From positions 1-41,795 of the forward strand of contig NIVC01004567.1 in assembly GCA_002269645.1 (NCBI GenBank): a stretch of 41,795 bases of DNA. Direction: 5' to 3'. This DNA is from Macrostomum lignano (lineage: Eukaryota). The notes beneath the pieces are model-generated. The model did not search any database. It saw nothing but the letters and a program-made list of their open reading frames with translations, and had not been told where the DNA came from. The translations under genes were made by a program, and so were the position numbers. This document shows, in pieces, positions 1-41,795 of this stretch (position 1 is the first letter of the stretch; every line of letters starts with the position of its first letter).

Positions 1-1989
1 AGGAGAGTTCGTCGCCGCGTCTCAAGAGAGTTCGTCGACGCTCTCAAGAGAAGGTCAAGAAAGAAGCAGATCAGGAGGCGATGATCAGCTTCCTCGTTGA
101 TAGACTAAGTGTGGTGATAGAATTTCTCTCTCCCTCAAATGACGAGGATTATGGGCTTTGGAAAATAAATATGGCTATTTAATTATCAAAACATCTTGCC
201 ACGCAAAAACAACTCAAATCAGCAAGAAGGATTTGTCACCCGATGTTTTGCTTCCAAAACAAATAACGGAGGTATTAACTGGAGTTAAGTCAATTGGGCC
301 AAGAATATGAGCTAACTTATCGACTGAGAGAAGCGCGCATCAATAAAATTTGCACAAAACTATGGTTAAGATTGGTGACAGTTTCAACAAGCCTCCAACT
401 TTTGAATTTAGCTTTGTTCCACCGACACGACTACTGATGAGCATATCAAGAGCATATCTTCTAAAAAACTATTTAATTACTTCTAATTAACATAATAACC
501 GTTTGATTTGTTGAATTCGCCTCTTTCGCATCTCTAGTTCGATTCCATTTTAAGCCTCGTGATGAGTATATGGGCAATGTAGTCAGGCATTGCTGCAGTG
601 CCTGCTGCAATGGCAGCTGTAAAGAGCGGAAAACAGACAGGCTGGTACAGGATAATACAGAATATTTCAGACGTGAACTTGCTCCAACTTTATGCACGTG
701 TCATATTGCGCAGGTGAAGTCTAGCTAAGATGCAGTTATTGGGCTTTTTGGTATATTAGTCCTCAACTCAGTGCTTCCAAGGCCTTTACGACATGCTCTC
801 GAGCTGCTATGCCTTTTTGTGTCTTCGATGACTGAAAGTTCAAAACCGCAGCTTCAATGAAGCTCCCCCTCAAGGAAGATCTCCAATCACCATCTCCAAT
901 GAAGACCCTGAAGGTAACAGGGGCCTCCGGAGCAGCTTGAGTCAGCTGGGTCATCGATGGCTGAATGCAAAAGCAAAGGAGCATCTCAGTTGTGGAAACA
1001 GAGAGAGAGGCGTATACGAATTCATTAACGAAGTTTAAACCCGATTGAAAAGTTCTATGGTTTGGTTTCGATCAGTTGTTTCACACCTGACGACTCAATT
1101 TTTGCTGACCGTCGCAGAATTTTCTCCCAGCGACCCTGCCGGGAGCCTGAGGGCTCCCTCCCTGCTCAGCACGCGACTCTCTGCTCCGCATGAAGCCGCC
1201 CCGAGCCGAGAGCAGCGCGGCTGACGGCCCTTGGCCAGTTGGCGCCCCAATCAACAACCTCCCCAAATCGAAGCCTTGGGATCCATTTTTCCCTTTCTCG
1301 CTCCTCGCTTTGGCGAAAAAAACTTTTTTCCACCGCAGCCGTCTTTCAGTCTTCACCTTCTGCTGCTCACGGGGGCGAACAGCAACTGTTCAGCATCGAT
1401 TTTTGAGCAGCGTCAACAGCCTCGAGGAACCTTCCTGCCCCGGCCGCAGCTGCAGCTCCTGTCGGGAATTTTTTGCAGGGAAAAAGCTGAATTTTTGCAA
1501 CGCTTAGCGAATTATTTTTGCTGGGATCTTTTTCAATCTTTTTCTGTTCAATTATAGCCAGGAGAAACTGAAAGCGGAGATGAGCTTTGTCAAAGCTCTG
1601 ACTTTCATTTGACTTGACTCAAAGTTCGAGCAAATACTCACAACTGCTTTGTTTAAATTGCTATTTCAGTATTTTAAACAAGCAAGCATAGCCAAGTTAA
1701 ACATAGTCTGGACAGTGACAACTAGCGGGACGCTTCACTGAATCTCGCCTTGATGCTTGGCTTTTTTTGGTCCTTCCTCCTTCCTTATAAATATTTTATA
1801 ACATAAGCGAAAGGGCTTTATCACAAAGACAGGCAAATAAAAAGTTTTCTTATTATTTAAGCAGTTTTATGTTTTTAGTTTCCCGCGTGTTATCAGTGAG
1901 AACTGACATCTTCTCACAGTCAGAGCATTCGAATTTTAAATTTATTCTCCAAGGTTGATTCAAATTTTTGTCAAGCCAATGCTACCAAC

Positions 1990-2645
1990 AAAGCTACTGA
2001 GCTAGCTGCTGAGCTACTGAGCTACTGAGCTAGCTACTGAGCTACTGAGCTAGCTACTGAGCTACTGAGCTACTGAGCTAGCTATTGAGCTACTGAGCTA
2101 GCTACTGAGCTACTGAGCTAGCTACTGAGCTACTGAGCTACTGAGCTAGCTACTGAGCTACTGAGCTAGCTACTGAGCTACTGAGCTACTTAGCTACTGA
2201 GCTAGCTACTGAGCTACTGAGCTACTTAGCTACTGAGCTAGCTACTGAGCTACTGAGATACTGAGCTACTGAGCTAGCTACTTAGCTACTGAGCTAGCTA
2301 CTGAGCTACTGAGATACTGAGCTACTGAGCTAGCTACTGAGCTACCGCGGCACACACTCACACAGGAGTGTACTGCGGCCCAAACTTTATATTATCGTTA
2401 GGCATGTACACTTCACTGCGCCTTGGGGGTTGGCTCTCAAGGCCGTTAATTGCACGAGCAGAGCCAAGCCGAGATTCCAATTCAGCCCCAAATTAATGTG
2501 ACTGCACTTGGAATCGAGCCTGGGTCGCTGGCACACCAGAGCAGCTGCGCTACCGCTGGGCTACGGCCCCCCTGACTACTGAGCTACTGAGCTAGCTACT
2601 GAGCTACTGAGCTACTGAGCTACTGAGCTGCTGAGCTAGCTACTG
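1990..2645. repeat. (GAGCTACT)n / (GAGCTAGCTACT)n satellite, split by a SINE
   Basis: Directly visible 8/12-bp units at ~1990-2345 and ~2574-2645. Confidence 0.95.
2346..2573 (-). mobile_element. tRNA-derived SINE (~230 bp)
   Basis: The minus strand starts AGGGGGCCG-TAGCCCAGCGG (Pol III A box, 2563-2553) and has GGCTCGATTCC (B box, 2520-2510) at tRNA-like spacing, followed by a non-tRNA body. Confidence 0.75.
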
Positions 2646-2945
2646 TCGATTAGTGCTAAAAAGCGGAATACTGCTAGTGCAGCGTCATTCTACTTGAGTT
2701 GGCCACGAGTCTGGGCTGAGAGCCCACTCAGAACCACTGTGATGTAAATGCTTTCAGAGCGATTGGAAGAGCTCGAGAGTTGCAGGTTTAGTGATCGTTG
2801 AGTTCTGAACAAGAATCATTTACTACCATCGGATATTCATTGAAGCGATTGGTTAATTCACCTCATGATTTCTGAGCCTAATTATTTTAAGCCTAATCTG
2901 AGCCTTAGGTGCTGATAAGCGACAATCAGAAATTTTATGTAACAT

Positions 2946-3450
2946 CAGTGGCGTACGTGACAGGAGCTCAACTTTGGCCACCTCTGGGACGAAGCAGCTA
3001 CTGGCTTGAGACAGGTCGAAACGCCGACCAAGAGCCAGAGGCGCCCAACAAGAGTCAGGGCCGCCGACCAAGAGCCAGGGCCGCCGACCAAGAGCCTGGG
3101 CCACCCACCAAGAGCCAGAGGCGCCCACCAAGAGCCAGAGGCGCCCACCAAGAGCCAGAGGTGCCCACCAAGAGCCAGAGGCGCCCACCAAGAGCCAGAG
3201 GTGCCCACCAAGAGCCAGAGGTGCCCACCAAGAGACAGAGGCGCCCACCAAGAGCCAGAGGCGCCCACCAAGAGCCAGAGGCGCCCACCAAGAGCCAGAG
3301 GCGACCACCAAGAGCCAGAGGCGCCCACAAAGAGCCAGAGGCGCCCACCAAGAGACAGAGGCGACCACCAAGAGCCAGGGGCGCCCACCAAGAGACAGCA
3401 GATATTTGCGCCCCTTGGGCCGGGGTTGCGGCCCCTTTAATACGCCACTG
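2946..3450. mobile_element. Non-autonomous DNA transposon (MITE) carrying an internal 21-bp minisatellite
   Basis: Perfect 10-bp terminal inverted repeats CAGTGGCGTA (2946-2955) and TACGCCACTG (3441-3450). The termini resemble hAT/Tip100-type ends. No TSD was found. Confidence 0.7.
3022..3397. repeat. 21-bp minisatellite (CCAAGAGCCAGAGGCGCCCAC)n, ~17 copies
   Basis: Directly visible; accounts for the repetitive ORFs at 2853-3518. Confidence 0.95.
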
Positions 3451-3985
3451 ACGCACAGTCGTGCACGGTTAAAGATGGTGTTGCATGGCGAAGTCGCCAC
3501 CTGGTCTGTAATCTGCATGCAGGGACCGCTGGTAGCGACGTGAGGACAAGACAGTAGGTTTCTTGGAAAATGTCCCTAAAGTCTCAGATTGCCAGGAGAG
3601 CACACATGACTAATTTAGATCTGATAGCGACTAAACTATTTTTTTTTACATCCAGTCTGCCCTGTTGCTAAGTGTATTTCTTTCAATTCTTTATTTGTGA
3701 GGAGATTGATTTCATATTATTATTATATTTTCTGTTATGTAAAGCTTAAATATTTTTTGTTTAAATGCCTTTGACCTTCTCCTCTTATCAAGCTCAGCTA
3801 AGGCATTGGATTGATATGCATGTCTACATGTGCGTCATCGACTCCACACACCTGCACACCATTGGATTTGGACAAAGCTGATTTTGTCCGGGTAACCACG
3901 TGCGTTCGCTTTACATAGGTTTTACATACCTGAATTTCCACATGGACAAACAGATTCAGTTTTCATTGACTGGCTGAAGCCAGAA

Positions 3986-4556
3986 CGCCTATCACAACCC
4001 GAGCGCCTATCACAACCCGAGCGCCTATCACAACCAGATCGCCTATCACAACCAGATCGCCTATCACTACCCGAGCGCCTATCACAACCAGAATGCCTAT
4101 CACAACCAGATCGCCTATCACAACCAGATCGCCTATCACTACCCGAGCGCCTATCACAACCAGATCGCCTATCACAACCCGAGCGCCTATCACAACAAGA
4201 ACGCCTATCACAATCAGATCGCCTATCACAACCAGATCGCCTATCACTACCCGAGCGCCTATCACAACCAGATCGCCTATCACAACCCGAGCGCCTATCA
4301 CAACAAGAACGCCTATCACTACCCGAGCGCCTATCACAACCAGATCGCCTATCACAACCAGATCGCCTATCACAACAAGAACGCCTATCACAACCAGATC
4401 GCCTATCACAACCAGATCGCCTATCACAACAAGAACGCCTATCACAACCAGATCGCCTATCACAACCCGAGCGCCTATCACAACCCGAGCGCCTATCACA
4501 ACCAGAGCGCCTATCACAACCCCAGCGCCTATCACAACCCGAGCGCCTATCACAAC
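3986..4556. repeat. 18-bp minisatellite (CGCCTATCACAACCAGAT/CCGAG)n, ~31 copies
   Basis: Directly visible; no unit changes length. Confidence 0.95.
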
Positions 4557-4971
4557 TAAGACCATTGTCAAGCACCTGCCTCTCCCACAAGACTGTACGT
4601 ACCGAAATTACCATCTGAGGATGTAAGAAGTTCATTTCCGCCAACACGAATGCTTAAAACAATATTGATGCGAAATAATTGACCTGATTTATCCATAGTA
4701 AGCATATACGAGTTGATAGCTTATTCAACTTGACTGCTCTTCAATTTGAAAATAATGAAAATAGTATGAACTAATATACTTTTATTACCCTCACAAATAA
4801 AACTATGTACTTTACCATGTACTTTACAAGTGACAATTCGATAAAAGAAAATTTTCTTTGATCTGTAGCGTAATTTTCGAAAAGCCTTTAGAAAAAAGTC
4901 GAAATGCCATGGCTAAAAAAATTAATGACTGTCCAAATTAATTTTAGCGGTCATTTTGGTTACAGCAGCTC

Positions 4972-5472
4972 ATCTACCCGGGCGGTCTGGTTCCCGGCAT
5001 CCGTCAGGATCTCTTTGCTTTGCTTGCTTTTCGTTCTGTGAGGGCAGTTCTGCAGTCCGAGGCCCTACCTGACCACCAGAGGGTGGCACTGTTTCAGGTA
5101 GTGCTCGAGACCCTCCTGCTGTGCAACACCGAGACCTGGACGCTGACAGACTCACTTGAGCAGCTGCGCATCGCCTTCAAGATCGGCGACGAGCGAGTCA
5201 CCAATGCGACACAGCATCGCCGCGCCGGCCGTGTCCGTCCAAGCCGCCTGTTGCGCCGTCAGCGACTCCAGCTGGCAGGCCACATCATCCGCGCCGAGTC
5301 GCACTGCCCGCAGCCGGTGCAGGAGGTGCTGCTGACGCTGCAGGCACCCTACTGGCAGGGACAGGCGCGGACTCGGCATTTCGTCGACTGCCTGCTGGCT
5401 GATGCCGGCGCCCCGGATTCGGTCGGCGGCGCGGCCTTCTTTCGCGAACCGGCTCAGAAGCGCGCCCTGTGA
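4972..5472 (+). mobile_element. 5'-truncated RTE-clade non-LTR retrotransposon fragment (C-terminus of the RT ORF)
   Basis: IYPGGLV...DL...LAFRSV...LFQVVLETLLLCNTETWTL...VTN...RRQRLQLAGHIIR matches the post-RT C-terminal motifs of RTE LINEs (YLGS..DI..R; LLYG.E.W.L; RL.W.GH..R). Confidence 0.75.
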
Positions 5473-5534
5473 CGCTGACTTCTAAAGACCCTGGCAGAGT
5501 ATTTTGTTTTTTGTAAGGGGGGGGGGGCGCCAGT

Positions 5535-6070
5535 ATTTGGTGTCTTGGCGTCCCTTGTGTCTTGGTTGGCGCCCTGTGTCTTGGTTGGCGCCCTGTGTCT
5601 TGACTGGCGTCCCTGTGTCTTGATTGGCGTTCCTGTGTCTTGATTGTCGTCCCTGTGTCTTGGTTGGCGCCCTGTGTCTTGATTGGCGTTCCTGTGTCTT
5701 GGTTGGCGCCCTTGTGTCTTGGTTGGCGCCCTGTGTCTTGGTTGGCGCCCTGTGTCTTGACTGGCATCCCTGTGTCTTGATTGGCGTTCCTGTGTCTTGA
5801 TTGGCGTCCCTGTGTCTTGACTGGCGTCCCTGTGTCTTGATTGGTGCCCCTGTGTCTTGATTGGCGTCCCTGTGTCTTGACTGGCGTCCCTGTGTCTTGG
5901 TTGGCGCCCTGTGTCTTGGTTGGCGTCCCTGTGTCTTGACTGGCGTCCCTGTGTCTTGATTGGCGTCCCTGTGTCTTGATTGGTGCCCCTGTGTCTTGAT
6001 TGGCGTCCCTGTGTCTTGACTGGCGTCCCTGTGTCTTGGTTGGCGCCCTGTGTCTTGGTTGGCGTCCCTG
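5535..6070. repeat. 19/20-bp minisatellite (CCCTGTGTCTTGATTGGCGT)n, ~27 copies
   Basis: Directly visible; accounts for ORFs 5285-6119. Confidence 0.95.
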
Positions 6071-6918
6071 CCGCCCCCTGTCTCTTGGGCCGTTGAATGC
6101 CCCGTCCAAGATGTGACAAACCGTTCGCGACTGCTTCGGTAGTAAGAGCTAACTGACTTAAGAATTTGATTGTTAGATAATGAATAAGAAAAAAGGGAAT
6201 ATTTTTATTATCATCTGAGCCACATGTTTATACCCTTAGGTTACTTACCGGTACAAGGTCATCGACGCTAAAAAGTTCATGAAATACTGGCGACCAAACG
6301 GTTACGCTCGAGCAAATACGTAAATTGGGCCGATGGACAGAATAAAATTTTTAAAAACACAACACGCGATCAAATTCCTGTGCAGTATCAAATTACGAGC
6401 GTAGGATGAAATCTTTCCAACTTTCTCCGGATTTCAGAGCCTTAAAATGAGAGTGCGTATTGGCATTTTTCTTTTTTTGTGAGCACAGAAACAGCTCAGA
6501 CATTCAATCTTGATATACGAGCTGCCACTTGGTTTCAATCGCAGTGGATTCCCCAGAAGTCTGAGGCCTGGACCATTGCATCCCCATTTCCCACAGCTTG
6601 CAAAGTCGGATGTTAAGTCCCAAACAGCTCAGGTAGCCTAGCAAAGTATTTTGTTTCAAAGCTAGTCAAAGCTAGTCAAAGCTAGGGCATGAGAAAATCA
6701 GGATGCTATATTAATTTTTTATTCTGCGTACATTTCCTGTACCTAAAAATCATAGAAACGCATGGCACAGTTTGACTCACTGGTTTTTATGAACCTATTT
6801 TATCATCTCTGTTACACATATTGTTACACAGTCAGCTAAGAATGATAGAATAGATTCATAACACCAATGAGCTGAGCCGTGCCATTTTAATGGTTTTTAA
6901 GCACAGGAGACATGCAAT

Positions 6919-7258
6919 CATGGATGAATGAATAGAATGGATTGCTATTCTGGCTCTGACTATTTTCGTTTTTGACTCTTTTGCATCCGGTTCCCCCCCG
7001 TGCCTTTTCATTGGTTGATGATTGCCATAGACAATTGTCAGTTACTTGCAGAGAATATCGAGCGCTCGTAGGTCTTCCCCCTTTATTTCAAAACACGAGC
7101 GAAAGCGCTTGTGCATCGAAAGAAAGGGGCGAAGGCCGAAAATTGTCTATGGCAATCATCAACCAATGAAAAGGCACGGGGGGGAACCAGATGCAAAAGA
7201 GTCAAAAACGAAAATAGCCAGAGCCAGAATAGCAATCCATTCTATTCATTCATCCATG
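6919..7258. mobile_element. Hairpin MITE with 118-bp terminal inverted repeats and an 8-bp target-site duplication
   Basis: 6919-7036 is the reverse complement of 7141-7258, with 2 mismatches by eye and a 104-bp spacer. CATGCAAT flanks both ends (6911-6918 and 7259-7266). Confidence 0.9.
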
Positions 7259-8183
7259 CATGCAATTTGTACGTAGAATAAACATTTAACATAGAAGAAT
7301 CCTAATTTTCTGAACGAAAAGCTTTATGAATGTCAATAGAGCTATAAGAAAGGCACAACATATCAAAAGATGAGAATTGGGTCTGTCTCCTATCGAAAGA
7401 AATAACAATTTTAATATGAACAACGTGAAGAAAAGTTCCAATCTCCGTAGTGTATTTTTTCGGCGAAAACCATGCAGCTCCTTAACTTTTTCTAAGAAAC
7501 ATAATTTCCCGTCCTTCTACTTTAGTTGTCCTTGACTTAACTTGACTTAGCTGCAGGGCGGTCCGAAGACGCAGCGGGGAGGCGAGCGTCGCCCATTCCG
7601 CTAGCCCTGAAGTTGTCCCAGCTAATGTTGCGTTCAAGTAGGATTTGAGCAAAAGCAGACTTCTCGAAAAAAGAAACAGGCTCTCAAAAGTGACGCCTCG
7701 CCATGGTTTCGAGCGCTTCAGAGGCGCTGATCTGTGGAGGTGGGGTGGGTCAAAGAAATTTGCAAGCAGAAGCAATTTCGACAAAAAATGCTGAGCGGAC
7801 AGATTATTCAAGTGGGATCTCTGCCGCCCTGGCAACTGCTGCTGCGGCGGCCCGCTGCACTGCCTGCCAACTGAAGACTCGCTGTGGCGAGGATGAGAGG
7901 GGTGGGAGCCCAGTGCCAGTGTTTGGACAGCGAATGCGTCTCCCAGTCACCCAGACCCCCGCGCGAGGCGAAGCCGTGGGTGGGGGGGGACTGCAGCTCT
8001 TCGGCAACATGTGGAACTCGGGGCTCTCAAGAGCTGCGCCGTCGCCCCGCTATCCACCTGTGGATCAACTGCTGCCCCCACCCTCCTCGGACACCCCGGC
8101 TTCTACAAGCTGATAAATTCGGGCCCCTTCCACGCTTGCTGTGTGGATCCAACTCTTTCCTGAGCGACACTGCTGACGTATCG

Positions 8184-8272
8184 GTAAGTTTCAATGCTTT
8201 CACTGGAAGCATAACTCTGTCTCCTGAGTTCCCTTTGCTTGAGTCATGCCAAGTTTTTCCGTTGCTTTGCAG
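8184..8272 (+). other. Probable 5'-UTR intron of the giant gene
   Basis: TCG|GTAAGT donor at 8184 and a pyrimidine-rich TTGCTTTGCAG| acceptor ending 8 nt before the ATG. The 89-nt length matches the other introns. Reading the upstream 7884 ORF through this junction hits a stop, so the upstream exon is probably non-coding. Confidence 0.6.
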
Positions 8273-8280
8273 ACAACAAG

Positions 8281-8357
8281 ATGCGTCTCACAGTGCTGTT
8301 TCTTCTTTCTGTTTGTCTTTTTCTTGCGCTAACCAGCGACGTTGGAGAGTCCTGGGG
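8281..8357 (+). CDS. First coding exon: signal peptide MRLTVLFLLSVCLFLALTSDVGES-WG
   Basis: ATG at 8281 (aagATG). Basic n-region, hydrophobic core, small-residue c-region. The GG|GTGAGT donor (phase 2) joins the TTTCAG|A acceptor at 8479 to give WG-CGWACKR in the frame of the 585-aa ORF. Confidence 0.88.
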
Positions 8358-11300
8358 GTGAGTTTGAGTCATATTTTTGTCTTCGAATCATTCCTGCCCT
8401 TATTTTTAACAGCAAGCTTTTTCAATTAGCGTTGAAGGTGCTGAACAATCCTAACGCCTTTTTTCCACTCGCTTTCAGATGCGGATGGGCGTGCAAACGC
8501 ATGCGTCGCATCCGAGCGAGAGCCGCCAGGCTGAGGCGGCTGGCGATTCAGAGGGCCAGGGCCCTCAGGCGCCGCATCTTGCTGGCTCGGCGGAGAGCAG
8601 CCAGAGCTGCGGCAAGAGCGCGGGCCAGAGCCAGAGCTTGGGCTCGAGCCAGGGCCAGAGCTGCGGCTAGAGCCAGGGCCAGAGCCAGAGCCATTGCTAG
8701 AGCCAGGGCTAGAGCTTTAGCCAAACGGTTGGCAAGAGCCCGCGCAAGAGCTCGCGCAATTGCCAGAGCCAGAGCTAGAGCTTTGGCCAGACGTGTGGCA
8801 AGAGCACGCGCAAGAGCTCGCGCAATCGCCAGAGCCAAGGCTAAAGCTTTGGCCAGACGTGTGGCAAGAGCACGCGCAAGAGCTAGAGCCAAGGCTAGGG
8901 CTTTGGCCAGAGCAGCGGCTAGAGCAGCGGCCAGAGCAAGGGCCAGAGCTAAAGCTCGTGCCCGGGCCATCGCCAGGCGGTTGGCAAAAGCACGAGCCAG
9001 AGCTAGAGCAATCGCTAGAGCCAGGGCCAGAGCTTTGGCCAGACGTTTGGCAAGAGCTCGCGCAAGAGCTCGTGCAATCGCCAGAGCCAGGGCTAGGGCT
9101 TTGGCCAAGGCAGCGGCGAGAGCAAGGGCCAGAGCCAGAGCTCGTGCCCGGGCCGTCGCCAGAGCCTTGGCACGTGCTAAAGCTAGAGCCCGGGCTAAGG
9201 CAAGAGCTGTGGCTAGAGCATTGGCTAGAGCAAGAGCCAGAACGAGAGCACTGGCCCGAGCAAAAGCCAGAGCCCTGGCCAGGGCAGTGGCCAGAGCCAA
9301 AGCTAGAGCAAGAGCCAGAGCTAAAGCATTGGCCAGAGCCAAAGCCCTAATTCGTGCCCGAGCCCGATCTTTGGCGGCGGCGGCGGCGAGAGTAAAAGCA
9401 AGAGCCACAGCCCGAGCGAGAGCCTGGGCCAGGAGACGAGCTCTAGCCCTGAAGCGAGCCAAAGCCACAGCGAGACGAAGAGCCAGAGCTCTGGCCAGGG
9501 CCGTCGCTAAAGCAAGTAGAAGAGCAAAAGCTTTAGCTAGAGCCAAGGCTAGAAGAGTGGCCAGAGCGGCGGCAAGAGCGGCGAAGAAGATTCGAGACTG
9601 GTTCCGAAGGCGGGCCAAGCGCGGAAGAATCATCAAGAGATCAATCTACCGTCGTGTGAAGCGGCTCAAAACCCGTTTTGTCAAGTTCGTCAAGCGTCTG
9701 TTCCGCAAATGCCCACGAGGATACAAGAAGCGTGGAAATCGTTGCTACCGCCTTTACTGCCCGAAGCCGTACGTCCGCCGAGGCGCCCGGTGCGTTCGCT
9801 ACTACCGAATCTACAAGCCCCGAAAATGGTGCCCCAAAGGTTTCCGTCGAAGAGGCAGCCGGTGCATCAAGCGCATGCGCATCATCTGCGCAGCTGGCTA
9901 TCGAGTTTACCGCGGCAGATGTCACCTGGTCCGGTGCCGTCGTGGATTCATCAAGATCGGTAGAAGCTGCCGCCGCAGCTGCAAGCCCGGATTCCGACTC
10001 CGTGGCCGTTTTTGCGTTCGCTATCGCTTCCGATGCCCCAAGAACTTTTATTACCATCGAAGGCGCTGCGTCCGATTCCGCCGAGGATCGACAAGGTAAT
10101 TTTTGAAACTGCGAGTAGCATAGCATTTGAAATTGTTGCAATGCAAACCTAAGATGCGCGTGCAATTTTTTACTGTAGATGCCCGAGAGGATACCGCAGG
10201 AGAGGCAGAAAGTGCTTGCGCACCGTTCGATCGTGCCCGCTTAACTACCGCCGCCGAGGCAGGCGGTGTGTCAAGCGCTGTGCAAGCGGCCGGGTGCCTC
10301 GGCGCATTCGCCGCGGAGTGATCAGGTGCGTTGTCGTCACGTCCAAGTGCCCACTCGGTTACAGTCTGCGACGCGTGCGACGCGGAAGGCGCTACAGGTA
10401 CTTTCCTTTAGTAGCAAATGTGAATACAAGATACTTTAAGAACAAAATAAATACTAAGTATTACATCTGCTTCAGGTTCCGCTGCGTCATCAATGCTGGA
10501 AGATGTGCACGTGGATTCAGACGAGTCAAGCGATACAGACGTGGCTTTTCTTGCGTTCGCATTGTCTGCCCGAGACACTACAGGAAACGCGGATCTCGAT
10601 GCGTCTACCGACCACCCAAGGGTGGCAGCCGAAGATGTCCGGCAGGTTACAAAAAGGTGCGAGGCGTCTGCAAGAAGCTGAACTGCCCGGCCGGCTACGT
10701 GCGCAGGGGATCGCGCTGTGTGCACACCAGGTGCCCCCGTTTCTACCGCCGAGTGGGCAGATTCTGTGCCCGGATACGCTTTGTTGGCAAATGCCCAAGA
10801 GGCTGGCGCAGGACTGGCCGTCTCTGCCGCAGACGTGTGTGCCCGAGCGGCTTCAAGAAAGTTGGTCGCTACTGCATGCGTAAGTCCTTAACATAAATTG
10901 CAGTTCTCACTAAAGATGCAGTCACTTGAGCACTGGGTAATGCAGATAACCCACAACGCTTTAGCGATTTGAATCAAATAGAAATAGAATTGCGGCTTGC
11001 GATTTGCGGATATTTTATCCGACCGAACCAATTTTTCAATAAATATTTACAGGAAAATCCTGTCCATCTGGATTTGTCCGACGTGGTCGGGCTTGCTACA
11101 GAGGTGAGTTGATCCAAGCTCCTAATTGATGAATGATTCTCAGTTTTTCGAGTAAAGCGCGCAGCGACAGTTATTAAATATTGTTTTAATATTAAAATTT
11201 TAGCCCGATGCGCTCGCGGCTTCAAAAAGATGGGAAGCGTGTGCATCAGTGAGTGACTGACGGTTTTGATTTAAGTTTTAGTTTTGAACCAGTGTACAGA

Positions 11301-14300
11301 ACGCATTATTGTAACGAATTTAATTATTCGCCCTCCAGGACGCTGTCCAAGCGGCACCAGAACGACGCGGTATTTCTGCATCCGCAAGCGTTGCCCGAAA
11401 TTCTTCAGGCGCGTTGGGCAGAGCTGCGTTAGAGGTTTGATGATCTTGATGCTGACTAGATATCTTAACAATGCTGGATTAGATCTGTGCAGACAATAGT
11501 TCAAGAAATTTTCACCTGTTCCTTATGATGACCTACTTCAGCTCGCTGTCCCTCCGGCTACGTGGCCCGCTCCTACCGCACTAGAGTGTATCTCAAGCAT
11601 CGTGTTACCGGATACACCAAGAAGTGCACCTGCATTAATGGCAAATCAAGTGCCAAGCCACGGGCAAACTCCATCGATGTGGCTTTTGTAGTTGACGTGA
11701 GCGGCAGCATGGGCCGAGTCATCAGCGCCATCAAGAAAAACATTGTCAACGTCATCAACGTCAACGCTAAGTCCAGAGTGGTACGTAAAATAAAATCAGC
11801 GGAAATTCCCCCTCATCCATCAGGACAATTTGAAAATGATTAATCTTAACCTTCCACTGTGTCTCCTCAATTCAGGTGGACAAATTCATTCTCGTGCCGT
11901 TCGCGGACCCAAAAGTGGGACCAGTGACAATCAGCAGAGGTCGGTCCCGCCTGCACAAGAGCAGGCTTATCAAAGCGGTCAGGCGCATGCGAGCCAGCGG
12001 TGGCGGCGACTGTCCGGAGATGAGCCAGTCCGGCATGTACGAGGCGCTCCGGCGCGTCAAGCGAAACTCCATCGTCTACGTGTTCACTGATGCCAGTCCG
12101 TCGAGACGAGACAAACGGTTGGAAATTTCACTACTTGATTAAACAGTTATCTTTAAAATATTTGCTACAAATAAACAATCATGCAATAAACCCTTCTAGT
12201 CTAGTGCAACAAGAAAATGAAGTAAAAATAAACCATTTGAAACTCCTATTACAGACGACAGGCCGACGTGCTCCGGCTGTCGAAGAGCAAAAACGTGCAG
12301 CTCAACTTCCTGCTCACCGGTCCAATGTGCGGCAAAAGGAATTCGTACAAAAACTTGTCAAAGAAATCGAAAGGTGCCTGGATCAAAATGAAAAGGTCGA
12401 CAACGTACCGCGTTTTGCGCTTCCTCAGCAAGGCCATCCCCAAGGGCGCCACCGCTCTGAGGATGCTGAACCGGCGCGGACTATCCTCATTCATCAAAGC
12501 AAGGAAAACATGCACTTGCCACCGCATTGCCAGAATGAAGGCCCGTTACAAGTACGTCAGCTCGGTGAAATGCTTTGTCAGGCCTCGGCCAAGCACTGGC
12601 CGCTGCTCCAGAATCCTGAACCAGCGAAGGCGACTAAGACGCGCGGCCCAGCTTTACCGGCGTCGCATGCGAATTGGCAGGCGGTCAGCGCGGCGAAGAA
12701 GCGCCAGGCGATTCCGGGCAGTCAGAAAGCAACTGCGAGCGATTGCAAGAAACCTGAGACGCTGCTACAGAAGCAAAACAAGAAGTAAGACGGGCAGCTT
12801 CAAAATTTTCAAAATATAAAATTATTTAAATGCTAAGGAAAATTCAGAATTAAAAAAACTATATTTTCGTCAAAGTACTCTCTTGCAAAAGGAACTAACA
12901 AAAAGTCACTAGGATTAAGTTCTAGAGTGGAGTGTATGAGACCAGTATATTATATAATGCTGTGTCAATCTACAGAATAGTTGAAGCAAAGAGACTGATG
13001 AAGAAAACATAAAACTCGTTTCTTTTTAATAACCTTCAGATTTGTGCAGAAAGGTCAGATGCGGACGGGGTAGACGCTGTTTCGTCCGAAACATGCGCCG
13101 CCGTTTCGGATCTGTCTACCGCTACGTCAGAACCGCATCCTGCAGGCCTGTCAGGAGTAAGAATTTTTTTGTAATCCTTCTGGTTCATTCAAGTATTTTA
13201 AGGAGACAAATTCAGTCTCTGAATAACATCACTTTGTGGCAAAAACTGTTTTATAGATCTGTGCAGAAGAGTCCGGTGCAAGTCGGGTTATCGGTGCCGA
13301 GTTTCATACCAGCGCAGAATAGTGACCCGCAGGGTGACTCGATTCGTCAGAAAGTGTCCATGCCGCAAGGTCCTGGTTAAGCCATCCGCCTCCAAAAAGA
13401 AGACAGGCCTGGTCGACATGGCGTTCGTTGTAGATACCACAGGAAGCATGGGCAGAGTCATCAAAGGAATCCGGTCAAGCATCAAGCAGATTGTGGCTGC
13501 AAACAGGCGTACAGTCAGTCGCTTCGTCATCTCTGCTTTCAATGATCCAAAGGTAAGGATTAAAACACAACAAGTGAAGTATGGACTCTCCAATCCCAAT
13601 AACAGAAAATACAATGACACTTGGGATCAACGTCGTTTTTTTTCAGGTTGGTCCAATTACTGTCAGCTCAAGAGCCAGAACAATTTTTGCCGCAGTGAAC
13701 AGACTTAAACCCAGAGGAGGTGGCGACTGTCCTGAAAGGAGCATGAGCGGTATTCTTGCTGCCGCTAAGCGAGTGAAGTCCGGATCGGTCATCTACGTGT
13801 TCACGGATGCAAGCGCAAAAGACAGAGGAAGGAGGCGTCAAGTAAGCTAATGGATAAGTTATTGTGTTCAGTTTCTGATTAGTAGTCCTTGGCAACTGCA
13901 CAAAAGGTTTCCTGTTTTTAAAAAAAATGCATACTTTCCACTACTTTCAGGTTCGAGAAATTGTGAAACGGAAGTCCCTCCAAGTGATGTTCATCATCAC
14001 AGGTCGATTGTGCGGCCGAAGCTACCGCAAGGAGTACCAATATGTGTCGAGAGGCAACGGCCGGGTTATAAAAACAACAAGTGGACGCATCAAGAAGGTG
14101 CTCAGCTTCATCCAAAAAGCGGTCAAGTTAGGAAGCCGCCGACTGAGGCGCTTGAACCTCTCTCACCTGTCGAAGTTCATCCGCAAGTGCCACTGTCGCC
14201 GCGTCAAACAGAGGGTCACAAGAAGATACACTAGAACCAGGCGAGTGGCCAAGTGCACAAAGAGACCAAAGGGAGCTTGCTCATCGCGAAGATGCAGTAA

Positions 14301-17300
14301 GGGCTACAAGTGTGTGCACTATCGAGTAAAAACACGTCGAGGCAGCGGACTTAAAACACGATGTGTCAGCATCAATAGTGAGTATTTCTTCTCCAATATA
14401 ACCCTGCCTCTTCACTAAACTTTAACCTTTGCTCAAAAACTCAACAAAACTTTCTCTAGACCCATGCAAGAAAATGCGTTGTCAGAAAGGACGCAAATGC
14501 ATTGTGCGCTTCTTCGGAAGAGTCTACAAAAAAGGAAAACGGCGTGTTAAGTTGGTGCGCAAAAAAGCCGTCTGCGTCAAGCGAATATCAAGTAAGATAT
14601 ATTTAATAGGCTGAAAAACTTTGACCTGTAAGAAAAATTGCAACACTTCAACATCATCAAAAACCTGTAGACCTGTGCAGAAGAGTTCGTTGTGGAAGAT
14701 ACAGGCGCTGCATTGTCCGAAGACTGAGAAGAGGATCACGACGCATGGTAGCACGATGTGTAGGTCCAAAGCCAAAAGGTAAGCTCTAAGCAGAAAAATT
14801 GGTATTTTATATTCATCTTGAGCCAGCTAAAAACTTTTGCCCCAGTGCGATACTCCACTCACTTGGTAGGCAACGCCACTCAAAATATCAAAGACGAAAA
14901 ACATTTTAAAAACTTACAGGTAAGTGCGGCCGACGAACCTGCCGAAGGAACCAGAGGTGCGTGACACGAAGATCTAGCAGGCGAATCCGAAGCCTCAGAA
15001 GAAGCATCAACAAACTGCGACGAGCTCACAGGAGCAGGACTGTCGCCGAGAGACGACGACATGCAGCCTCCATCCGAAAGAGCCGAACACCAGCTCGCTA
15101 CCGCCGTAAGCAATACTACTGAAACTGCTTTTTTGGCAACATGTAACAACGCTAGCGAATATAAATGCATTTCGTGTTCAGTATTTCGTTTTGGTTGTTT
15201 ATATCACGCTTTCACTTTGCATACTTCTCCGCTTCAGGAGTGCGAGTGAAGCACGCTTGCGAGGGCAAATCTCTGACCATCAGATGTCCATCCAGATACG
15301 TCATCCGGGTGCTGCGCGGATTCTATGGCAGAACATCTAACAAATACTGCGCTCGAGGACCCCGCAAGACATACAAGTGCAGCAGCGGCCGAGCCAACAA
15401 AGTCATCGCTTCCAAGTGCAACAACCGGCGAGCATGCAGGGTGCGAAGCAACAACGCCGTCTTCGGAGATCCTTGCCGCGGAACATACAAGTACATGACC
15501 GTGAGGTACAGATGCCAGCTGGCTTCATCGGTTGTGTCTAGCTACGCGAAGCGCAGAGCTCGACTTGCACGACTGCACAAGAGACGATTGAACGCTCTTC
15601 GATCGAGGCACAGGCGCAGAGTCGCTCGACTGATCCGACTGCTGAGACGAGCTAGACGAGGATCGAAGAGATGCGTCCGAAGGAGACGACCTTCCAGAGG
15701 TTAGTCGGCTATTCGGTCGACCGTTTATTTAAAGCAAAACAAATGCAGAAATTATTGATGCCCCACCTAGTAAATTGCTTCCTCAAATATCTAGTGAGAC
15801 TTTGAGCTACGGATTTTAGAGTTGAAGCACTTTCACCGAAGTTCATACGTTGCTCCTCACCGAATCACAACATACTTAGGCAAGAAATGCGGCCGACGAA
15901 CCTGCCGAAGGAACCAGAGGTGCGTGACACGAAGATCTAGCAGGCGAATCCGAAGCCTCAGAAGAAGCATCAACAAACTGCGACGAGCTCACAGGAGCAG
16001 GACTGTCGCCGAGAGACGACGACATGCAGCCTCCATCCGAAAGAGCCGAACACCAGCTCGCTACCGCCGTAAGCAATACTACTGAAACTGCTTTTTTGGC
16101 AACATGTAACAACGCTAGCGAATATAAATGCATTTCGTGTTCAGTATTTCGTTTTGGTTGTTTATATCACGCTTTCACTTTGCATACTTCTCCGCTTCAG
16201 GAGTGCGAGTGAAGCACGCTTGCGAGGGCAAATCTCTGACCATCAGATGTCCATCCAGATACGTCATCCGGGTGCTGCGCGGATTCTATGGCAGAACATC
16301 TAACAAATACTGCGCTCGAGGACCCCGCAAGACATACAAGTGCAGCAGCGGCCGAGCCAACAAAGTCATCGCTTCCAAGTGCAACAACCGGCGAGCATGC
16401 AGGGTGCGAAGCAACAACGCCGTCTTCGGAGATCCTTGCCGCGGAACATACAAGTACATGACCGTGAGGTACAGATGCCAGCTGGCTTCATCGGTTGTGT
16501 CTAGCTACGCGAAGCGCAGAGCTCGACTTGCACGACTGCACAAGAGACGATTGAACGCTCTTCGATCGAGGCACAGGCGCAGAGTCGCTCGACTGATCCG
16601 ACTGCTGAGACGAGCTAGACGAGGATCGAAGAGATGCGTCCGAAGGAGACGACCTTCCAGAGGTTAGTCGGCTATTCGGTCGACCGTTTATTTAAAGCAA
16701 AACAAATGCAGAAATTATTGATGCCCCACCTAGTAAATTGCTTCCTCAAATATCTAGTGAGACTTTGAGCTACGGATTTTAGAGTTGAAGCACTTTCACC
16801 GAAGTTCATACGTTGCTCCTCACCGAATCACAACATACTCAGGCAAGAAATGCGGCCGACGAACCTGCCGAAGGAACCAGAGGTGCGTGACACGAAGATC
16901 TAGCAGGCGAATCCGAAGCCTCAGAAGAAGCATCAACAAACTGCGACGAGCTCACAGGAGCAGGACTGTCGCCGAGAGACGACGACATGCAGCCTCCATC
17001 CGAAAGAGCCGAACACCAGCTCGCTACCGCCGTAAGCAATACTACTGAAACTGCTTTTTTGGCAACATGTAACAACGCTAGCGAATATAAATGCATTTCG
17101 TGTTCAGTATTTCGTTTTGGTTGTTTATATCACGCTTTCACTTTGCATACTTCTCCGCTTCAGGAGTGCGAGTGAAGCACGCTTGCGAGGGCAAATCTCT
17201 GACCATCAGATGTCCATCCAGATACGTCATCCGGGTGCTGCGCGGATTCTATGGCAGAACATCTAACAAATACTGCGCTCGAGGACCCCGCAAGACATAC

Positions 17301-20300
17301 AAGTGCAGCAGCGGCCGAGCCAACAAAGTCATCGCTTCCAAGTGCAACAACCGGCGAGCATGCAGGGTGCGAAGCAACAACGCCGTCTTCGGAGATCCTT
17401 GCCGCGGAACATACAAGTACATGACCGTGAGGTACAGATGCCAGCTGGCTTCATCGGTTGTGTCTAGCTACGCGAAGCGCAGAGCTCGACTTGCACGACT
17501 GCACAAGAGACGATTGAACGCTCTTCGATCGAGGCACAGGCGCAGAGTCGCTCGACTGATCCGACTGCTGAGACGAGCTAGACGAGGATCGAAGAGATGC
17601 GTCCGAAGGAGACGACCTTCCAGAGGTTAGTCGGCTATTCGGTCGACCGTTTATTTAAAGCAAAACAAATGCAGAAATTATTGATGCCCCACCTAGTAAA
17701 TTGCTTCCTCAAATATCTAGTGAGACTTTGAGCTACGGATTTTAGAGTTGAAGCACTTTCACCGAAGTTCATACGTTGCTCCTCACCGAATCACAACATA
17801 CTCAGGCAAGAAATGCGGCCGACGAACCTGCCGAAGGAACCAGAGGTGCGTGACACGAAGATCTAGCAGGCGAATCCGAAGCCTCAGAAGAAGCATCAAC
17901 AAACTGCGACGAGCTCACAGGAGCAGGACTGTCGCCGAGAGACGACGACATGCAGCCTCCATCCGAAAGAGCCGAACACCAGCTCGCTACCGCCGTAAGC
18001 AATACTACTGAAACTGCTTTTTTGGCAACATGTAACAACGCTAGCGAATATAAATGCATTTCGTGTTCAGTATTTCGTTTTGGTTGTTTATATCACGCTT
18101 TCACTTTGCATACTTCTCCGCTTCAGGAGTGCGAGTGAAGCACGCTTGCGAGGGCAAATCTCTGACCATCAGATGTCCATCCAGATACGTCATCCGGGTG
18201 CTGCGCGGATTCTATGGCAGAACATCTAACAAATACTGCGCTCGAGGACCCCGCAAGACATACAAGTGCAGCAGCGGCCGAGCCAACAAAGTCATCGCTT
18301 CCAAGTGCAACAACCGGCGAGCATGCAGGGTGCGAAGCAACAACGCCGTCTTCGGAGATCCTTGCCGCGGAACATACAAGTACATGACCGTGAGGTACAG
18401 ATGCCAGCTGGCTTCATCGGTTGTGTCTAGCTACGCGAAGCGCAGAGCTCGACTTGCACGACTGCACAAGAGACGATTGAACGCTCTTCGATCGAGGCAC
18501 AGGCGCAGAGTCGCTCGACTGATCCGACTGCTGAGACGAGCTAGACGAGGATCGAAGAGATGCGTCCGAAGGAGACGACCTTCCAGAGGTTAGTCGGCTA
18601 TAATTGTCTTGTTTTTATTAATTTTTGTAGATTTGTAAAAACCTTTTTCTAATTTCTTTTTTTTGGTTTATATTGTTATTGAAAATACCTGCACCCGATT
18701 TTTAGGTTTGTGTGCTAAAAAACGGTGCTCCAAAGGCAAGCGTTGCATTGTGAAACGAACTATCACAAAAGCGGGCCGTAAATTTCACTCAGAGAGACGT
18801 AGAATGACCAAAGGATATCGCAAGCAGATTCGAGCTCTGAAACTAAGGTTTGTAAGAAGTCGGCGATCTGCAAAGTTGTCTTACGGACGGGCATCAGCTG
18901 CTTTTAAGAAGGCTATTCGGAAAGCATCTAAGGCGAAGAAAGCTGCCTCTGTTAAGAGCTTGAGAAGATCCTGGAGACTTCGCAGAAGATCTTACGTTTT
19001 GAAGCTTCGTAAAGAAAGAAGAAAGTTCTTGAAGGCTAGAAGAAGTCTCAGCCTGCGTTTTAGGCGTAGCCTATCAAGCCATTCTCGAAAGAATCGAAGA
19101 ACTAAGACTGCTGTACGAGCTGCTGTTTGTGTAGTGAATCAATGTTCAAAAGTCAAGTGCAAGTCGGGATTCTCTTGCAGGCATGTGAGGCGGTTTACAA
19201 AGAAGTTTAGCGCATTCCTTCGTCAGAAACGAGCTTTGACAAAGTCTTACTTTGCCAGTCACAAGAAGATCACGTTGGCTTACCGAAGAAGAAGTCGCCA
19301 AGCTGCAAGAAACTTCCGCAAGTATGCCGCAACTTATCGCTCGAGCTTCAAGCGAGCAAAATCTGGCAGTGCGAAGAAACGTCTCAGAGTTGCGTTCCGT
19401 CGTCGAGTAAGAAGCTTCAGAAGAAGTAGGCGCGCAGCTTTCAAGCAGTATCGTCGCTCAGTACGACTGGCTAGGCGCCGCTTGGCTCAAAGGCTTAGAT
19501 CACTGCGTAAGAAGCAAGGCAAGGGAGTTTTCAAGAACCGCGTTAGGACTGTGGCTCGATGCATCAAAAAGGCGACGAGTGAGTGCTTTGTTTTTTTTAA
19601 CTGCGACAGATATTTTAGTTACACTACTGCAATATACCTGCATTTCTTTTCGCCCACCTTTGCATATCTAGGATCCTGTCGAAAAGTTCGATGCTCAGCT
19701 GGAAAGCGCTGCGTGGTTAAAAAAGTTCCAACTTGGTGGTACAGGCTTTACCGCATCAGTGTGAAGAGGGCCTACAGACGGTTCCACACCCGGCTACGCC
19801 GCACTGTGCAAAAACTCCGACACCGACACAGAGTGCACCGTAGATTTTTGGCACGGAGAAGCAGAAGAGCAGGAAAATCATTTTCTTTCTGGCTAAGACA
19901 CGCTTTGAGACGCATTCGCAGATCCCGGCGCTCTCGAGTCCGTCGTGTTCGCAGGTCAAGGCGTAACCTGAAAAGATTTGTTAGAAAATTGCGACGAGCT
20001 CGCTCTCGACTGTGGGGAAGGTTCAGAAGAGCTGCAAGGCGCTATGGAAGGCGATTCAAAAAGCTTTTTAGAAAATTCTCTCGACGAAAGGGACGGCGTG
20101 GACGTTCTTCTCGTAGACGACGCGTTCCAAAATCAGTTGTTCGCCGATTCAGAAGGAATCAGAAGAAGTACGCCAGACGCGTCTTCTCATTGAAAAGCTG
20201 GTTCGGAAGAAAAGCGAGAATTTTCAAGGCTCTGTATTACAAGTCTAAAAAGGCGACCAAAGCAGCAAAGAAATCGATCAGGAAAAAGATGCGCTCTTTG

Positions 20301-23300
20301 TATAGAAGAATTTCCAGGGTTTATCGAAGAAGACTGAAACGAGCTGTGGTTTCGTACTACAAGAAAAAGAGCATCCTTGCAACCTCTCTACAAAGAAGGC
20401 TTCGAATGTTGCGCAAGCGACTTGGCAGACGCAAGGGACGGCGATTTATTCGTCGGGCCATGTGCGTTGCCAAAAATCCTTGCAGAAGAAAGCGCTGTAG
20501 ACGGGGATACAGGTGCAGAGTGCGCAGAGTCAAGTCAAAGAGGGGTCGAAAAATCACTGTTGGACGCTGCGTCAGAAAGTCTAGTAAGTAATCGTTATGT
20601 TAATTCAATAAATAGCAATATTTGCTATTCCTTCTGCCCATAAGCTCGTATTATTTCCGAATGAGGCAAACAGTGCATGATATTTTTTTAATTTCAGATC
20701 CATGCAGCAGAAAGAAGTGCGGAAAGAACCGTCGCTGTGTGGTGAGAAGGATCCCAACTCGAGCCTTCCGGCTGTACCGCTTCTATCTAAGAGTCAGTAG
20801 GAAACGTTTCCGTCTTCGAATGCATGGCATACGCAGGAGGCTTGGCCGTAGGCGTCGACGTCTGGCGGCCCGCGCTATCCGTCGAAACCGACGCTTGAGA
20901 CGATCAGCCGCTCGGCGATTCCGAGGCCGACGACGGGCAAGACGCTTCCGAAGTTTGAGACGGTCACTGAAGCGCACTCTTCGAAGGCATCGCCGTCGTT
21001 CGACCCGGTCGTACCGACGAATTCGCAATAAGCTAAGACGGCGTCTGAGACGCGCCACAAGGCGACAATACAGACGACTCATGCGAAACAAACGGCGCTA
21101 CATTACCCGCGCCGTTTGTGCACCAAAGAGAGCAAGTGAGTCACATAATTTCATTTTTTCTCACATGCGGTTTCTTGCACTTAGAGACGCGAGAGAGATA
21201 TATTATTTTCCGATCAAATTCATTCAGATCCATGCAGTAAGAAGCGCTGCCCAAGTGGATCCAGGTGCGTCGTGCGCAGAAGAGTTCCAAGGCTGTACAG
21301 GCGCTTCAGAAAAATCGTAAAGCGTCGCTATAGAAGATACGCTATTGCAAGGCGCCGGCTCTCCAAACTTAGTCGCAGAAGACGAGCGGCAACTGCTAGA
21401 AAGTTGAAGCGTTCCCTGAAAAGAAAATTGAGAAAGATCTGGAAAACCTTTAAAAGACGCGGAGCCTTTAAACGAAGTGGGCGTTTGGTAGCTCGCTGTT
21501 ATAAGCCAGGAAGTAAGTTGACAAAGGCCCGAGATATTCGCTTGCGGCTTGCGCATCGCTAACTTATGCTGTCTCTGAATTTTAGAGTTTTGCCCGAGCG
21601 GATACCGTCGCCGGGGACGAACTTGCGTCGGCTACTATCGGGTGTGCCCGCGAACTTTCACTATGATTAGGAACAAGCGCGGAGGGCGGTGCATCAGTAA
21701 GCCAATTTTATTGTATAACGACTAGGAAAGCTTTCTCAAAGACTTTCCAGCGATTATCATAGATTATTAACTATTGCTCTCAAAAAAAATATTGCAGAGT
21801 TCAACAAGATTTGCAAGTCCGGCAAATTTTTGTTCAATAACCGCTGTTGGCGAAAATGCCCTCGTGGCACCAGACGCTCATCAAGACGGTCCTGCAAGCG
21901 TAAGTTAAAAAGGGGCGTTGTCTAGTTTTTTTGTGATTCTTTACTTATTGGTAAAGCAGAATATCAATACTCAACCTGGCATTGCGTAATACGGTTTTAG
22001 TTGTCAAGTCATGTCCTGCATTCATGCTCAGTAGACGATGCGTCAAGAGATGTCCAAGAAGATTCGTCGCGGTGGGTCGTCGATGCAGGCGTAAGTTTAG
22101 AAGTCTGAAAACAATCCTATGCTTTACTGCCTTTTGAACCGATTTCACAACTAGCCAAAATGTTTTTTACAGGATGCCCACGAAACTCTTTCCGACGAGG
22201 AAACAACTGCTACCGTGAGTAAATTCATTGTTAAAAACCAAATCTTGACTACTGACTCGTACAACAGAAATTTTTTGCTTACCGCGTTGCTTTCGGTTGG
22301 TGTATTACAGGCCGCAGAATTTACTGCCGCTCTGGATTTTCTTACCGAGGAAGATGCAGAAGTAGATGCCCGGCCCGCACTTATGCAAGAGGACGAAGAT
22401 GCATCCGTAAGTATTGCGCAAGAGAGCAAGCAGTCCAATGTCTGTGCAAAAACAAAAAAATCATTCAACCATCCAGTACAATAGTGGATTAATGCAATCA
22501 GCTACGACAAATTTTAGGAGCTCGCTGTCCACGCGGATCAAAGGCCAGACTCAGCATCCGAAGGGGCAAAATCGTTTGCATAAGTATGAACTATTTGATT
22601 TTTATATGCGGTTTAGAAGCGGGCTGCTTTTTAAATACGAACTCATTCTCATCTTCTGCATTTCCCTTTGCAGGAAAGCGCGGTTGCAAGCGTGGCCTGG
22701 TTTACTACTCTGGCTCTTGCCGATCGAAGTGCCCCAGTGGAACCGTCGACGACGCTGGTACTGCCTGAAGATCTGCAAGAAGGGCTTCATGAGAGTGGGA
22801 TTCCGCAGACAGAGATGCATCCGGGCATACTGCTACAACAAGTTCCGCATTGGCCGGTCCTGTGTGAGAAAGTGCCCAGTCGGCTACATTGGAATTCGAC
22901 GAAAGTGCCGAAGAGTTTCCATCTCGTGTCCCAAGGCCTACGTTAGGCTTGGCCGCGCGCTCTGCCTCAGAAATTGTCCAGCCGGTTTCACCAAGAGGGG
23001 CAAACAATGCGCGTACTCCGCCTGCCGCAAGGGAACATACAGGTACCGAGGCACCTGCATGAAGGGCTGTCCAGCTGGAACAAAGCGACGAGGATCGTAC
23101 TGTTTCAGTAAGTTATTTGCCTGTTCAATGTAGCATGATTTAACCCTTTCAACGTCATAAAAGTTATTCCACACATCTAAAATTTTAGAGAGAAGCAAAT
23201 GCCGCTTTGGTCGCTTCGCCTACGGAAAGCGATGCCTGGTGAGGTGCCCGCCTGGTCACTATCGAAGCTTTGCTAGACGATCGTGTGTCAGTGAGTATTT

Positions 23301-26300
23301 CTCTTTGATTCGGCTATGCTTCTCTTAGCTGTAACCGCTAATTCGATATACGCTATTCAATTGCTAAATCAAAACATTTCAAATCTCTTATATACATCGA
23401 TTATGTTCCAGGAATCAAGCACTGCAAAAAAGGTCTGCTTAGATTCAGAAGACTCTGTCTCAAAACGTGCCCTCTTGGCTTCCGAAGAAAGAGACGAAGC
23501 TGCGTACGAAAATACGTCTGCCGAAACGGAAAGATGTACAGAGGAGTCTGCATCGTTACCAAATGTCCTTCTGGAACTCACAACATTCGAGGATCGTGCG
23601 TTCGCACGCGTAAGTCTGATTAAAGGGTTGAATGAGGGATTAATTAATTGCAAAGCGCAATGACCAACTTACAAACATCTTTTTTTTCATTCCATCTTAG
23701 CTCGCCTCTGCCCGTCTGGTAGGCTGCTGCTAATCAAGCCGAGTGGTGCTAGATCTTGCGTTCGAGCCTGCCCAAGGACCTACACAGTTGTTAGGTCGCG
23801 GGGCTCTTGCAAGCCTACACGCTGTCCAAAGGGCATGTACCGTCTGGGAATAACATGCAGAAAGTCCTGTCCCAAAGGATTCCGTGCTCGAAGAGGTCGC
23901 TGTAGAGCTGTCAGAAAGAGCTGCAAAGACGGCCTGTTCCGACTCCGCAGGCGTTGTGTGAAGCGATGCCCAAGAGGCTTCAAGGCCAGAGGAGGTCGCT
24001 GTAGACGAGTGCCTTTCAGATGCAAGAAAGGAACTTTCAGGTTCAGAAGGCGTTGCGTCAAGAAATGCCCGAAAAAATACACCGGTCGCGTCTACAAGCG
24101 GGCGAGAAGAGCGCCAGTCCGATACTGCAGGCCTATTAGAAGCTGCAAGAAGGGACAAGTGCTCGTTTACAGACGGTCACGGAGTCGCTACAGGTCAAGA
24201 TGTGTCAGTGCAAGCAAGCCTTGCAAAACTGGTTACGTGCTGAGAAGACGTGTCGTACGATTTAATAGAGGCGGAAGGAGGGTGCGCAGAGTGCTAAGAC
24301 TGTGCAAGAGAGCCAGGGAAAGCTGTGCCAAGGGATTGTTCTTGTTCCACGCCAAGTGCAGAAAGCAGTGCCCAAGAGGAATGAGGACATTGTTGGTTAG
24401 ACGATCAAGAAAAGTTGTCCGCACATGCAAGCCAAGTAAGGCCGTGATTTCATCTGATTGAATAGAGAGAATTCTATATTTCTAGAAAATAGTGTCTAAA
24501 AAGCTAATTTGCATACAAACTTTCAGAATGCGGTAGAAAGTTTGCTTTCCGAAGCAAATGCGTCAGAAGGTGCCCACGTGGATACACAGCAAGAAGATTC
24601 AGGTTTATCAAGTTCTGCAGGAAAGGTGCGAGTTAAATTTAATAAAGTGCCTGATTTAACAGTATGCTAATGGAATATCTCCAGTTTCACTTACAAGCAT
24701 CGATTTAAACATTTCAGATTGCCCCAGAGGAAGATTCGCGTTCAGAAATTCGTGCATCTCGCGGTGTCCAGCAGGCTACAGAAAGCGAAGATATCGAGTG
24801 TATTCCAGACGATCAAGAAAGCTTGTTTCCATCACCAGCTGCGCCCGGAAAACTAGTAAGTTGGCTAGCCCTGATGCTTAACCGAGACAACCTTTAATAA
24901 CTGTCAATAAATATTTCATTATTTTCTCTATTGTAGAATGCCCATCAGGATACCGAATAGTGTATCGTCTCAAGCGAAGTGCTAAGGGCAGGTCAATCCG
25001 ACCAACTAAGGTCTGCAGACCAGGTATTTTTTTAGCTTTTTGTCCTTCGGATAAGCAAGTAAAGGCGTAGCAAGCATAATAAAAATTAACTATAACAACC
25101 TATATTTCTTCAGTGAGACAGAAGAGCTGCAGATATCCAACTGCACTTGCCTTTGGTCGCTGCTTCCGCCGTTGCCCATCCGGTTACTACAGACGGTCCA
25201 GAACTGTTCGCGGGCGAAGACTTGGATTCTGCCTGCCAACAAAGCTGACAGTCCTTTGTCGCCGCCGTCGCTGCGGCAAGACAAAGATGTGCATCATCAG
25301 CCGAAGAACGAGAGTTTTCAGGGCCGGAAAGCGAGCAGTTCGTCGAACTGTACGAAAGCCCGTCTGTGTTCCACGATGTAAGAAAGAACATATTCTGTGC
25401 TTAAGATGCATGACTGTTATTTAAGTTTTTTAAATCGACTTCTGAATTTCCCATTTCCCTGCAGACTGCAAAGCCGGAACCTATCGTCACAGGCGCAGAT
25501 GCGTTCGAAAGTGTCCACGCGGCTACATTAAACGCTCTTCGAAGCGTTTCAGAATGCACAAGGGCCGCAGAATGGCATACAAAGTGAGACTCTGCACGAG
25601 GAAACTGTGCAGGTATCCCATGGCCAGATATAGCACACGATGCGTTAAGCGTTGCCCAAGCAGATATGAAAAGAAAGTATATCGCCTCAGATTCCGCTAC
25701 AGGCGATCGAAGTTCATCAGACGCTATGCTGTATGCCGACGCAATCTCTGCTCAAAGGTCTCCTGTTCAAGAAACCAGAGGTGCATTGTAAAGACTCTTC
25801 CAGGGCGCAAAGATCGGCAAGTGGCTGTTTGTGCTAATAAAAACCCGTGTGCCCGGATGAGGTGCCGACGAGGATTTAAATGCCGAATTAGACGAGTATC
25901 TGGGCGCAAACGAGCATCATGTGTTCCTTCTATGCCTTTCTGCAAGGCTGGATTAGTTGGCTTTGGCAAACGATGTCAGCGGCGTTGCCCTAAAAATTAT
26001 AGGGTTTTGAGCAAGAAGATCGGAGGACGACTGTACAGAATGTGCGCCAGAGACGCATGCTCACGAGGCCGATTTTTCTCAAGTGGACGATGCGTGCCGC
26101 GCTGTCCGAGTGGCTTTGCTGGAAAATCTATCAGGTATTCTAGGTCATACATCTTCAAGTACTGCGCTCCGAAAGCTTGTAAGCGCAGACTGTTTAGACT
26201 TGGCGGACGCTGCGTGAAGCGCTGTCCTTCAGGATACAGGAGACGATACTTCAGGGCTAGACGAGGTGTTCGAAGATACTGTGCCTCATCTGCCTGCAGG

Positions 26301-29300
26301 AAAGGAACATATAAGCTTGGAAAGCGTTGCGTCAAGAACTGCCCAAAGAATTACAACAAGAAAACAGTAAGAAAGGGGTCGAAATCTTATGCAGCTTGTG
26401 TGCCCAAGAAATGCCCCGCCAAGTCTATGTTTATTAAGGGTCGCTGCAGAAAAGCATTGAAGGGCTGCTACGATAGGACATTCGCTTGCAAGGGTTGGGC
26501 TAGAAAGAAACGGTGCTCAAAAAAGCTGGTTAAGTACTTGTGTCCAGCGTCCTGTGGCACCTGCAATCCTAAGAAGAGAAAGCTCTGCACCTGCATATCC
26601 ATGGGCGATCCACACTACCGTACATTTGATGGAAAATGGATCCACTTCATGGGAAAATGCAAGTATCTGTTGGCCAAGTCCAAACTACGAAAATCTTCTA
26701 GGTGCAACTTCTCTGTTGCAGCAAAGAATGAAGTTCGTGGAAAGAGACGAAGAGTCAGCTGGACAAAATTCGTTGACATTAACATTCATGGATTGTCTAT
26801 CCGCTTGCACCAGAAACGTCGTGTCTTCTTCAACGGCAAGAGAGTTCGAAGGCTACCTGTTTCGCTCTACAAGAGAGGCAAGAAGCTTCGAGTTTACCGT
26901 AGTGGAAATAATGTTGTTGTTGAATCAAAGTACTGCGGCTTGTATCTTGAGTTCAATGGCAGATCAGTGGCCGAACTGCACCTTCCAAAATCCCGGTTCG
27001 CTGGAAAGGTTCAGGGCATCTGTGGAAATTGCAACGGAAATCCTAAGGATGATTTGAAAACCAGAAGTGGAAAGGATGTCTCCAAGCTTGGTTCAAAGGG
27101 ATTCGTGCAGATCGGACAATCCTATCTTGTCGCTGACCGTTCCACAAAGAGCTCGCGATGCAAAGTCAAACCTGCATCAACATCAAAATGCTCAAAATCA
27201 ATGAAGCGAAAGATCAAATCTAGCAGATTCTGTGGCCTTATTTCAAACAAGAAGGGGCCATTCAGAGCTTGCTTGAAATCCGGAAAAGTTGATTATACCA
27301 AGATCTATAAGAGCTGCAAGTTTGACGTTTGTCAGTACCGAAAAGCTAAAAATCGCCGAAAGGCTGTGTGCGAGTCCCTGGAAACTCTTTACAACGCTTG
27401 CCTGGCCAAGGGATTCCGAGTGAGCTGGAGAAAACGCCGGTTCTGTCCATTGAAGTGCGGTGCCAATTCTGTATTCAGAAGAAAAACAAGTGGCTGCCCA
27501 AGAACATGCGCCGATCTAGGTCGACGAAGAAAGTGCCGTCTGCCATCCCGAGAAGGCTGCGCCTGCAAAGAAGGCTACGTACTCAATGGAAAGAAGTGCG
27601 TCCCCGAAAGAATCTGCGGCAAAACAGTGCCACTTGATCTGGCCTTCGTTGTCGACGGAACAGATGACGTCAGTTCAGATGAGTTTGAAACACTGAAGAA
27701 CTTGATCATCAAGCTTCTTACAAAGTACAGACTGTCTTCTAACTCTGTACGACCAGCAATTGCAGTGTTCGGCAGAACAAGCCCAACTGTAAGTCTGTTT
27801 AACCAGCGCCCCGGAAAAGCTGACTTCATGGCATTCGTCAGAAAAATGAAGAAACCAGGAGGATCAGCTGATAACTTGGATGCCGCTCTCCGGGTTGCCA
27901 ACAAGGTGATGATGAACCCAATGGGAGGCGCAAGACCAGCGGTTCCAAAGTATATTCTGTTATTGAAGAAGAGCAAAGTTCCAGCGTCATCGGAAAGTGT
28001 TGTCAAGAGCGAACTAGATTCGCTGAAAAAAGCTAACGTCCACGTGGTTGCTGTCACTCTCCCACCAACAAAACCAGGAAAGACCGACACGGCTATTGGT
28101 GGATTGTCAGTTATCCCAGCACGAGTGCCACCGTATCTTGCAATCCCGAAGATCACCAAGGAGCTGGAAAAGACAGCTGGCTGTACTTCTGGATATAAAC
28201 GACAAGGCAAACGCTGTATAGATGTGAACGAGTGCGCAGCAAAGGTACCACCATGCCATTCTGACAGCACCTGCGTCAATTTGCCAGGCAGCTTCATCTG
28301 CCTCTGCCGCGAAGGCTTCCGACATGACAGATCCCGTGGATGTGTGTCTCTGAAGAAGGAGAAGTGCCCAAGCAAACCGAAATGCGACAATGGCTACCGC
28401 TTTGATAAGGCAAAGGGCAAGTGTGTTGACATCAACGAATGCAAAGAGAATCCGTGCTTGGGTGATAGTGCTACTTGCGTCAATACACCAGGCAGCTTCA
28501 AGTGCAAGTGCAAGACTGGTTTCGAGTACAACAAATACTTTGGTTGCGTTGACATCGACGAATGCAAGGGAAAAGATCCTTGCGCTGGTTCCGGAAAGTG
28601 CATCAATACACTTGGCTCGTTCAAGTGTACCTGCGACGAGGGTTACACTTACAAAACCGGTCTCGGCTGCAAGGATATCGATGAGTGCGCAGCTGGATCG
28701 CATAACTGCAAGGGCGGTTCGAAGTGCATCAACACGGCTGGTTCTTACAACTGCAGCTGTGACTCCGGCTATCGCTACGAAAGCAACAAGTGCATTGACA
28801 TTGACGAGTGCGCTGAGGACAGCAAACTCTGCGACGCATCTGCCACATGTGTAAACAAGAAGCCAGGCTATGAATGCCAGTGCAAACTTGGCAGCAACTG
28901 GGTGCACAAGGCTGGAAGAGGGTGCGTGCCAGATGAGAAGAAGGGAATGTCTCAACGAAAGGTTGATTTTATCTTCACCATTGATGGTAGCGACAAGCTG
29001 AAGTCATCTGAGAAGGACATCAAGGATTTCTTGACCCGCCTGCTCAATAAGTTTAAAGCCAATGAGTTGAAGGGTCTGAGCGTGCGTGCATCGGCCATTA
29101 TTATGGGCAAAAGGGAGGTGCGGATATCAAATTTAGCCAAGCTGACCTGTCTGGAATCGATGACAAGATCAAGGCGCTTAACTTCCCTGGAGGAAAGGCA
29201 AACCTTCTCGACGGAATGAAGAAGGCAAATCGGGAGCATGCAAAGGCCAGAAACGGAAGCACGCCGATCGTGTTCCTCATCACTGGTTCGAACATTAAGC

Positions 29301-31224
29301 CGGGCGACACCAACCTGCCAGCGATTAAGAGACTGTCTGACAATTTCAAGTCGACCGGAAAGTTTTTCACTGTCCAGCTGACACCGGCACGAGAGCCGTC
29401 CGACTGGAGCCCGCTGTATTCCCGCGATGAAATCAGCCACTACGTAACCGTAATCAGATCCGCTGACATTAACACCATCTACAAGCTAATCTACAAGAGA
29501 ATCTATCCGCTGATCAACTGTCCAGAGGGCTTTGTCAAGGTTCGCGGACTCTGCCAGCTGCAGACAGCAACAATCAAGTACTGCAAGACCGAAGACAAAC
29601 AGTTGCGAGCAGTTGGAAGCACATGGCAAGAGGAGTGTTCCGAGTTCAAGTGCACCAACAGTGGAATCGAAGTCGTGTCCAGAAAGTGTCTTGGTTACGA
29701 CGGCCAATGCTACTCAACGGAGGAGTACTTCCCATGCACTCAGGTCACTGGATCTCTGAGCTGGAAGTGTCGTTGCAAGTAAGAACCTTACATTCAGTCT
29801 TACAAATTATCTTTGCATCAACTATGGATAAAAACGGTGCTTAGTTCTTGATGAACAAACTCAAAGTGACATTTTAAATAAGATTTCGGTACCATGCCAT
29901 CTCCACATTTCAGACTGCGCACCCGCACAAACAAGAAGGGAAAGAAGGTCGAGTCCCTGCATTATCAGTCTATCGCCACCTCGAAGGAGAAGGTGCTCAC
30001 AGAGAGTGGCCGCCAGTGCGTGTTCCCCTTCAAGTATCAGAACAAGTGGCTGTACAACTGCGACGAGTACAACGGCAGGTATTGGTGCTCGTACCACCGA
30101 ATGCACGAGACCGGATCATGGGGCTACTGCAAGATCAAGGAGAGCAAGAACCGCTGTACCGATCCGTTCAACCCGAGCAAGGTCTACATCGAGGGCGAGC
30201 GCTGGAATCACGGCTGCAATGTGATGGAGTGCACCAAGACCGGATTGAAGAGAATCCCTAGTGAGTTTTTTGTTTTAAGCCCGTGACGATGTCTTCAGTC
30301 AGCAGCTGCATTAATAGATACTTGTGTAGGTTTTTATTAAATTGTATGGATCTAAGAACGAGTAGATCAAAGATGGGGTCCTCACAGCAATCATAATAAA
30401 AGTTCTGCTGCAACAATTTGCAGAGTGCCAGGCCGCTGACAAGACTTGCAAAGCCCTGAACGAGGACGGCTATTCTTGCCACTATAGCGGCAGCCTGCAC
30501 AAGAACTGCATCTGCGTCCAAAACTCGGCCGGCTGGGGCAAGAACGAAGTGGTGACCGGCGACAAGGCCAAGGAAGTGAGCAGCTCCGGAGGCAGCGTCG
30601 TTAGCGTCTGCGTGGATCGCAGCACCGGAAAGCGATACGAGCAGGGACAGGAGTGGGTCAACTCGTGCTTCAAGTACAAGTGCACCGCCAAGGGAGGCGA
30701 GCTGGTTGAGTCCGGGTGTAAACAGAAGGACGGCAAATGCCGCAAAATCGGCGAGAAGGGCTTCGACTGCGTTGTCAAGGGCAAATCGGCGAAAAGCTGC
30801 GAATGCGCTAAGGACAGCGCAGGCAATCCGACCCTAAGTGGCGTTGTATCAGGTAAGTTTCGTATCGGCTTATGGTGGCTTCAAGATTTCTCTCGAAATT
30901 CTATGCGGCTAATGCAGAGTACTCAAAGTGAAGGTCGATTGACACGAGCATCTGAAGAGACTAGAGTTCGGATCAAGGACCACTAGAAGTTATAAATTCG
31001 CTTGGTCCTTGGTTCGTAAGGTCCTTGGTTTGGATATTATCTAGGAATGTAGATGGAAAGCGAGTAGATAGAAAAATGATGCGAAGAGAATGAGGGAAAC
31101 TCACTGAATTCAAACATTTCGCCCAACTGCAGGACGCAAGATGATCCAGGTGCTGAAGGTTTCGAAAGTGAGCACCTCGCTGAAGACCGTGGCTAAGACT
31201 GTGGCTTCCAAGACCAAGAAGTAA
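8281..31224 (+). CDS. Giant secreted Arg/Lys/Cys-rich multidomain protein (~5,880 aa, 46 coding exons); adhesive/mucin-like extracellular protein
   Basis: Exons traced by hand, all GT..AG with consistent phase: 8281-8357, 8479-10095, 10179-10397, 10476-10879, 11053-11103, 11204-11248, 11339-11434, 11542-11780, 11876-12117, 12255-12784, 13040-13156, 13257-13552, 13647-13841, 13951-14377, 14460-14591, 14671-14778, 14920-15105, 15238-15699, 15880-16068, 16201-16662, 16843-17031, 17164-17625, 17806-17994, 18127-18588, 18706-19578, 19672-20583, 20698-21135, 21228-21512, 21586-21696, 21798-21899, 22001-22090, 22173-22214, 22311-22406, 22518-22583, 22674-23107, 23189-23290, 23412-23609, 23701-24435, 24527-24625, 24718-24855, 24937-25023, 25114-25377, 25465-29778, 29914-30260, 30424-30852, 31133-31224 (TAA). 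The sum is 17,650 nt; adding 2 nt for the frameshifts at ~22742 and ~29110 gives 5,884 codons including the stop. The last exon and the donor at 12118 (GTTGGA) are the least certain. Confidence 0.88.
8510..9590 (+). repeat. Coding Ala-Arg low-complexity block (~360 aa) with a 22-aa (66-bp) higher-order repeat
   Basis: Translation shows units such as LAKRLARARARARAIARARARA, LARRVARARARARAIARAKAKA and LARRLARARARARAIARARARA, built from AGAGCC/AGAGCT-type hexamers. Confidence 0.9.
11673..12440 (+). CDS. Hemicentin/VWA7-type vWA domain 1 (exons 8-10 of the giant gene)
   Basis: Motifs IDVAFVVDVSGSMG (MIDAS DxSxS), FILVPFADPKVGPV, GGGDCPEMS, IVYVFTDAS and NFLLTG match the hemicentin N-terminal vWA signature. 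Confidence 0.9.
13412..14120 (+). CDS. Hemicentin/VWA7-type vWA domain 2 (exons 12-14)
   Basis: Motifs VDMAFVVDTTGSMG, FVISAFNDPK|VGPIT, GGGDCPERS, VIYVFTDASAKD and MFIITG. Confidence 0.9.
14926..18600 (+). repeat. Intragenic 963-bp tandem duplication (~3.8 units); each unit has two exons, one encoding a SUEL/rhamnose-binding lectin domain
   Basis: Identical ORFs at 15165, 16128, 17091 and 18054 (963-bp period). Each encodes ACEGKSLTIRCP..FYGR..C..C..KCNNRRAC....FGDPCRGTYKYMTVRYRC, the SUEL consensus. Introns are duplicated with the exons. Confidence 0.95.
26464..26564 (+). CDS. ShKT (ShK toxin-like) domain within exon 43
   Basis: CYDRTFACKGWARKKRCSKKLVKYLCPASCGTC fits the six-Cys pattern C-x-D-x4-C-x2-W-x5-C-x8-C-x3-C-x2-C. 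Confidence 0.8.
26585..27620 (+). CDS. VWD-C8-TIL assembly (mucin/VWF D-domain type)
   Basis: CTCISMGDPHYRTFDG...GKCKYLLA; GKVQGICGNCNGNPKDDL; FCGLISNKKGPFRAC...SCKFDVC...CESLETLYNAC; CGANSVF...GCPRTCAD...EGCACKEGYVLNGKKCVP. Confidence 0.93.
27625..29520 (+). CDS. vWA - five calcium-binding EGF domains - vWA segment (frameshifted at ~29110)
   Basis: PLDLAFVVDGTDD starts the first vWA. Five D(I/V)(N/D)EC...C(V/I)N..G.(F/Y).C.C cbEGF units follow. VDFIFTIDGSDK starts the second vWA, which continues as GGADIKFSQ...PIVFLITGS in the shifted frame. Confidence 0.9.
29995..30135 (+). CDS. Fibronectin type II domain
   Basis: TESGRQCVFPFKYQNKWLYNCDEYNGRYWCSYHRMHETGSWGYC matches the FN2 pattern C-x-FPF-x-Y...C...WC...WG-x-C. 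Confidence 0.9.
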
Positions 31225-32699
31225 CTCAAATCTGCCCCTGATGAACGCAAAACTTAACTTTGAGACAACTTCGCAAACTTCAGTTTTAACCTGAAAATTT
31301 TTTGGTGGTGGGAAGAACATTTGCTTAATTGGCTGCAGCTTCACTGAAGCCTGAGACAGGCGTGGAGGAAAATACATTATTTCAATTCCGTTAAATTTAC
31401 AAAATGATTCTCGTTCATTAGCTTCTTTATTTTTTAGTTCAGCGTTGGTGGCAGCCGAAGATGAGCCGAATCATAATGCACTCGGCGCCCCTTAGCGACT
31501 AAAAACCGTGCTGTAAGCGTAGAAATATTGGATGCCTGAAATTCAACAAGTCTGGAGTCATTGGGAAGCGAAGAGGATAACCAGCAGCACTTTTGTGCAT
31601 GAACTTACAATTAAATTTGTCAGAGATACACGCAAGCTCAGTTATTGGTGGACCAAGAATCAATAAAACTCTAATGCTTTACAGAGTGAATGCGGCATAT
31701 TGCTGCCCTTCCTTAGAGGGCACACCTATGATTAGAGTTTGTACAGAAACCACAGAATGTACACAGAATGCAAGGACGCTTTAATCACTCAAGACGGGAA
31801 CTCGCAAAACCATGGTGAAAAAATCACGAGGCTCGTTTAAGAGCAGGGTTATGGCCAAGCTATTATGGCAGCAAACTCACCATGCCTCTTTTTGATCTTT
31901 TGGTAATTAATAACTGTCGTCTTCTCATGACTCCTACTGTATAGTAGGTTCGTGCGCAACGTTTCATTTGCTTCCCACGCACTTAGCTAAGAATGTAGCC
32001 TTCTCTTCAGCTTAAAGTTAAGCCCAAAAGGCTTTATATTTGACTATGGCTTGACCATAGATATGATACATGTACGGGTCTGTGAATTTAGTAACCGAAA
32101 TTTAGTAACGCAATGGTGCAGCTGAGGGATATTCCATATGTATTACTATAATATAATGTTACATTGTACACCTATTATATTTATATGGGTGATTTCAATA
32201 TTACTACGAGCGTATATGCATAGATTTAAGAATTTTTGCCGATCGGGATTATCCCGTATCCCCCAGCTACGCCAATGGTAATGCTTGAATTTAGTAACGA
32301 ATATACGAGAACTCGTAGTAACTCTTGAAATTTAGGAACCCCTCTAACTCTGGGTACCTATATCCGGTGTGAAGGAAATTTCTATTGTCCTGCAACTTCA
32401 CTCTTACATATTGAACTCTTCAAGTGTTACTACTCGTAAATTCAAGCGTTACTAGCTCGTAAATTCAAGGACACCCTACATGTACAATGAATCGAGCATC
32501 ATACTTTCTTACAGTGATTTGCGAGTTTTCCGTCCTGAGTTATTAAGAAGTCCTTGACTGGCACTGGAACTGGAACGTTCTTCATCAAATTTAACCATAC
32601 GAACCAGACAGGACAAATGCTACAAATAAAATCATCAATTTTTGGTCCATCAATATCTCTCTCTGCTTGCACCCCTTGCCAAATTTCATTTCAAGGTCA

Positions 32700-33130
32700 A
32701 GAACAAAAGAATTCACCGATGAAGACCCAATGGAAGTCTCCGTACAAGAGACTGTAATGGAAGGATATTGCGACCTTGTCCGGACTGCCAGGCACTGCTT
32801 CCTCCGAGGTGACCTCGAGAGTGAACTTTGCCCCTTTTGCGAATACAACGAAGATGCTCAGCACTTTGTATGTCACTACTCTTCTTTACCAGAGACCGGC
32901 TACGCTACCTCGGCAGCATCCCACGGCTCATCCAGTTCCTTTGAACGACAGGACGAGCCACTTTCTTTCCTAACGGAAGAGATCACGCTGCAGGACAGAC
33001 TGGCGGACCACCCTGACCGGCCCCACGCCTCTGCCTGTCTGCGGGCCTTCAGGGGCTGGCGGAATGGGCGACCCTCGCCTCCCCGCTGTGTCTACGGACC
33101 GCCCTGCAGCTAAGTCAAGTAAAGCATCGA
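32700..33130 (+). mobile_element. Degenerate 3' end of a non-LTR retrotransposon (C-terminal zinc-knuckle region)
   Basis: ELCPFCEYNEDAQHFVCH resembles the LINE ORF2 C-terminal CxxC..E..H..C knuckle, and the stop is followed by a short TAAGTCAAGTAAAG tail. No RT core is visible. Confidence 0.45.
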
Positions 33131-34202
33131 AAGTACTTTATTTATTCTAAGCTGCTTCACATTGCAGAAATGCTACGCAGCTTCAAAATCCTCAACCTGA
33201 AGAAATAAATTGGCACACATTAGGGCATAATTGAGCTCAGTTCGAAGGGAGACTAATTAGCAACAAAAAACCGGAGAATTTGGTTTGCCCTGCTCAAAAT
33301 AAAATCAAAATCGGGCATTGAATGGAGCCAATCGATAATATCGAGTTTAATTATGCCAATTCAAGAGGCGGCAGGAAAACCAGCCGGCCTCGGGTGCAGA
33401 TCACGCACAATGGTTGCAATAGATTGATTACAGCAGCAACTAAAAACAACTCTGTGAGCGACAGAACTGCTGCCGGACTGACAGCCTGCCTGGATGCGTA
33501 CGGGCCAATCAGGTGTAAAAAGGTAAAACAGCCAGTGGCACTGCTAGTCATGGATGAGTCATGGGTGAGTCATGGGTGAGTCATGGGTGACTCATGAGTG
33601 AGTATGCTGGATAGTCAGAGCAGCACAATGAAGCGACACGAACAGTATAGCAGTATTGTACAGGTGTGAATCGATGACGCCGAGTGCGCGGAGTGCTTAA
33701 TGCCGCTGGTCAGTCGTATAAACGGTGCCAGGCTCCGTGTTCTGCTGGGGTAAAAATATGAAAACAAAAACAAAAAATCGAAAAGTGGCGAGGGTCCAAG
33801 TCATTGGGTTACTACAGGCTAGAATACAAACGCATTGTGGAGCCGCAGTTTGCTGCATGGGGGGGCCAAAAAAAGCAATTTACAACGCCACTGTATCACA
33901 TTAGGTATCACACTGTATCATGATTAGGTAATACTTTTAGAACAGGTGGGTGGATAATAGCGCTTGGGCCGGTGCAGGAGAGGAAAAGGAAGCTGAGCTA
34001 AGAGTTTAATCCTGTGGGATCGGCTGGACATCAGTCTTTAGATTTTAGTTATCATACTGCAGTTTTTAGTTATCATACTACTAACTAATCTACCACTCAG
34101 TAGCGCATTAGGGAGAATATTTGTATCAGAATTCTGCTAATGAGGAAGCGTAATGAGAGCTCGCAGCGGTAAGTTCGGGCGCACGGCAAGCGAAATTGAG
34201 CC

Positions 34203-35027
34203 GGTAGGTGCGGCAGGTCACACCTGGTAGGTGCGGCAGGTCACACCTTGTAGATGCGGCAGGTCACACCTGGTAGGTGCGACAGGTCACACCTTGTAGA
34301 TGCGGCAGGTCACACCTGGTAGGTGCGACAGGTCACACCTTGTAGGTGCGGCAGGTCACACCTTGTAGATGCGGCAGGTCACACCTGGTAGGTGCGACAG
34401 GTCACACCTTGTAGATGCGGCAGGTCACACCTGGTAGGTGCGACAGGTCACACCTTGTAGATGCGGCAGGTCACACCTGGTAGGTGCGACAGGTCACACC
34501 TTGTAGGTGCGGCAGGTCACACCTTGTAGATGCGGCAGGTCACACCTGGTAGGTGCGACAGGTCACACCTTGTAGATGCGGCAGGTCACACCTGGTAGGT
34601 GCAGCAGGTCACACCTGGTAGGTGCAGCAGGTCACACCTTGTAGGTGCGGCAGGTCACACCTGGTAGGTGCAGCAGGTCACACCTGGTAGGTACAGCAGG
34701 TCACTACCTGGTAGGTGCAGCAGGTCACACCTGGTAGGTGCGGCAGGTCACACCTGGTAGGTGCAGCAGGTCACACCTGGTAGGTGCAGCAGGTCACACC
34801 TTGTAGGTGCAGCAGGTCACACCTGGTAGGTGCAGCAGGTCACACCTGGTAGGTGCGGCAGGTCACACCTTGTAGGTGCAGCAGGTCACACCTGATAGGT
34901 GCAGCAGGTCACACCTGGTAGGTGCAGCAGGTCACACCTGGTAGATGCCGCAGGTCACATCTGGTAGGTGCAGCAGGTCACACCTTGTAGATGCGGCAGG
35001 TCACACCTGGTAGGTGCAGCAGGTCAC
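34203..35027. repeat. 23-bp minisatellite (GGTAGGTGCGGCAGGTCACACCT)n, ~36 copies
   Basis: Directly visible 23-bp period; ends within a few bases of the stop codon of the minus-strand membrane-protein gene. Confidence 0.95.
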
Positions 35028-35032
35028 GCGGA

Positions 35033-36031
35033 TCAGGCACGCGCCCAGACAGCTGCCGAGGCCTGCAAGCCGCGCGCGTGCAGCCGAGAGGCGGCGGCCG
35101 GTGCCAGGTGACCTCCGGGCTGCGTAGGCCCGACAGAGGCGGCGACCACAGCAAGGCTGCTGTCGCTGGAGCAGCTGCGACCAGAGAACAGCGCGTTCTC
35201 GAGGCTGTGCAGGAACCAATCCTGGTCGTAGTGCGCCGGGTCCTCCAGGCTCTCAGTAGATCTGCCCGCCACCTGCTGCATGGTGATGGCGTCGCCGGAC
35301 AGAGATGAGGCCAGCGATGAGGCGCGCAGCTTCTTGCGTCTGCCCTGCAGACGGCGCTTGTAGATCAAAAAGGCCGCCACGCCTGCGGAAACGAAAAAAA
35401 TAACTAAAAGTTGAGGATTCTTCATTTAACCTTCTCAGCACTTATCGGAGAACTACTTAATAACTGCTAGAGAACTACTCAACAACTGCTGGAGAACTAC
35501 TCAACAACTGCTGGAGAACTACTCAACAACTGCTGGAGAACTACTCAACGACTGCTGGAGAACTACTTAACAACTGCTAGAGAACTACTCAACAACTGCT
35601 GGAGAACTACTCAGCAACTGCTGGAGAACTACTCAACAACTACTAGAGAGCTACTCAGCAATGTGCCACTCACCCCCAGATAAGAGCAGCAGTGAGACGG
35701 TCAGGCCGATGGCCAGCCAGGCAGCCGTGCTCAGCTCAACGAGTCCAGAAGCGGACGCGGCCATGGGCTGCCCCAGCCGGTCCCGGCAGGCAGCAGAGCT
35801 AGCGTTAGCCGCGGTGGCGTTGCCAGCGGCAGCCTCACATGGATCCGGCAGGGGAGACGCGGAGACGGACGGCAACAGCCAGGCGGTGGCGTTGGGGTTG
35901 CCAGCAGGTGGGGTTGGCAGCGGCGCGTCTCGCATTGTTTCGTCTTGGCGATTGTCGGCTGCGCGCCCCGGCCCGACACGCCTCACGGCATCGGGGGAGG
36001 CGGGGATCGGCAAGGGCGGTTGCGAAAGCTG
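35033..36031 (-). CDS. Small single-pass membrane protein of unknown family (exons ~36031-35674 and 35382-35033)
   Basis: The G|GTGAGT donor at 35673 and TTTCCGCAG|GC acceptor at 35382 join in phase 1 to give AAWLAIGLTVSLLLLSG-GVAAFLIY-KRRLQGRRKK, a TM helix plus basic stop-transfer signal. N-glycosylation sequons NAT, NAT and NAS lie N-terminal to the TM. The 5' end is uncertain (acceptor ~36031; first in-frame ATG at 35935). Confidence 0.7.
35440..35660. repeat. 22-bp intronic minisatellite (AACTGCTGGAGAACTACTCAAC)n, ~10 copies
   Basis: Directly visible inside the intron of the membrane-protein gene. Confidence 0.9.
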
Positions 36032-36947
36032 CTACTGACAGTAGAGCAGCATGCATGCAATCGGTTTTTTAAAGGAAATTTACAAAACTTGTAGCGAATG
36101 ACAGACTCAAATTAACAGTAGTAACGAGCGCTAACTTCATTACCAGCCCTAGCTGATGGCACTGCTGCAGGCAATGATTGACAGGCACAACGATTTGAAC
36201 TAAACTGCTCTCGTCATTTTTGTATCAACCGCCCGAGTGCGCGCGGCTTTAAATATGTTTATTTTCAGATAATTGGAACAGGCAGAACGAACAAGGAGCA
36301 GCAAGCAAGCAAGAGAGGAGACGGGGCGGAGGCCGCGGCAGATTAAACGGGACACAAAAAAAGGAGAACTCAACAAGCGGCCTGGGATGTAACAGCAAAA
36401 TTAATAAGTAGTTGCAGTAGTAGTATACATAGGACATTCTAAGCAACAATGGCACAGGGTCAATGCGAACAATGCGCAATGCGAAGCAACAGCGAAAGTC
36501 AGTTGAAGAAACACAGGCGACAGAGATAATTACAAAGGCTGTTGCTTTTGAAATCTGACAAGCTCAAATTGAATTTAATAATAAACAATAAATGATAATA
36601 ATAAACTTGAATGATTACGGAGCAGCGATGGCTATGAGTGTCCAGGCCTCTTGGCCAGGGAGACGGTGTGAAAATCGGTCAGATTAGTCTATGGGCGGCC
36701 TCCGACCCGCCGGCCGCTACTATGAGTAGCAAAGAGAATGCCTGAAAAACTGCAAACTGCCAGCCAAAGCTTCAAGGACCAAATCGCAGCGCAGGGGCGA
36801 GCAAACAAGCGAACGAGGCGAGAGGGCGATTGAGAGTCCAACGCAGAGTGGAAGAGACGCCAGTAACAGCGGGAGGGGTGACAAAAAAAGCCGCCGCTCA
36901 CGGGCTGCTGAAAGATGAGGCCCTAGGGCCAAATGTGAACAGGTGAG

Positions 36948-38219
36948 TCAGGAGGGCTCGGAGGGCTGCAGCCAGCGGGACTGTCGAGGACCTCGTGAGC
37001 CGCTTCGGGACCCGCTGCCGCCGCCGCTGCTGCCACCTAAACGGCGACTGCGCTGGCCAACTGCTGAAGCCGTTCGCTGCTTGGTCGGCTTGCTGGCGGT
37101 GGCCGCCGAGGTGGCGACGGGAGCAGTGGCCGCGGAGGTGGCGGCGGCAGAAGCCGCAGCGTCAGCCTCCTGTGGAGCAGTCAGCTGCTGCTCCATCAAC
37201 TGTTGCTCTTGCATTTCCCGCTGCGAATCGCGAACCTTGGCCAGACGGTTGTAGTGCTCAGCGTAGGATCGGAGAAGCACCTGGCGGCCATTGTAGTAAT
37301 CCGCAGCGTCCAGGCTGATGTGCACCTGGACATCGGCCGGGTTGAACCGGTCTGGGCGGGTGGAGAAGCGGGGAAGCGACTGACTGACTGACTGACTGAC
37401 TGACTGACTGACTGACTGACTGGCTGACTGACTGACTGACTGACTGACTGACTGACTGACTGACTGACTGACTGACTGACTGACTGACTGACTGACTGAC
37501 TGACTGACTGACTGACTGACTGACTGACTGACTGACTGACTGACTGACTGACTGACTGACTGACTGACTGACTGACTCACCCATCAGGTAGTGGCGCACG
37601 AAGACGCTCTTGATGGCGTGCGCGAGCTCTCCGCTGACGTAGTCGCGCCAGAAAGCCTCCAGATAGTGCAGGTCGGAGAAGCGGATGTCGCAGAGAATGT
37701 CGCCCAGGTCGTGGCTATTCAGGGTGTTGCTGGCCTGGAAGAACAGGTCGAACTGGCGCTGCGCCGGGTCGTTGCGGTGCGAGTGCAGCTGGTTGCTAAG
37801 CAGGCGGTGGATCTGTTGGTATTCGGCCCGAACGCGCATCCGCAGGTCGCAGAAGGCCTGACCGCCGCTGCTCGGCGGCTGACCGAGCGCTCCGGCCGCC
37901 GCAGTCGACGAGGTGGCGGCAGTCGAAGTTGAAGCGGTTGACGAAGCGGAAGCAAACGAAGAGGCCGGCGACTGCGAGGCCGTCGCCGTGGACATCTGGA
38001 TGCCGGCGCCGGGCGGGGCGACGCTGTGCACGCGGGGCTGCGCCTCCAGCTGGCTGCTGATGCGGCGGCACTTGGCGCGGGTCAGGCAGCCGGAGCCGTC
38101 GGACTGCTGGCTGCTGGAGGCCCGCTTGCGCTCCATGCGGTAGACGGCGCTGGTCAAGACGTTCTCGCCGTTGCCGACCTCGCGGCAAAGGAAACTCTCG
38201 ACCGGGTCCTCGCAGGCGG
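36948..38219 (-). CDS. DEDD: Death effector domain-containing protein (DEDD/DEDD2 homologue), last two exons: 38219-37581 and 37351-36948
   Basis: CDLRMRVRAEY...DPAQRQFDLFFQASNTLNSHDLGDILCDIRFSDLHYLEAFWRDYVSGELAHAIKSVF...ISLDAADYYNGRQVLL closely parallels the DEDD C-terminal domain (CDIRLRVRAEY...RDLGSIICDIKFSELTYLDAFWRDYING, recalled). Both splice junctions are phase 1. The DED-encoding exon(s) were not found in the window. Confidence 0.88.
37379..37577. repeat. (TGAC)n/(GTCA)n tetranucleotide microsatellite, ~50 copies, filling most of a DEDD intron
   Basis: Directly visible; source of the SQSV repeats in the ORF track. Confidence 0.97.
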
Positions 38220-40574
38220 CTGCGACAGGCGGATTAGTGGGAAGAGCATGGGGAAATAAAATTTGCTCACTTTCAGAATTTGCTATCGTAGTAATAAATT
38301 ACCGTGGTGTTCTACTTGTAAATTTGTAGCAAATACATCATGTAAATAAATTCTGTTCTGTTAAGTTCTGTTAATTTTTAATTATCGCATACTTGTTAAC
38401 TCTAAATACAGAATTTATTGTTATAAGTACAGCTTATATATTATACAAACTCTACACTCAATATAGTTTTCAGAAAAATATCAGGAATAATAAAAAATGG
38501 TCTTCCAATGATACACTTATTTTAATATGGAATAAGAATATAGGCATACATTTTTATTATTACTATTAAAATGTTCAAATGCAAGGAATTAGATCAATTA
38601 TAAAGCTAAAAAACTTTTATTGTAATTGATTTACAACTTTCTTTAAAAAGTAGAAAGAATTATATTTCTAAATCTTATCATATTCAGATTCTTCAGATTC
38701 TAAATCATATTTATAAATCAATGCTCTGCAGTCCTTTGCTTTAGAATTTGTTTATGTTTTCAGCACAATATTTGGTCTTTCATATTGTCCTATCATATCT
38801 TCTACAAGGCTTATGCTCTTGCTCTGTCTTTAAGATGAGAAACAAGATGAAAATCTGGGAATTCTTTTAGAATCATTTTATTTCAATAACAACTTGCCCA
38901 CTTCAATTTGCCCTTATCATAGAATCTCTCATACAAAATAAGGCAAGAAACTGGCACTTTCTGCTTACTAGAAAAAGTAAATAGTATTATTAATTATAGA
39001 GAAAAAGAGATCAAATGATAATATTACATATCAACTTTATTAACTCTATTAAAAAGCCTATAAACTAAAAGTATAAGAAAGGTTCTGGCATATTTGTATT
39101 TAATTATATGTTTCCACTATCTGAATTTTTACATCCAAATATAATATTCTTTACCTAGATGATTATAAATTAAATTTTCACTTTCCAATTTTTTTTGTTA
39201 AATTTAAGTTATCAAGAACTCTTAAAAATCTTACTTATGATTTTCATTCAATAAAAAAGGGCATGTGCTTTTACCCTATGATTACTATATTTATATTTAA
39301 ATAAATATAAACTAAAGGCGATATATGAATATGATATAGAGGTATATGGGAGTATAGAAGATAGCTACCTTTTCTTTGTGGCTAGCAATGATGGCACCTC
39401 TTCTTTTGCCCTAAAAAGGTTCTTACTACCTTCAATTTGCTTTCTGGTTTATTATAGTGCCTTTCTAGTATTTTATGGCATCCTTCTAGTGTATTATAGT
39501 GTCTAGTATATAATATCCCTATACTATATATTATAGCAATCTCTACTCATGGTCAAAATCGTCCTTTCTCTCATTTTATATTTCTAAACCAACCTCTGTC
39601 TGCACCTATAACTATTGTTGATTGTTGCTTTTTTATCTATATTATATGCAAGTGCAACTCCTCTTTTGGAGGAGAAAGGGGAAGAACTATTGCAAAAATT
39701 CCATTTCCTATAATCTATTAGCTAAAATCCCAGGTCTTGAATCTGATCTTTCAAATCATCTACAAATCCTTTATAAAACCTTTCAAATACCATATCTTGT
39801 TTCCCTGTTTGCAAAAAGTGACTACCATTGTCCAGACTCTAGACCTAGCCTCTCTTGTTTGCTCTTTTCTCTTTGCTCTCTCATCTCTAGTCTCTCATCT
39901 CTCATCTCTCCTCTCTGTGCTCTTTATCCTATTCTTTCTCCTTACTACTTTTTCTTCTCTATTCTTTTATCTCTTTCATTTCTCTGAAAATACTGAAATG
40001 ATGGCTTAAATGTGCTTATGCAATCCCTCCAACTTTATCTCTGACCTATCAAAAAATGACTACAATCTTTGCATGAATTTTTTCGTGAAATTAGAATCTA
40101 TAAAAAACCTCTCAGTAAAACTATAAAAATTATTGAGATCCTTTTTATAAAACCATACTCTATCAATTTTTTTCAATAGAACTAATTTTCATTAAAATCT
40201 CCTCTGTTAAACAACTATCTAATTATATCAATAAAATTTCTATTAATCAAGACTGTTAAATTGAAATCTACCTTAGTATAAAAAGATACTTTCTACTCTC
40301 AAAGTAATGGCTATAATAGTTTGTGGGAAAAAGTATGGTAGACAGACATCTACTAGAAAGGCAGAGTGCTCTGCTCTAACAGTTCAGCAGCTTGAGGATT
40401 TTTATTATGATTGATAAAAAAACAAATTATTAGCAATAACATTCTTAGCTTATTCATTTAAAATGTGTAAGTTAAAAATGTGCAAAAATGCATACATATA
40501 TGTGAAATAACAGTTTATATTACATGTATTTATTAATTAGTGCATTTCAAAACGGCAGTGCTTATCCCCACAGT

Positions 40575-40740
40575 ACCATAGGAATAATTTCTGTCTTATT
40601 CCAATGGTACCATGGGGATAATTTTCTGCTTATCCGCATGGTACACTGACGAGATAGCTGCCCCATCTTCTACATATGCTGTGGCCTGTGGGAATAATTT
40701 TCTGCTTATCCGCATGGCACACTGACGAGATGAGTGCAGC
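40575..40740. repeat. Dispersed direct repeats (GGAATAATTTTCTGCTTATCCGCATGG.ACACTGAC, 2-3 copies), probably subterminal to the MULE relic
   Basis: Near-identical ~40-bp copies at ~40615 and ~40690, plus a degenerate copy at ~40580. Confidence 0.6.
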
Positions 40741-41164
40741 CCATTTCAGCAAAGGAATTTTCGGCGAAAGACATTTTGGCAAAGATGAATTTTTTGTCTA
40801 CATAGATGCACATTTTGGCGAAAGAAATTAACCACTTTGGCAAAAAGATACTTAAATACATGTACAAGTATCTTTTAAATTATTCATTGATTGCCAATGA
40901 AGATATTTGCAGCTTGCACATTTAAAAACTCACAACTTAGCTATATATATAGCTAGATATACGTACATCATGCAAAGTGCAATCGATGGATTTATAGGGG
41001 GGGGGGGTTGGGTTGGAGCCATGGCCTCTAGTTCATATATACCAACCAGCATATGAATTAAATGAATTTAATCACTAGAAAAATTGAGCACTGTTAAACA
41101 AACACAATAGCACTAGACTATTTCTGCTTAGTTCTTATAAAAACTTGACTTGCGCTCTGCAACT

Positions 41165-41795
41165 ATGAATGCACCTAGCAATTTATGTCTTCTCTGTGAG
41201 AAAATCGTAAGTGCTCATCAACATGCCATCAGTTGTGACGGATGTGGTGGATGGCAGCATCGAAAATGTCAAACAGGGATTTCGCACCAACAATATATCC
41301 AGATACGGAAAGGTACGAGCGTACAGATATAAAGTACATATATGTGCATACATTGTCTTTTCACATACATGTATTATTCTGTATATGTATTCTGTACATG
41401 TATTACATGTATTATGAAACCCTAGGCGAGCTACAGATAAGTTGGTGGTGCCAGCCAGCCACTCTTAAATCAGTTGTGCCAGTACTTTCAGGTACATCGA
41501 CAAATATATGAAATTATATTACAATCAAAATTGTGTAAATAAATGTATACGTTTAAGCTGATATACATTCTGCAATGACCAATTTAATTCAATATTAGGA
41601 CATGTGGTTAAACGGTACCATCTGGAGCATCAATGAAATATCAGTTTACGACTGCACCATTTGAACCAACAATGACGTAGAAGGCTGGCATCGACGGCTC
41701 AACTACCGGGCTCAGCAAAACGGCTTCATTTTACGTTCTCGTCCGACTATTGCACAAGGAAGGGCGACTTGTCGCTGTGATGCTCAGCTCATGGC
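41165..41795 (+). pseudogene. Decayed, internally deleted MULE (Mutator-like) transposase with an N-terminal PHD finger
   Basis: CLLCEKIVSAHQHAISCDGCGGWQHRKC (41165-41312) spliced to GELQISWWCQP (from 41426) forms a PHD finger. From 41599: MWLNGTIW...SVY..I*TNNDVEGWHRRLN..(frameshift)..FYVLVRLLHKE, the MULE RTNN.xEGWH motif, with TGA in place of the Arg codon. Confidence 0.8.

Follow-up and report, generated by a model that had tools for sequence, protein, structure and literature searches.

What is encoded by the long series of exons lying between positions 8281 and 31224 of a Macrostomum lignano contig, and is the product, as the initial annotation proposed, a giant secreted polycation serving as a glue or cohesive protein? 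We reconstructed the gene independently within the window (the whole stretch of DNA analysed, 41,795 nucleotides) by splice-aware dynamic programming and manual curation; two parts of the model, the (Ala-Arg)n exon and the splicing of four identical SUEL units, were curated by hand. The model comprises 46 exons on the + strand, with the ATG at 8281 and the stop codon at 31222–31224, separated by introns that are all of the GT-AG type, are 73–280 nt long and are in phase 1 in 37 cases out of 45. After two 1-bp repairs, the coding sequence is 17,652 nt long and specifies a product of 5,883 aa (687 kDa, pI ~11.8). The 46 phase-consistent exons and the ~5,880 aa originally announced were therefore recovered, except that the raw window is out of phase at two points, 22744 and 29113. 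The features are as follows:

8281–31224, + strand: entire coding region in 46 exons, matched by two NCBI partial models (P0001, P0031), a 537-aa model on L003 and 25 of 25 mass spectrometry (MS) peptides
8281–8357, + strand: exon 1, start codon and signal peptide MRLTVLFLLSVCLFLALTS, then DV; read directly and present in the NCBI model on NIVC01003734.1
8480–9601, + strand: (Ala-Arg)n region, ~374 aa, 45% Ala and 33% Arg
9707–11630, + strand: cationic Cys-rich repeats I (CPxGYxRRGxxC type), exons 2–8, 58–60% identical to paralogue P0029
11670–12339, + strand: hemicentin-type VWA (VWA_4) domain a (Pfam); a DxSxS metal-site motif is present
13403–14037, + strand: hemicentin-type VWA (VWA_4) domain b (Pfam)
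14925–18707, + strand: four tandem SUEL units, 963-bp genomic period, 962/963 identical
18708–21508, + strand: KR-rich region, 76–250-aa Lys/Arg-rich loops within CxxxxCxxxxxC...C mini-modules; MS peptide AAVCVVNQCSK
21509–26459, + strand: cationic furin-like Cys-rich repeats II, end of exon 28 to exon 43 (Pfam Furin-like, 1.4e-11)
22744–22745, + strand: presumed 1-bp deletion in a C-run, frame break inside exon 35, inferred from the repeat motif
26463–26573, + strand: ShK-type domain (Pfam ShK, 7.8e-5, 23.6 bits versus a cutoff of 20.9); MS peptide YLCPASCGTCNPK
26586–27614, + strand: VWD-C8-TIL assembly (Pfam; C8, 9e-15)
27630–29494, + strand: VWA, five calcium-binding EGF (EGF_CA) domains, VWA (Pfam); six MS peptides
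29113–29114, + strand: 1-bp deletion in a G-run that breaks the frame within the last VWA; GGG in the window versus GGGG in NIVC01001495.1
29516–31224, + strand: C-terminal part with three 8-Cys modules, FN2 (30011–30133; Pfam fn2), a Lys-rich tail and the stop codon

The frame break at 29113 is an assembly indel: MS peptides are translated on both its sides, and the comparison of the window with the other assembly made for this indel gave 0 substitutions and 10 indel positions across 14 kb. The break at 22744, a site that the other assemblies do not cover, is presumed to be a 1-bp deletion in a C-run. A 38-nt intron (22700–22737) bypassing it would be half as long as the next shortest intron, and a perfect repeat motif would be lost with it; because such an intron is implausible, and in view of the repeat motif, we adopted the 1-bp repair.

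GenBank covers this gene only by fragments, described as "hypothetical proteins" at contig ends. NCBI gene models from two other contigs agree with exons of our model: the one on NIVC01003734.1 shares our ATG and 121-nt intron 1 and reproduces exon 2, P0031 reproduces exons 2–10 (483 identical residues) and P0001 reproduces exons 38–46. Moreover, two overlapping transcript ORFs (3,863 and 3,590 aa) have peptides in common. In the two footprint MS sheets of Dataset S2 from Wunderer et al. 2019 (PMC6410801), transcript RNA815_38 and its N-terminal partner are credited with 25 peptides, every one of which matches our model exactly; together they run from exon 8 to exon 46. Finally, only 3 of the 21 exonic substitutions with respect to a second genomic copy change the protein, all three conservatively; substitutions being almost all synonymous, the coding frame is under purifying selection. 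Altogether, a single M. lignano gene, expressed and translated, spans positions 8281–31224, and the claim of one gene encoding a giant secreted polycation is borne out by the NCBI fragments, the transcript ORFs and the peptides. As far as annotation is concerned, the gene illustrates clearly how 23 kb can be broken up between the ends of contigs and a number of "hypothetical protein" models. The neighbouring ORFs in the window gave nothing informative with Pfam.

The product contains a large set of folded domains. Pfam recovered most of the modules initially listed, namely two VWA_4, four SUEL, Furin-like, ShK, VWD-C8-TIL, two VWA, five EGF_CA and fn2, whereas the FOLN-like and VWC-like labels rest on patterns: neither FOLN nor VWC has a Pfam match even at E ≤ 10, "FOLN-like" referring to a CxxxxCxxxxxC motif present 18 times. 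No Pfam match to Lectin_C (C-type lectin) or to a CTCK cystine knot was obtained in the protein, nor was a discoidin domain found, and the C-terminal 8-Cys modules matched Fn1_2 at E 0.0012, which is below the cutoff. The two VWA_4 domains (Pfam E 1e-73) are both represented in the MS data, by NIVNVINVNAK, FILVPFADPK, VGPVTISR and NSIVYVFTDASPSR for domain a and by FVISAFNDPK and SGSVIYVFTDASAK for domain b. The VWD-C8-TIL assembly is 31–36% identical to those of zonadhesin, IgGFc-binding protein and tectorin, and close to the stop codon peptide DSAGNPTLSGVVSGR crosses the junction between exons 45 and 46.

Each of the tandem units opens with a 4-Cys clasp and ends with a closing Cys; in between, a SUEL/rhamnose-binding lectin domain is flanked by two KR helices. 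Peptides SNNAVFGDPCR and CQLASSVVSSYAK map to these units. The SUEL domains (Pfam 7e-20) belong, by family and fold, to the rhamnose/galactose-binding lectins, and their sugar binding is putative: the eight-Cys domain and the CEG, YGR and GDPCxGTYKY motifs are retained in all four, a search against PDB sequences retrieved 5h4s (6e-58), whose CEG, YGR and FGDPCxGTYKY motifs align, and the closest lectins are sea-urchin SUL-I and salmon CSL3. The AlphaFold model of a paralogous SUEL unit (pLDDT 76) displays a helix (residues 14–64), the SUEL domain (69–161) and a second helix (163–210), and with this model Foldseek returned 5h4s and the latrophilin lectin with a probability of 1.00.

The composition of the protein is extreme. 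As initially noted for the first ~4,500 aa, residues 1–4520 are cationic and scarcely acidic, with 26.5% Arg and 9.5% Lys (36% together), 9.5% Ala, 6.3% Cys and 1.0% Asp plus Glu, for a net charge of +1,586; likewise, D399 is indeed the sole acidic residue among the 539 codons of exon 2 (8479–10095). The net charge of the whole 5,883-aa protein is about +1,700, the cationic mass being confined to residues 27–4520; the last 1,363 aa carry a net charge of +136 and contain 9% Asp plus Glu. The folded domains themselves are positively supercharged (+20 over 81 aa for SUEL, +29 over 160 aa for VWD). Ser plus Thr amount to ~11%, with five N-glycosylation sequons and no Pro/Thr/Ser mucin domain. Note that the protein also contains 93 RX[KR]R motifs, at which proprotein convertases might cut it into smaller products.

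The cationic mass is made up of several kinds of region. The (Ala-Arg)n region has periodicities of 18, 22 and 40 residues and a 66-bp DNA repeat; it differs from the second copy by 12 substitutions, 10 of them at codon position 3, with a single amino-acid change (R to K). The cationic Cys-rich repeats I gave no Pfam match within the block, and an exhaustive HMMER search of 1.84 billion representatives, with a 338-aa stretch of the cationic Cys-rich sequence as query, returned five weak matches only, none of them polycationic. In the AlphaFold model of exon 25, 168 residues have a pLDDT ≥ 90 and helices 10–75 and 79–148 as well as 157–216 and 220–270 are formed. The Lys/Arg-rich stretches are thus predicted to form long antiparallel helical hairpins with a 4-Cys mini-module as a clasp at the base, rather than disordered low complexity; a PDB fold search with the hairpin model retrieved generic long-helix matches only (best E 0.45). 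Repeats II, whose 3' half is overlapped by P0001, yielded peptide YPTALAFGR.

A paralogue with a collinear architecture is 53–60% identical and equally cationic (~21% Arg, 8–11% Lys, 2.5% Asp plus Glu), and its N-terminus begins MRLALLLLSALLF. By comparison, at least 110 VWA_4 proteins from outside Macrostomum, the best matches being hemicentins and VWA7, have ordinary compositions. Judging from composition, the polycationic trait is kept within the family.

One of the closest known systems is Mlig-ap1 (MH586844, PMC6410801). Both proteins come from the same species, are giant (5,407 aa for ap1 versus 5,883 aa), secreted, Cys-rich and present in footprints, and in both the bulk is Lys/Arg-rich, the pI extreme and the core made of VWD-C8-TIL and cbEGF. 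Mlig-ap1 is thought to act by electrostatic cohesion, blockable by polyanions such as heparin (PMC6410801). In ap1, however, GRK-type low-complexity regions lie at both ends of a core comprising a C-type lectin, VWD-C8-TIL and 17 cbEGF, whereas here the cationic mass is all N-terminal, Arg exceeds Lys by about 3:1, there is no C-terminal KR region, and the mass consists of Cys-knotted repeats, predicted helical hairpins and the (Ala-Arg)n block. The lectin is SUEL and not C-type, VWA_4, VWA, ShK and FN2 are added, and there are only five cbEGF; furthermore, ShK precedes the VWD and VWA plus five EGF_CA follow it, while in ap1 the C-type lectin precedes and the 17 cbEGF follow. Identity with Mlig-ap1 was rejected: the two have different transcripts, and six ap1 MS peptides, the antibody epitope SRKPRRKNRKSRKP and 12 probe primers were all absent from the window, whatever the frame or strand. 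The description "ap1-like yet architecturally distinct" is therefore apt, the distinction being drawn from the published description, peptides, epitope and primers.

Other known systems share some of its features. The ap3-type GRK proteins (Mile-ap3a/b of Minona ileanae, PMC6745481; Tmed-ap3 of Theama mediterranea, PMC9229212) are likewise large secreted flatworm polycations; they belong to adhesive secretions, their knock-down removes the dense vesicle core, and masking by an anionic releasing factor has been proposed (PMC6745481, PMC9229212). They are almost pure low complexity without folded domains (G, R, K, H and S account for 88% of Tmed-ap3), whereas our protein contains 6% Cys and numerous folded modules but hardly any Gly-rich low complexity. 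Sfp1 from the starfish Asterias rubens, as described in PMC6410801, is a giant cohesive footprint protein with ~5% Cys that combines a SUEL-type galactose-binding lectin with VWD, C8 and cbEGF; it comes from another phylum, no polycationic mass has been described for it, and the comparison concerns shared domains. Gel-forming mucins, VWF, zonadhesin, IgGFc-binding protein and tectorin share the VWD-C8-TIL assembly and multimerise by disulfides; compared to mucins and VWF, the protein has one VWD assembly, no PTS domain or cystine knot, and a charge opposite to that of typical mucins. Finally, hemicentin and VWA7 have in common with it only the two N-terminal-type VWA_4 domains; it lacks the Ig arrays, G2F and fibulin module of hemicentin, and its composition is unlike that of the ≥ 110 homologues.

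The proposed check by footprint proteomics turned out positive: an entry for the gene is present in both footprint sheets examined (Wunderer et al. 2019), and in one of them its score is 63.9, compared to 66.1 for a MUC5B-like mucin, 49.6 for Mlig-ap2 and 31.9 for Mlig-ap1. The paralogue and at least one further SUEL protein (pI 12.5) are likewise in footprints. The protein shares with flatworm polycationic footprint proteins a signal peptide, an extreme positive charge and presence in footprints, in samples that also contain non-adhesive proteins. Myosin, which tops the tail and pull-down sheets, is not among the footprint entries listed, but tubulins and yolk- or lipoprotein-like proteins are, and presence in footprints therefore does not prove a role in adhesion. 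We found no mention of RNA815_38, RNA1310_79, Mlig000911 or Mlig001212 in the literature, and no expression or knock-down data for the gene; looking for rhabdite chemistry or a Macrostomum cell atlas yielded nothing usable. The gene is not the "mucus protein" of Pjeta et al., which has another transcript id (RNA1509_276). The protein is new in the sense that its footprint presence is known from published MS but the protein itself is undescribed.

Ten transcripts have been reported in adhesive organs, and double RNAi targeting Mlig-ap1 along with Mlig-ap2 empties the adhesive vesicles (PMC6410801); the gene product therefore probably originates in a different gland, more likely one for mucus or another gland of the body than the adhesive gland itself. 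Of the initial interpretation, the secreted polycation of ap1-like design stands, but the claim of a glue is unsupported, the gene lying outside these ten transcripts. The product is nonetheless a credible new glue or mucus component, with a putative role. The reading that we favor, at somewhat better than even chances, is that of a secreted, disulfide-rich, Arg-dominated polycation forming a multimerising lectin scaffold within an external mucus or adhesive secretion that is deposited on surfaces. A gland cell would make the protein and pack it into granules with a polyanionic partner; the VWD-C8-TIL, VWA and cbEGF end would mediate multimerisation, as in VWF and mucin-type proteins; once released, the protein would act as a cohesive scaffold whose guanidinium and ammonium groups bind polyanions (glycans bearing sulfate or carboxyl groups, biofilm, mineral surfaces, the glycocalyx), and its lectin heads might bind Gal/Rha-terminated glycans, candidates being Gal-beta1,3-GalNAc glycans that are PNA-positive, either on Mlig-ap2 or on mucins. 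We infer the binding of polyanions, the specificity of the lectins and the ability to multimerise. A precedent for such a mechanism is provided by cohesive Sfp1 and by adhesion via polycationic Mlig-ap1, which heparin blocks and Lys/Arg prolong (PMC6410801).

Other roles can be envisaged. The cationic mass and the rhamnose-binding lectin heads could bind, agglutinate or kill bacteria in surface mucus, on the model of rhamnose-binding lectins from fish eggs and skin, of antimicrobial polycations resembling protamine and of the major basic protein of eosinophils, and convertase cleavage might free many cationic peptides. Rhamnose-binding lectins act in innate immunity. The intact sugar-binding motifs of domains closest to SUL-I and CSL3, the extreme cationicity, the 93 RX[KR]R motifs, the ShK domain and the co-occurrence of a MUC5B-like mucin in the deposited material are consistent with mucosal defence, which we nevertheless regard as rather unlikely, since Cys at 6% in regular repeats, along with VWD-C8-TIL, cbEGF, VWA and FN2, speaks for a structural matrix protein that multimerises and not for a peptide precursor. 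Defence and scaffold roles are compatible with each other. An origin in the adhesive (or anchor/releasing) cells, the protein being a third duo-gland component that links Mlig-ap2 glycans to ap1 and the surface, would fit its MS score above those of ap1 and ap2, its domain vocabulary in common with ap1 and Sfp1 and lectin heads that could engage PNA-positive Gal-beta1,3-GalNAc on ap2. We deem it improbable: the gene is missing from the list of adhesive-organ transcripts (PMC6410801), it is not among the entries listed in the positional RNA-seq supplements or in the PNA pull-down tables, as far as these were available, and the emptying of the vesicles by the double knock-down argues against a major role inside adhesive granules.

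Yolk- or lipoprotein-like proteins head the footprint lists, so reproductive or gut products do enter the sample, and M. lignano does have cement glands. Contamination of the collection dishes by a reproductive secretion (egg cement, shell-gland, seminal or antrum) appears quite improbable all the same, RNA815_38 not being found among the testis-, ovary- and tail-specific candidates listed in the accessible part of the positional RNA-seq supplements. Lastly, the similar size and KR-rich character could suggest that the gene is Mlig-ap1 itself, and the two frame-breaking single-base indels that it is an assembly chimera or a pseudogene. Both ideas are very hard to sustain: no ap1 peptide, epitope or primer lies in the window, the domain order is unlike that of ap1 and ap1 has a separate entry in the same MS sheets, while the 29113 indel is an assembly difference with peptides from both sides and the substitutions relative to the second copy are nearly all synonymous.

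For biomaterials, the multimerising scaffold that we favor would offer an alternative design of salt-tolerant polycation, with arginine in place of lysine and folded, disulfide-stabilised modules in place of low complexity, including an (Ala-Arg)n block of 374 residues that is subject to purifying selection. For Macrostomum, we tentatively consider, as a possibility rather than an expectation, that the protein is an unrecognised third structural component of footprints and a novel type of biological polycation, an Arg-based, fully structured supercharged scaffold linking galactosylated ap2 or mucins to anionic surfaces, with a predicted design of Cys-clasped hairpins, lectin heads on helical stalks and supercharged VWD, VWA and SUEL domains. 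It would be a member of a Macrostomum-specific family, because the paralogue and at least one more SUEL protein of pI 12.5 are also in footprints. The current model of temporary adhesion in Macrostomum involves ap1, ap2 and an anionic releaser. Since a third giant polycation outscores ap1 and ap2 in the footprint proteome, the deposited material is more complex than this two-protein model, and the protein, whose Gal/Rha lectin heads could engage the Gal-beta1,3-GalNAc of ap2, is a tangible candidate for cross-linking through glycans.

The DNA of the window is eukaryotic, and its introns are short and of GT-AG type; the longest open segment (25446–29216) is 100% identical to P0001 (BOX15_Mlig000911g1), a 2,079-aa GenBank 'hypothetical protein' annotated on another contig, NIVC01001495.1. 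The end of that contig sits 1.2 kb upstream of the annotated P0001 start and the public model is truncated for this reason; a second public contig, NIVC01003734.1, ends within the 5' part of the gene and carries two fragmentary models (one of 537 aa, the other, P0031, of 624 aa). GenBank holds such fragment models alone, with no full-length annotation, and we found no description of the protein in the literature. P0001 was placed exactly on the window for the 3' part, and the 5' part was built by a splice-aware dynamic program trained on the P0001 exons. Hand curation then dealt with exon 1 and the (Ala-Arg)n exon 2, a previously unspliced 78-nt intron at 10398–10475, one donor lengthened to take in the peptide-supported VFTDASAK, and a single splice pattern applied to all four identical SUEL (rhamnose/galactose-binding lectin) units. 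This independent reconstruction (8281–31224, 46 exons, CDS of 17,652 nt, 5,883 aa) reproduces the exon count, span and protein size of the initial annotation. Introns measure 73–280 nt and 37 of the 45 are in phase 1. P0001 is wholly contained in the model; the NCBI 537-aa model has the same ATG and 121-nt intron 1 and is identical across 473 residues, R228K being the sole exception, and P0031 is identical over 483 residues spanning exons 2–10. A probable 5'-UTR intron (8184–8272, GTAAGT ... TTTGCAG) lies just 5' of the start codon, so that the first transcript exon is likely to be further upstream.

The exons, described at first as phase-consistent, are so after two 1-bp repairs, but the raw window is out of frame at 22744 and 29113. 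At 29113, the window reads GGG versus GGGG in NIVC01001495.1, and MS peptides are found on either side of the break. Between 22782 and 36769, the two sequences differ at 10 indel positions (9 gap openings), with 0 substitutions over 14 kb; a difference between assemblies made up of indels alone is characteristic of long-read polishing errors. Exonic indels account for both the break at 29113 and the spurious ATG start (23969) of the GenBank model. At 22744, which the window is the sole assembly to cover, a C-run is seemingly one base short: adding one C, the repair we infer, yields CPSGTRRRRWYC, which matches the local repeat perfectly, while leaving the site unrepaired would require a 38-nt intron deleting half a repeat.

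The sequence flanking the gene is rich in repeats. Four minisatellites (1992–6070; units of 8/20, 20, 18 and 20 bp, with a maximum of 32 copies) generate long repeat-driven ORFs on either strand; ORF 5020–5472 resembles by eye the tail of a retrotransposon reverse transcriptase and has no Pfam match. Downstream lie a 23-bp unit repeated 36 times (34203–35027), a 22-bp unit repeated 10 times (35447–35661) and (GACT)50 (37378–37577), the last within a minus-strand ORF (37258–38157, 299 aa) that overlaps a GenBank gene model and gives TRADD-like_N and DUF1997 matches below threshold. G+C is sharply lower at 38001–40000 (34% versus 45–59% in the rest of the window).

Among the entries seen in Dataset S2, the mass-spectrometry tables of Wunderer et al. 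2019 (PMC6410801), sheets footprints_Trypsin_intact_1 and _2 list two relevant transcript-derived ORFs: one of 3,590 aa (419 kDa, pI 11.5; RNA815_38 / RNA1310_79.1), annotated as cbEGF / IgGFc-binding-like, and one of 3,863 aa (457 kDa, pI 12.1), annotated as galactose-binding lectin / hemicentin-like. All 25 peptides listed there under the two ORFs, four of them common to both, match the gene model exactly and fall in exons 8, 9, 12, 13, 18–24, 25 and 42–46; one, DSAGNPTLSGVVSGR, spans the exon 45/46 junction. These peptides support a single gene that is both transcribed and translated; the gene is real and already represented by peptides in public data.

Residues 1–900 contain no usable tryptic peptides and were therefore tested through the substitutions in a second 5' genomic copy (L003, NIVC01003734.1, 7199–13497), which is 98.8% identical to window 7260–13564 and differs by true substitutions. 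Either allelism or a recent duplication would explain this copy, which fits the 'g1...g8' numbering given to the Mlig000911 genes. Of 21 exonic differences, 17 or 18 are synonymous in the frame of the gene model; the others replace R by K, K by R and Y by H. Within the (Ala-Arg)n block, codon position 3 takes 10 of the 12 changes. This pattern shows that the block is coding and under purifying selection. Two ORFs overlap the same exon, one Leu/Ala-rich (8548–9636, minus strand, 362 aa) and one Pro/Glu-rich (8760–9350, plus strand, 196 aa); both were rejected as by-products of the GCN-AGR codon repeat, the substitutions fitting the Ala-Arg frame only.

Domain anatomy of the 5,883-aa protein (residues)
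1–19: signal peptide
27–400: (Ala-Arg)n, 45% Ala and 33% Arg, with 18-, 22- and 40-residue periodicities
436–866 and 3301–4488: Cys-rich cationic repeats (CPxGYxRRGxxC type), about 75 in all
880–1405: a pair of VWA_4 domains of hemicentin type, bearing the metal-site motifs DxSxS / DxTxS
1176–4297, scattered: 18 CxxxxCxxxxxC mini-modules, each continuing into a loop and then a closing Cys
4490–5883: ShK, VWD-C8-TIL, VWA, five cbEGF, VWA, 8-Cys module, FN2, two 8-Cys modules, Lys-rich tail

Most of the domains initially listed (VWA_4, SUEL, furin-like, ShK, VWD-C8-TIL, VWA, cbEGF and FN2) were recovered, but the FOLN-like and VWC-like modules are without profile support. Pfam matches the second cationic Cys-rich block (Furin-like, 1.4e-11) and returns no match for the first (436–866). 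The mini-module loops are 12–24 residues long in 9 of 18 cases and consist of 76–250 Lys/Arg-rich residues in five; the remaining four hold an entire SUEL lectin between KR segments. AlphaFold2, run on exon 25 as a single sequence, predicts both 127-residue loops as helix-turn-helix (helices 10–75/79–148 and 157–216/220–270; pLDDT of at least 90 in 168 of 290 residues), the mid-loop turns suggesting that the helices pair. For a paralogous SUEL unit, it predicts a lectin fold preceded by a 51-residue helix and followed by one of 48 residues (pLDDT 76), the lectin part matching SUL-I (5h4s) and latrophilin lectin domains. The SUEL units form four tandem 963-bp repeats (15165–19016), each of two exons and two introns and identical at 962 of 963 positions, introns included, versus one unit in the paralogue; this points either to a very recent event, amplification or gene conversion, or to an assembly whose copy number is uncertain.

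The polycationic character claimed for the N-terminal mass is borne out by a net charge of +1,586 over residues 1–4,520, and a count across all 539 codons of exon 2 did find a single acidic residue. The whole protein contains 21.8% R, 10.3% K and 2.8% D+E, and the charge extends into the folded domains rather than being limited to linkers.

Net charge of folded domains
SUEL: +20 in 81 aa
VWD: +29 in 160 aa
C8: +16 in 71 aa
VWA_4, each: about +20 in about 136 aa

The few acidic residues left in SUEL occupy the conserved CEG and GDPC motifs. With only five N-glycosylation sequons and no Pro/Thr/Ser domain, the protein is not a mucin, and its sequence makes glycan binding likelier than glycan carrying.

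A collinear M. lignano paralogue, BOX15_Mlig001212g3, extends into two adjacent gene models and UniProt fragments; its locus (NIVC01000061.1, 10001–31590) carries three GenBank models (1,596, 1,542 and 1,671 aa), the last running past the locus. The best blocks share 53–60% identity; across 1,600 residues the figure is about 41%. The paralogue matches the 5,883-aa protein in cationic character (R about 21%, K 8–11%, D+E 2.5%) and has a similar signal peptide, without the long (Ala-Arg)n block; the first protein search returned no VWD-bearing paralogue. Outside Macrostomum, relatives were found for single domains only, all of ordinary composition: hemicentin and VWA7 for VWA_4, and zonadhesin, IgGFc-binding protein and tectorin (31–36% identity) for VWD-C8-TIL. 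When the cationic Cys-rich region was searched exhaustively against 1.84 billion representatives, five weak matches came back, all non-cationic. 'Macrostomum-specific' status is provisional, since flatworm transcriptomes are probably under-represented in the collections searched. Footprint sheet 1 (PMC6410801, Dataset S2) also lists, among the entries seen, another polycationic SUEL-lectin protein (transcript of 4,920 nt, 1,639 aa, 199.7 kDa, pI 12.48), none of whose peptides VLSGDLISYR, GQVGDSCISYCR and FNDPTGSPLPK is encoded by the window, the L001–L003 loci (NIVC01001495.1, NIVC01000061.1 and NIVC01003734.1) or the retrieved paralogues.

Mlig-ap1, a known adhesion protein of 5,407 aa assembled from transcripts RNA815_13121, 317 and 27695, has GRK-type low-complexity ends flanking a core of C-type lectin, VWD-C8-TIL and 17 cbEGF (PMC6410801). 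Compared with it by description, the 5,883-aa protein lacks a C-type lectin and arranges its domains in another order; none of the ap1 peptides, antibody epitope or probe primers is found in the window, and the two proteins are distinct entries in the same MS sheets. Identity with ap1 was rejected on these grounds. The description 'ap1-like, architecturally distinct' is thus apt: both are cationic giants with VWD-C8-TIL/cbEGF, yet domain order and MS entries separate them.

Entries of footprint sheet 1, among those seen (score, peptides)
MUC5B-like mucin: 66.1, 16
5,883-aa protein, C-terminal ORF: 63.9, 18
Mlig-AP2: 49.6, 12
Mlig-AP1: 31.9, 9

Myosin is absent among the footprint entries listed, though it is the top entry in tail and pull-down samples. 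As tubulins and lipoprotein- or yolk-like proteins also occur among them, the sample is enriched for secretions rather than limited to them. The 5,883-aa protein is of the secreted type and reaches the substrate; an internal matrix component or a reproductive secretion is the less likely reading. We infer that it is a polycationic, multimerising lectin scaffold. VWF- and mucin-type proteins assemble through disulfides by means of blocks of the VWD-C8-TIL, VWA, cbEGF type, and the C-terminal block would likewise form disulfide-linked multimers, while the cationic rods or hairpins would bind anionic surfaces and sulfated or carboxylated polymers and the four lectin heads Gal/Rha-terminated glycans. 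The main rival is a defence role, lectin and polycation acting against bacteria, which is compatible with a scaffold. Charge-based cohesion has a direct precedent in M. lignano via ap1: heparin and fondaparinux prevent attachment as well as clearing ap1 from footprints, and Lys, Arg and Mg2+ block release (PMC6410801).

The gene is not included among the published adhesive-organ transcripts, and double RNAi of ap1 and ap2 empties the adhesive vesicles (PMC6410801); mucus or another body gland is therefore favoured over the adhesive gland as the source. The initial sequence observation thus holds in detail, and the proposal of a bioadhesive, cement or mucus scaffold is partly supported: a real secreted-type polycation, present in footprints and distinct from ap1, stands, but an adhesive-gland source is disfavoured. 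With its unusual, arginine-based and fully structured design, the protein adds a variant to the known class of giant secreted polycations in flatworm footprints.

Follow-up and report, generated by a model that had tools for sequence, protein, structure and literature searches.

The window analysed here, a stretch of 41,795 nucleotides, is DNA of Macrostomum lignano with 100% identity to the annotated gene BOX15_Mlig000911g1, which bears out the original prediction of a flatworm gene, and it is 99.93% identical at the DNA level to contig NIVC01001495.1. The gene is that of transcript RNA815_38 / RNA1310_79.1, annotated in part as BOX15_Mlig000911g1; it spans roughly 23 kb, carries VWA, four SUEL lectin, VWD, TIL, EGF-Ca and FN2 domains (Table 1), and is colinear along its whole length with its paralog BOX15_Mlig001212g3 and with UniRef models. 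The full product is estimated at ~5,000 residues, a giant secreted protein, and those exons that could be fixed give a composition of ~22% Arg, 11% Lys and 3% Asp+Glu. Pfam recovers the VWD (2.5e-31) and TIL (3.3e-9) domains, yet C8 (PF08742), which occurs in most homologs, is unreported for the window ORF and for the protein model P0030. Automatic exon chaining was trustworthy for exons 1-3 and for the stretches guided by protein models and unreliable at 10.9-15.2 kb and 21.3-23.9 kb, and these two regions are therefore reported as domain-bearing stretches only.

Table 1. Features of the RNA815_38 gene along the window (coordinates count from its first nucleotide).
Feature	Position	Strand	Basis or remark
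Exon 1, coding part: start codon and signal peptide MRLTVLFLLSVCLFLALTSDVGESW(G)	8281..8357	+	Three-frame translation, donor scan
Intron 1, 121 nt, phase 2, GTGAGT ... ttttttccactcgctttcAG	8358..8478	+	
Exon 2: short CGWAC start, Ala-Arg block, irregular basic linker, first Cys/Arg repeats	8479..10095	+	ORF 8342-10099
Ala-Arg block, 360 codons, (Ala-X)180	8510..9589	+	
Three canonical 66-nt / 22-residue units (..ARARARARAIARARARALA[K/R] R[L/V]..)	8660..8857	+	DNA 81% identical
Two further canonical 22-residue units, shifted 4 residues relative to the first set	8978..9109	+	
Irregular basic linker KKIRDWFRRRAKRGRIIKRSIYRRVKRLKTRFVKFVKRLFRK; alignable to the final part of the linker in the paralog	9590..9709	+	BLASTP vs P0264
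First Cys/Arg repeats, CPxGYxxxGxxC type	9710..10095	+	61% identity to paralog
Exon 3, further Cys/Arg repeats	10179..10879	+	
Exons of two VWA_4-like domains, colinear with paralog	11341..14581	+	tblastn of P0263/P0264; Pfam VWA_4 5.8e-20
Tandem array of four 963-bp units, every unit with one SUEL-lectin exon and one basic Cys exon	14925..18602	+	
Arg/Lys-rich exons and more Cys/Arg repeat exons	18706..25376	+	Limits approximate at 21.3-23.9 kb
VWD, TIL, VWA, 5 EGF-Ca, second VWA, FN2, C-terminal exons	25467..31224	+	Pfam; exact mapping of P0030
Stop codon TAA	31222-31224	+	

At the 5' end of the gene, an in-frame stop lies 23 codons upstream of the exon 1 start, exon 1 terminates at the donor GG/GTGAGT (the slash marks the splice site), and the intron that follows is like the annotated introns of the same gene both in size and in its acceptor context, cag/A TGC. 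The plus-strand frame of exon 2 (8342 mod 3) is open from 8342 to 10099, with a donor (AAG/GTAATT) at 10096 and the next acceptor (ctgtAG) at 10178, and a small intron absent from the annotation probably interrupts exon 3 at about 10398-10475. The signal peptide, MRLTVLFLLSVCLFLALTS, was judged by eye from its basic start and the 15-residue hydrophobic core behind it, and its exon splices in phase into the exon of the Ala-Arg block, for which Pfam found no family, the Cys/Arg repeats included. Similarly, the paralog possesses a homologous signal-peptide exon (MRLALLLLSALLFVTVFC), with ATGCGTCTC common to both proteins, and the position of the phase-2 intron is shared.

In the footprint dataset of PMC6410801, 18 of the 19 peptides filed under RNA815_38 match plus-strand exons exactly, between 15.4 and 30.6 kb: CQLASSVVSSYAK and SNNAVFGDPCR map to the SUEL units, AAVCVVNQCSK and YPTALAFGR to the Arg/Lys-rich and Cys/Arg repeat exons behind them, and the stretch from VWD to the C-terminal exons holds 15 exactly mapped peptides plus one across the 30854/31135 exon junction. 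This support covers the downstream exons and not the Ala-Arg exon; together with the in-phase signal-peptide exon, the detection of these other parts of the protein in footprint mass spectrometry agrees with the earlier suggestion that the product is secreted. Since the footprint samples also hold tubulin and vitellogenin-like proteins, presence there is no proof of a role in adhesion. In the part of the mass-spectrometry tables that was covered, none of the peptides derives from the 5' half of this gene, and from the Ala-Arg block itself trypsin would yield di- and tetrapeptides. The Ala-Arg exon is also absent from all protein models searched, the true N-terminus having been missed because the contig of the old assembly ended inside the gene, at window position 22782, and because repeats break transcript assemblies; owing to that contig end, the sequence and length of the block are known from this stretch of DNA only.

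The block had been described from the letters of the window as ~360 alternating Ala and Arg residues at 8510-9590, without acidic residues, Pro or Gly, and this description is confirmed apart from its last coordinate, since the codon after the block already starts at 9590. Its 360 residues are A 167, R 121, L 25, K 21, I 10, V 8, T 3, W 2, S 2 and Q 1 (46% Ala, 34% Arg, 6% Lys, 12% Leu/Ile/Val), with D, E, P and G all at zero and C, H, N, M, Y and F absent as well; given that D+E+P+G have a frequency of 0.121 across the gene, the chance of 360 residues in a row lacking all four is about 7e-21. Ala occupies 152 of the 180 positions of one parity, 124 of the 142 basic residues fall on the opposite parity (binomial p about 1e-20), and in the regular core of the block every Leu, Ile, Val and Trp shares the parity of the basic residues. 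In the (Ala-X)180 notation, X is Arg/Lys in about 69% of cases and Leu/Ile/Val in about 19%, and the net charge amounts to +142. All four Ala codons and all six Arg codons are used, the latter as 86 AGR and 35 CGN.

Superimposed on this alternation is a longer repeat. The 22-residue unit with 8/4/10 spacing proposed earlier is real, but it extends to only about five canonical and two partial units: Tandem Repeats Finder (TRF) gives a period of 66 nt with 7.4 copies and 73% match, the autocorrelation of hydrophobic positions peaks at lag 22 (0.33), and co-occurrence at that lag involves 15 of 25 hydrophobic residues, a level reached by 0 of 20000 permutations. The consensus of the canonical unit is R-L/V-ARARARARAIARARARALA-R/K, and the last 40% of the block, at its C-terminal side, consists of (AR)n whose spacings are irregular. 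The 22-residue period is the 66-nt DNA duplication unit, and may mainly be a fossil of that duplication, not proof of a coiled coil. I would picture a GCN-AGR hexanucleotide expanding inside the linker, with the 66-nt higher-order unit arising later and selection keeping Ala/Arg identity and charge density during the expansion. The N-terminal linkers of both paralogs contain 33% Arg, but that of the paralog has 117 irregular residues (Arg/Ser/Ala/Val/Thr) and the one considered here 417, including the 360-residue block; the short, irregular linker of equal Arg content marks the block as a paralog-specific expansion, and because the paralog manages without it, its specific form may not matter. 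Beyond the linker, the M. lignano paralog and the UniRef SUEL-type lectin domain proteins (P0263, P0264, P0266) have Cys/Arg repeats 47-61% identical to those of the RNA815_38 gene and an order of VWA, SUEL and Lys/Arg-rich parts like its own.

A poly-(Ala-Arg) domain of this length had also been called unusual, and indeed a comparable acid-free (AR)n block is missing from the 150 best listed matches of a HMMER search against 1.84 billion representative proteins, a result to be read with the proviso that composition corrections in HMMER may hide pure (AR)n proteins. There were 674 hits; those over the block are Ala-rich low-complexity proteins and those over residues 410-530 are Cys-repeat proteins such as the Lys-rich P0115. 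Bacterial Ala/Glu/Arg low-complexity proteins returned by the whole-exon homology search (TolA, MidA-linked repeats) were rejected as compositional matches: repeats of the TolA domain II type (Ala/Glu/Arg/Lys) owe their 40-57% identity, across 200-300 residues, to Ala and Arg, and nearly all carry Glu/Asp or far less Arg, whereas the block has no acid. Low-acid hits (the Ala/Asn/Lys repeat of P0225; P0014/P0170) contain much less Ala+Arg than the block, no acid-poor 200-residue stretch in the hits exceeding 46%, versus 80% in the block. Only low-complexity matches (Spt20 SEP-domain protein, TCERG1, eL29) came from a sequence search of the PDB.

Polycationic, acid-poor, low-complexity regions of hundreds to thousands of residues are likewise found in the secreted flatworm proteins Mlig-ap1, Mile-ap3 and Tmed-ap3, where the GRK regions are joined to or work with VWD, TIL, EGF and lectin domains, as here (PMC6410801, PMC8621496, PMC9229212). 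Mlig-ap1 comes from the same species and the same footprint dataset as RNA815_38 but is a different gene; identity with it was rejected because the published peptides are missing from the window (the repeat peptides SRKPRRKNRKSRKP and KSRKVN occur in none of its six frames) and the domain set differs. Mlig-ap1 possesses KSRKVN in 84 copies and a core of C-type lectin, VWD-C8-TIL and 17 EGF-Ca (PMC6410801), whereas the lectins of the RNA815_38 gene are SUEL, accompanied by VWA/FN2, and Pfam reports no C-type lectin in the window ORFs or in P0030/P0262. The filler residues differ too, being Gly/Ser/His/Pro/Asn in the ap1 and ap3 proteins, which suggests disorder, and 46% Ala in strict alternation here, which suggests helix; RNAi and localisation exist for Mlig-ap1, not for the RNA815_38 gene. 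Literature searches on Ala-Arg repeats, Macrostomum SUEL lectins and the gene and transcript ids returned no paper discussing the RNA815_38 protein, and this id was found neither in searchable paper text nor in the supplements of the positional RNA-seq paper.

A large secreted protein, cohesive or gel-forming, with galactose-binding (SUEL) lectin, VWD, TIL and EGF-Ca modules also recalls sea star Sfp1, zonadhesin, IgGFc-binding protein and gel-forming mucins, and zonadhesin-like proteins share 30-43% identity with the VWD region; neither Sfp1 nor these VWD-TIL proteins are known to have an Ala-Arg block or such extreme positive charge. Sfp1 has itself been likened to Mlig-ap1 (PMC6410801). Single-alpha-helix (SAH) domains of the ER/K type resemble the block in their long unbroken predicted helix, in which Arg/Lys abound and Pro and Gly are absent, but they are stabilised by i to i+4 Glu-Lys/Arg salt bridges and the block has 0 Asp/Glu in 360 residues. 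Amphipathic repeats of 11/22 residues, in which 22 = 2 x 11 gives a straight face, occur in exchangeable apolipoproteins, alpha-synuclein and group 3 LEA proteins, and type I antifreeze helices have an 11-residue repeat with very high Ala; these proteins have mixed charges and a broad hydrophobic or Thr face, with Pro punctuation in the apolipoproteins, and neither Pfam nor the PDB search revealed sequence similarity between them and the block. Protamines and the Ala/Lys-rich tails of histone-H1-like proteins are rich in Arg/Lys, condense polyanions and fold when neutralised, but they are nuclear and have no signal peptide, whereas the block follows a signal peptide in a multi-thousand-residue protein with extracellular domains.

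The block most likely is translated and makes up the N-terminal end of a giant, very basic protein that M. lignano secretes. Codon differences between its units number 72 synonymous to 29 non-synonymous in the Ala-Arg frame, and four other frames reach no more than 17:81; an equally good 71:27 is scored by the antisense (Ala-Leu)n frame, and as third positions coincide, this test cannot separate the two, so that the strand is assigned from context only, by which the antisense frame is excluded. That the block should lie outside the mature protein altogether, whether spliced out alternatively, a by-product of a GC-rich minisatellite or the reverse of an antisense (Ala-Leu)n ORF (8548-9636), strikes me as very unlikely. 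Such a reading could draw on the fact that the Ala-Arg exon is known from genomic DNA alone, that all 87 in-phase AG dinucleotides of the block (those of the AGR codons) would keep the frame as 3' splice sites with the phase-2 donor, that the antisense frame is open with an equal synonymous ratio, and that other minisatellites in the window likewise yield long spurious ORFs. However, the acceptor at 8478 combines the context usual in this gene with a strong pyrimidine tract, while the block is purine-rich, 539 codons are open with both ends homologous to the annotated paralog, the antisense ORF has no exon context, and 29% of the Arg codons are CGN, which amount to Leu-to-Arg changes on the antisense strand. 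A role confined to the cell, in which the block condenses the protein with acidic glycans in secretory granules much as protamines do and perhaps has no role after release, is rather improbable: the entire protein is extremely basic, polysaccharide-rich vesicles and charge-based interactions have been described in M. lignano (PMC6410801), and what the two paralogs have in common is Arg content, not sequence, but both the granule partner and removal of the block are hypothetical, and no R-X-K/R-R processing motif is evident on reading by eye.

Turning to the fold, the block is probably helical. AlphaFold2, run without an alignment on exon 2 alone, predicts one 378-residue helix (residues 2-379; mean pLDDT 60.4, pTM 0.21), but support for the very long helix of the original prediction is weak, and the strongest sequence periodicity is 2, not 3.6. 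Ala, Arg and Leu are strong helix formers on propensity scales. The more specific proposal was a hendecad coiled coil. On an 11/3 helix, a stripe of Ile/Leu/Val with adjacent Ala would form a straight seam, two or more helices would pack along it into a long charged rod, and the 22-residue unit would have been selected for structure. The sequence is compatible with it: the three bulky residues per 22 lie within a 98-degree arc of an 11/3 helix, with a moment of 0.705 for the regular core at 98.18 degrees per residue versus 0.17 at 100 and 0.09 at 102.9, they occupy positions a, d and e modulo 11, and 360 residues pass without a helix breaker in what AlphaFold predicts as helix. Yet one in five (20%) of the 165 placements of three residues on 11 X positions is equally tight, periods of 3.67 and 4.4 are indistinguishable because all bulky residues sit on one parity, these residues make up only 3 of 22 with two Arg inside the stripe, nine positive charges per 22 with no acidic partner oppose self-association, and the unit, whose period is that of the DNA duplication, is kept in only ~40% of the block, so that such a rod seems unlikely. 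Still less should be expected of an extended or beta polycation with Ala on one strand face and Arg/Lys/Leu on the other, packing into silk-like Ala-faced sheets or lying as a one-sided cationic ribbon on anionic surfaces. Period-2 power is 31-52 for basic residues and Ala versus at most 1.1 at helical periods, the parity bias of Ala points the same way, and the helix prediction is of low confidence; against this, AlphaFold strand content is zero, beta-branched residues are few (18 of 360), the textbook propensities of Ala, Arg and Leu disfavour strand, and the hexanucleotide repeat directly produces a period-2 pattern.

The reading towards which I lean, with moderate confidence, is that the block codes for a polycationic low-complexity domain at the N-terminus of a giant secreted protein, a domain that binds polyanions and probably forms a helix. 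Secreted into seawater, an Ala/Arg chain with a charge of +142, ~54 nm long if helical, would bind polyanions through its guanidinium groups, candidate partners being anionic surfaces, glycans with sulfate or carboxyl groups, and the negatively charged components that have been proposed as partners in flatworm glue; neutralisation of the charge would in turn favour helix. The block would then add electrostatic cohesion, while the VWD, VWA, lectin and EGF parts would provide covalent and glycan-mediated networking. Electrostatic cross-linking or coacervation by the block is suggested by analogy with Mlig-ap1, whose Lys/Arg-rich regions are proposed to bind polyanions and where attachment is blocked by heparin (PMC6410801), a similar case being the polycationic ap3 proteins found in other flatworms (PMC9229212). 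A bolder and improbable version would make the block a polyanion-triggered switch, passing from a disordered or loosely helical state, in which its charges repel one another, to ~54 nm rods that bundle along the Ala/Leu/Ile seam upon meeting sulfated glycans or seawater sulfate; if true, this would be a class of structure so far undescribed among adhesive or cohesive domains that work underwater, and a natural template for simple two-letter helical polycations.

The current account of temporary adhesion in flatworms involves two giant proteins and interactions by charge, in which a polycationic cohesive protein meets anionic partners. To this the locus adds a third giant polycationic footprint protein, which published work holds in a supplementary table only, and with it a block whose design is unlike the known Gly/Arg/Lys regions, being built from two residue types with helix breakers and counter-charges absent. 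If the block is merely a tolerated repeat expansion, it would still illustrate clearly how a linker can keep its charge density, at 33% Arg in either paralog, and yet vary freely in sequence and length. If it is translated and helical, it would be a very simple natural sequence for Arg-polycation binding, condensation and coacervation with polyanions in seawater, and a motif easily copied into synthetic adhesives.

On the + strand of the window, translation gives a single frame open from 8342 to 10099, and within it codons 8510-9589 encode a block of 360 residues comprising 167 Ala, 121 Arg, 21 Lys, 25 Leu, 10 Ile, 8 Val and 8 others, with a residue count of 0 each for Asp, Glu, Pro, Gly, Cys, His, Asn, Met, Tyr and Phe. 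The pattern is (Ala-X)n, with Ala at 152 of the 180 positions of one parity and 124 of the 142 basic residues on the opposite one (binomial p ~1e-20 for the parity bias), and in the regular core all bulky hydrophobic residues also occupy the Arg/Lys parity; at the composition found elsewhere in the gene, 360 successive residues free of Asp, Glu, Pro and Gly have P ~7e-21. Translation and counts therefore bear out the original prediction of an alternating Ala-Arg block lacking acidic residues, Pro and Gly. The predicted 22-residue periodicity is also real, since Tandem Repeats Finder reports a 66-nt period (7.4 copies, 73% match) and the autocorrelation of hydrophobic positions peaks at lag 22 (0 permutations match the observed co-occurrence), but the register covers only part of the block: laid out at 22 residues per line, the block shows five clear copies (nt 8660-8857 and 8978-9109) and two partial ones of the unit R-[L/V]-ARARARARAIARARARALA-[K/R], and the final 40% is (AR)n with irregular spacing. 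This 22-residue repeat is a DNA duplication unit.

All 4 Ala codons and all 6 Arg codons (86 AGR and 35 CGN) are in use, and a plain (GCCAGA)n microsatellite was therefore rejected. The five canonical units share 81% DNA identity, with 79 of 125 differences at third positions, and of their codon changes read in the Ala-Arg frame 72 are synonymous and 29 non-synonymous, a ratio that does not exceed 17:81 in four other frames. With 71:27, the antisense (Ala-Leu)n frame does equally well; its third positions coincide with those of the Ala-Arg frame, and so the synonymous test cannot fix the strand. What assigns the block to the + strand is its context: the exon for the signal peptide, the splice sites, and the homologous stretch that comes next in the same open frame. 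The split codon GG+A at the exon 1/exon 2 junction preserves the frame of the block, and the annotated introns of the gene have the same 'cag/A TGC' context and size as intron 1. All 87 in-phase AG dinucleotides of the block's AGR codons would be frame-preserving as 3' splice sites with the phase-2 exon-1 donor, and the block may thus exist in shortened, length-variant isoforms, all in frame, although it has no pyrimidine tracts.

Features of the Ala-Arg gene and of the repeat arrays around it
Feature	Position	Strand	Details
Minisatellite arrays upstream of gene	1992-2345, 3022-3398, 3980-4556, 5545-6070		periods 8, 20, 18, 20/139 nt
Exon 1 coding start	ATG 8281	+	frame 1 reads MRLTVLFLLSVCLFLALTSDVGESW; in-frame stop upstream; consensus donor GG/GTGAGT at 8358
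Intron 1 acceptor	ttttttccactcgctttcAG at 8478	+	121 nt past donor
Exon 2 end	donor AAG/GTAATT at 10096	+	next exon begins 83 nt on
Small unannotated intron (probable)	~10398-10475	+	boundaries CAG/GTACTT and CTGCTTCAG/G
SUEL tandem array	14925-18602		4 copies of 963-bp unit, each a SUEL-lectin exon plus a basic Cys-containing exon
Arrays downstream of gene	34203-35027, 35447-35661, 37378-37577		23-mer x 36, 22-mer x 10, (GACT)50

Macrostomum lignano 'hypothetical protein BOX15_Mlig000911g1' (P0030) matches the large ORF at 25554-29216 with 100% identity; it is a partial model whose annotated start lies inside the gene, at 23970, because contig NIVC01001495.1 stops at window 22782. This contig is 99.93% identical to window 22782-36769, indels being the sole differences (9 over 14 kb); at 29111-29114 it reads GGGG where the window has GGG, which shifts the frame to a stop at 29217, and a peptide from deposited footprints, FSQADLSGIDDK (29132), agrees with the older assembly's frame past this point, the GGG being probably a homopolymer error. 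Pfam finds a SUEL lectin in all four tandem units and, downstream, VWD, TIL, VWA and 5 EGF-Ca modules, to which P0030 and a UniRef model of the same gene (P0262) add an FN2 domain. From its 5' side the gene carries Cys repeats, 2 VWA_4, SUEL units, exons rich in Arg/Lys, further Cys repeats and, from VWD on, the C-terminal part, which closes with the stop at 31222, and colinearity with P0262 and a paralog through to that stop makes this one gene of ~23 kb with an estimated product of ~5,000 residues. Within the long ORF 10216-10896, an AT-rich stretch missing from the paralog's protein is probably a small unannotated intron. Copies 1-3 of the SUEL unit differ at a single base and copy 4 departs after ~548 bp; the unit is single in older gene models, and either a collapse elsewhere or an inflation in the window may account for the discrepancy. 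Outside the gene, the four upstream minisatellites carry long spurious ORFs on both strands (e.g., CDRRSG and PITTRS repeats) in no evident coding context, and downstream the (GACT)50 array encodes (SVSQ)n within a - strand ORF (37258-38157) whose TRADD-like_N and DUF1997 matches are weak and under threshold.

The paralog, BOX15_Mlig001212g3 (P0263, P0264 and P0266), was found using the downstream exons as query, a search that also returned P0262; the model of P0262 begins at a SUEL unit, and the paralog's includes the N-terminus. That N-terminus reads MRLALLLLSALLFVTVFC, a phase-2 intron closes its signal-peptide exon at the same place as in the window gene, and the start region ACAAGATGCGTCTC is common to both. 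An irregular basic linker follows in the paralog and then CPAGYKRRGNMCFRVYCPKPYVRRGAKC, aligned to CPRGYKKRGNRCYRLYCPKPYVRRGARC of the block's own exon at 47% identity over 247 residues; for the repeats tblastn gives 61%. The linker measures 417 residues in the window gene versus 117 in the paralog, with 33% Arg in both and a filler of 41% Ala versus Ser/Ala/Val/Thr, and the Ala-Arg block is therefore an expansion within a pre-existing polybasic linker; that Arg content is kept despite differing sequence and length suggests charge density as the selected property. At the paralog's locus (NIVC01000061.1), two more large gene calls flank it on the same strand (1-2785 and 18136-23590; 458 and 1542 residues, each cut by the edge of the locus); they have 0 Pfam matches and may be more parts or members of the same basic-protein family.

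A word-indexed search of 5.8 billion protein clusters and HMMER against 1.84 billion representatives, the latter with composition corrections that restrict the weight of a negative result, returned no exon-containing protein or true homolog of the block. Matches covering it were mostly bacterial Ala/Glu/Arg/Lys repeats, the PDB gave low-complexity matches only, and acid-poor 200-residue windows among the best 150 matches listed reached at most 46% Ala+Arg versus 80% in the block; with none comparable among those 150, a natural poly-(Ala-Arg) domain is as unusual as had been supposed. The top-scoring database match, an ENA metagenome protein of 1846 aa (P0115), aligned to the Cys repeats only; with 22% Lys, 9% Cys and CPKGYKKVGKSC-type repeats it is the Lys-rich equivalent of the Arg-rich repeat in the window.

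Evidence for the protein comes from Dataset S2 of PMC6410801, described in the main text as mass spectrometry of footprints deposited on the substrate, with 'footprints_Trypsin_intact_1' as its first sheet. The dataset has an entry {RNA815_38}{RNA1310_79.1} (3,590 residues, 418.9 kDa, pI 11.47), supported by 18 peptides in one run and by 6 in a second. Eighteen of 19 distinct RNA815_38 peptides are exact on + strand window exons (15447-30633) and the last spans the 30854/31135 junction; thus the protein is made and present in deposited material, and together with the signal-peptide exon this upholds its reading as a secreted flatworm protein. The same samples also hold tubulin and vitellogenin-like proteins (PMC6410801 Dataset S2), so footprint presence is no proof of a specific adhesion role. 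The searchable paper text does not mention RNA815_38, and the stored part of the mass-spectrometry tables has no peptides from the 5' part of the gene, the Ala-Arg exon included; trypsin would cut the product of this exon to di- and tetrapeptides, and an entry of 3,590 residues does not extend as far as this exon. Identity with the adhesion protein Mlig-ap1 was rejected: its published repeat peptides are absent from the window, and it carries a C-type lectin, 17 EGF modules and regions rich in Gly/Arg/Lys (PMC6410801, PMC8621496).

AlphaFold2, run with no alignment, models the exon-2 product as one helix over residues 2-379, but at a mean pLDDT of 60.4 and a pTM of 0.21, which makes it a weak sign that the block is helical. 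The composition points the same way, rich as it is in the strong helix formers Ala, Arg and Leu and free of Pro and Gly. The long cationic helix originally predicted is thus weakly favored, but by far the strongest periodicity in the block is 2, the pattern of an amphipathic strand, which leaves a beta or extended form as a minor possibility. As for the proposed hendecad coiled-coil rod, the three bulky residues of the unit do fall within 98 degrees on an 11/3 helix, on which the bulky-residue moment over 225 residues is 0.705 versus 0.17 on a 3.6-residue helix; however, an equally tight stripe results from 20% of all ways to place three residues on eleven X positions, period 3.67 is mathematically tied to period 4.4 in the block, the repeat is a DNA duplication unit, and nine positive charges per 22 residues with no acidic partner make self-association without counter-ions unlikely, leaving such a rod improbable. 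It would, if true, make the finding considerably more notable.

I would propose that the block serves as a polycationic module at the N-terminus of a secreted protein that builds networks, in which the VWD, VWA, EGF and lectin parts could be joined through disulfides and glycans, as they are in zonadhesin-like and mucin-like proteins and sea star Sfp1, and the Ala-Arg block would supply dense guanidinium charge to bind polyanions or anionic surfaces. The same role has been suggested for the regions of Mlig-ap1 rich in Lys and Arg (heparin prevents attachment and strips the protein from footprints; PMC6410801) and for ap3 of other flatworms (PMC9229212). By its sequence, this polycation design is not seen among the best matches listed from the databases searched; in kind the block belongs with the polycationic low-complexity domains of flatworm secreted proteins, and its exon, overlooked so far, most likely codes for the true N-terminal region of a giant protein that is expressed and secreted.

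What the first reader, a model, noticed from the sequence alone, without database searches (positions are those of the whole stretch)
18706..21512. Follistatin-N-like modules whose C3-C4 loop carries 70-250-aa polybasic insertions
Seen: a recurrent motif (D/N)(P/L)C-x4-C-x2-G-x2-C-x-V...(A/G)-x-C(V/I), compact in some copies (NPCRRKRCRRGYRCRVRRVKSKRGRKITVGRCV; also exons 11, 12, 15-17). In exons 25-28 the third and fourth Cys are separated by long Cys-free Arg/Lys/aromatic segments of roughly 125, 150, 250, 125 and 70 aa. Inference: a disulfide-stapled knob from which long cationic helical hairpins extend. I do not recognise this stapled-insertion architecture from described proteins.
Basis: partly seen in the sequence, partly recalled or inferred. 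Interest (0 to 1): 0.75.

Follow-up and report, generated by a model that had tools for sequence, protein, structure and literature searches.

The report
Disulfide-stapled polycationic helical hairpins, flatworm protein
Four exons of a giant, extremely basic secreted protein of the flatworm Macrostomum lignano encode small two-disulfide modules whose hairpin loop has grown into long arginine-rich helical hairpins; the protein is present in the worm's secreted footprints, and I found no description of it or of this architecture.

Summary
Window 18706-21512 is four phase-1/phase-1 exons of one + strand gene (about 8281-31221, roughly 5,900 aa, net charge about +1,740) of Macrostomum lignano. They encode six modules, C1-x4-C2-x5-C3-loop-C4, with Cys-free loops of 127, 127, 250, 17, 126 and 76 residues (31% Arg, 13% Lys, no Asp).

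The family label is only partly right. Pfam FOLN is the best Pfam match but stays below its cut-off. The only significant solved relative is the two-disulfide CREMP module (PDB 9PGB, C1-C3/C2-C4).

AlphaFold2 folds module 5 with pLDDT 95 as a beta-hairpin base carrying two 53-residue helices joined by a turn at a glycine that the paralogue also has.

Upstream, four tandem units carry a whole SUEL lectin domain, between two helical arms, inside the same loop.

A 41%-identical paralogue has the same modules with different loop lengths (15 vs 98, 127 vs 88, 250 vs 331).

Published footprint mass spectrometry contains 24 peptides of this protein, one from inside the finding, yet the protein is not discussed there.

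The disulfide pairing and the function (a polyanion-binding glue or mucus scaffold) are inferred. I rate it a new variant of a known module kind.

The parts
8281..8357 (+). First coding exon: signal peptide MRLTVLFLLSVCLFLALTSDVGESWG, GTGAGT donor, phase 2, joined to the exon starting at 8479
   Evidence: read from the sequence
8479..10095 (+). Context: Cys-free (RA)n-rich region of about 430 aa, followed by very basic furin-like CPxGY repeats
13040..13357 (+). Two compact modules (loops 20 and 19; the second ends C-P-C), just before the second VWA_4 domain
14278..14778 (+). Three compact modules (loops 16, 24, 15), the last two each on its own phase-1 exon (14460-14591, 14671-14778). In the paralogue the counterpart of the 14676 module has a 98-residue loop
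14920..18588 (+). Four tandem units of 963 bp, 99.9-100% identical. Each is exon X (C1-x4-C2-x5-C3 plus a basic arm) followed by exon Y (SUEL lectin with 8 Cys, a 51-aa basic arm, then C4 at 15672, 16635, 17598 or 18561). A lectin domain is thus nested in the C3-C4 loop
   Evidence: peptides CQLASSVVSSYAK and SNNAVFGDPCR
18706..19578 (+). Finding exon 1. Module 1: C1 18711, C4 19128, loop 127. Module 2: C1 19143, C4 19560, loop 127
   Evidence: MS peptide AAVCVVNQCSK 19119-19151
19672..20583 (+). Finding exon 2. Module 3: C1 19677, C4 20463, loop 250. Compact module 4: C1 20481, C4 20568, loop 17
20698..21135 (+). Finding exon 3. Module 5: C1 20703, C4 21117, loop 126. Predicted beta-hairpin base plus a 53+53-residue helical hairpin
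21228..21512 (+). Finding exon 4. Module 6: C1 21233, C4 21497, loop 76
21586..25376 (+). Context: a run of very basic furin-like CPxGY repeat exons, with one more compact module at 25257-25367
25749..25922 (+). Two adjacent compact modules (loops 15 and 12)
26500..31221 (+). C-terminal domain block: VWD, TIL, VWA, 5 EGF_CA, second VWA, FN2 and an FN1-like domain. It is 100% identical to PAA67297.1 except for a 1-bp gap near 29115

Best explanation
The region encodes six copies of a small two-disulfide, truncated-EGF-type module. This is the kind called the CREMP module, and loosely 'follistatin-N-like'. It belongs to a secreted protein of about 5,900 residues and about +1,740 net charge from Macrostomum lignano.

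In this lineage the beta-hairpin between Cys3 and Cys4, which is 8 residues long in CREMP, has become an insertion site. It carries 12 to 250 residues here and up to 331 in the paralogue. The inserted sequence is Cys-free, poor in Gly and Pro, and amphipathic.

The likely fold is a short disulfide-clamped beta-ladder base, with C1-C3 and C2-C4 pairing assumed by homology. From the base projects an antiparallel helical hairpin, about 8 nm long in module 5. In four upstream units a rhamnose/galactose-type SUEL lectin sits between the two arms.

The whole protein would then be a bottle-brush of rigid polycationic bristles and lectin-tipped stalks on a backbone. The backbone ends in VWD/TIL/VWA/EGF-Ca domains, which in other proteins mediate multimerisation.

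It is secreted and is left on surfaces in the worm's footprints. The most likely action is multivalent electrostatic and lectin binding to polyanionic glycans, so it would act as a cohesive glue or mucus scaffold, much as proposed for the disordered GRK-rich regions of Mlig-ap1.

Shown: the sequence pattern, exon structure, expression as protein, presence in footprints, conservation in the paralogue with variable loop lengths, and the similarity to CREMP. Predicted: the helical hairpin. Inferred: the disulfide pairing, folding despite the charge (probably helped by counter-ions), and the function.
For: Pattern and exon structure. Every exon of the finding holds whole modules (8, 8, 4 and 4 Cys) and is phase 1-1.

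Organism and gene: 100% identity to M. lignano PAA67297.1; signal peptide; P0091 has the same junctions.

CREMP similarity: (9PGB, E 6.5e-5, four stretches). PMC12723725 reports Cx4Cx5Cx8C spacing, an NMR structure with C1-C3/C2-C4 pairing, and a hairpin between C3 and C4.

Fold: (pLDDT 95.2, pTM 0.71; E11-19, H21-73, turn 74-75, H76-128, E134-142). The turn lies next to Gly76, which the paralogue also has (RGRRRA). Gly sits at the loop centre in loops 2, 3 and 5, and amphipathic periodicity is 3.67-3.75 residues with z = 8.5 and 4.3 for loops 3 and 5.

Nested lectin. The arms are 55 and 51 residues. The same layout occurs in the paralogue, whose arms are predicted helical at pLDDT 60-72 within a low-confidence model.

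Loop lability between collinear paralogous modules.

Protein-level evidence. All 24 peptides retrieved from the footprint sheets fit this gene (23 map directly, one across a splice junction).

Charge. Analogy with polycationic flatworm adhesive proteins: PMC6410801, PMC8621496, PMC9229212.
Against: AlphaFold2 ignores electrostatics and is often over-confident on idealised amphipathic helices. A hairpin with about +63 net charge may fold only with counter-ions, or not at all.

Only module 5 was modelled. Loop 1 shows no significant amphipathic periodicity (z = 0.5). In the paralogue the extra repeat in loop 3 is not at the loop centre, so the long loops need not all be simple two-helix hairpins.

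The footprint samples also contain vitellogenin, tubulin and myosin, so presence there does not prove a role in adhesion. The producing cell type is unknown. The authors attribute adhesion to two other proteins.
Confidence: 0.6

Rival explanations
1. Beads on a string. The four cysteines that cluster in sequence (C4 of one module plus C1-C3 of the next, 4-10 residues apart) form a local knot. The long basic segments are disordered polyelectrolyte linkers between knots, not stapled hairpins.
For: C4 lies only 4-10 residues before the next C1. The very high like-charge density disfavours helix packing. Known flatworm polycationic adhesive regions are low-complexity and presumably disordered. Loop 1 lacks amphipathic periodicity.
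Against: Introns fall between C4 and the next C1 at 3 of 5 junctions in the finding, and the stand-alone compact modules at 14460-14591 and 14671-14778 each sit on one exon holding C1 to C4.

C4-to-C1 spacing varies (4-10 residues), whereas C1-C2-C3 spacing is invariant. The tandem array of lectin units starts at a C1 exon and ends after a C4 exon.

The last module's C4 is followed by furin-like repeats with an even Cys count, so under this reading it would be left unpaired.

In the homologous CREMP module the pairing is C1-C3/C2-C4 within the module. The AlphaFold2 model pairs the two strands that carry C3 and C4. The loops are poor in Gly and Pro and are amphipathic.
Confidence: 0.2
2. Same structure, different use: a defensive, antimicrobial or bacteria-agglutinating mucus protein. 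The cationic amphipathic helices would act on microbial surfaces and the SUEL lectins would bind microbial rhamnose- or galactose-containing glycans.
For: The cationic amphipathic helices resemble host-defence peptides in composition. The SUEL lectin motifs YGR and DPC are intact. From general knowledge, rhamnose-binding lectins of fish eggs bind bacterial glycans. The protein turns up with other general body material in footprints, and its transcript ID was not found in the held supplement files of the positional RNA-seq paper.
Against: There is no direct evidence. The files that were searched may be incomplete. The large multimerising C-terminal block and the size of about 690 kDa fit a structural matrix at least as well.
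Confidence: 0.15
3. It is simply the known adhesive protein Mlig-ap1, or a close copy of it, and so is already described.
For: It is a giant, secreted, very basic, Cys-rich protein with a lectin, VWD-TIL and EGF-Ca domains, and it is present in footprints.
Against: Mlig-ap1 has a C-type lectin, vWD-C8-TIL and 17 EGFs, flanked by Gly/Arg/Lys low-complexity repeats. This gene has SUEL lectins, VWA and VWA_4 domains, 5 EGF_CA domains and no detected C8 domain. The Mlig-ap1 antibody peptide is absent from all six frames. In the footprint tables this protein is listed under transcripts RNA815_38/RNA1310_79.1, which are not among the six Mlig-ap1 transcripts.
Confidence: 0.03

Closest known systems
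CREMP module (avian cysteine-rich eggshell membrane protein; PDB 9PGB; PMC12723725)
   Same: It is a two-disulfide module with C-x4-C-x2-G-x2-C spacing, an N-terminal loop above a beta-hairpin between C3 and C4, and occurs in tandem runs. The host protein ends in VWD-type domains and is annotated zonadhesin-like. It is the only significant solved match (E 6.5e-5).
   Different: CREMP has a fixed 8-residue C3-C4 hairpin (78 of 81 modules) and is not hyper-basic. Here the hairpin holds 12-250 residues (331 in the paralogue) of polycationic helix, or a whole lectin domain. The match covers only the C1-C3 half.
FOLN, the follistatin/osteonectin-like EGF domain (Pfam PF09289)
   Same: Same C1-x4-C2-x5-C3 spacing and the same Gly. 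It is the only Pfam family hit by more than one module.
   Different: Scores stay below the curated cut-off (14 against 21.1 bits). There is no C4-x-C5 in 16 of 18 modules, no Kazal domain follows, and no hit to SPARC or follistatin chains was found.
Lys/Arg-rich (GRK) regions of flatworm adhesive proteins Mlig-ap1, Mile-ap3 and Tmed-ap3
   Same: They are secreted polycationic parts of giant flatworm proteins found in footprints, and are proposed to bind negatively charged partners. Attachment is blocked by heparin (PMC6410801, PMC9229212).
   Different: Those regions are Gly/Ser/Pro/His-containing low-complexity repeats without cysteines. Here the basic segments are Gly- and Pro-poor amphipathic helices, each closed by a disulfide module. 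No sequence relationship was detected.
Laminin LE (EGF-like) modules interrupted by an inserted L4 globular domain (from general knowledge, not tested here)
   Same: A whole domain is nested inside a loop of a small disulfide-rich EGF-type module, as with the SUEL lectin here.
   Different: The module type and the loop differ, there are no helical stalk arms, and the protein is not polycationic.
DPY module of Drosophila Dumpy and Chironomus silk Sp185 modules (as compared in PMC12723725)
   Same: Small two-disulfide modules repeated many times in giant extracellular structural proteins.
   Different: The Cys spacing differs (Cx5Cx5Cx4C in DPY) and no long insertions are reported.

Membership tests
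FOLN (Pfam PF09289 / SMART SM00274) | Match to the family profile at the curated threshold | tested here: not met
   Best score is 14.1 bits (E 0.057-0.06) against a cut-off of 21.1, covering profile positions 1-12 of 22 only. It is hit by 2 of 15 compact modules. There is no hit for the insertion-deleted concatenate or for the full-length proteins P0090 and P0091.
FOLN (Pfam PF09289 / SMART SM00274) | C-x4-C-x2-G-x2-C spacing at the N-terminal half | tested here: met
   The Cys spacing is invariant in all 18 modules of the gene and in 14 modules of the paralogue. Gly is at the expected place in at least 70% of the 15 aligned compact modules.
FOLN (Pfam PF09289 / SMART SM00274) | C4-x-C5 followed by a Kazal-type subdomain | tested here: not met
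   A fifth Cys occurs as C-P-C only in the module at 13262 (the 25257 module has a further Cys four residues after C4). No Kazal domain was found by Pfam anywhere in the gene.
CREMP two-disulfide module | Sequence similarity to the solved CREMP modules | tested here: met
   A profile of 15 compact modules against PDB sequences gives 9pgb_A at E 6.5e-5 and 26.5 bits, matching all four CREMP modules, over the C1-C3 part.
CREMP two-disulfide module | Cx4Cx5Cx8C spacing, i.e. an 8-residue C3-C4 hairpin | tested here: not met
   The C3-C4 distance is 12-250 residues here; none is 8.
CREMP two-disulfide module | C1-C3 / C2-C4 disulfide connectivity | not testable with these tools
   Model coordinates are not returned. 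AlphaFold2 does place C3 and C4 in two paired strands. Needs non-reducing peptide mapping.
CREMP two-disulfide module | Tandem runs in a secreted protein that also carries VWD-type domains | tested here: met
   There are 18 modules, a signal peptide, and VWD plus TIL at the C-terminal block. No C8 domain was detected.
Mlig-ap1 (flatworm adhesion protein 1) | C-type lectin + vWD-C8-TIL + about 17 EGF core, flanked by GRK low-complexity repeats | tested here: not met
   This gene has SUEL lectins, VWA_4, VWA, 5 EGF_CA and FN2, with no C-type lectin and no C8. Its basic regions are Gly-poor (3.5% G). The antibody epitope peptide is absent. The GenBank sequence itself could not be retrieved for alignment.
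Mlig-ap1 (flatworm adhesion protein 1) | Expression in adhesive gland cells and a non-adhesive RNAi phenotype | not testable with these tools
   Only presence in footprint mass spectrometry could be shown.
SUEL / rhamnose-binding lectin domain (Pfam PF02140) | Profile match above threshold, 8 Cys, YGR and DPC motifs | tested here: met
   71.6 bits against a cut-off of 31.4. The 8 Cys and the YGR and DPC motifs are read directly from the sequence.

The most novel reading that the evidence does not exclude
This is a previously unrecognised class of structured super-polycation: arrays of disulfide-clamped arginine-rich helical hairpins, 8 nm or longer, some carrying a lectin between their arms. 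It would be a third major functional component of the flatworm's reversible glue, binding the galactose-bearing Mlig-ap2 and anionic glycans and being released by the polyanion from the releasing gland.
Probability: 0.25. Interest if true: 0.8.

Novelty: new variant of a known kind. Interest (0 to 1): 0.62.

Why it matters
If the predicted fold is right, a minimal two-disulfide EGF-type hairpin can act as a clamp for very long, highly charged helical hairpins and for nested domains. That insertion platform has not been described for this module family, and it could be reused in protein design, for example as rigid polycationic spacers or stalked binding domains.

For bioadhesion research it points to an abundant, unstudied, hyper-cationic, lectin-bearing protein in Macrostomum footprints. 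The current model of reversible attachment rests on charge interactions and counts only two glue proteins.

It also shows how quickly loop length can change between paralogues (15 against 98 residues in counterpart modules) while the disulfide frame stays fixed.

Tried and rejected
1. Identity with Mlig-ap1. Rejected on domain content, repeat type, the absent epitope peptide and different transcript IDs. Its sequence is held only as an image in the supplement, so no alignment was possible.

2. Pfam FOLN on compact, insertion-deleted and full-length sequences. Only sub-threshold hits.

3. Foldseek of the module 5 model against the PDB. Nothing significant: best E 1.9, generic helical hairpins such as Vipp1, HlyD/LipC/EmrA and SMC arms. 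phmmer of module 5 against PDB sequences gave no hit.

4. AlphaFold2 of the paralogue's lectin-bearing unit without an alignment. Low confidence (pLDDT 49.6), so only the helical nature of the two arms is used. A three-row alignment for it (A2) was mis-aligned and was dropped.

5. The word-indexed homologue search with the spliced 836-aa protein was saturated by low-complexity candidates and returned only one paralogue. That gave two hits, both from M. lignano.

6. Site of expression. Text searches for Mlig000911, RNA815_38 and RNA1310_79.1, and supplement look-ups in two Macrostomum RNA-seq papers, found nothing.

7. Tandem Repeats Finder missed the 963-bp array because its period limit is 500. 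Identity at a lag of 963 was computed instead.

8. My composition-based exon chain mis-splits the non-basic VWA_4 exons. Peptides VGPVTISR and FVISAFNDPK show the true exons are longer. Exon borders between about 11.8 and 13.6 kb are therefore approximate.

Full report
WHAT THE REGION IS

The window is genomic DNA of the free-living flatworm Macrostomum lignano. The long ORF 25554-29219 is 100% identical to NCBI PAA67297.1, 'hypothetical protein BOX15_Mlig000911g1'. That model is cut short by the end of its contig.

The finding lies in the same + strand gene. I traced the gene from a signal-peptide exon at 8281-8357 (MRLTVLFLLSVCLFLALTSDVGESWG, GTGAGT donor) to the stop at about 31221.

My spliced model has about 5,908 residues and about 691 kDa, with 21.8% Arg, 10.4% Lys, a net charge near +1,740 and 376 Cys.

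In order along the protein, the gene encodes:
- an (RA)n-rich stretch of about 430 residues;
- very basic furin-like CPxGY repeats;
- two VWA_4 domains, with compact four-Cys modules before and after the second;
- four SUEL-lectin units;
- the six modules of the finding;
- more furin-like repeats and three more compact modules;
- a block of VWD, TIL, VWA, five EGF_CA, a second VWA, FN2 and an FN1-like domain.

CHECK OF THE OBSERVATION

The finding's coordinates coincide with four exons: 18706-19578, 19672-20583, 20698-21135 and 21228-21512. All have GT/AG borders and are phase 1 at both ends.

Their 836 residues contain 24 Cys, arranged as six repeats of C1-x4-C2-x5-C3-loop-C4. The Cys-free loops are 127, 127, 250, 17, 126 and 76 residues. 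Composition is 31% R, 12.7% K, no Asp and two Glu.

None of 50,000 shuffles reached more than two Cx4Cx5C motifs, against six observed.

A UniProt model (A0A1I8JL43, P0091) has the same junctions and differs by three residues.

The gene holds 18 such modules in all.

IT IS A REAL, EXPRESSED, SECRETED PROTEIN

The supplementary mass-spectrometry tables of Wunderer et al. 2019 (PMC6410801) include sheets named 'footprints_Trypsin_intact_1' and '_2'. These analyse the material that worms leave on a surface. They list two transcript models:
- 10,771 nt, 3,590 aa, pI 11.5, {RNA815_38}{RNA1310_79.1};
- 11,590 nt, 3,863 aa, pI 12.1.

I retrieved 24 distinct peptides from those two entries, and all of them fit this gene. 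Twenty-three map directly to the window and one spans a splice junction.
- AAVCVVNQCSK maps to 19119-19151, inside the finding. It runs from C4 of module 1 to C1 of module 2.
- DSAGNPTLSGVVSGR spans the 30854/31135 splice junction.

The paper discusses only Mlig-ap1 and Mlig-ap2. I found no text that mentions this protein or its identifiers.

The footprint samples also contain vitellogenin, tubulin and myosin. Presence there shows expression and release or shedding, not a role in adhesion.

WHICH MODULE FAMILY

Pfam FOLN is the only family hit by more than one compact module. It is hit by 2 of 15, at 14 bits against a cut-off of 21.1, and only over the C1-C3 half. Insertion-deleted modules and the full-length proteins give no FOLN hit. 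No Kazal domain follows any module.

A profile of 15 compact modules from this gene and its paralogue (A1) was searched against all PDB sequences. It finds one significant relative, 9PGB, the '4-module cysteine-rich eggshell membrane protein' (E 6.5e-5, all four of its modules). A centipede peptide toxin was a weak second hit (E 0.11).

The CREMP paper (PMC12723725) describes that module as follows:
- spacing Cx4Cx5Cx8C;
- an N-terminal loop above a small beta-hairpin between C3 and C4;
- NMR-determined C1-C3/C2-C4 bonds, in effect an EGF domain lacking its third disulfide.

[quoted passage not shown] It also notes that CREMP proteins end in VWFD domains and are annotated zonadhesin-like. The best cross-species hits of this gene's C-terminal block are likewise annotated zonadhesin-like.

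The flatworm modules are thus best described as CREMP-type or truncated-EGF two-disulfide modules. FOLN is a loose, sub-threshold label for them. The C3-C4 hairpin, fixed at 8 residues in CREMP, is the variable element here.

WHAT THE INSERTIONS LOOK LIKE

The loops are poor in Gly (3.5%) and Pro (1.2%) and rich in Arg, Lys, Ala and Leu.

Hydrophobicity has an alpha-helical period of 3.67-3.75 residues in loops 1, 3 and 5. The sliding-window amphipathic moment exceeds shuffled sequences for loop 3 (z = 8.5), loop 5 (4.3), loop 6 (2.8) and loop 2 (2.5), but not for loop 1 (0.5). Loops 2, 3 and 5 have a Gly at the exact centre.

AlphaFold2 was run on module 5 (window 20700-21134) with a seven-row alignment of paralogous modules (A3). 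It gave pLDDT 95.2 and pTM 0.71, with strand 11-19 (contains C3), helix 21-73, turn 74-75, helix 76-128 and strand 134-142 (contains C4). The turn abuts Gly76 in the motif RGRRRA, which is also present in the paralogue's module 5.

From standard helix geometry, 53 residues per arm is about 8 nm.

Caveats on the model:
- Coordinates are not returned, so I could not measure Cys-Cys distances.
- The alignment is shallow.
- AlphaFold2 ignores the electrostatic cost of about +63 charges, so folding may need counter-ions.

Foldseek found no significant structural neighbour, and phmmer found no PDB sequence neighbour.

A LECTIN NESTED IN THE SAME LOOP

Just upstream, positions 14,930-18,600 are 3.8 copies of a 963-bp unit, 99.9-100% identical including the introns. 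Each unit consists of:
- exon X: C1-x4-C2-x5-C3 plus a basic arm;
- exon Y: a complete SUEL lectin domain (71.6 bits, eight Cys, YGR and DPC motifs), a 51-residue basic arm, then a single Cys in an R-C-V context.

Exon X has three Cys and exon Y has nine. The C3-C4 loop therefore contains arm, lectin and arm, with flanks of 55 and 51 residues between the lectin's outer Cys and C3 or C4.

The paralogue has the same layout. A low-confidence AlphaFold2 run on it (pLDDT 49.6) still predicts both arms as single long helices, residues 16-62 and 169-208.

The array begins at a C1 exon and ends after a C4 exon.

EVOLUTION

An exhaustive phmmer search of 1.84 billion representative proteins, using the read-through ORF 18708-20582, found only two proteins, both from M. 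lignano:
- an automatic model of the same gene (P0089, 99% identity);
- a paralogue (P0088, and its longer form P0090, 41% identity).

The modules of the two genes are collinear, and the C1-C3 frame is unchanged throughout. Loop lengths (this gene / paralogue) are:
- upstream modules: 20/20, 19/19, 16/15, 24/24 and 15/98;
- the six modules of the finding: 127/127, 127/88, 250/331, 17/18, 126/126 and 76/63.

The 331-residue loop includes about nine copies of TNKASETKQK.

Loop length is therefore labile between paralogues while the disulfide frame is fixed. The apparent restriction to one species partly reflects what has been deposited in the databases.

DOES C4 BELONG TO ITS OWN MODULE OR TO THE NEXT?

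Arguments for its own module:
- Introns separate C4 from the following C1 at three of five junctions in the finding.
- The stand-alone compact modules at 14460-14591 and 14671-14778 each sit on one exon that carries C1 to C4.
- C4-to-C1 spacing varies from 4 to 10 residues, while C1-C2-C3 spacing never varies.
- The final C4 (21497) is followed by furin-like repeats with an even Cys count.
- The homologous CREMP module pairs C1-C3 and C2-C4 internally.
- The AlphaFold2 model pairs the C3 and C4 strands.

This is good circumstantial evidence, but it is not a measurement.

LIKELY MECHANISM

Shown: a giant, secreted, hyper-cationic multidomain protein that is present in footprints.

Predicted: rigid amphipathic polycationic hairpins and lectin-tipped stalks on a backbone that ends in VWD/TIL/VWA/EGF-Ca domains.

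Inferred: multivalent binding of polyanionic glycans through charge, and of galactose- or rhamnose-type sugars through the SUEL domains, giving a cohesive glue or mucus scaffold.

The precedent is the proposed role of the disordered Gly/Arg/Lys-rich regions of Mlig-ap1 and of ap3 in other flatworms. Heparin blocks attachment, and free cations block release (PMC6410801, PMC8621496, PMC9229212).

This protein is not Mlig-ap1. It has different lectin and domain content, Gly-poor helical rather than GRK repeats, no epitope peptide, and different transcripts.

A defensive or antimicrobial mucus role is a reasonable rival. The producing cell type could not be found.

VERDICT

The structural reading is supported by prediction and by exon and paralogue logic. 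The FOLN label is only loosely right, and CREMP-type is better.

The module kind is known. The giant polycationic helical-hairpin insertion and the nested lectin are, as far as I could find, undescribed. I rate it a new variant of a known kind, of moderate to high interest.

Noticed in passing
window 14930-18600: A 963-bp tandem array of 3.8 copies, 99.9-100% identical including introns, encoding the four SUEL-lectin units. It is either a very recent duplication or an assembly-sensitive copy number. Other gene models of this locus (P0089, P0091) show different numbers of units.
   Followed up: partly
window ~29115: The window has GGG where contig NIVC01001495.1 has GGGG, which shifts the frame inside the second VWA domain. 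The MS peptide FSQADLSGIDDK (29132-29167) lies in the frame after the shift, so the expressed gene is intact. This is probably an assembly error or a variant allele.
   Followed up: yes
window 8500-9800: A Cys-free (RA)n-rich region of about 430 residues directly after the signal peptide, with 66-bp periodicity. The opposite strand therefore shows long (LA)n ORFs, which are artefacts of the repeat. Its structure and role are unexamined.
   Followed up: partly
window 19579-19671: This intron is in frame and free of stops, so exons 1 and 2 of the finding read as one 650-codon open block. The intron near 10.4 kb looks similarly read-through in my model.
   Followed up: partly
window 6913-7039 and 7138-7264: A 127-nt inverted repeat, 96% complementary, with 98 nt between the arms, about 1 kb upstream of the signal-peptide exon. 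Short mirrored ORFs on both strands come from it. Possibly a small foldback element.
   Followed up: no
protein P0090 (paralogue), residues ~1220-1310: The loop of the paralogue's module 3 carries about nine tandem copies of TNKASETKQK. These are mixed-charge (Lys and Glu) repeats, unlike the strongly basic rest of the loop, and they lie off the loop centre.
   Followed up: no
window 33000-41795: Downstream of the gene, GC rises to 56-62% at 34-38 kb. A minus-strand ORF at 37258-38157 contains an (SQSV)n repeat. GC then drops to 30-37% from 38 kb to the end of the window.
   Followed up: no
window 12339-12784: After the first VWA_4 domain, two Cys about 55 residues apart flank another Cys-free basic stretch (GRC...RRCYR). 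This may be a simpler two-Cys version of the same clamp.
   Followed up: no
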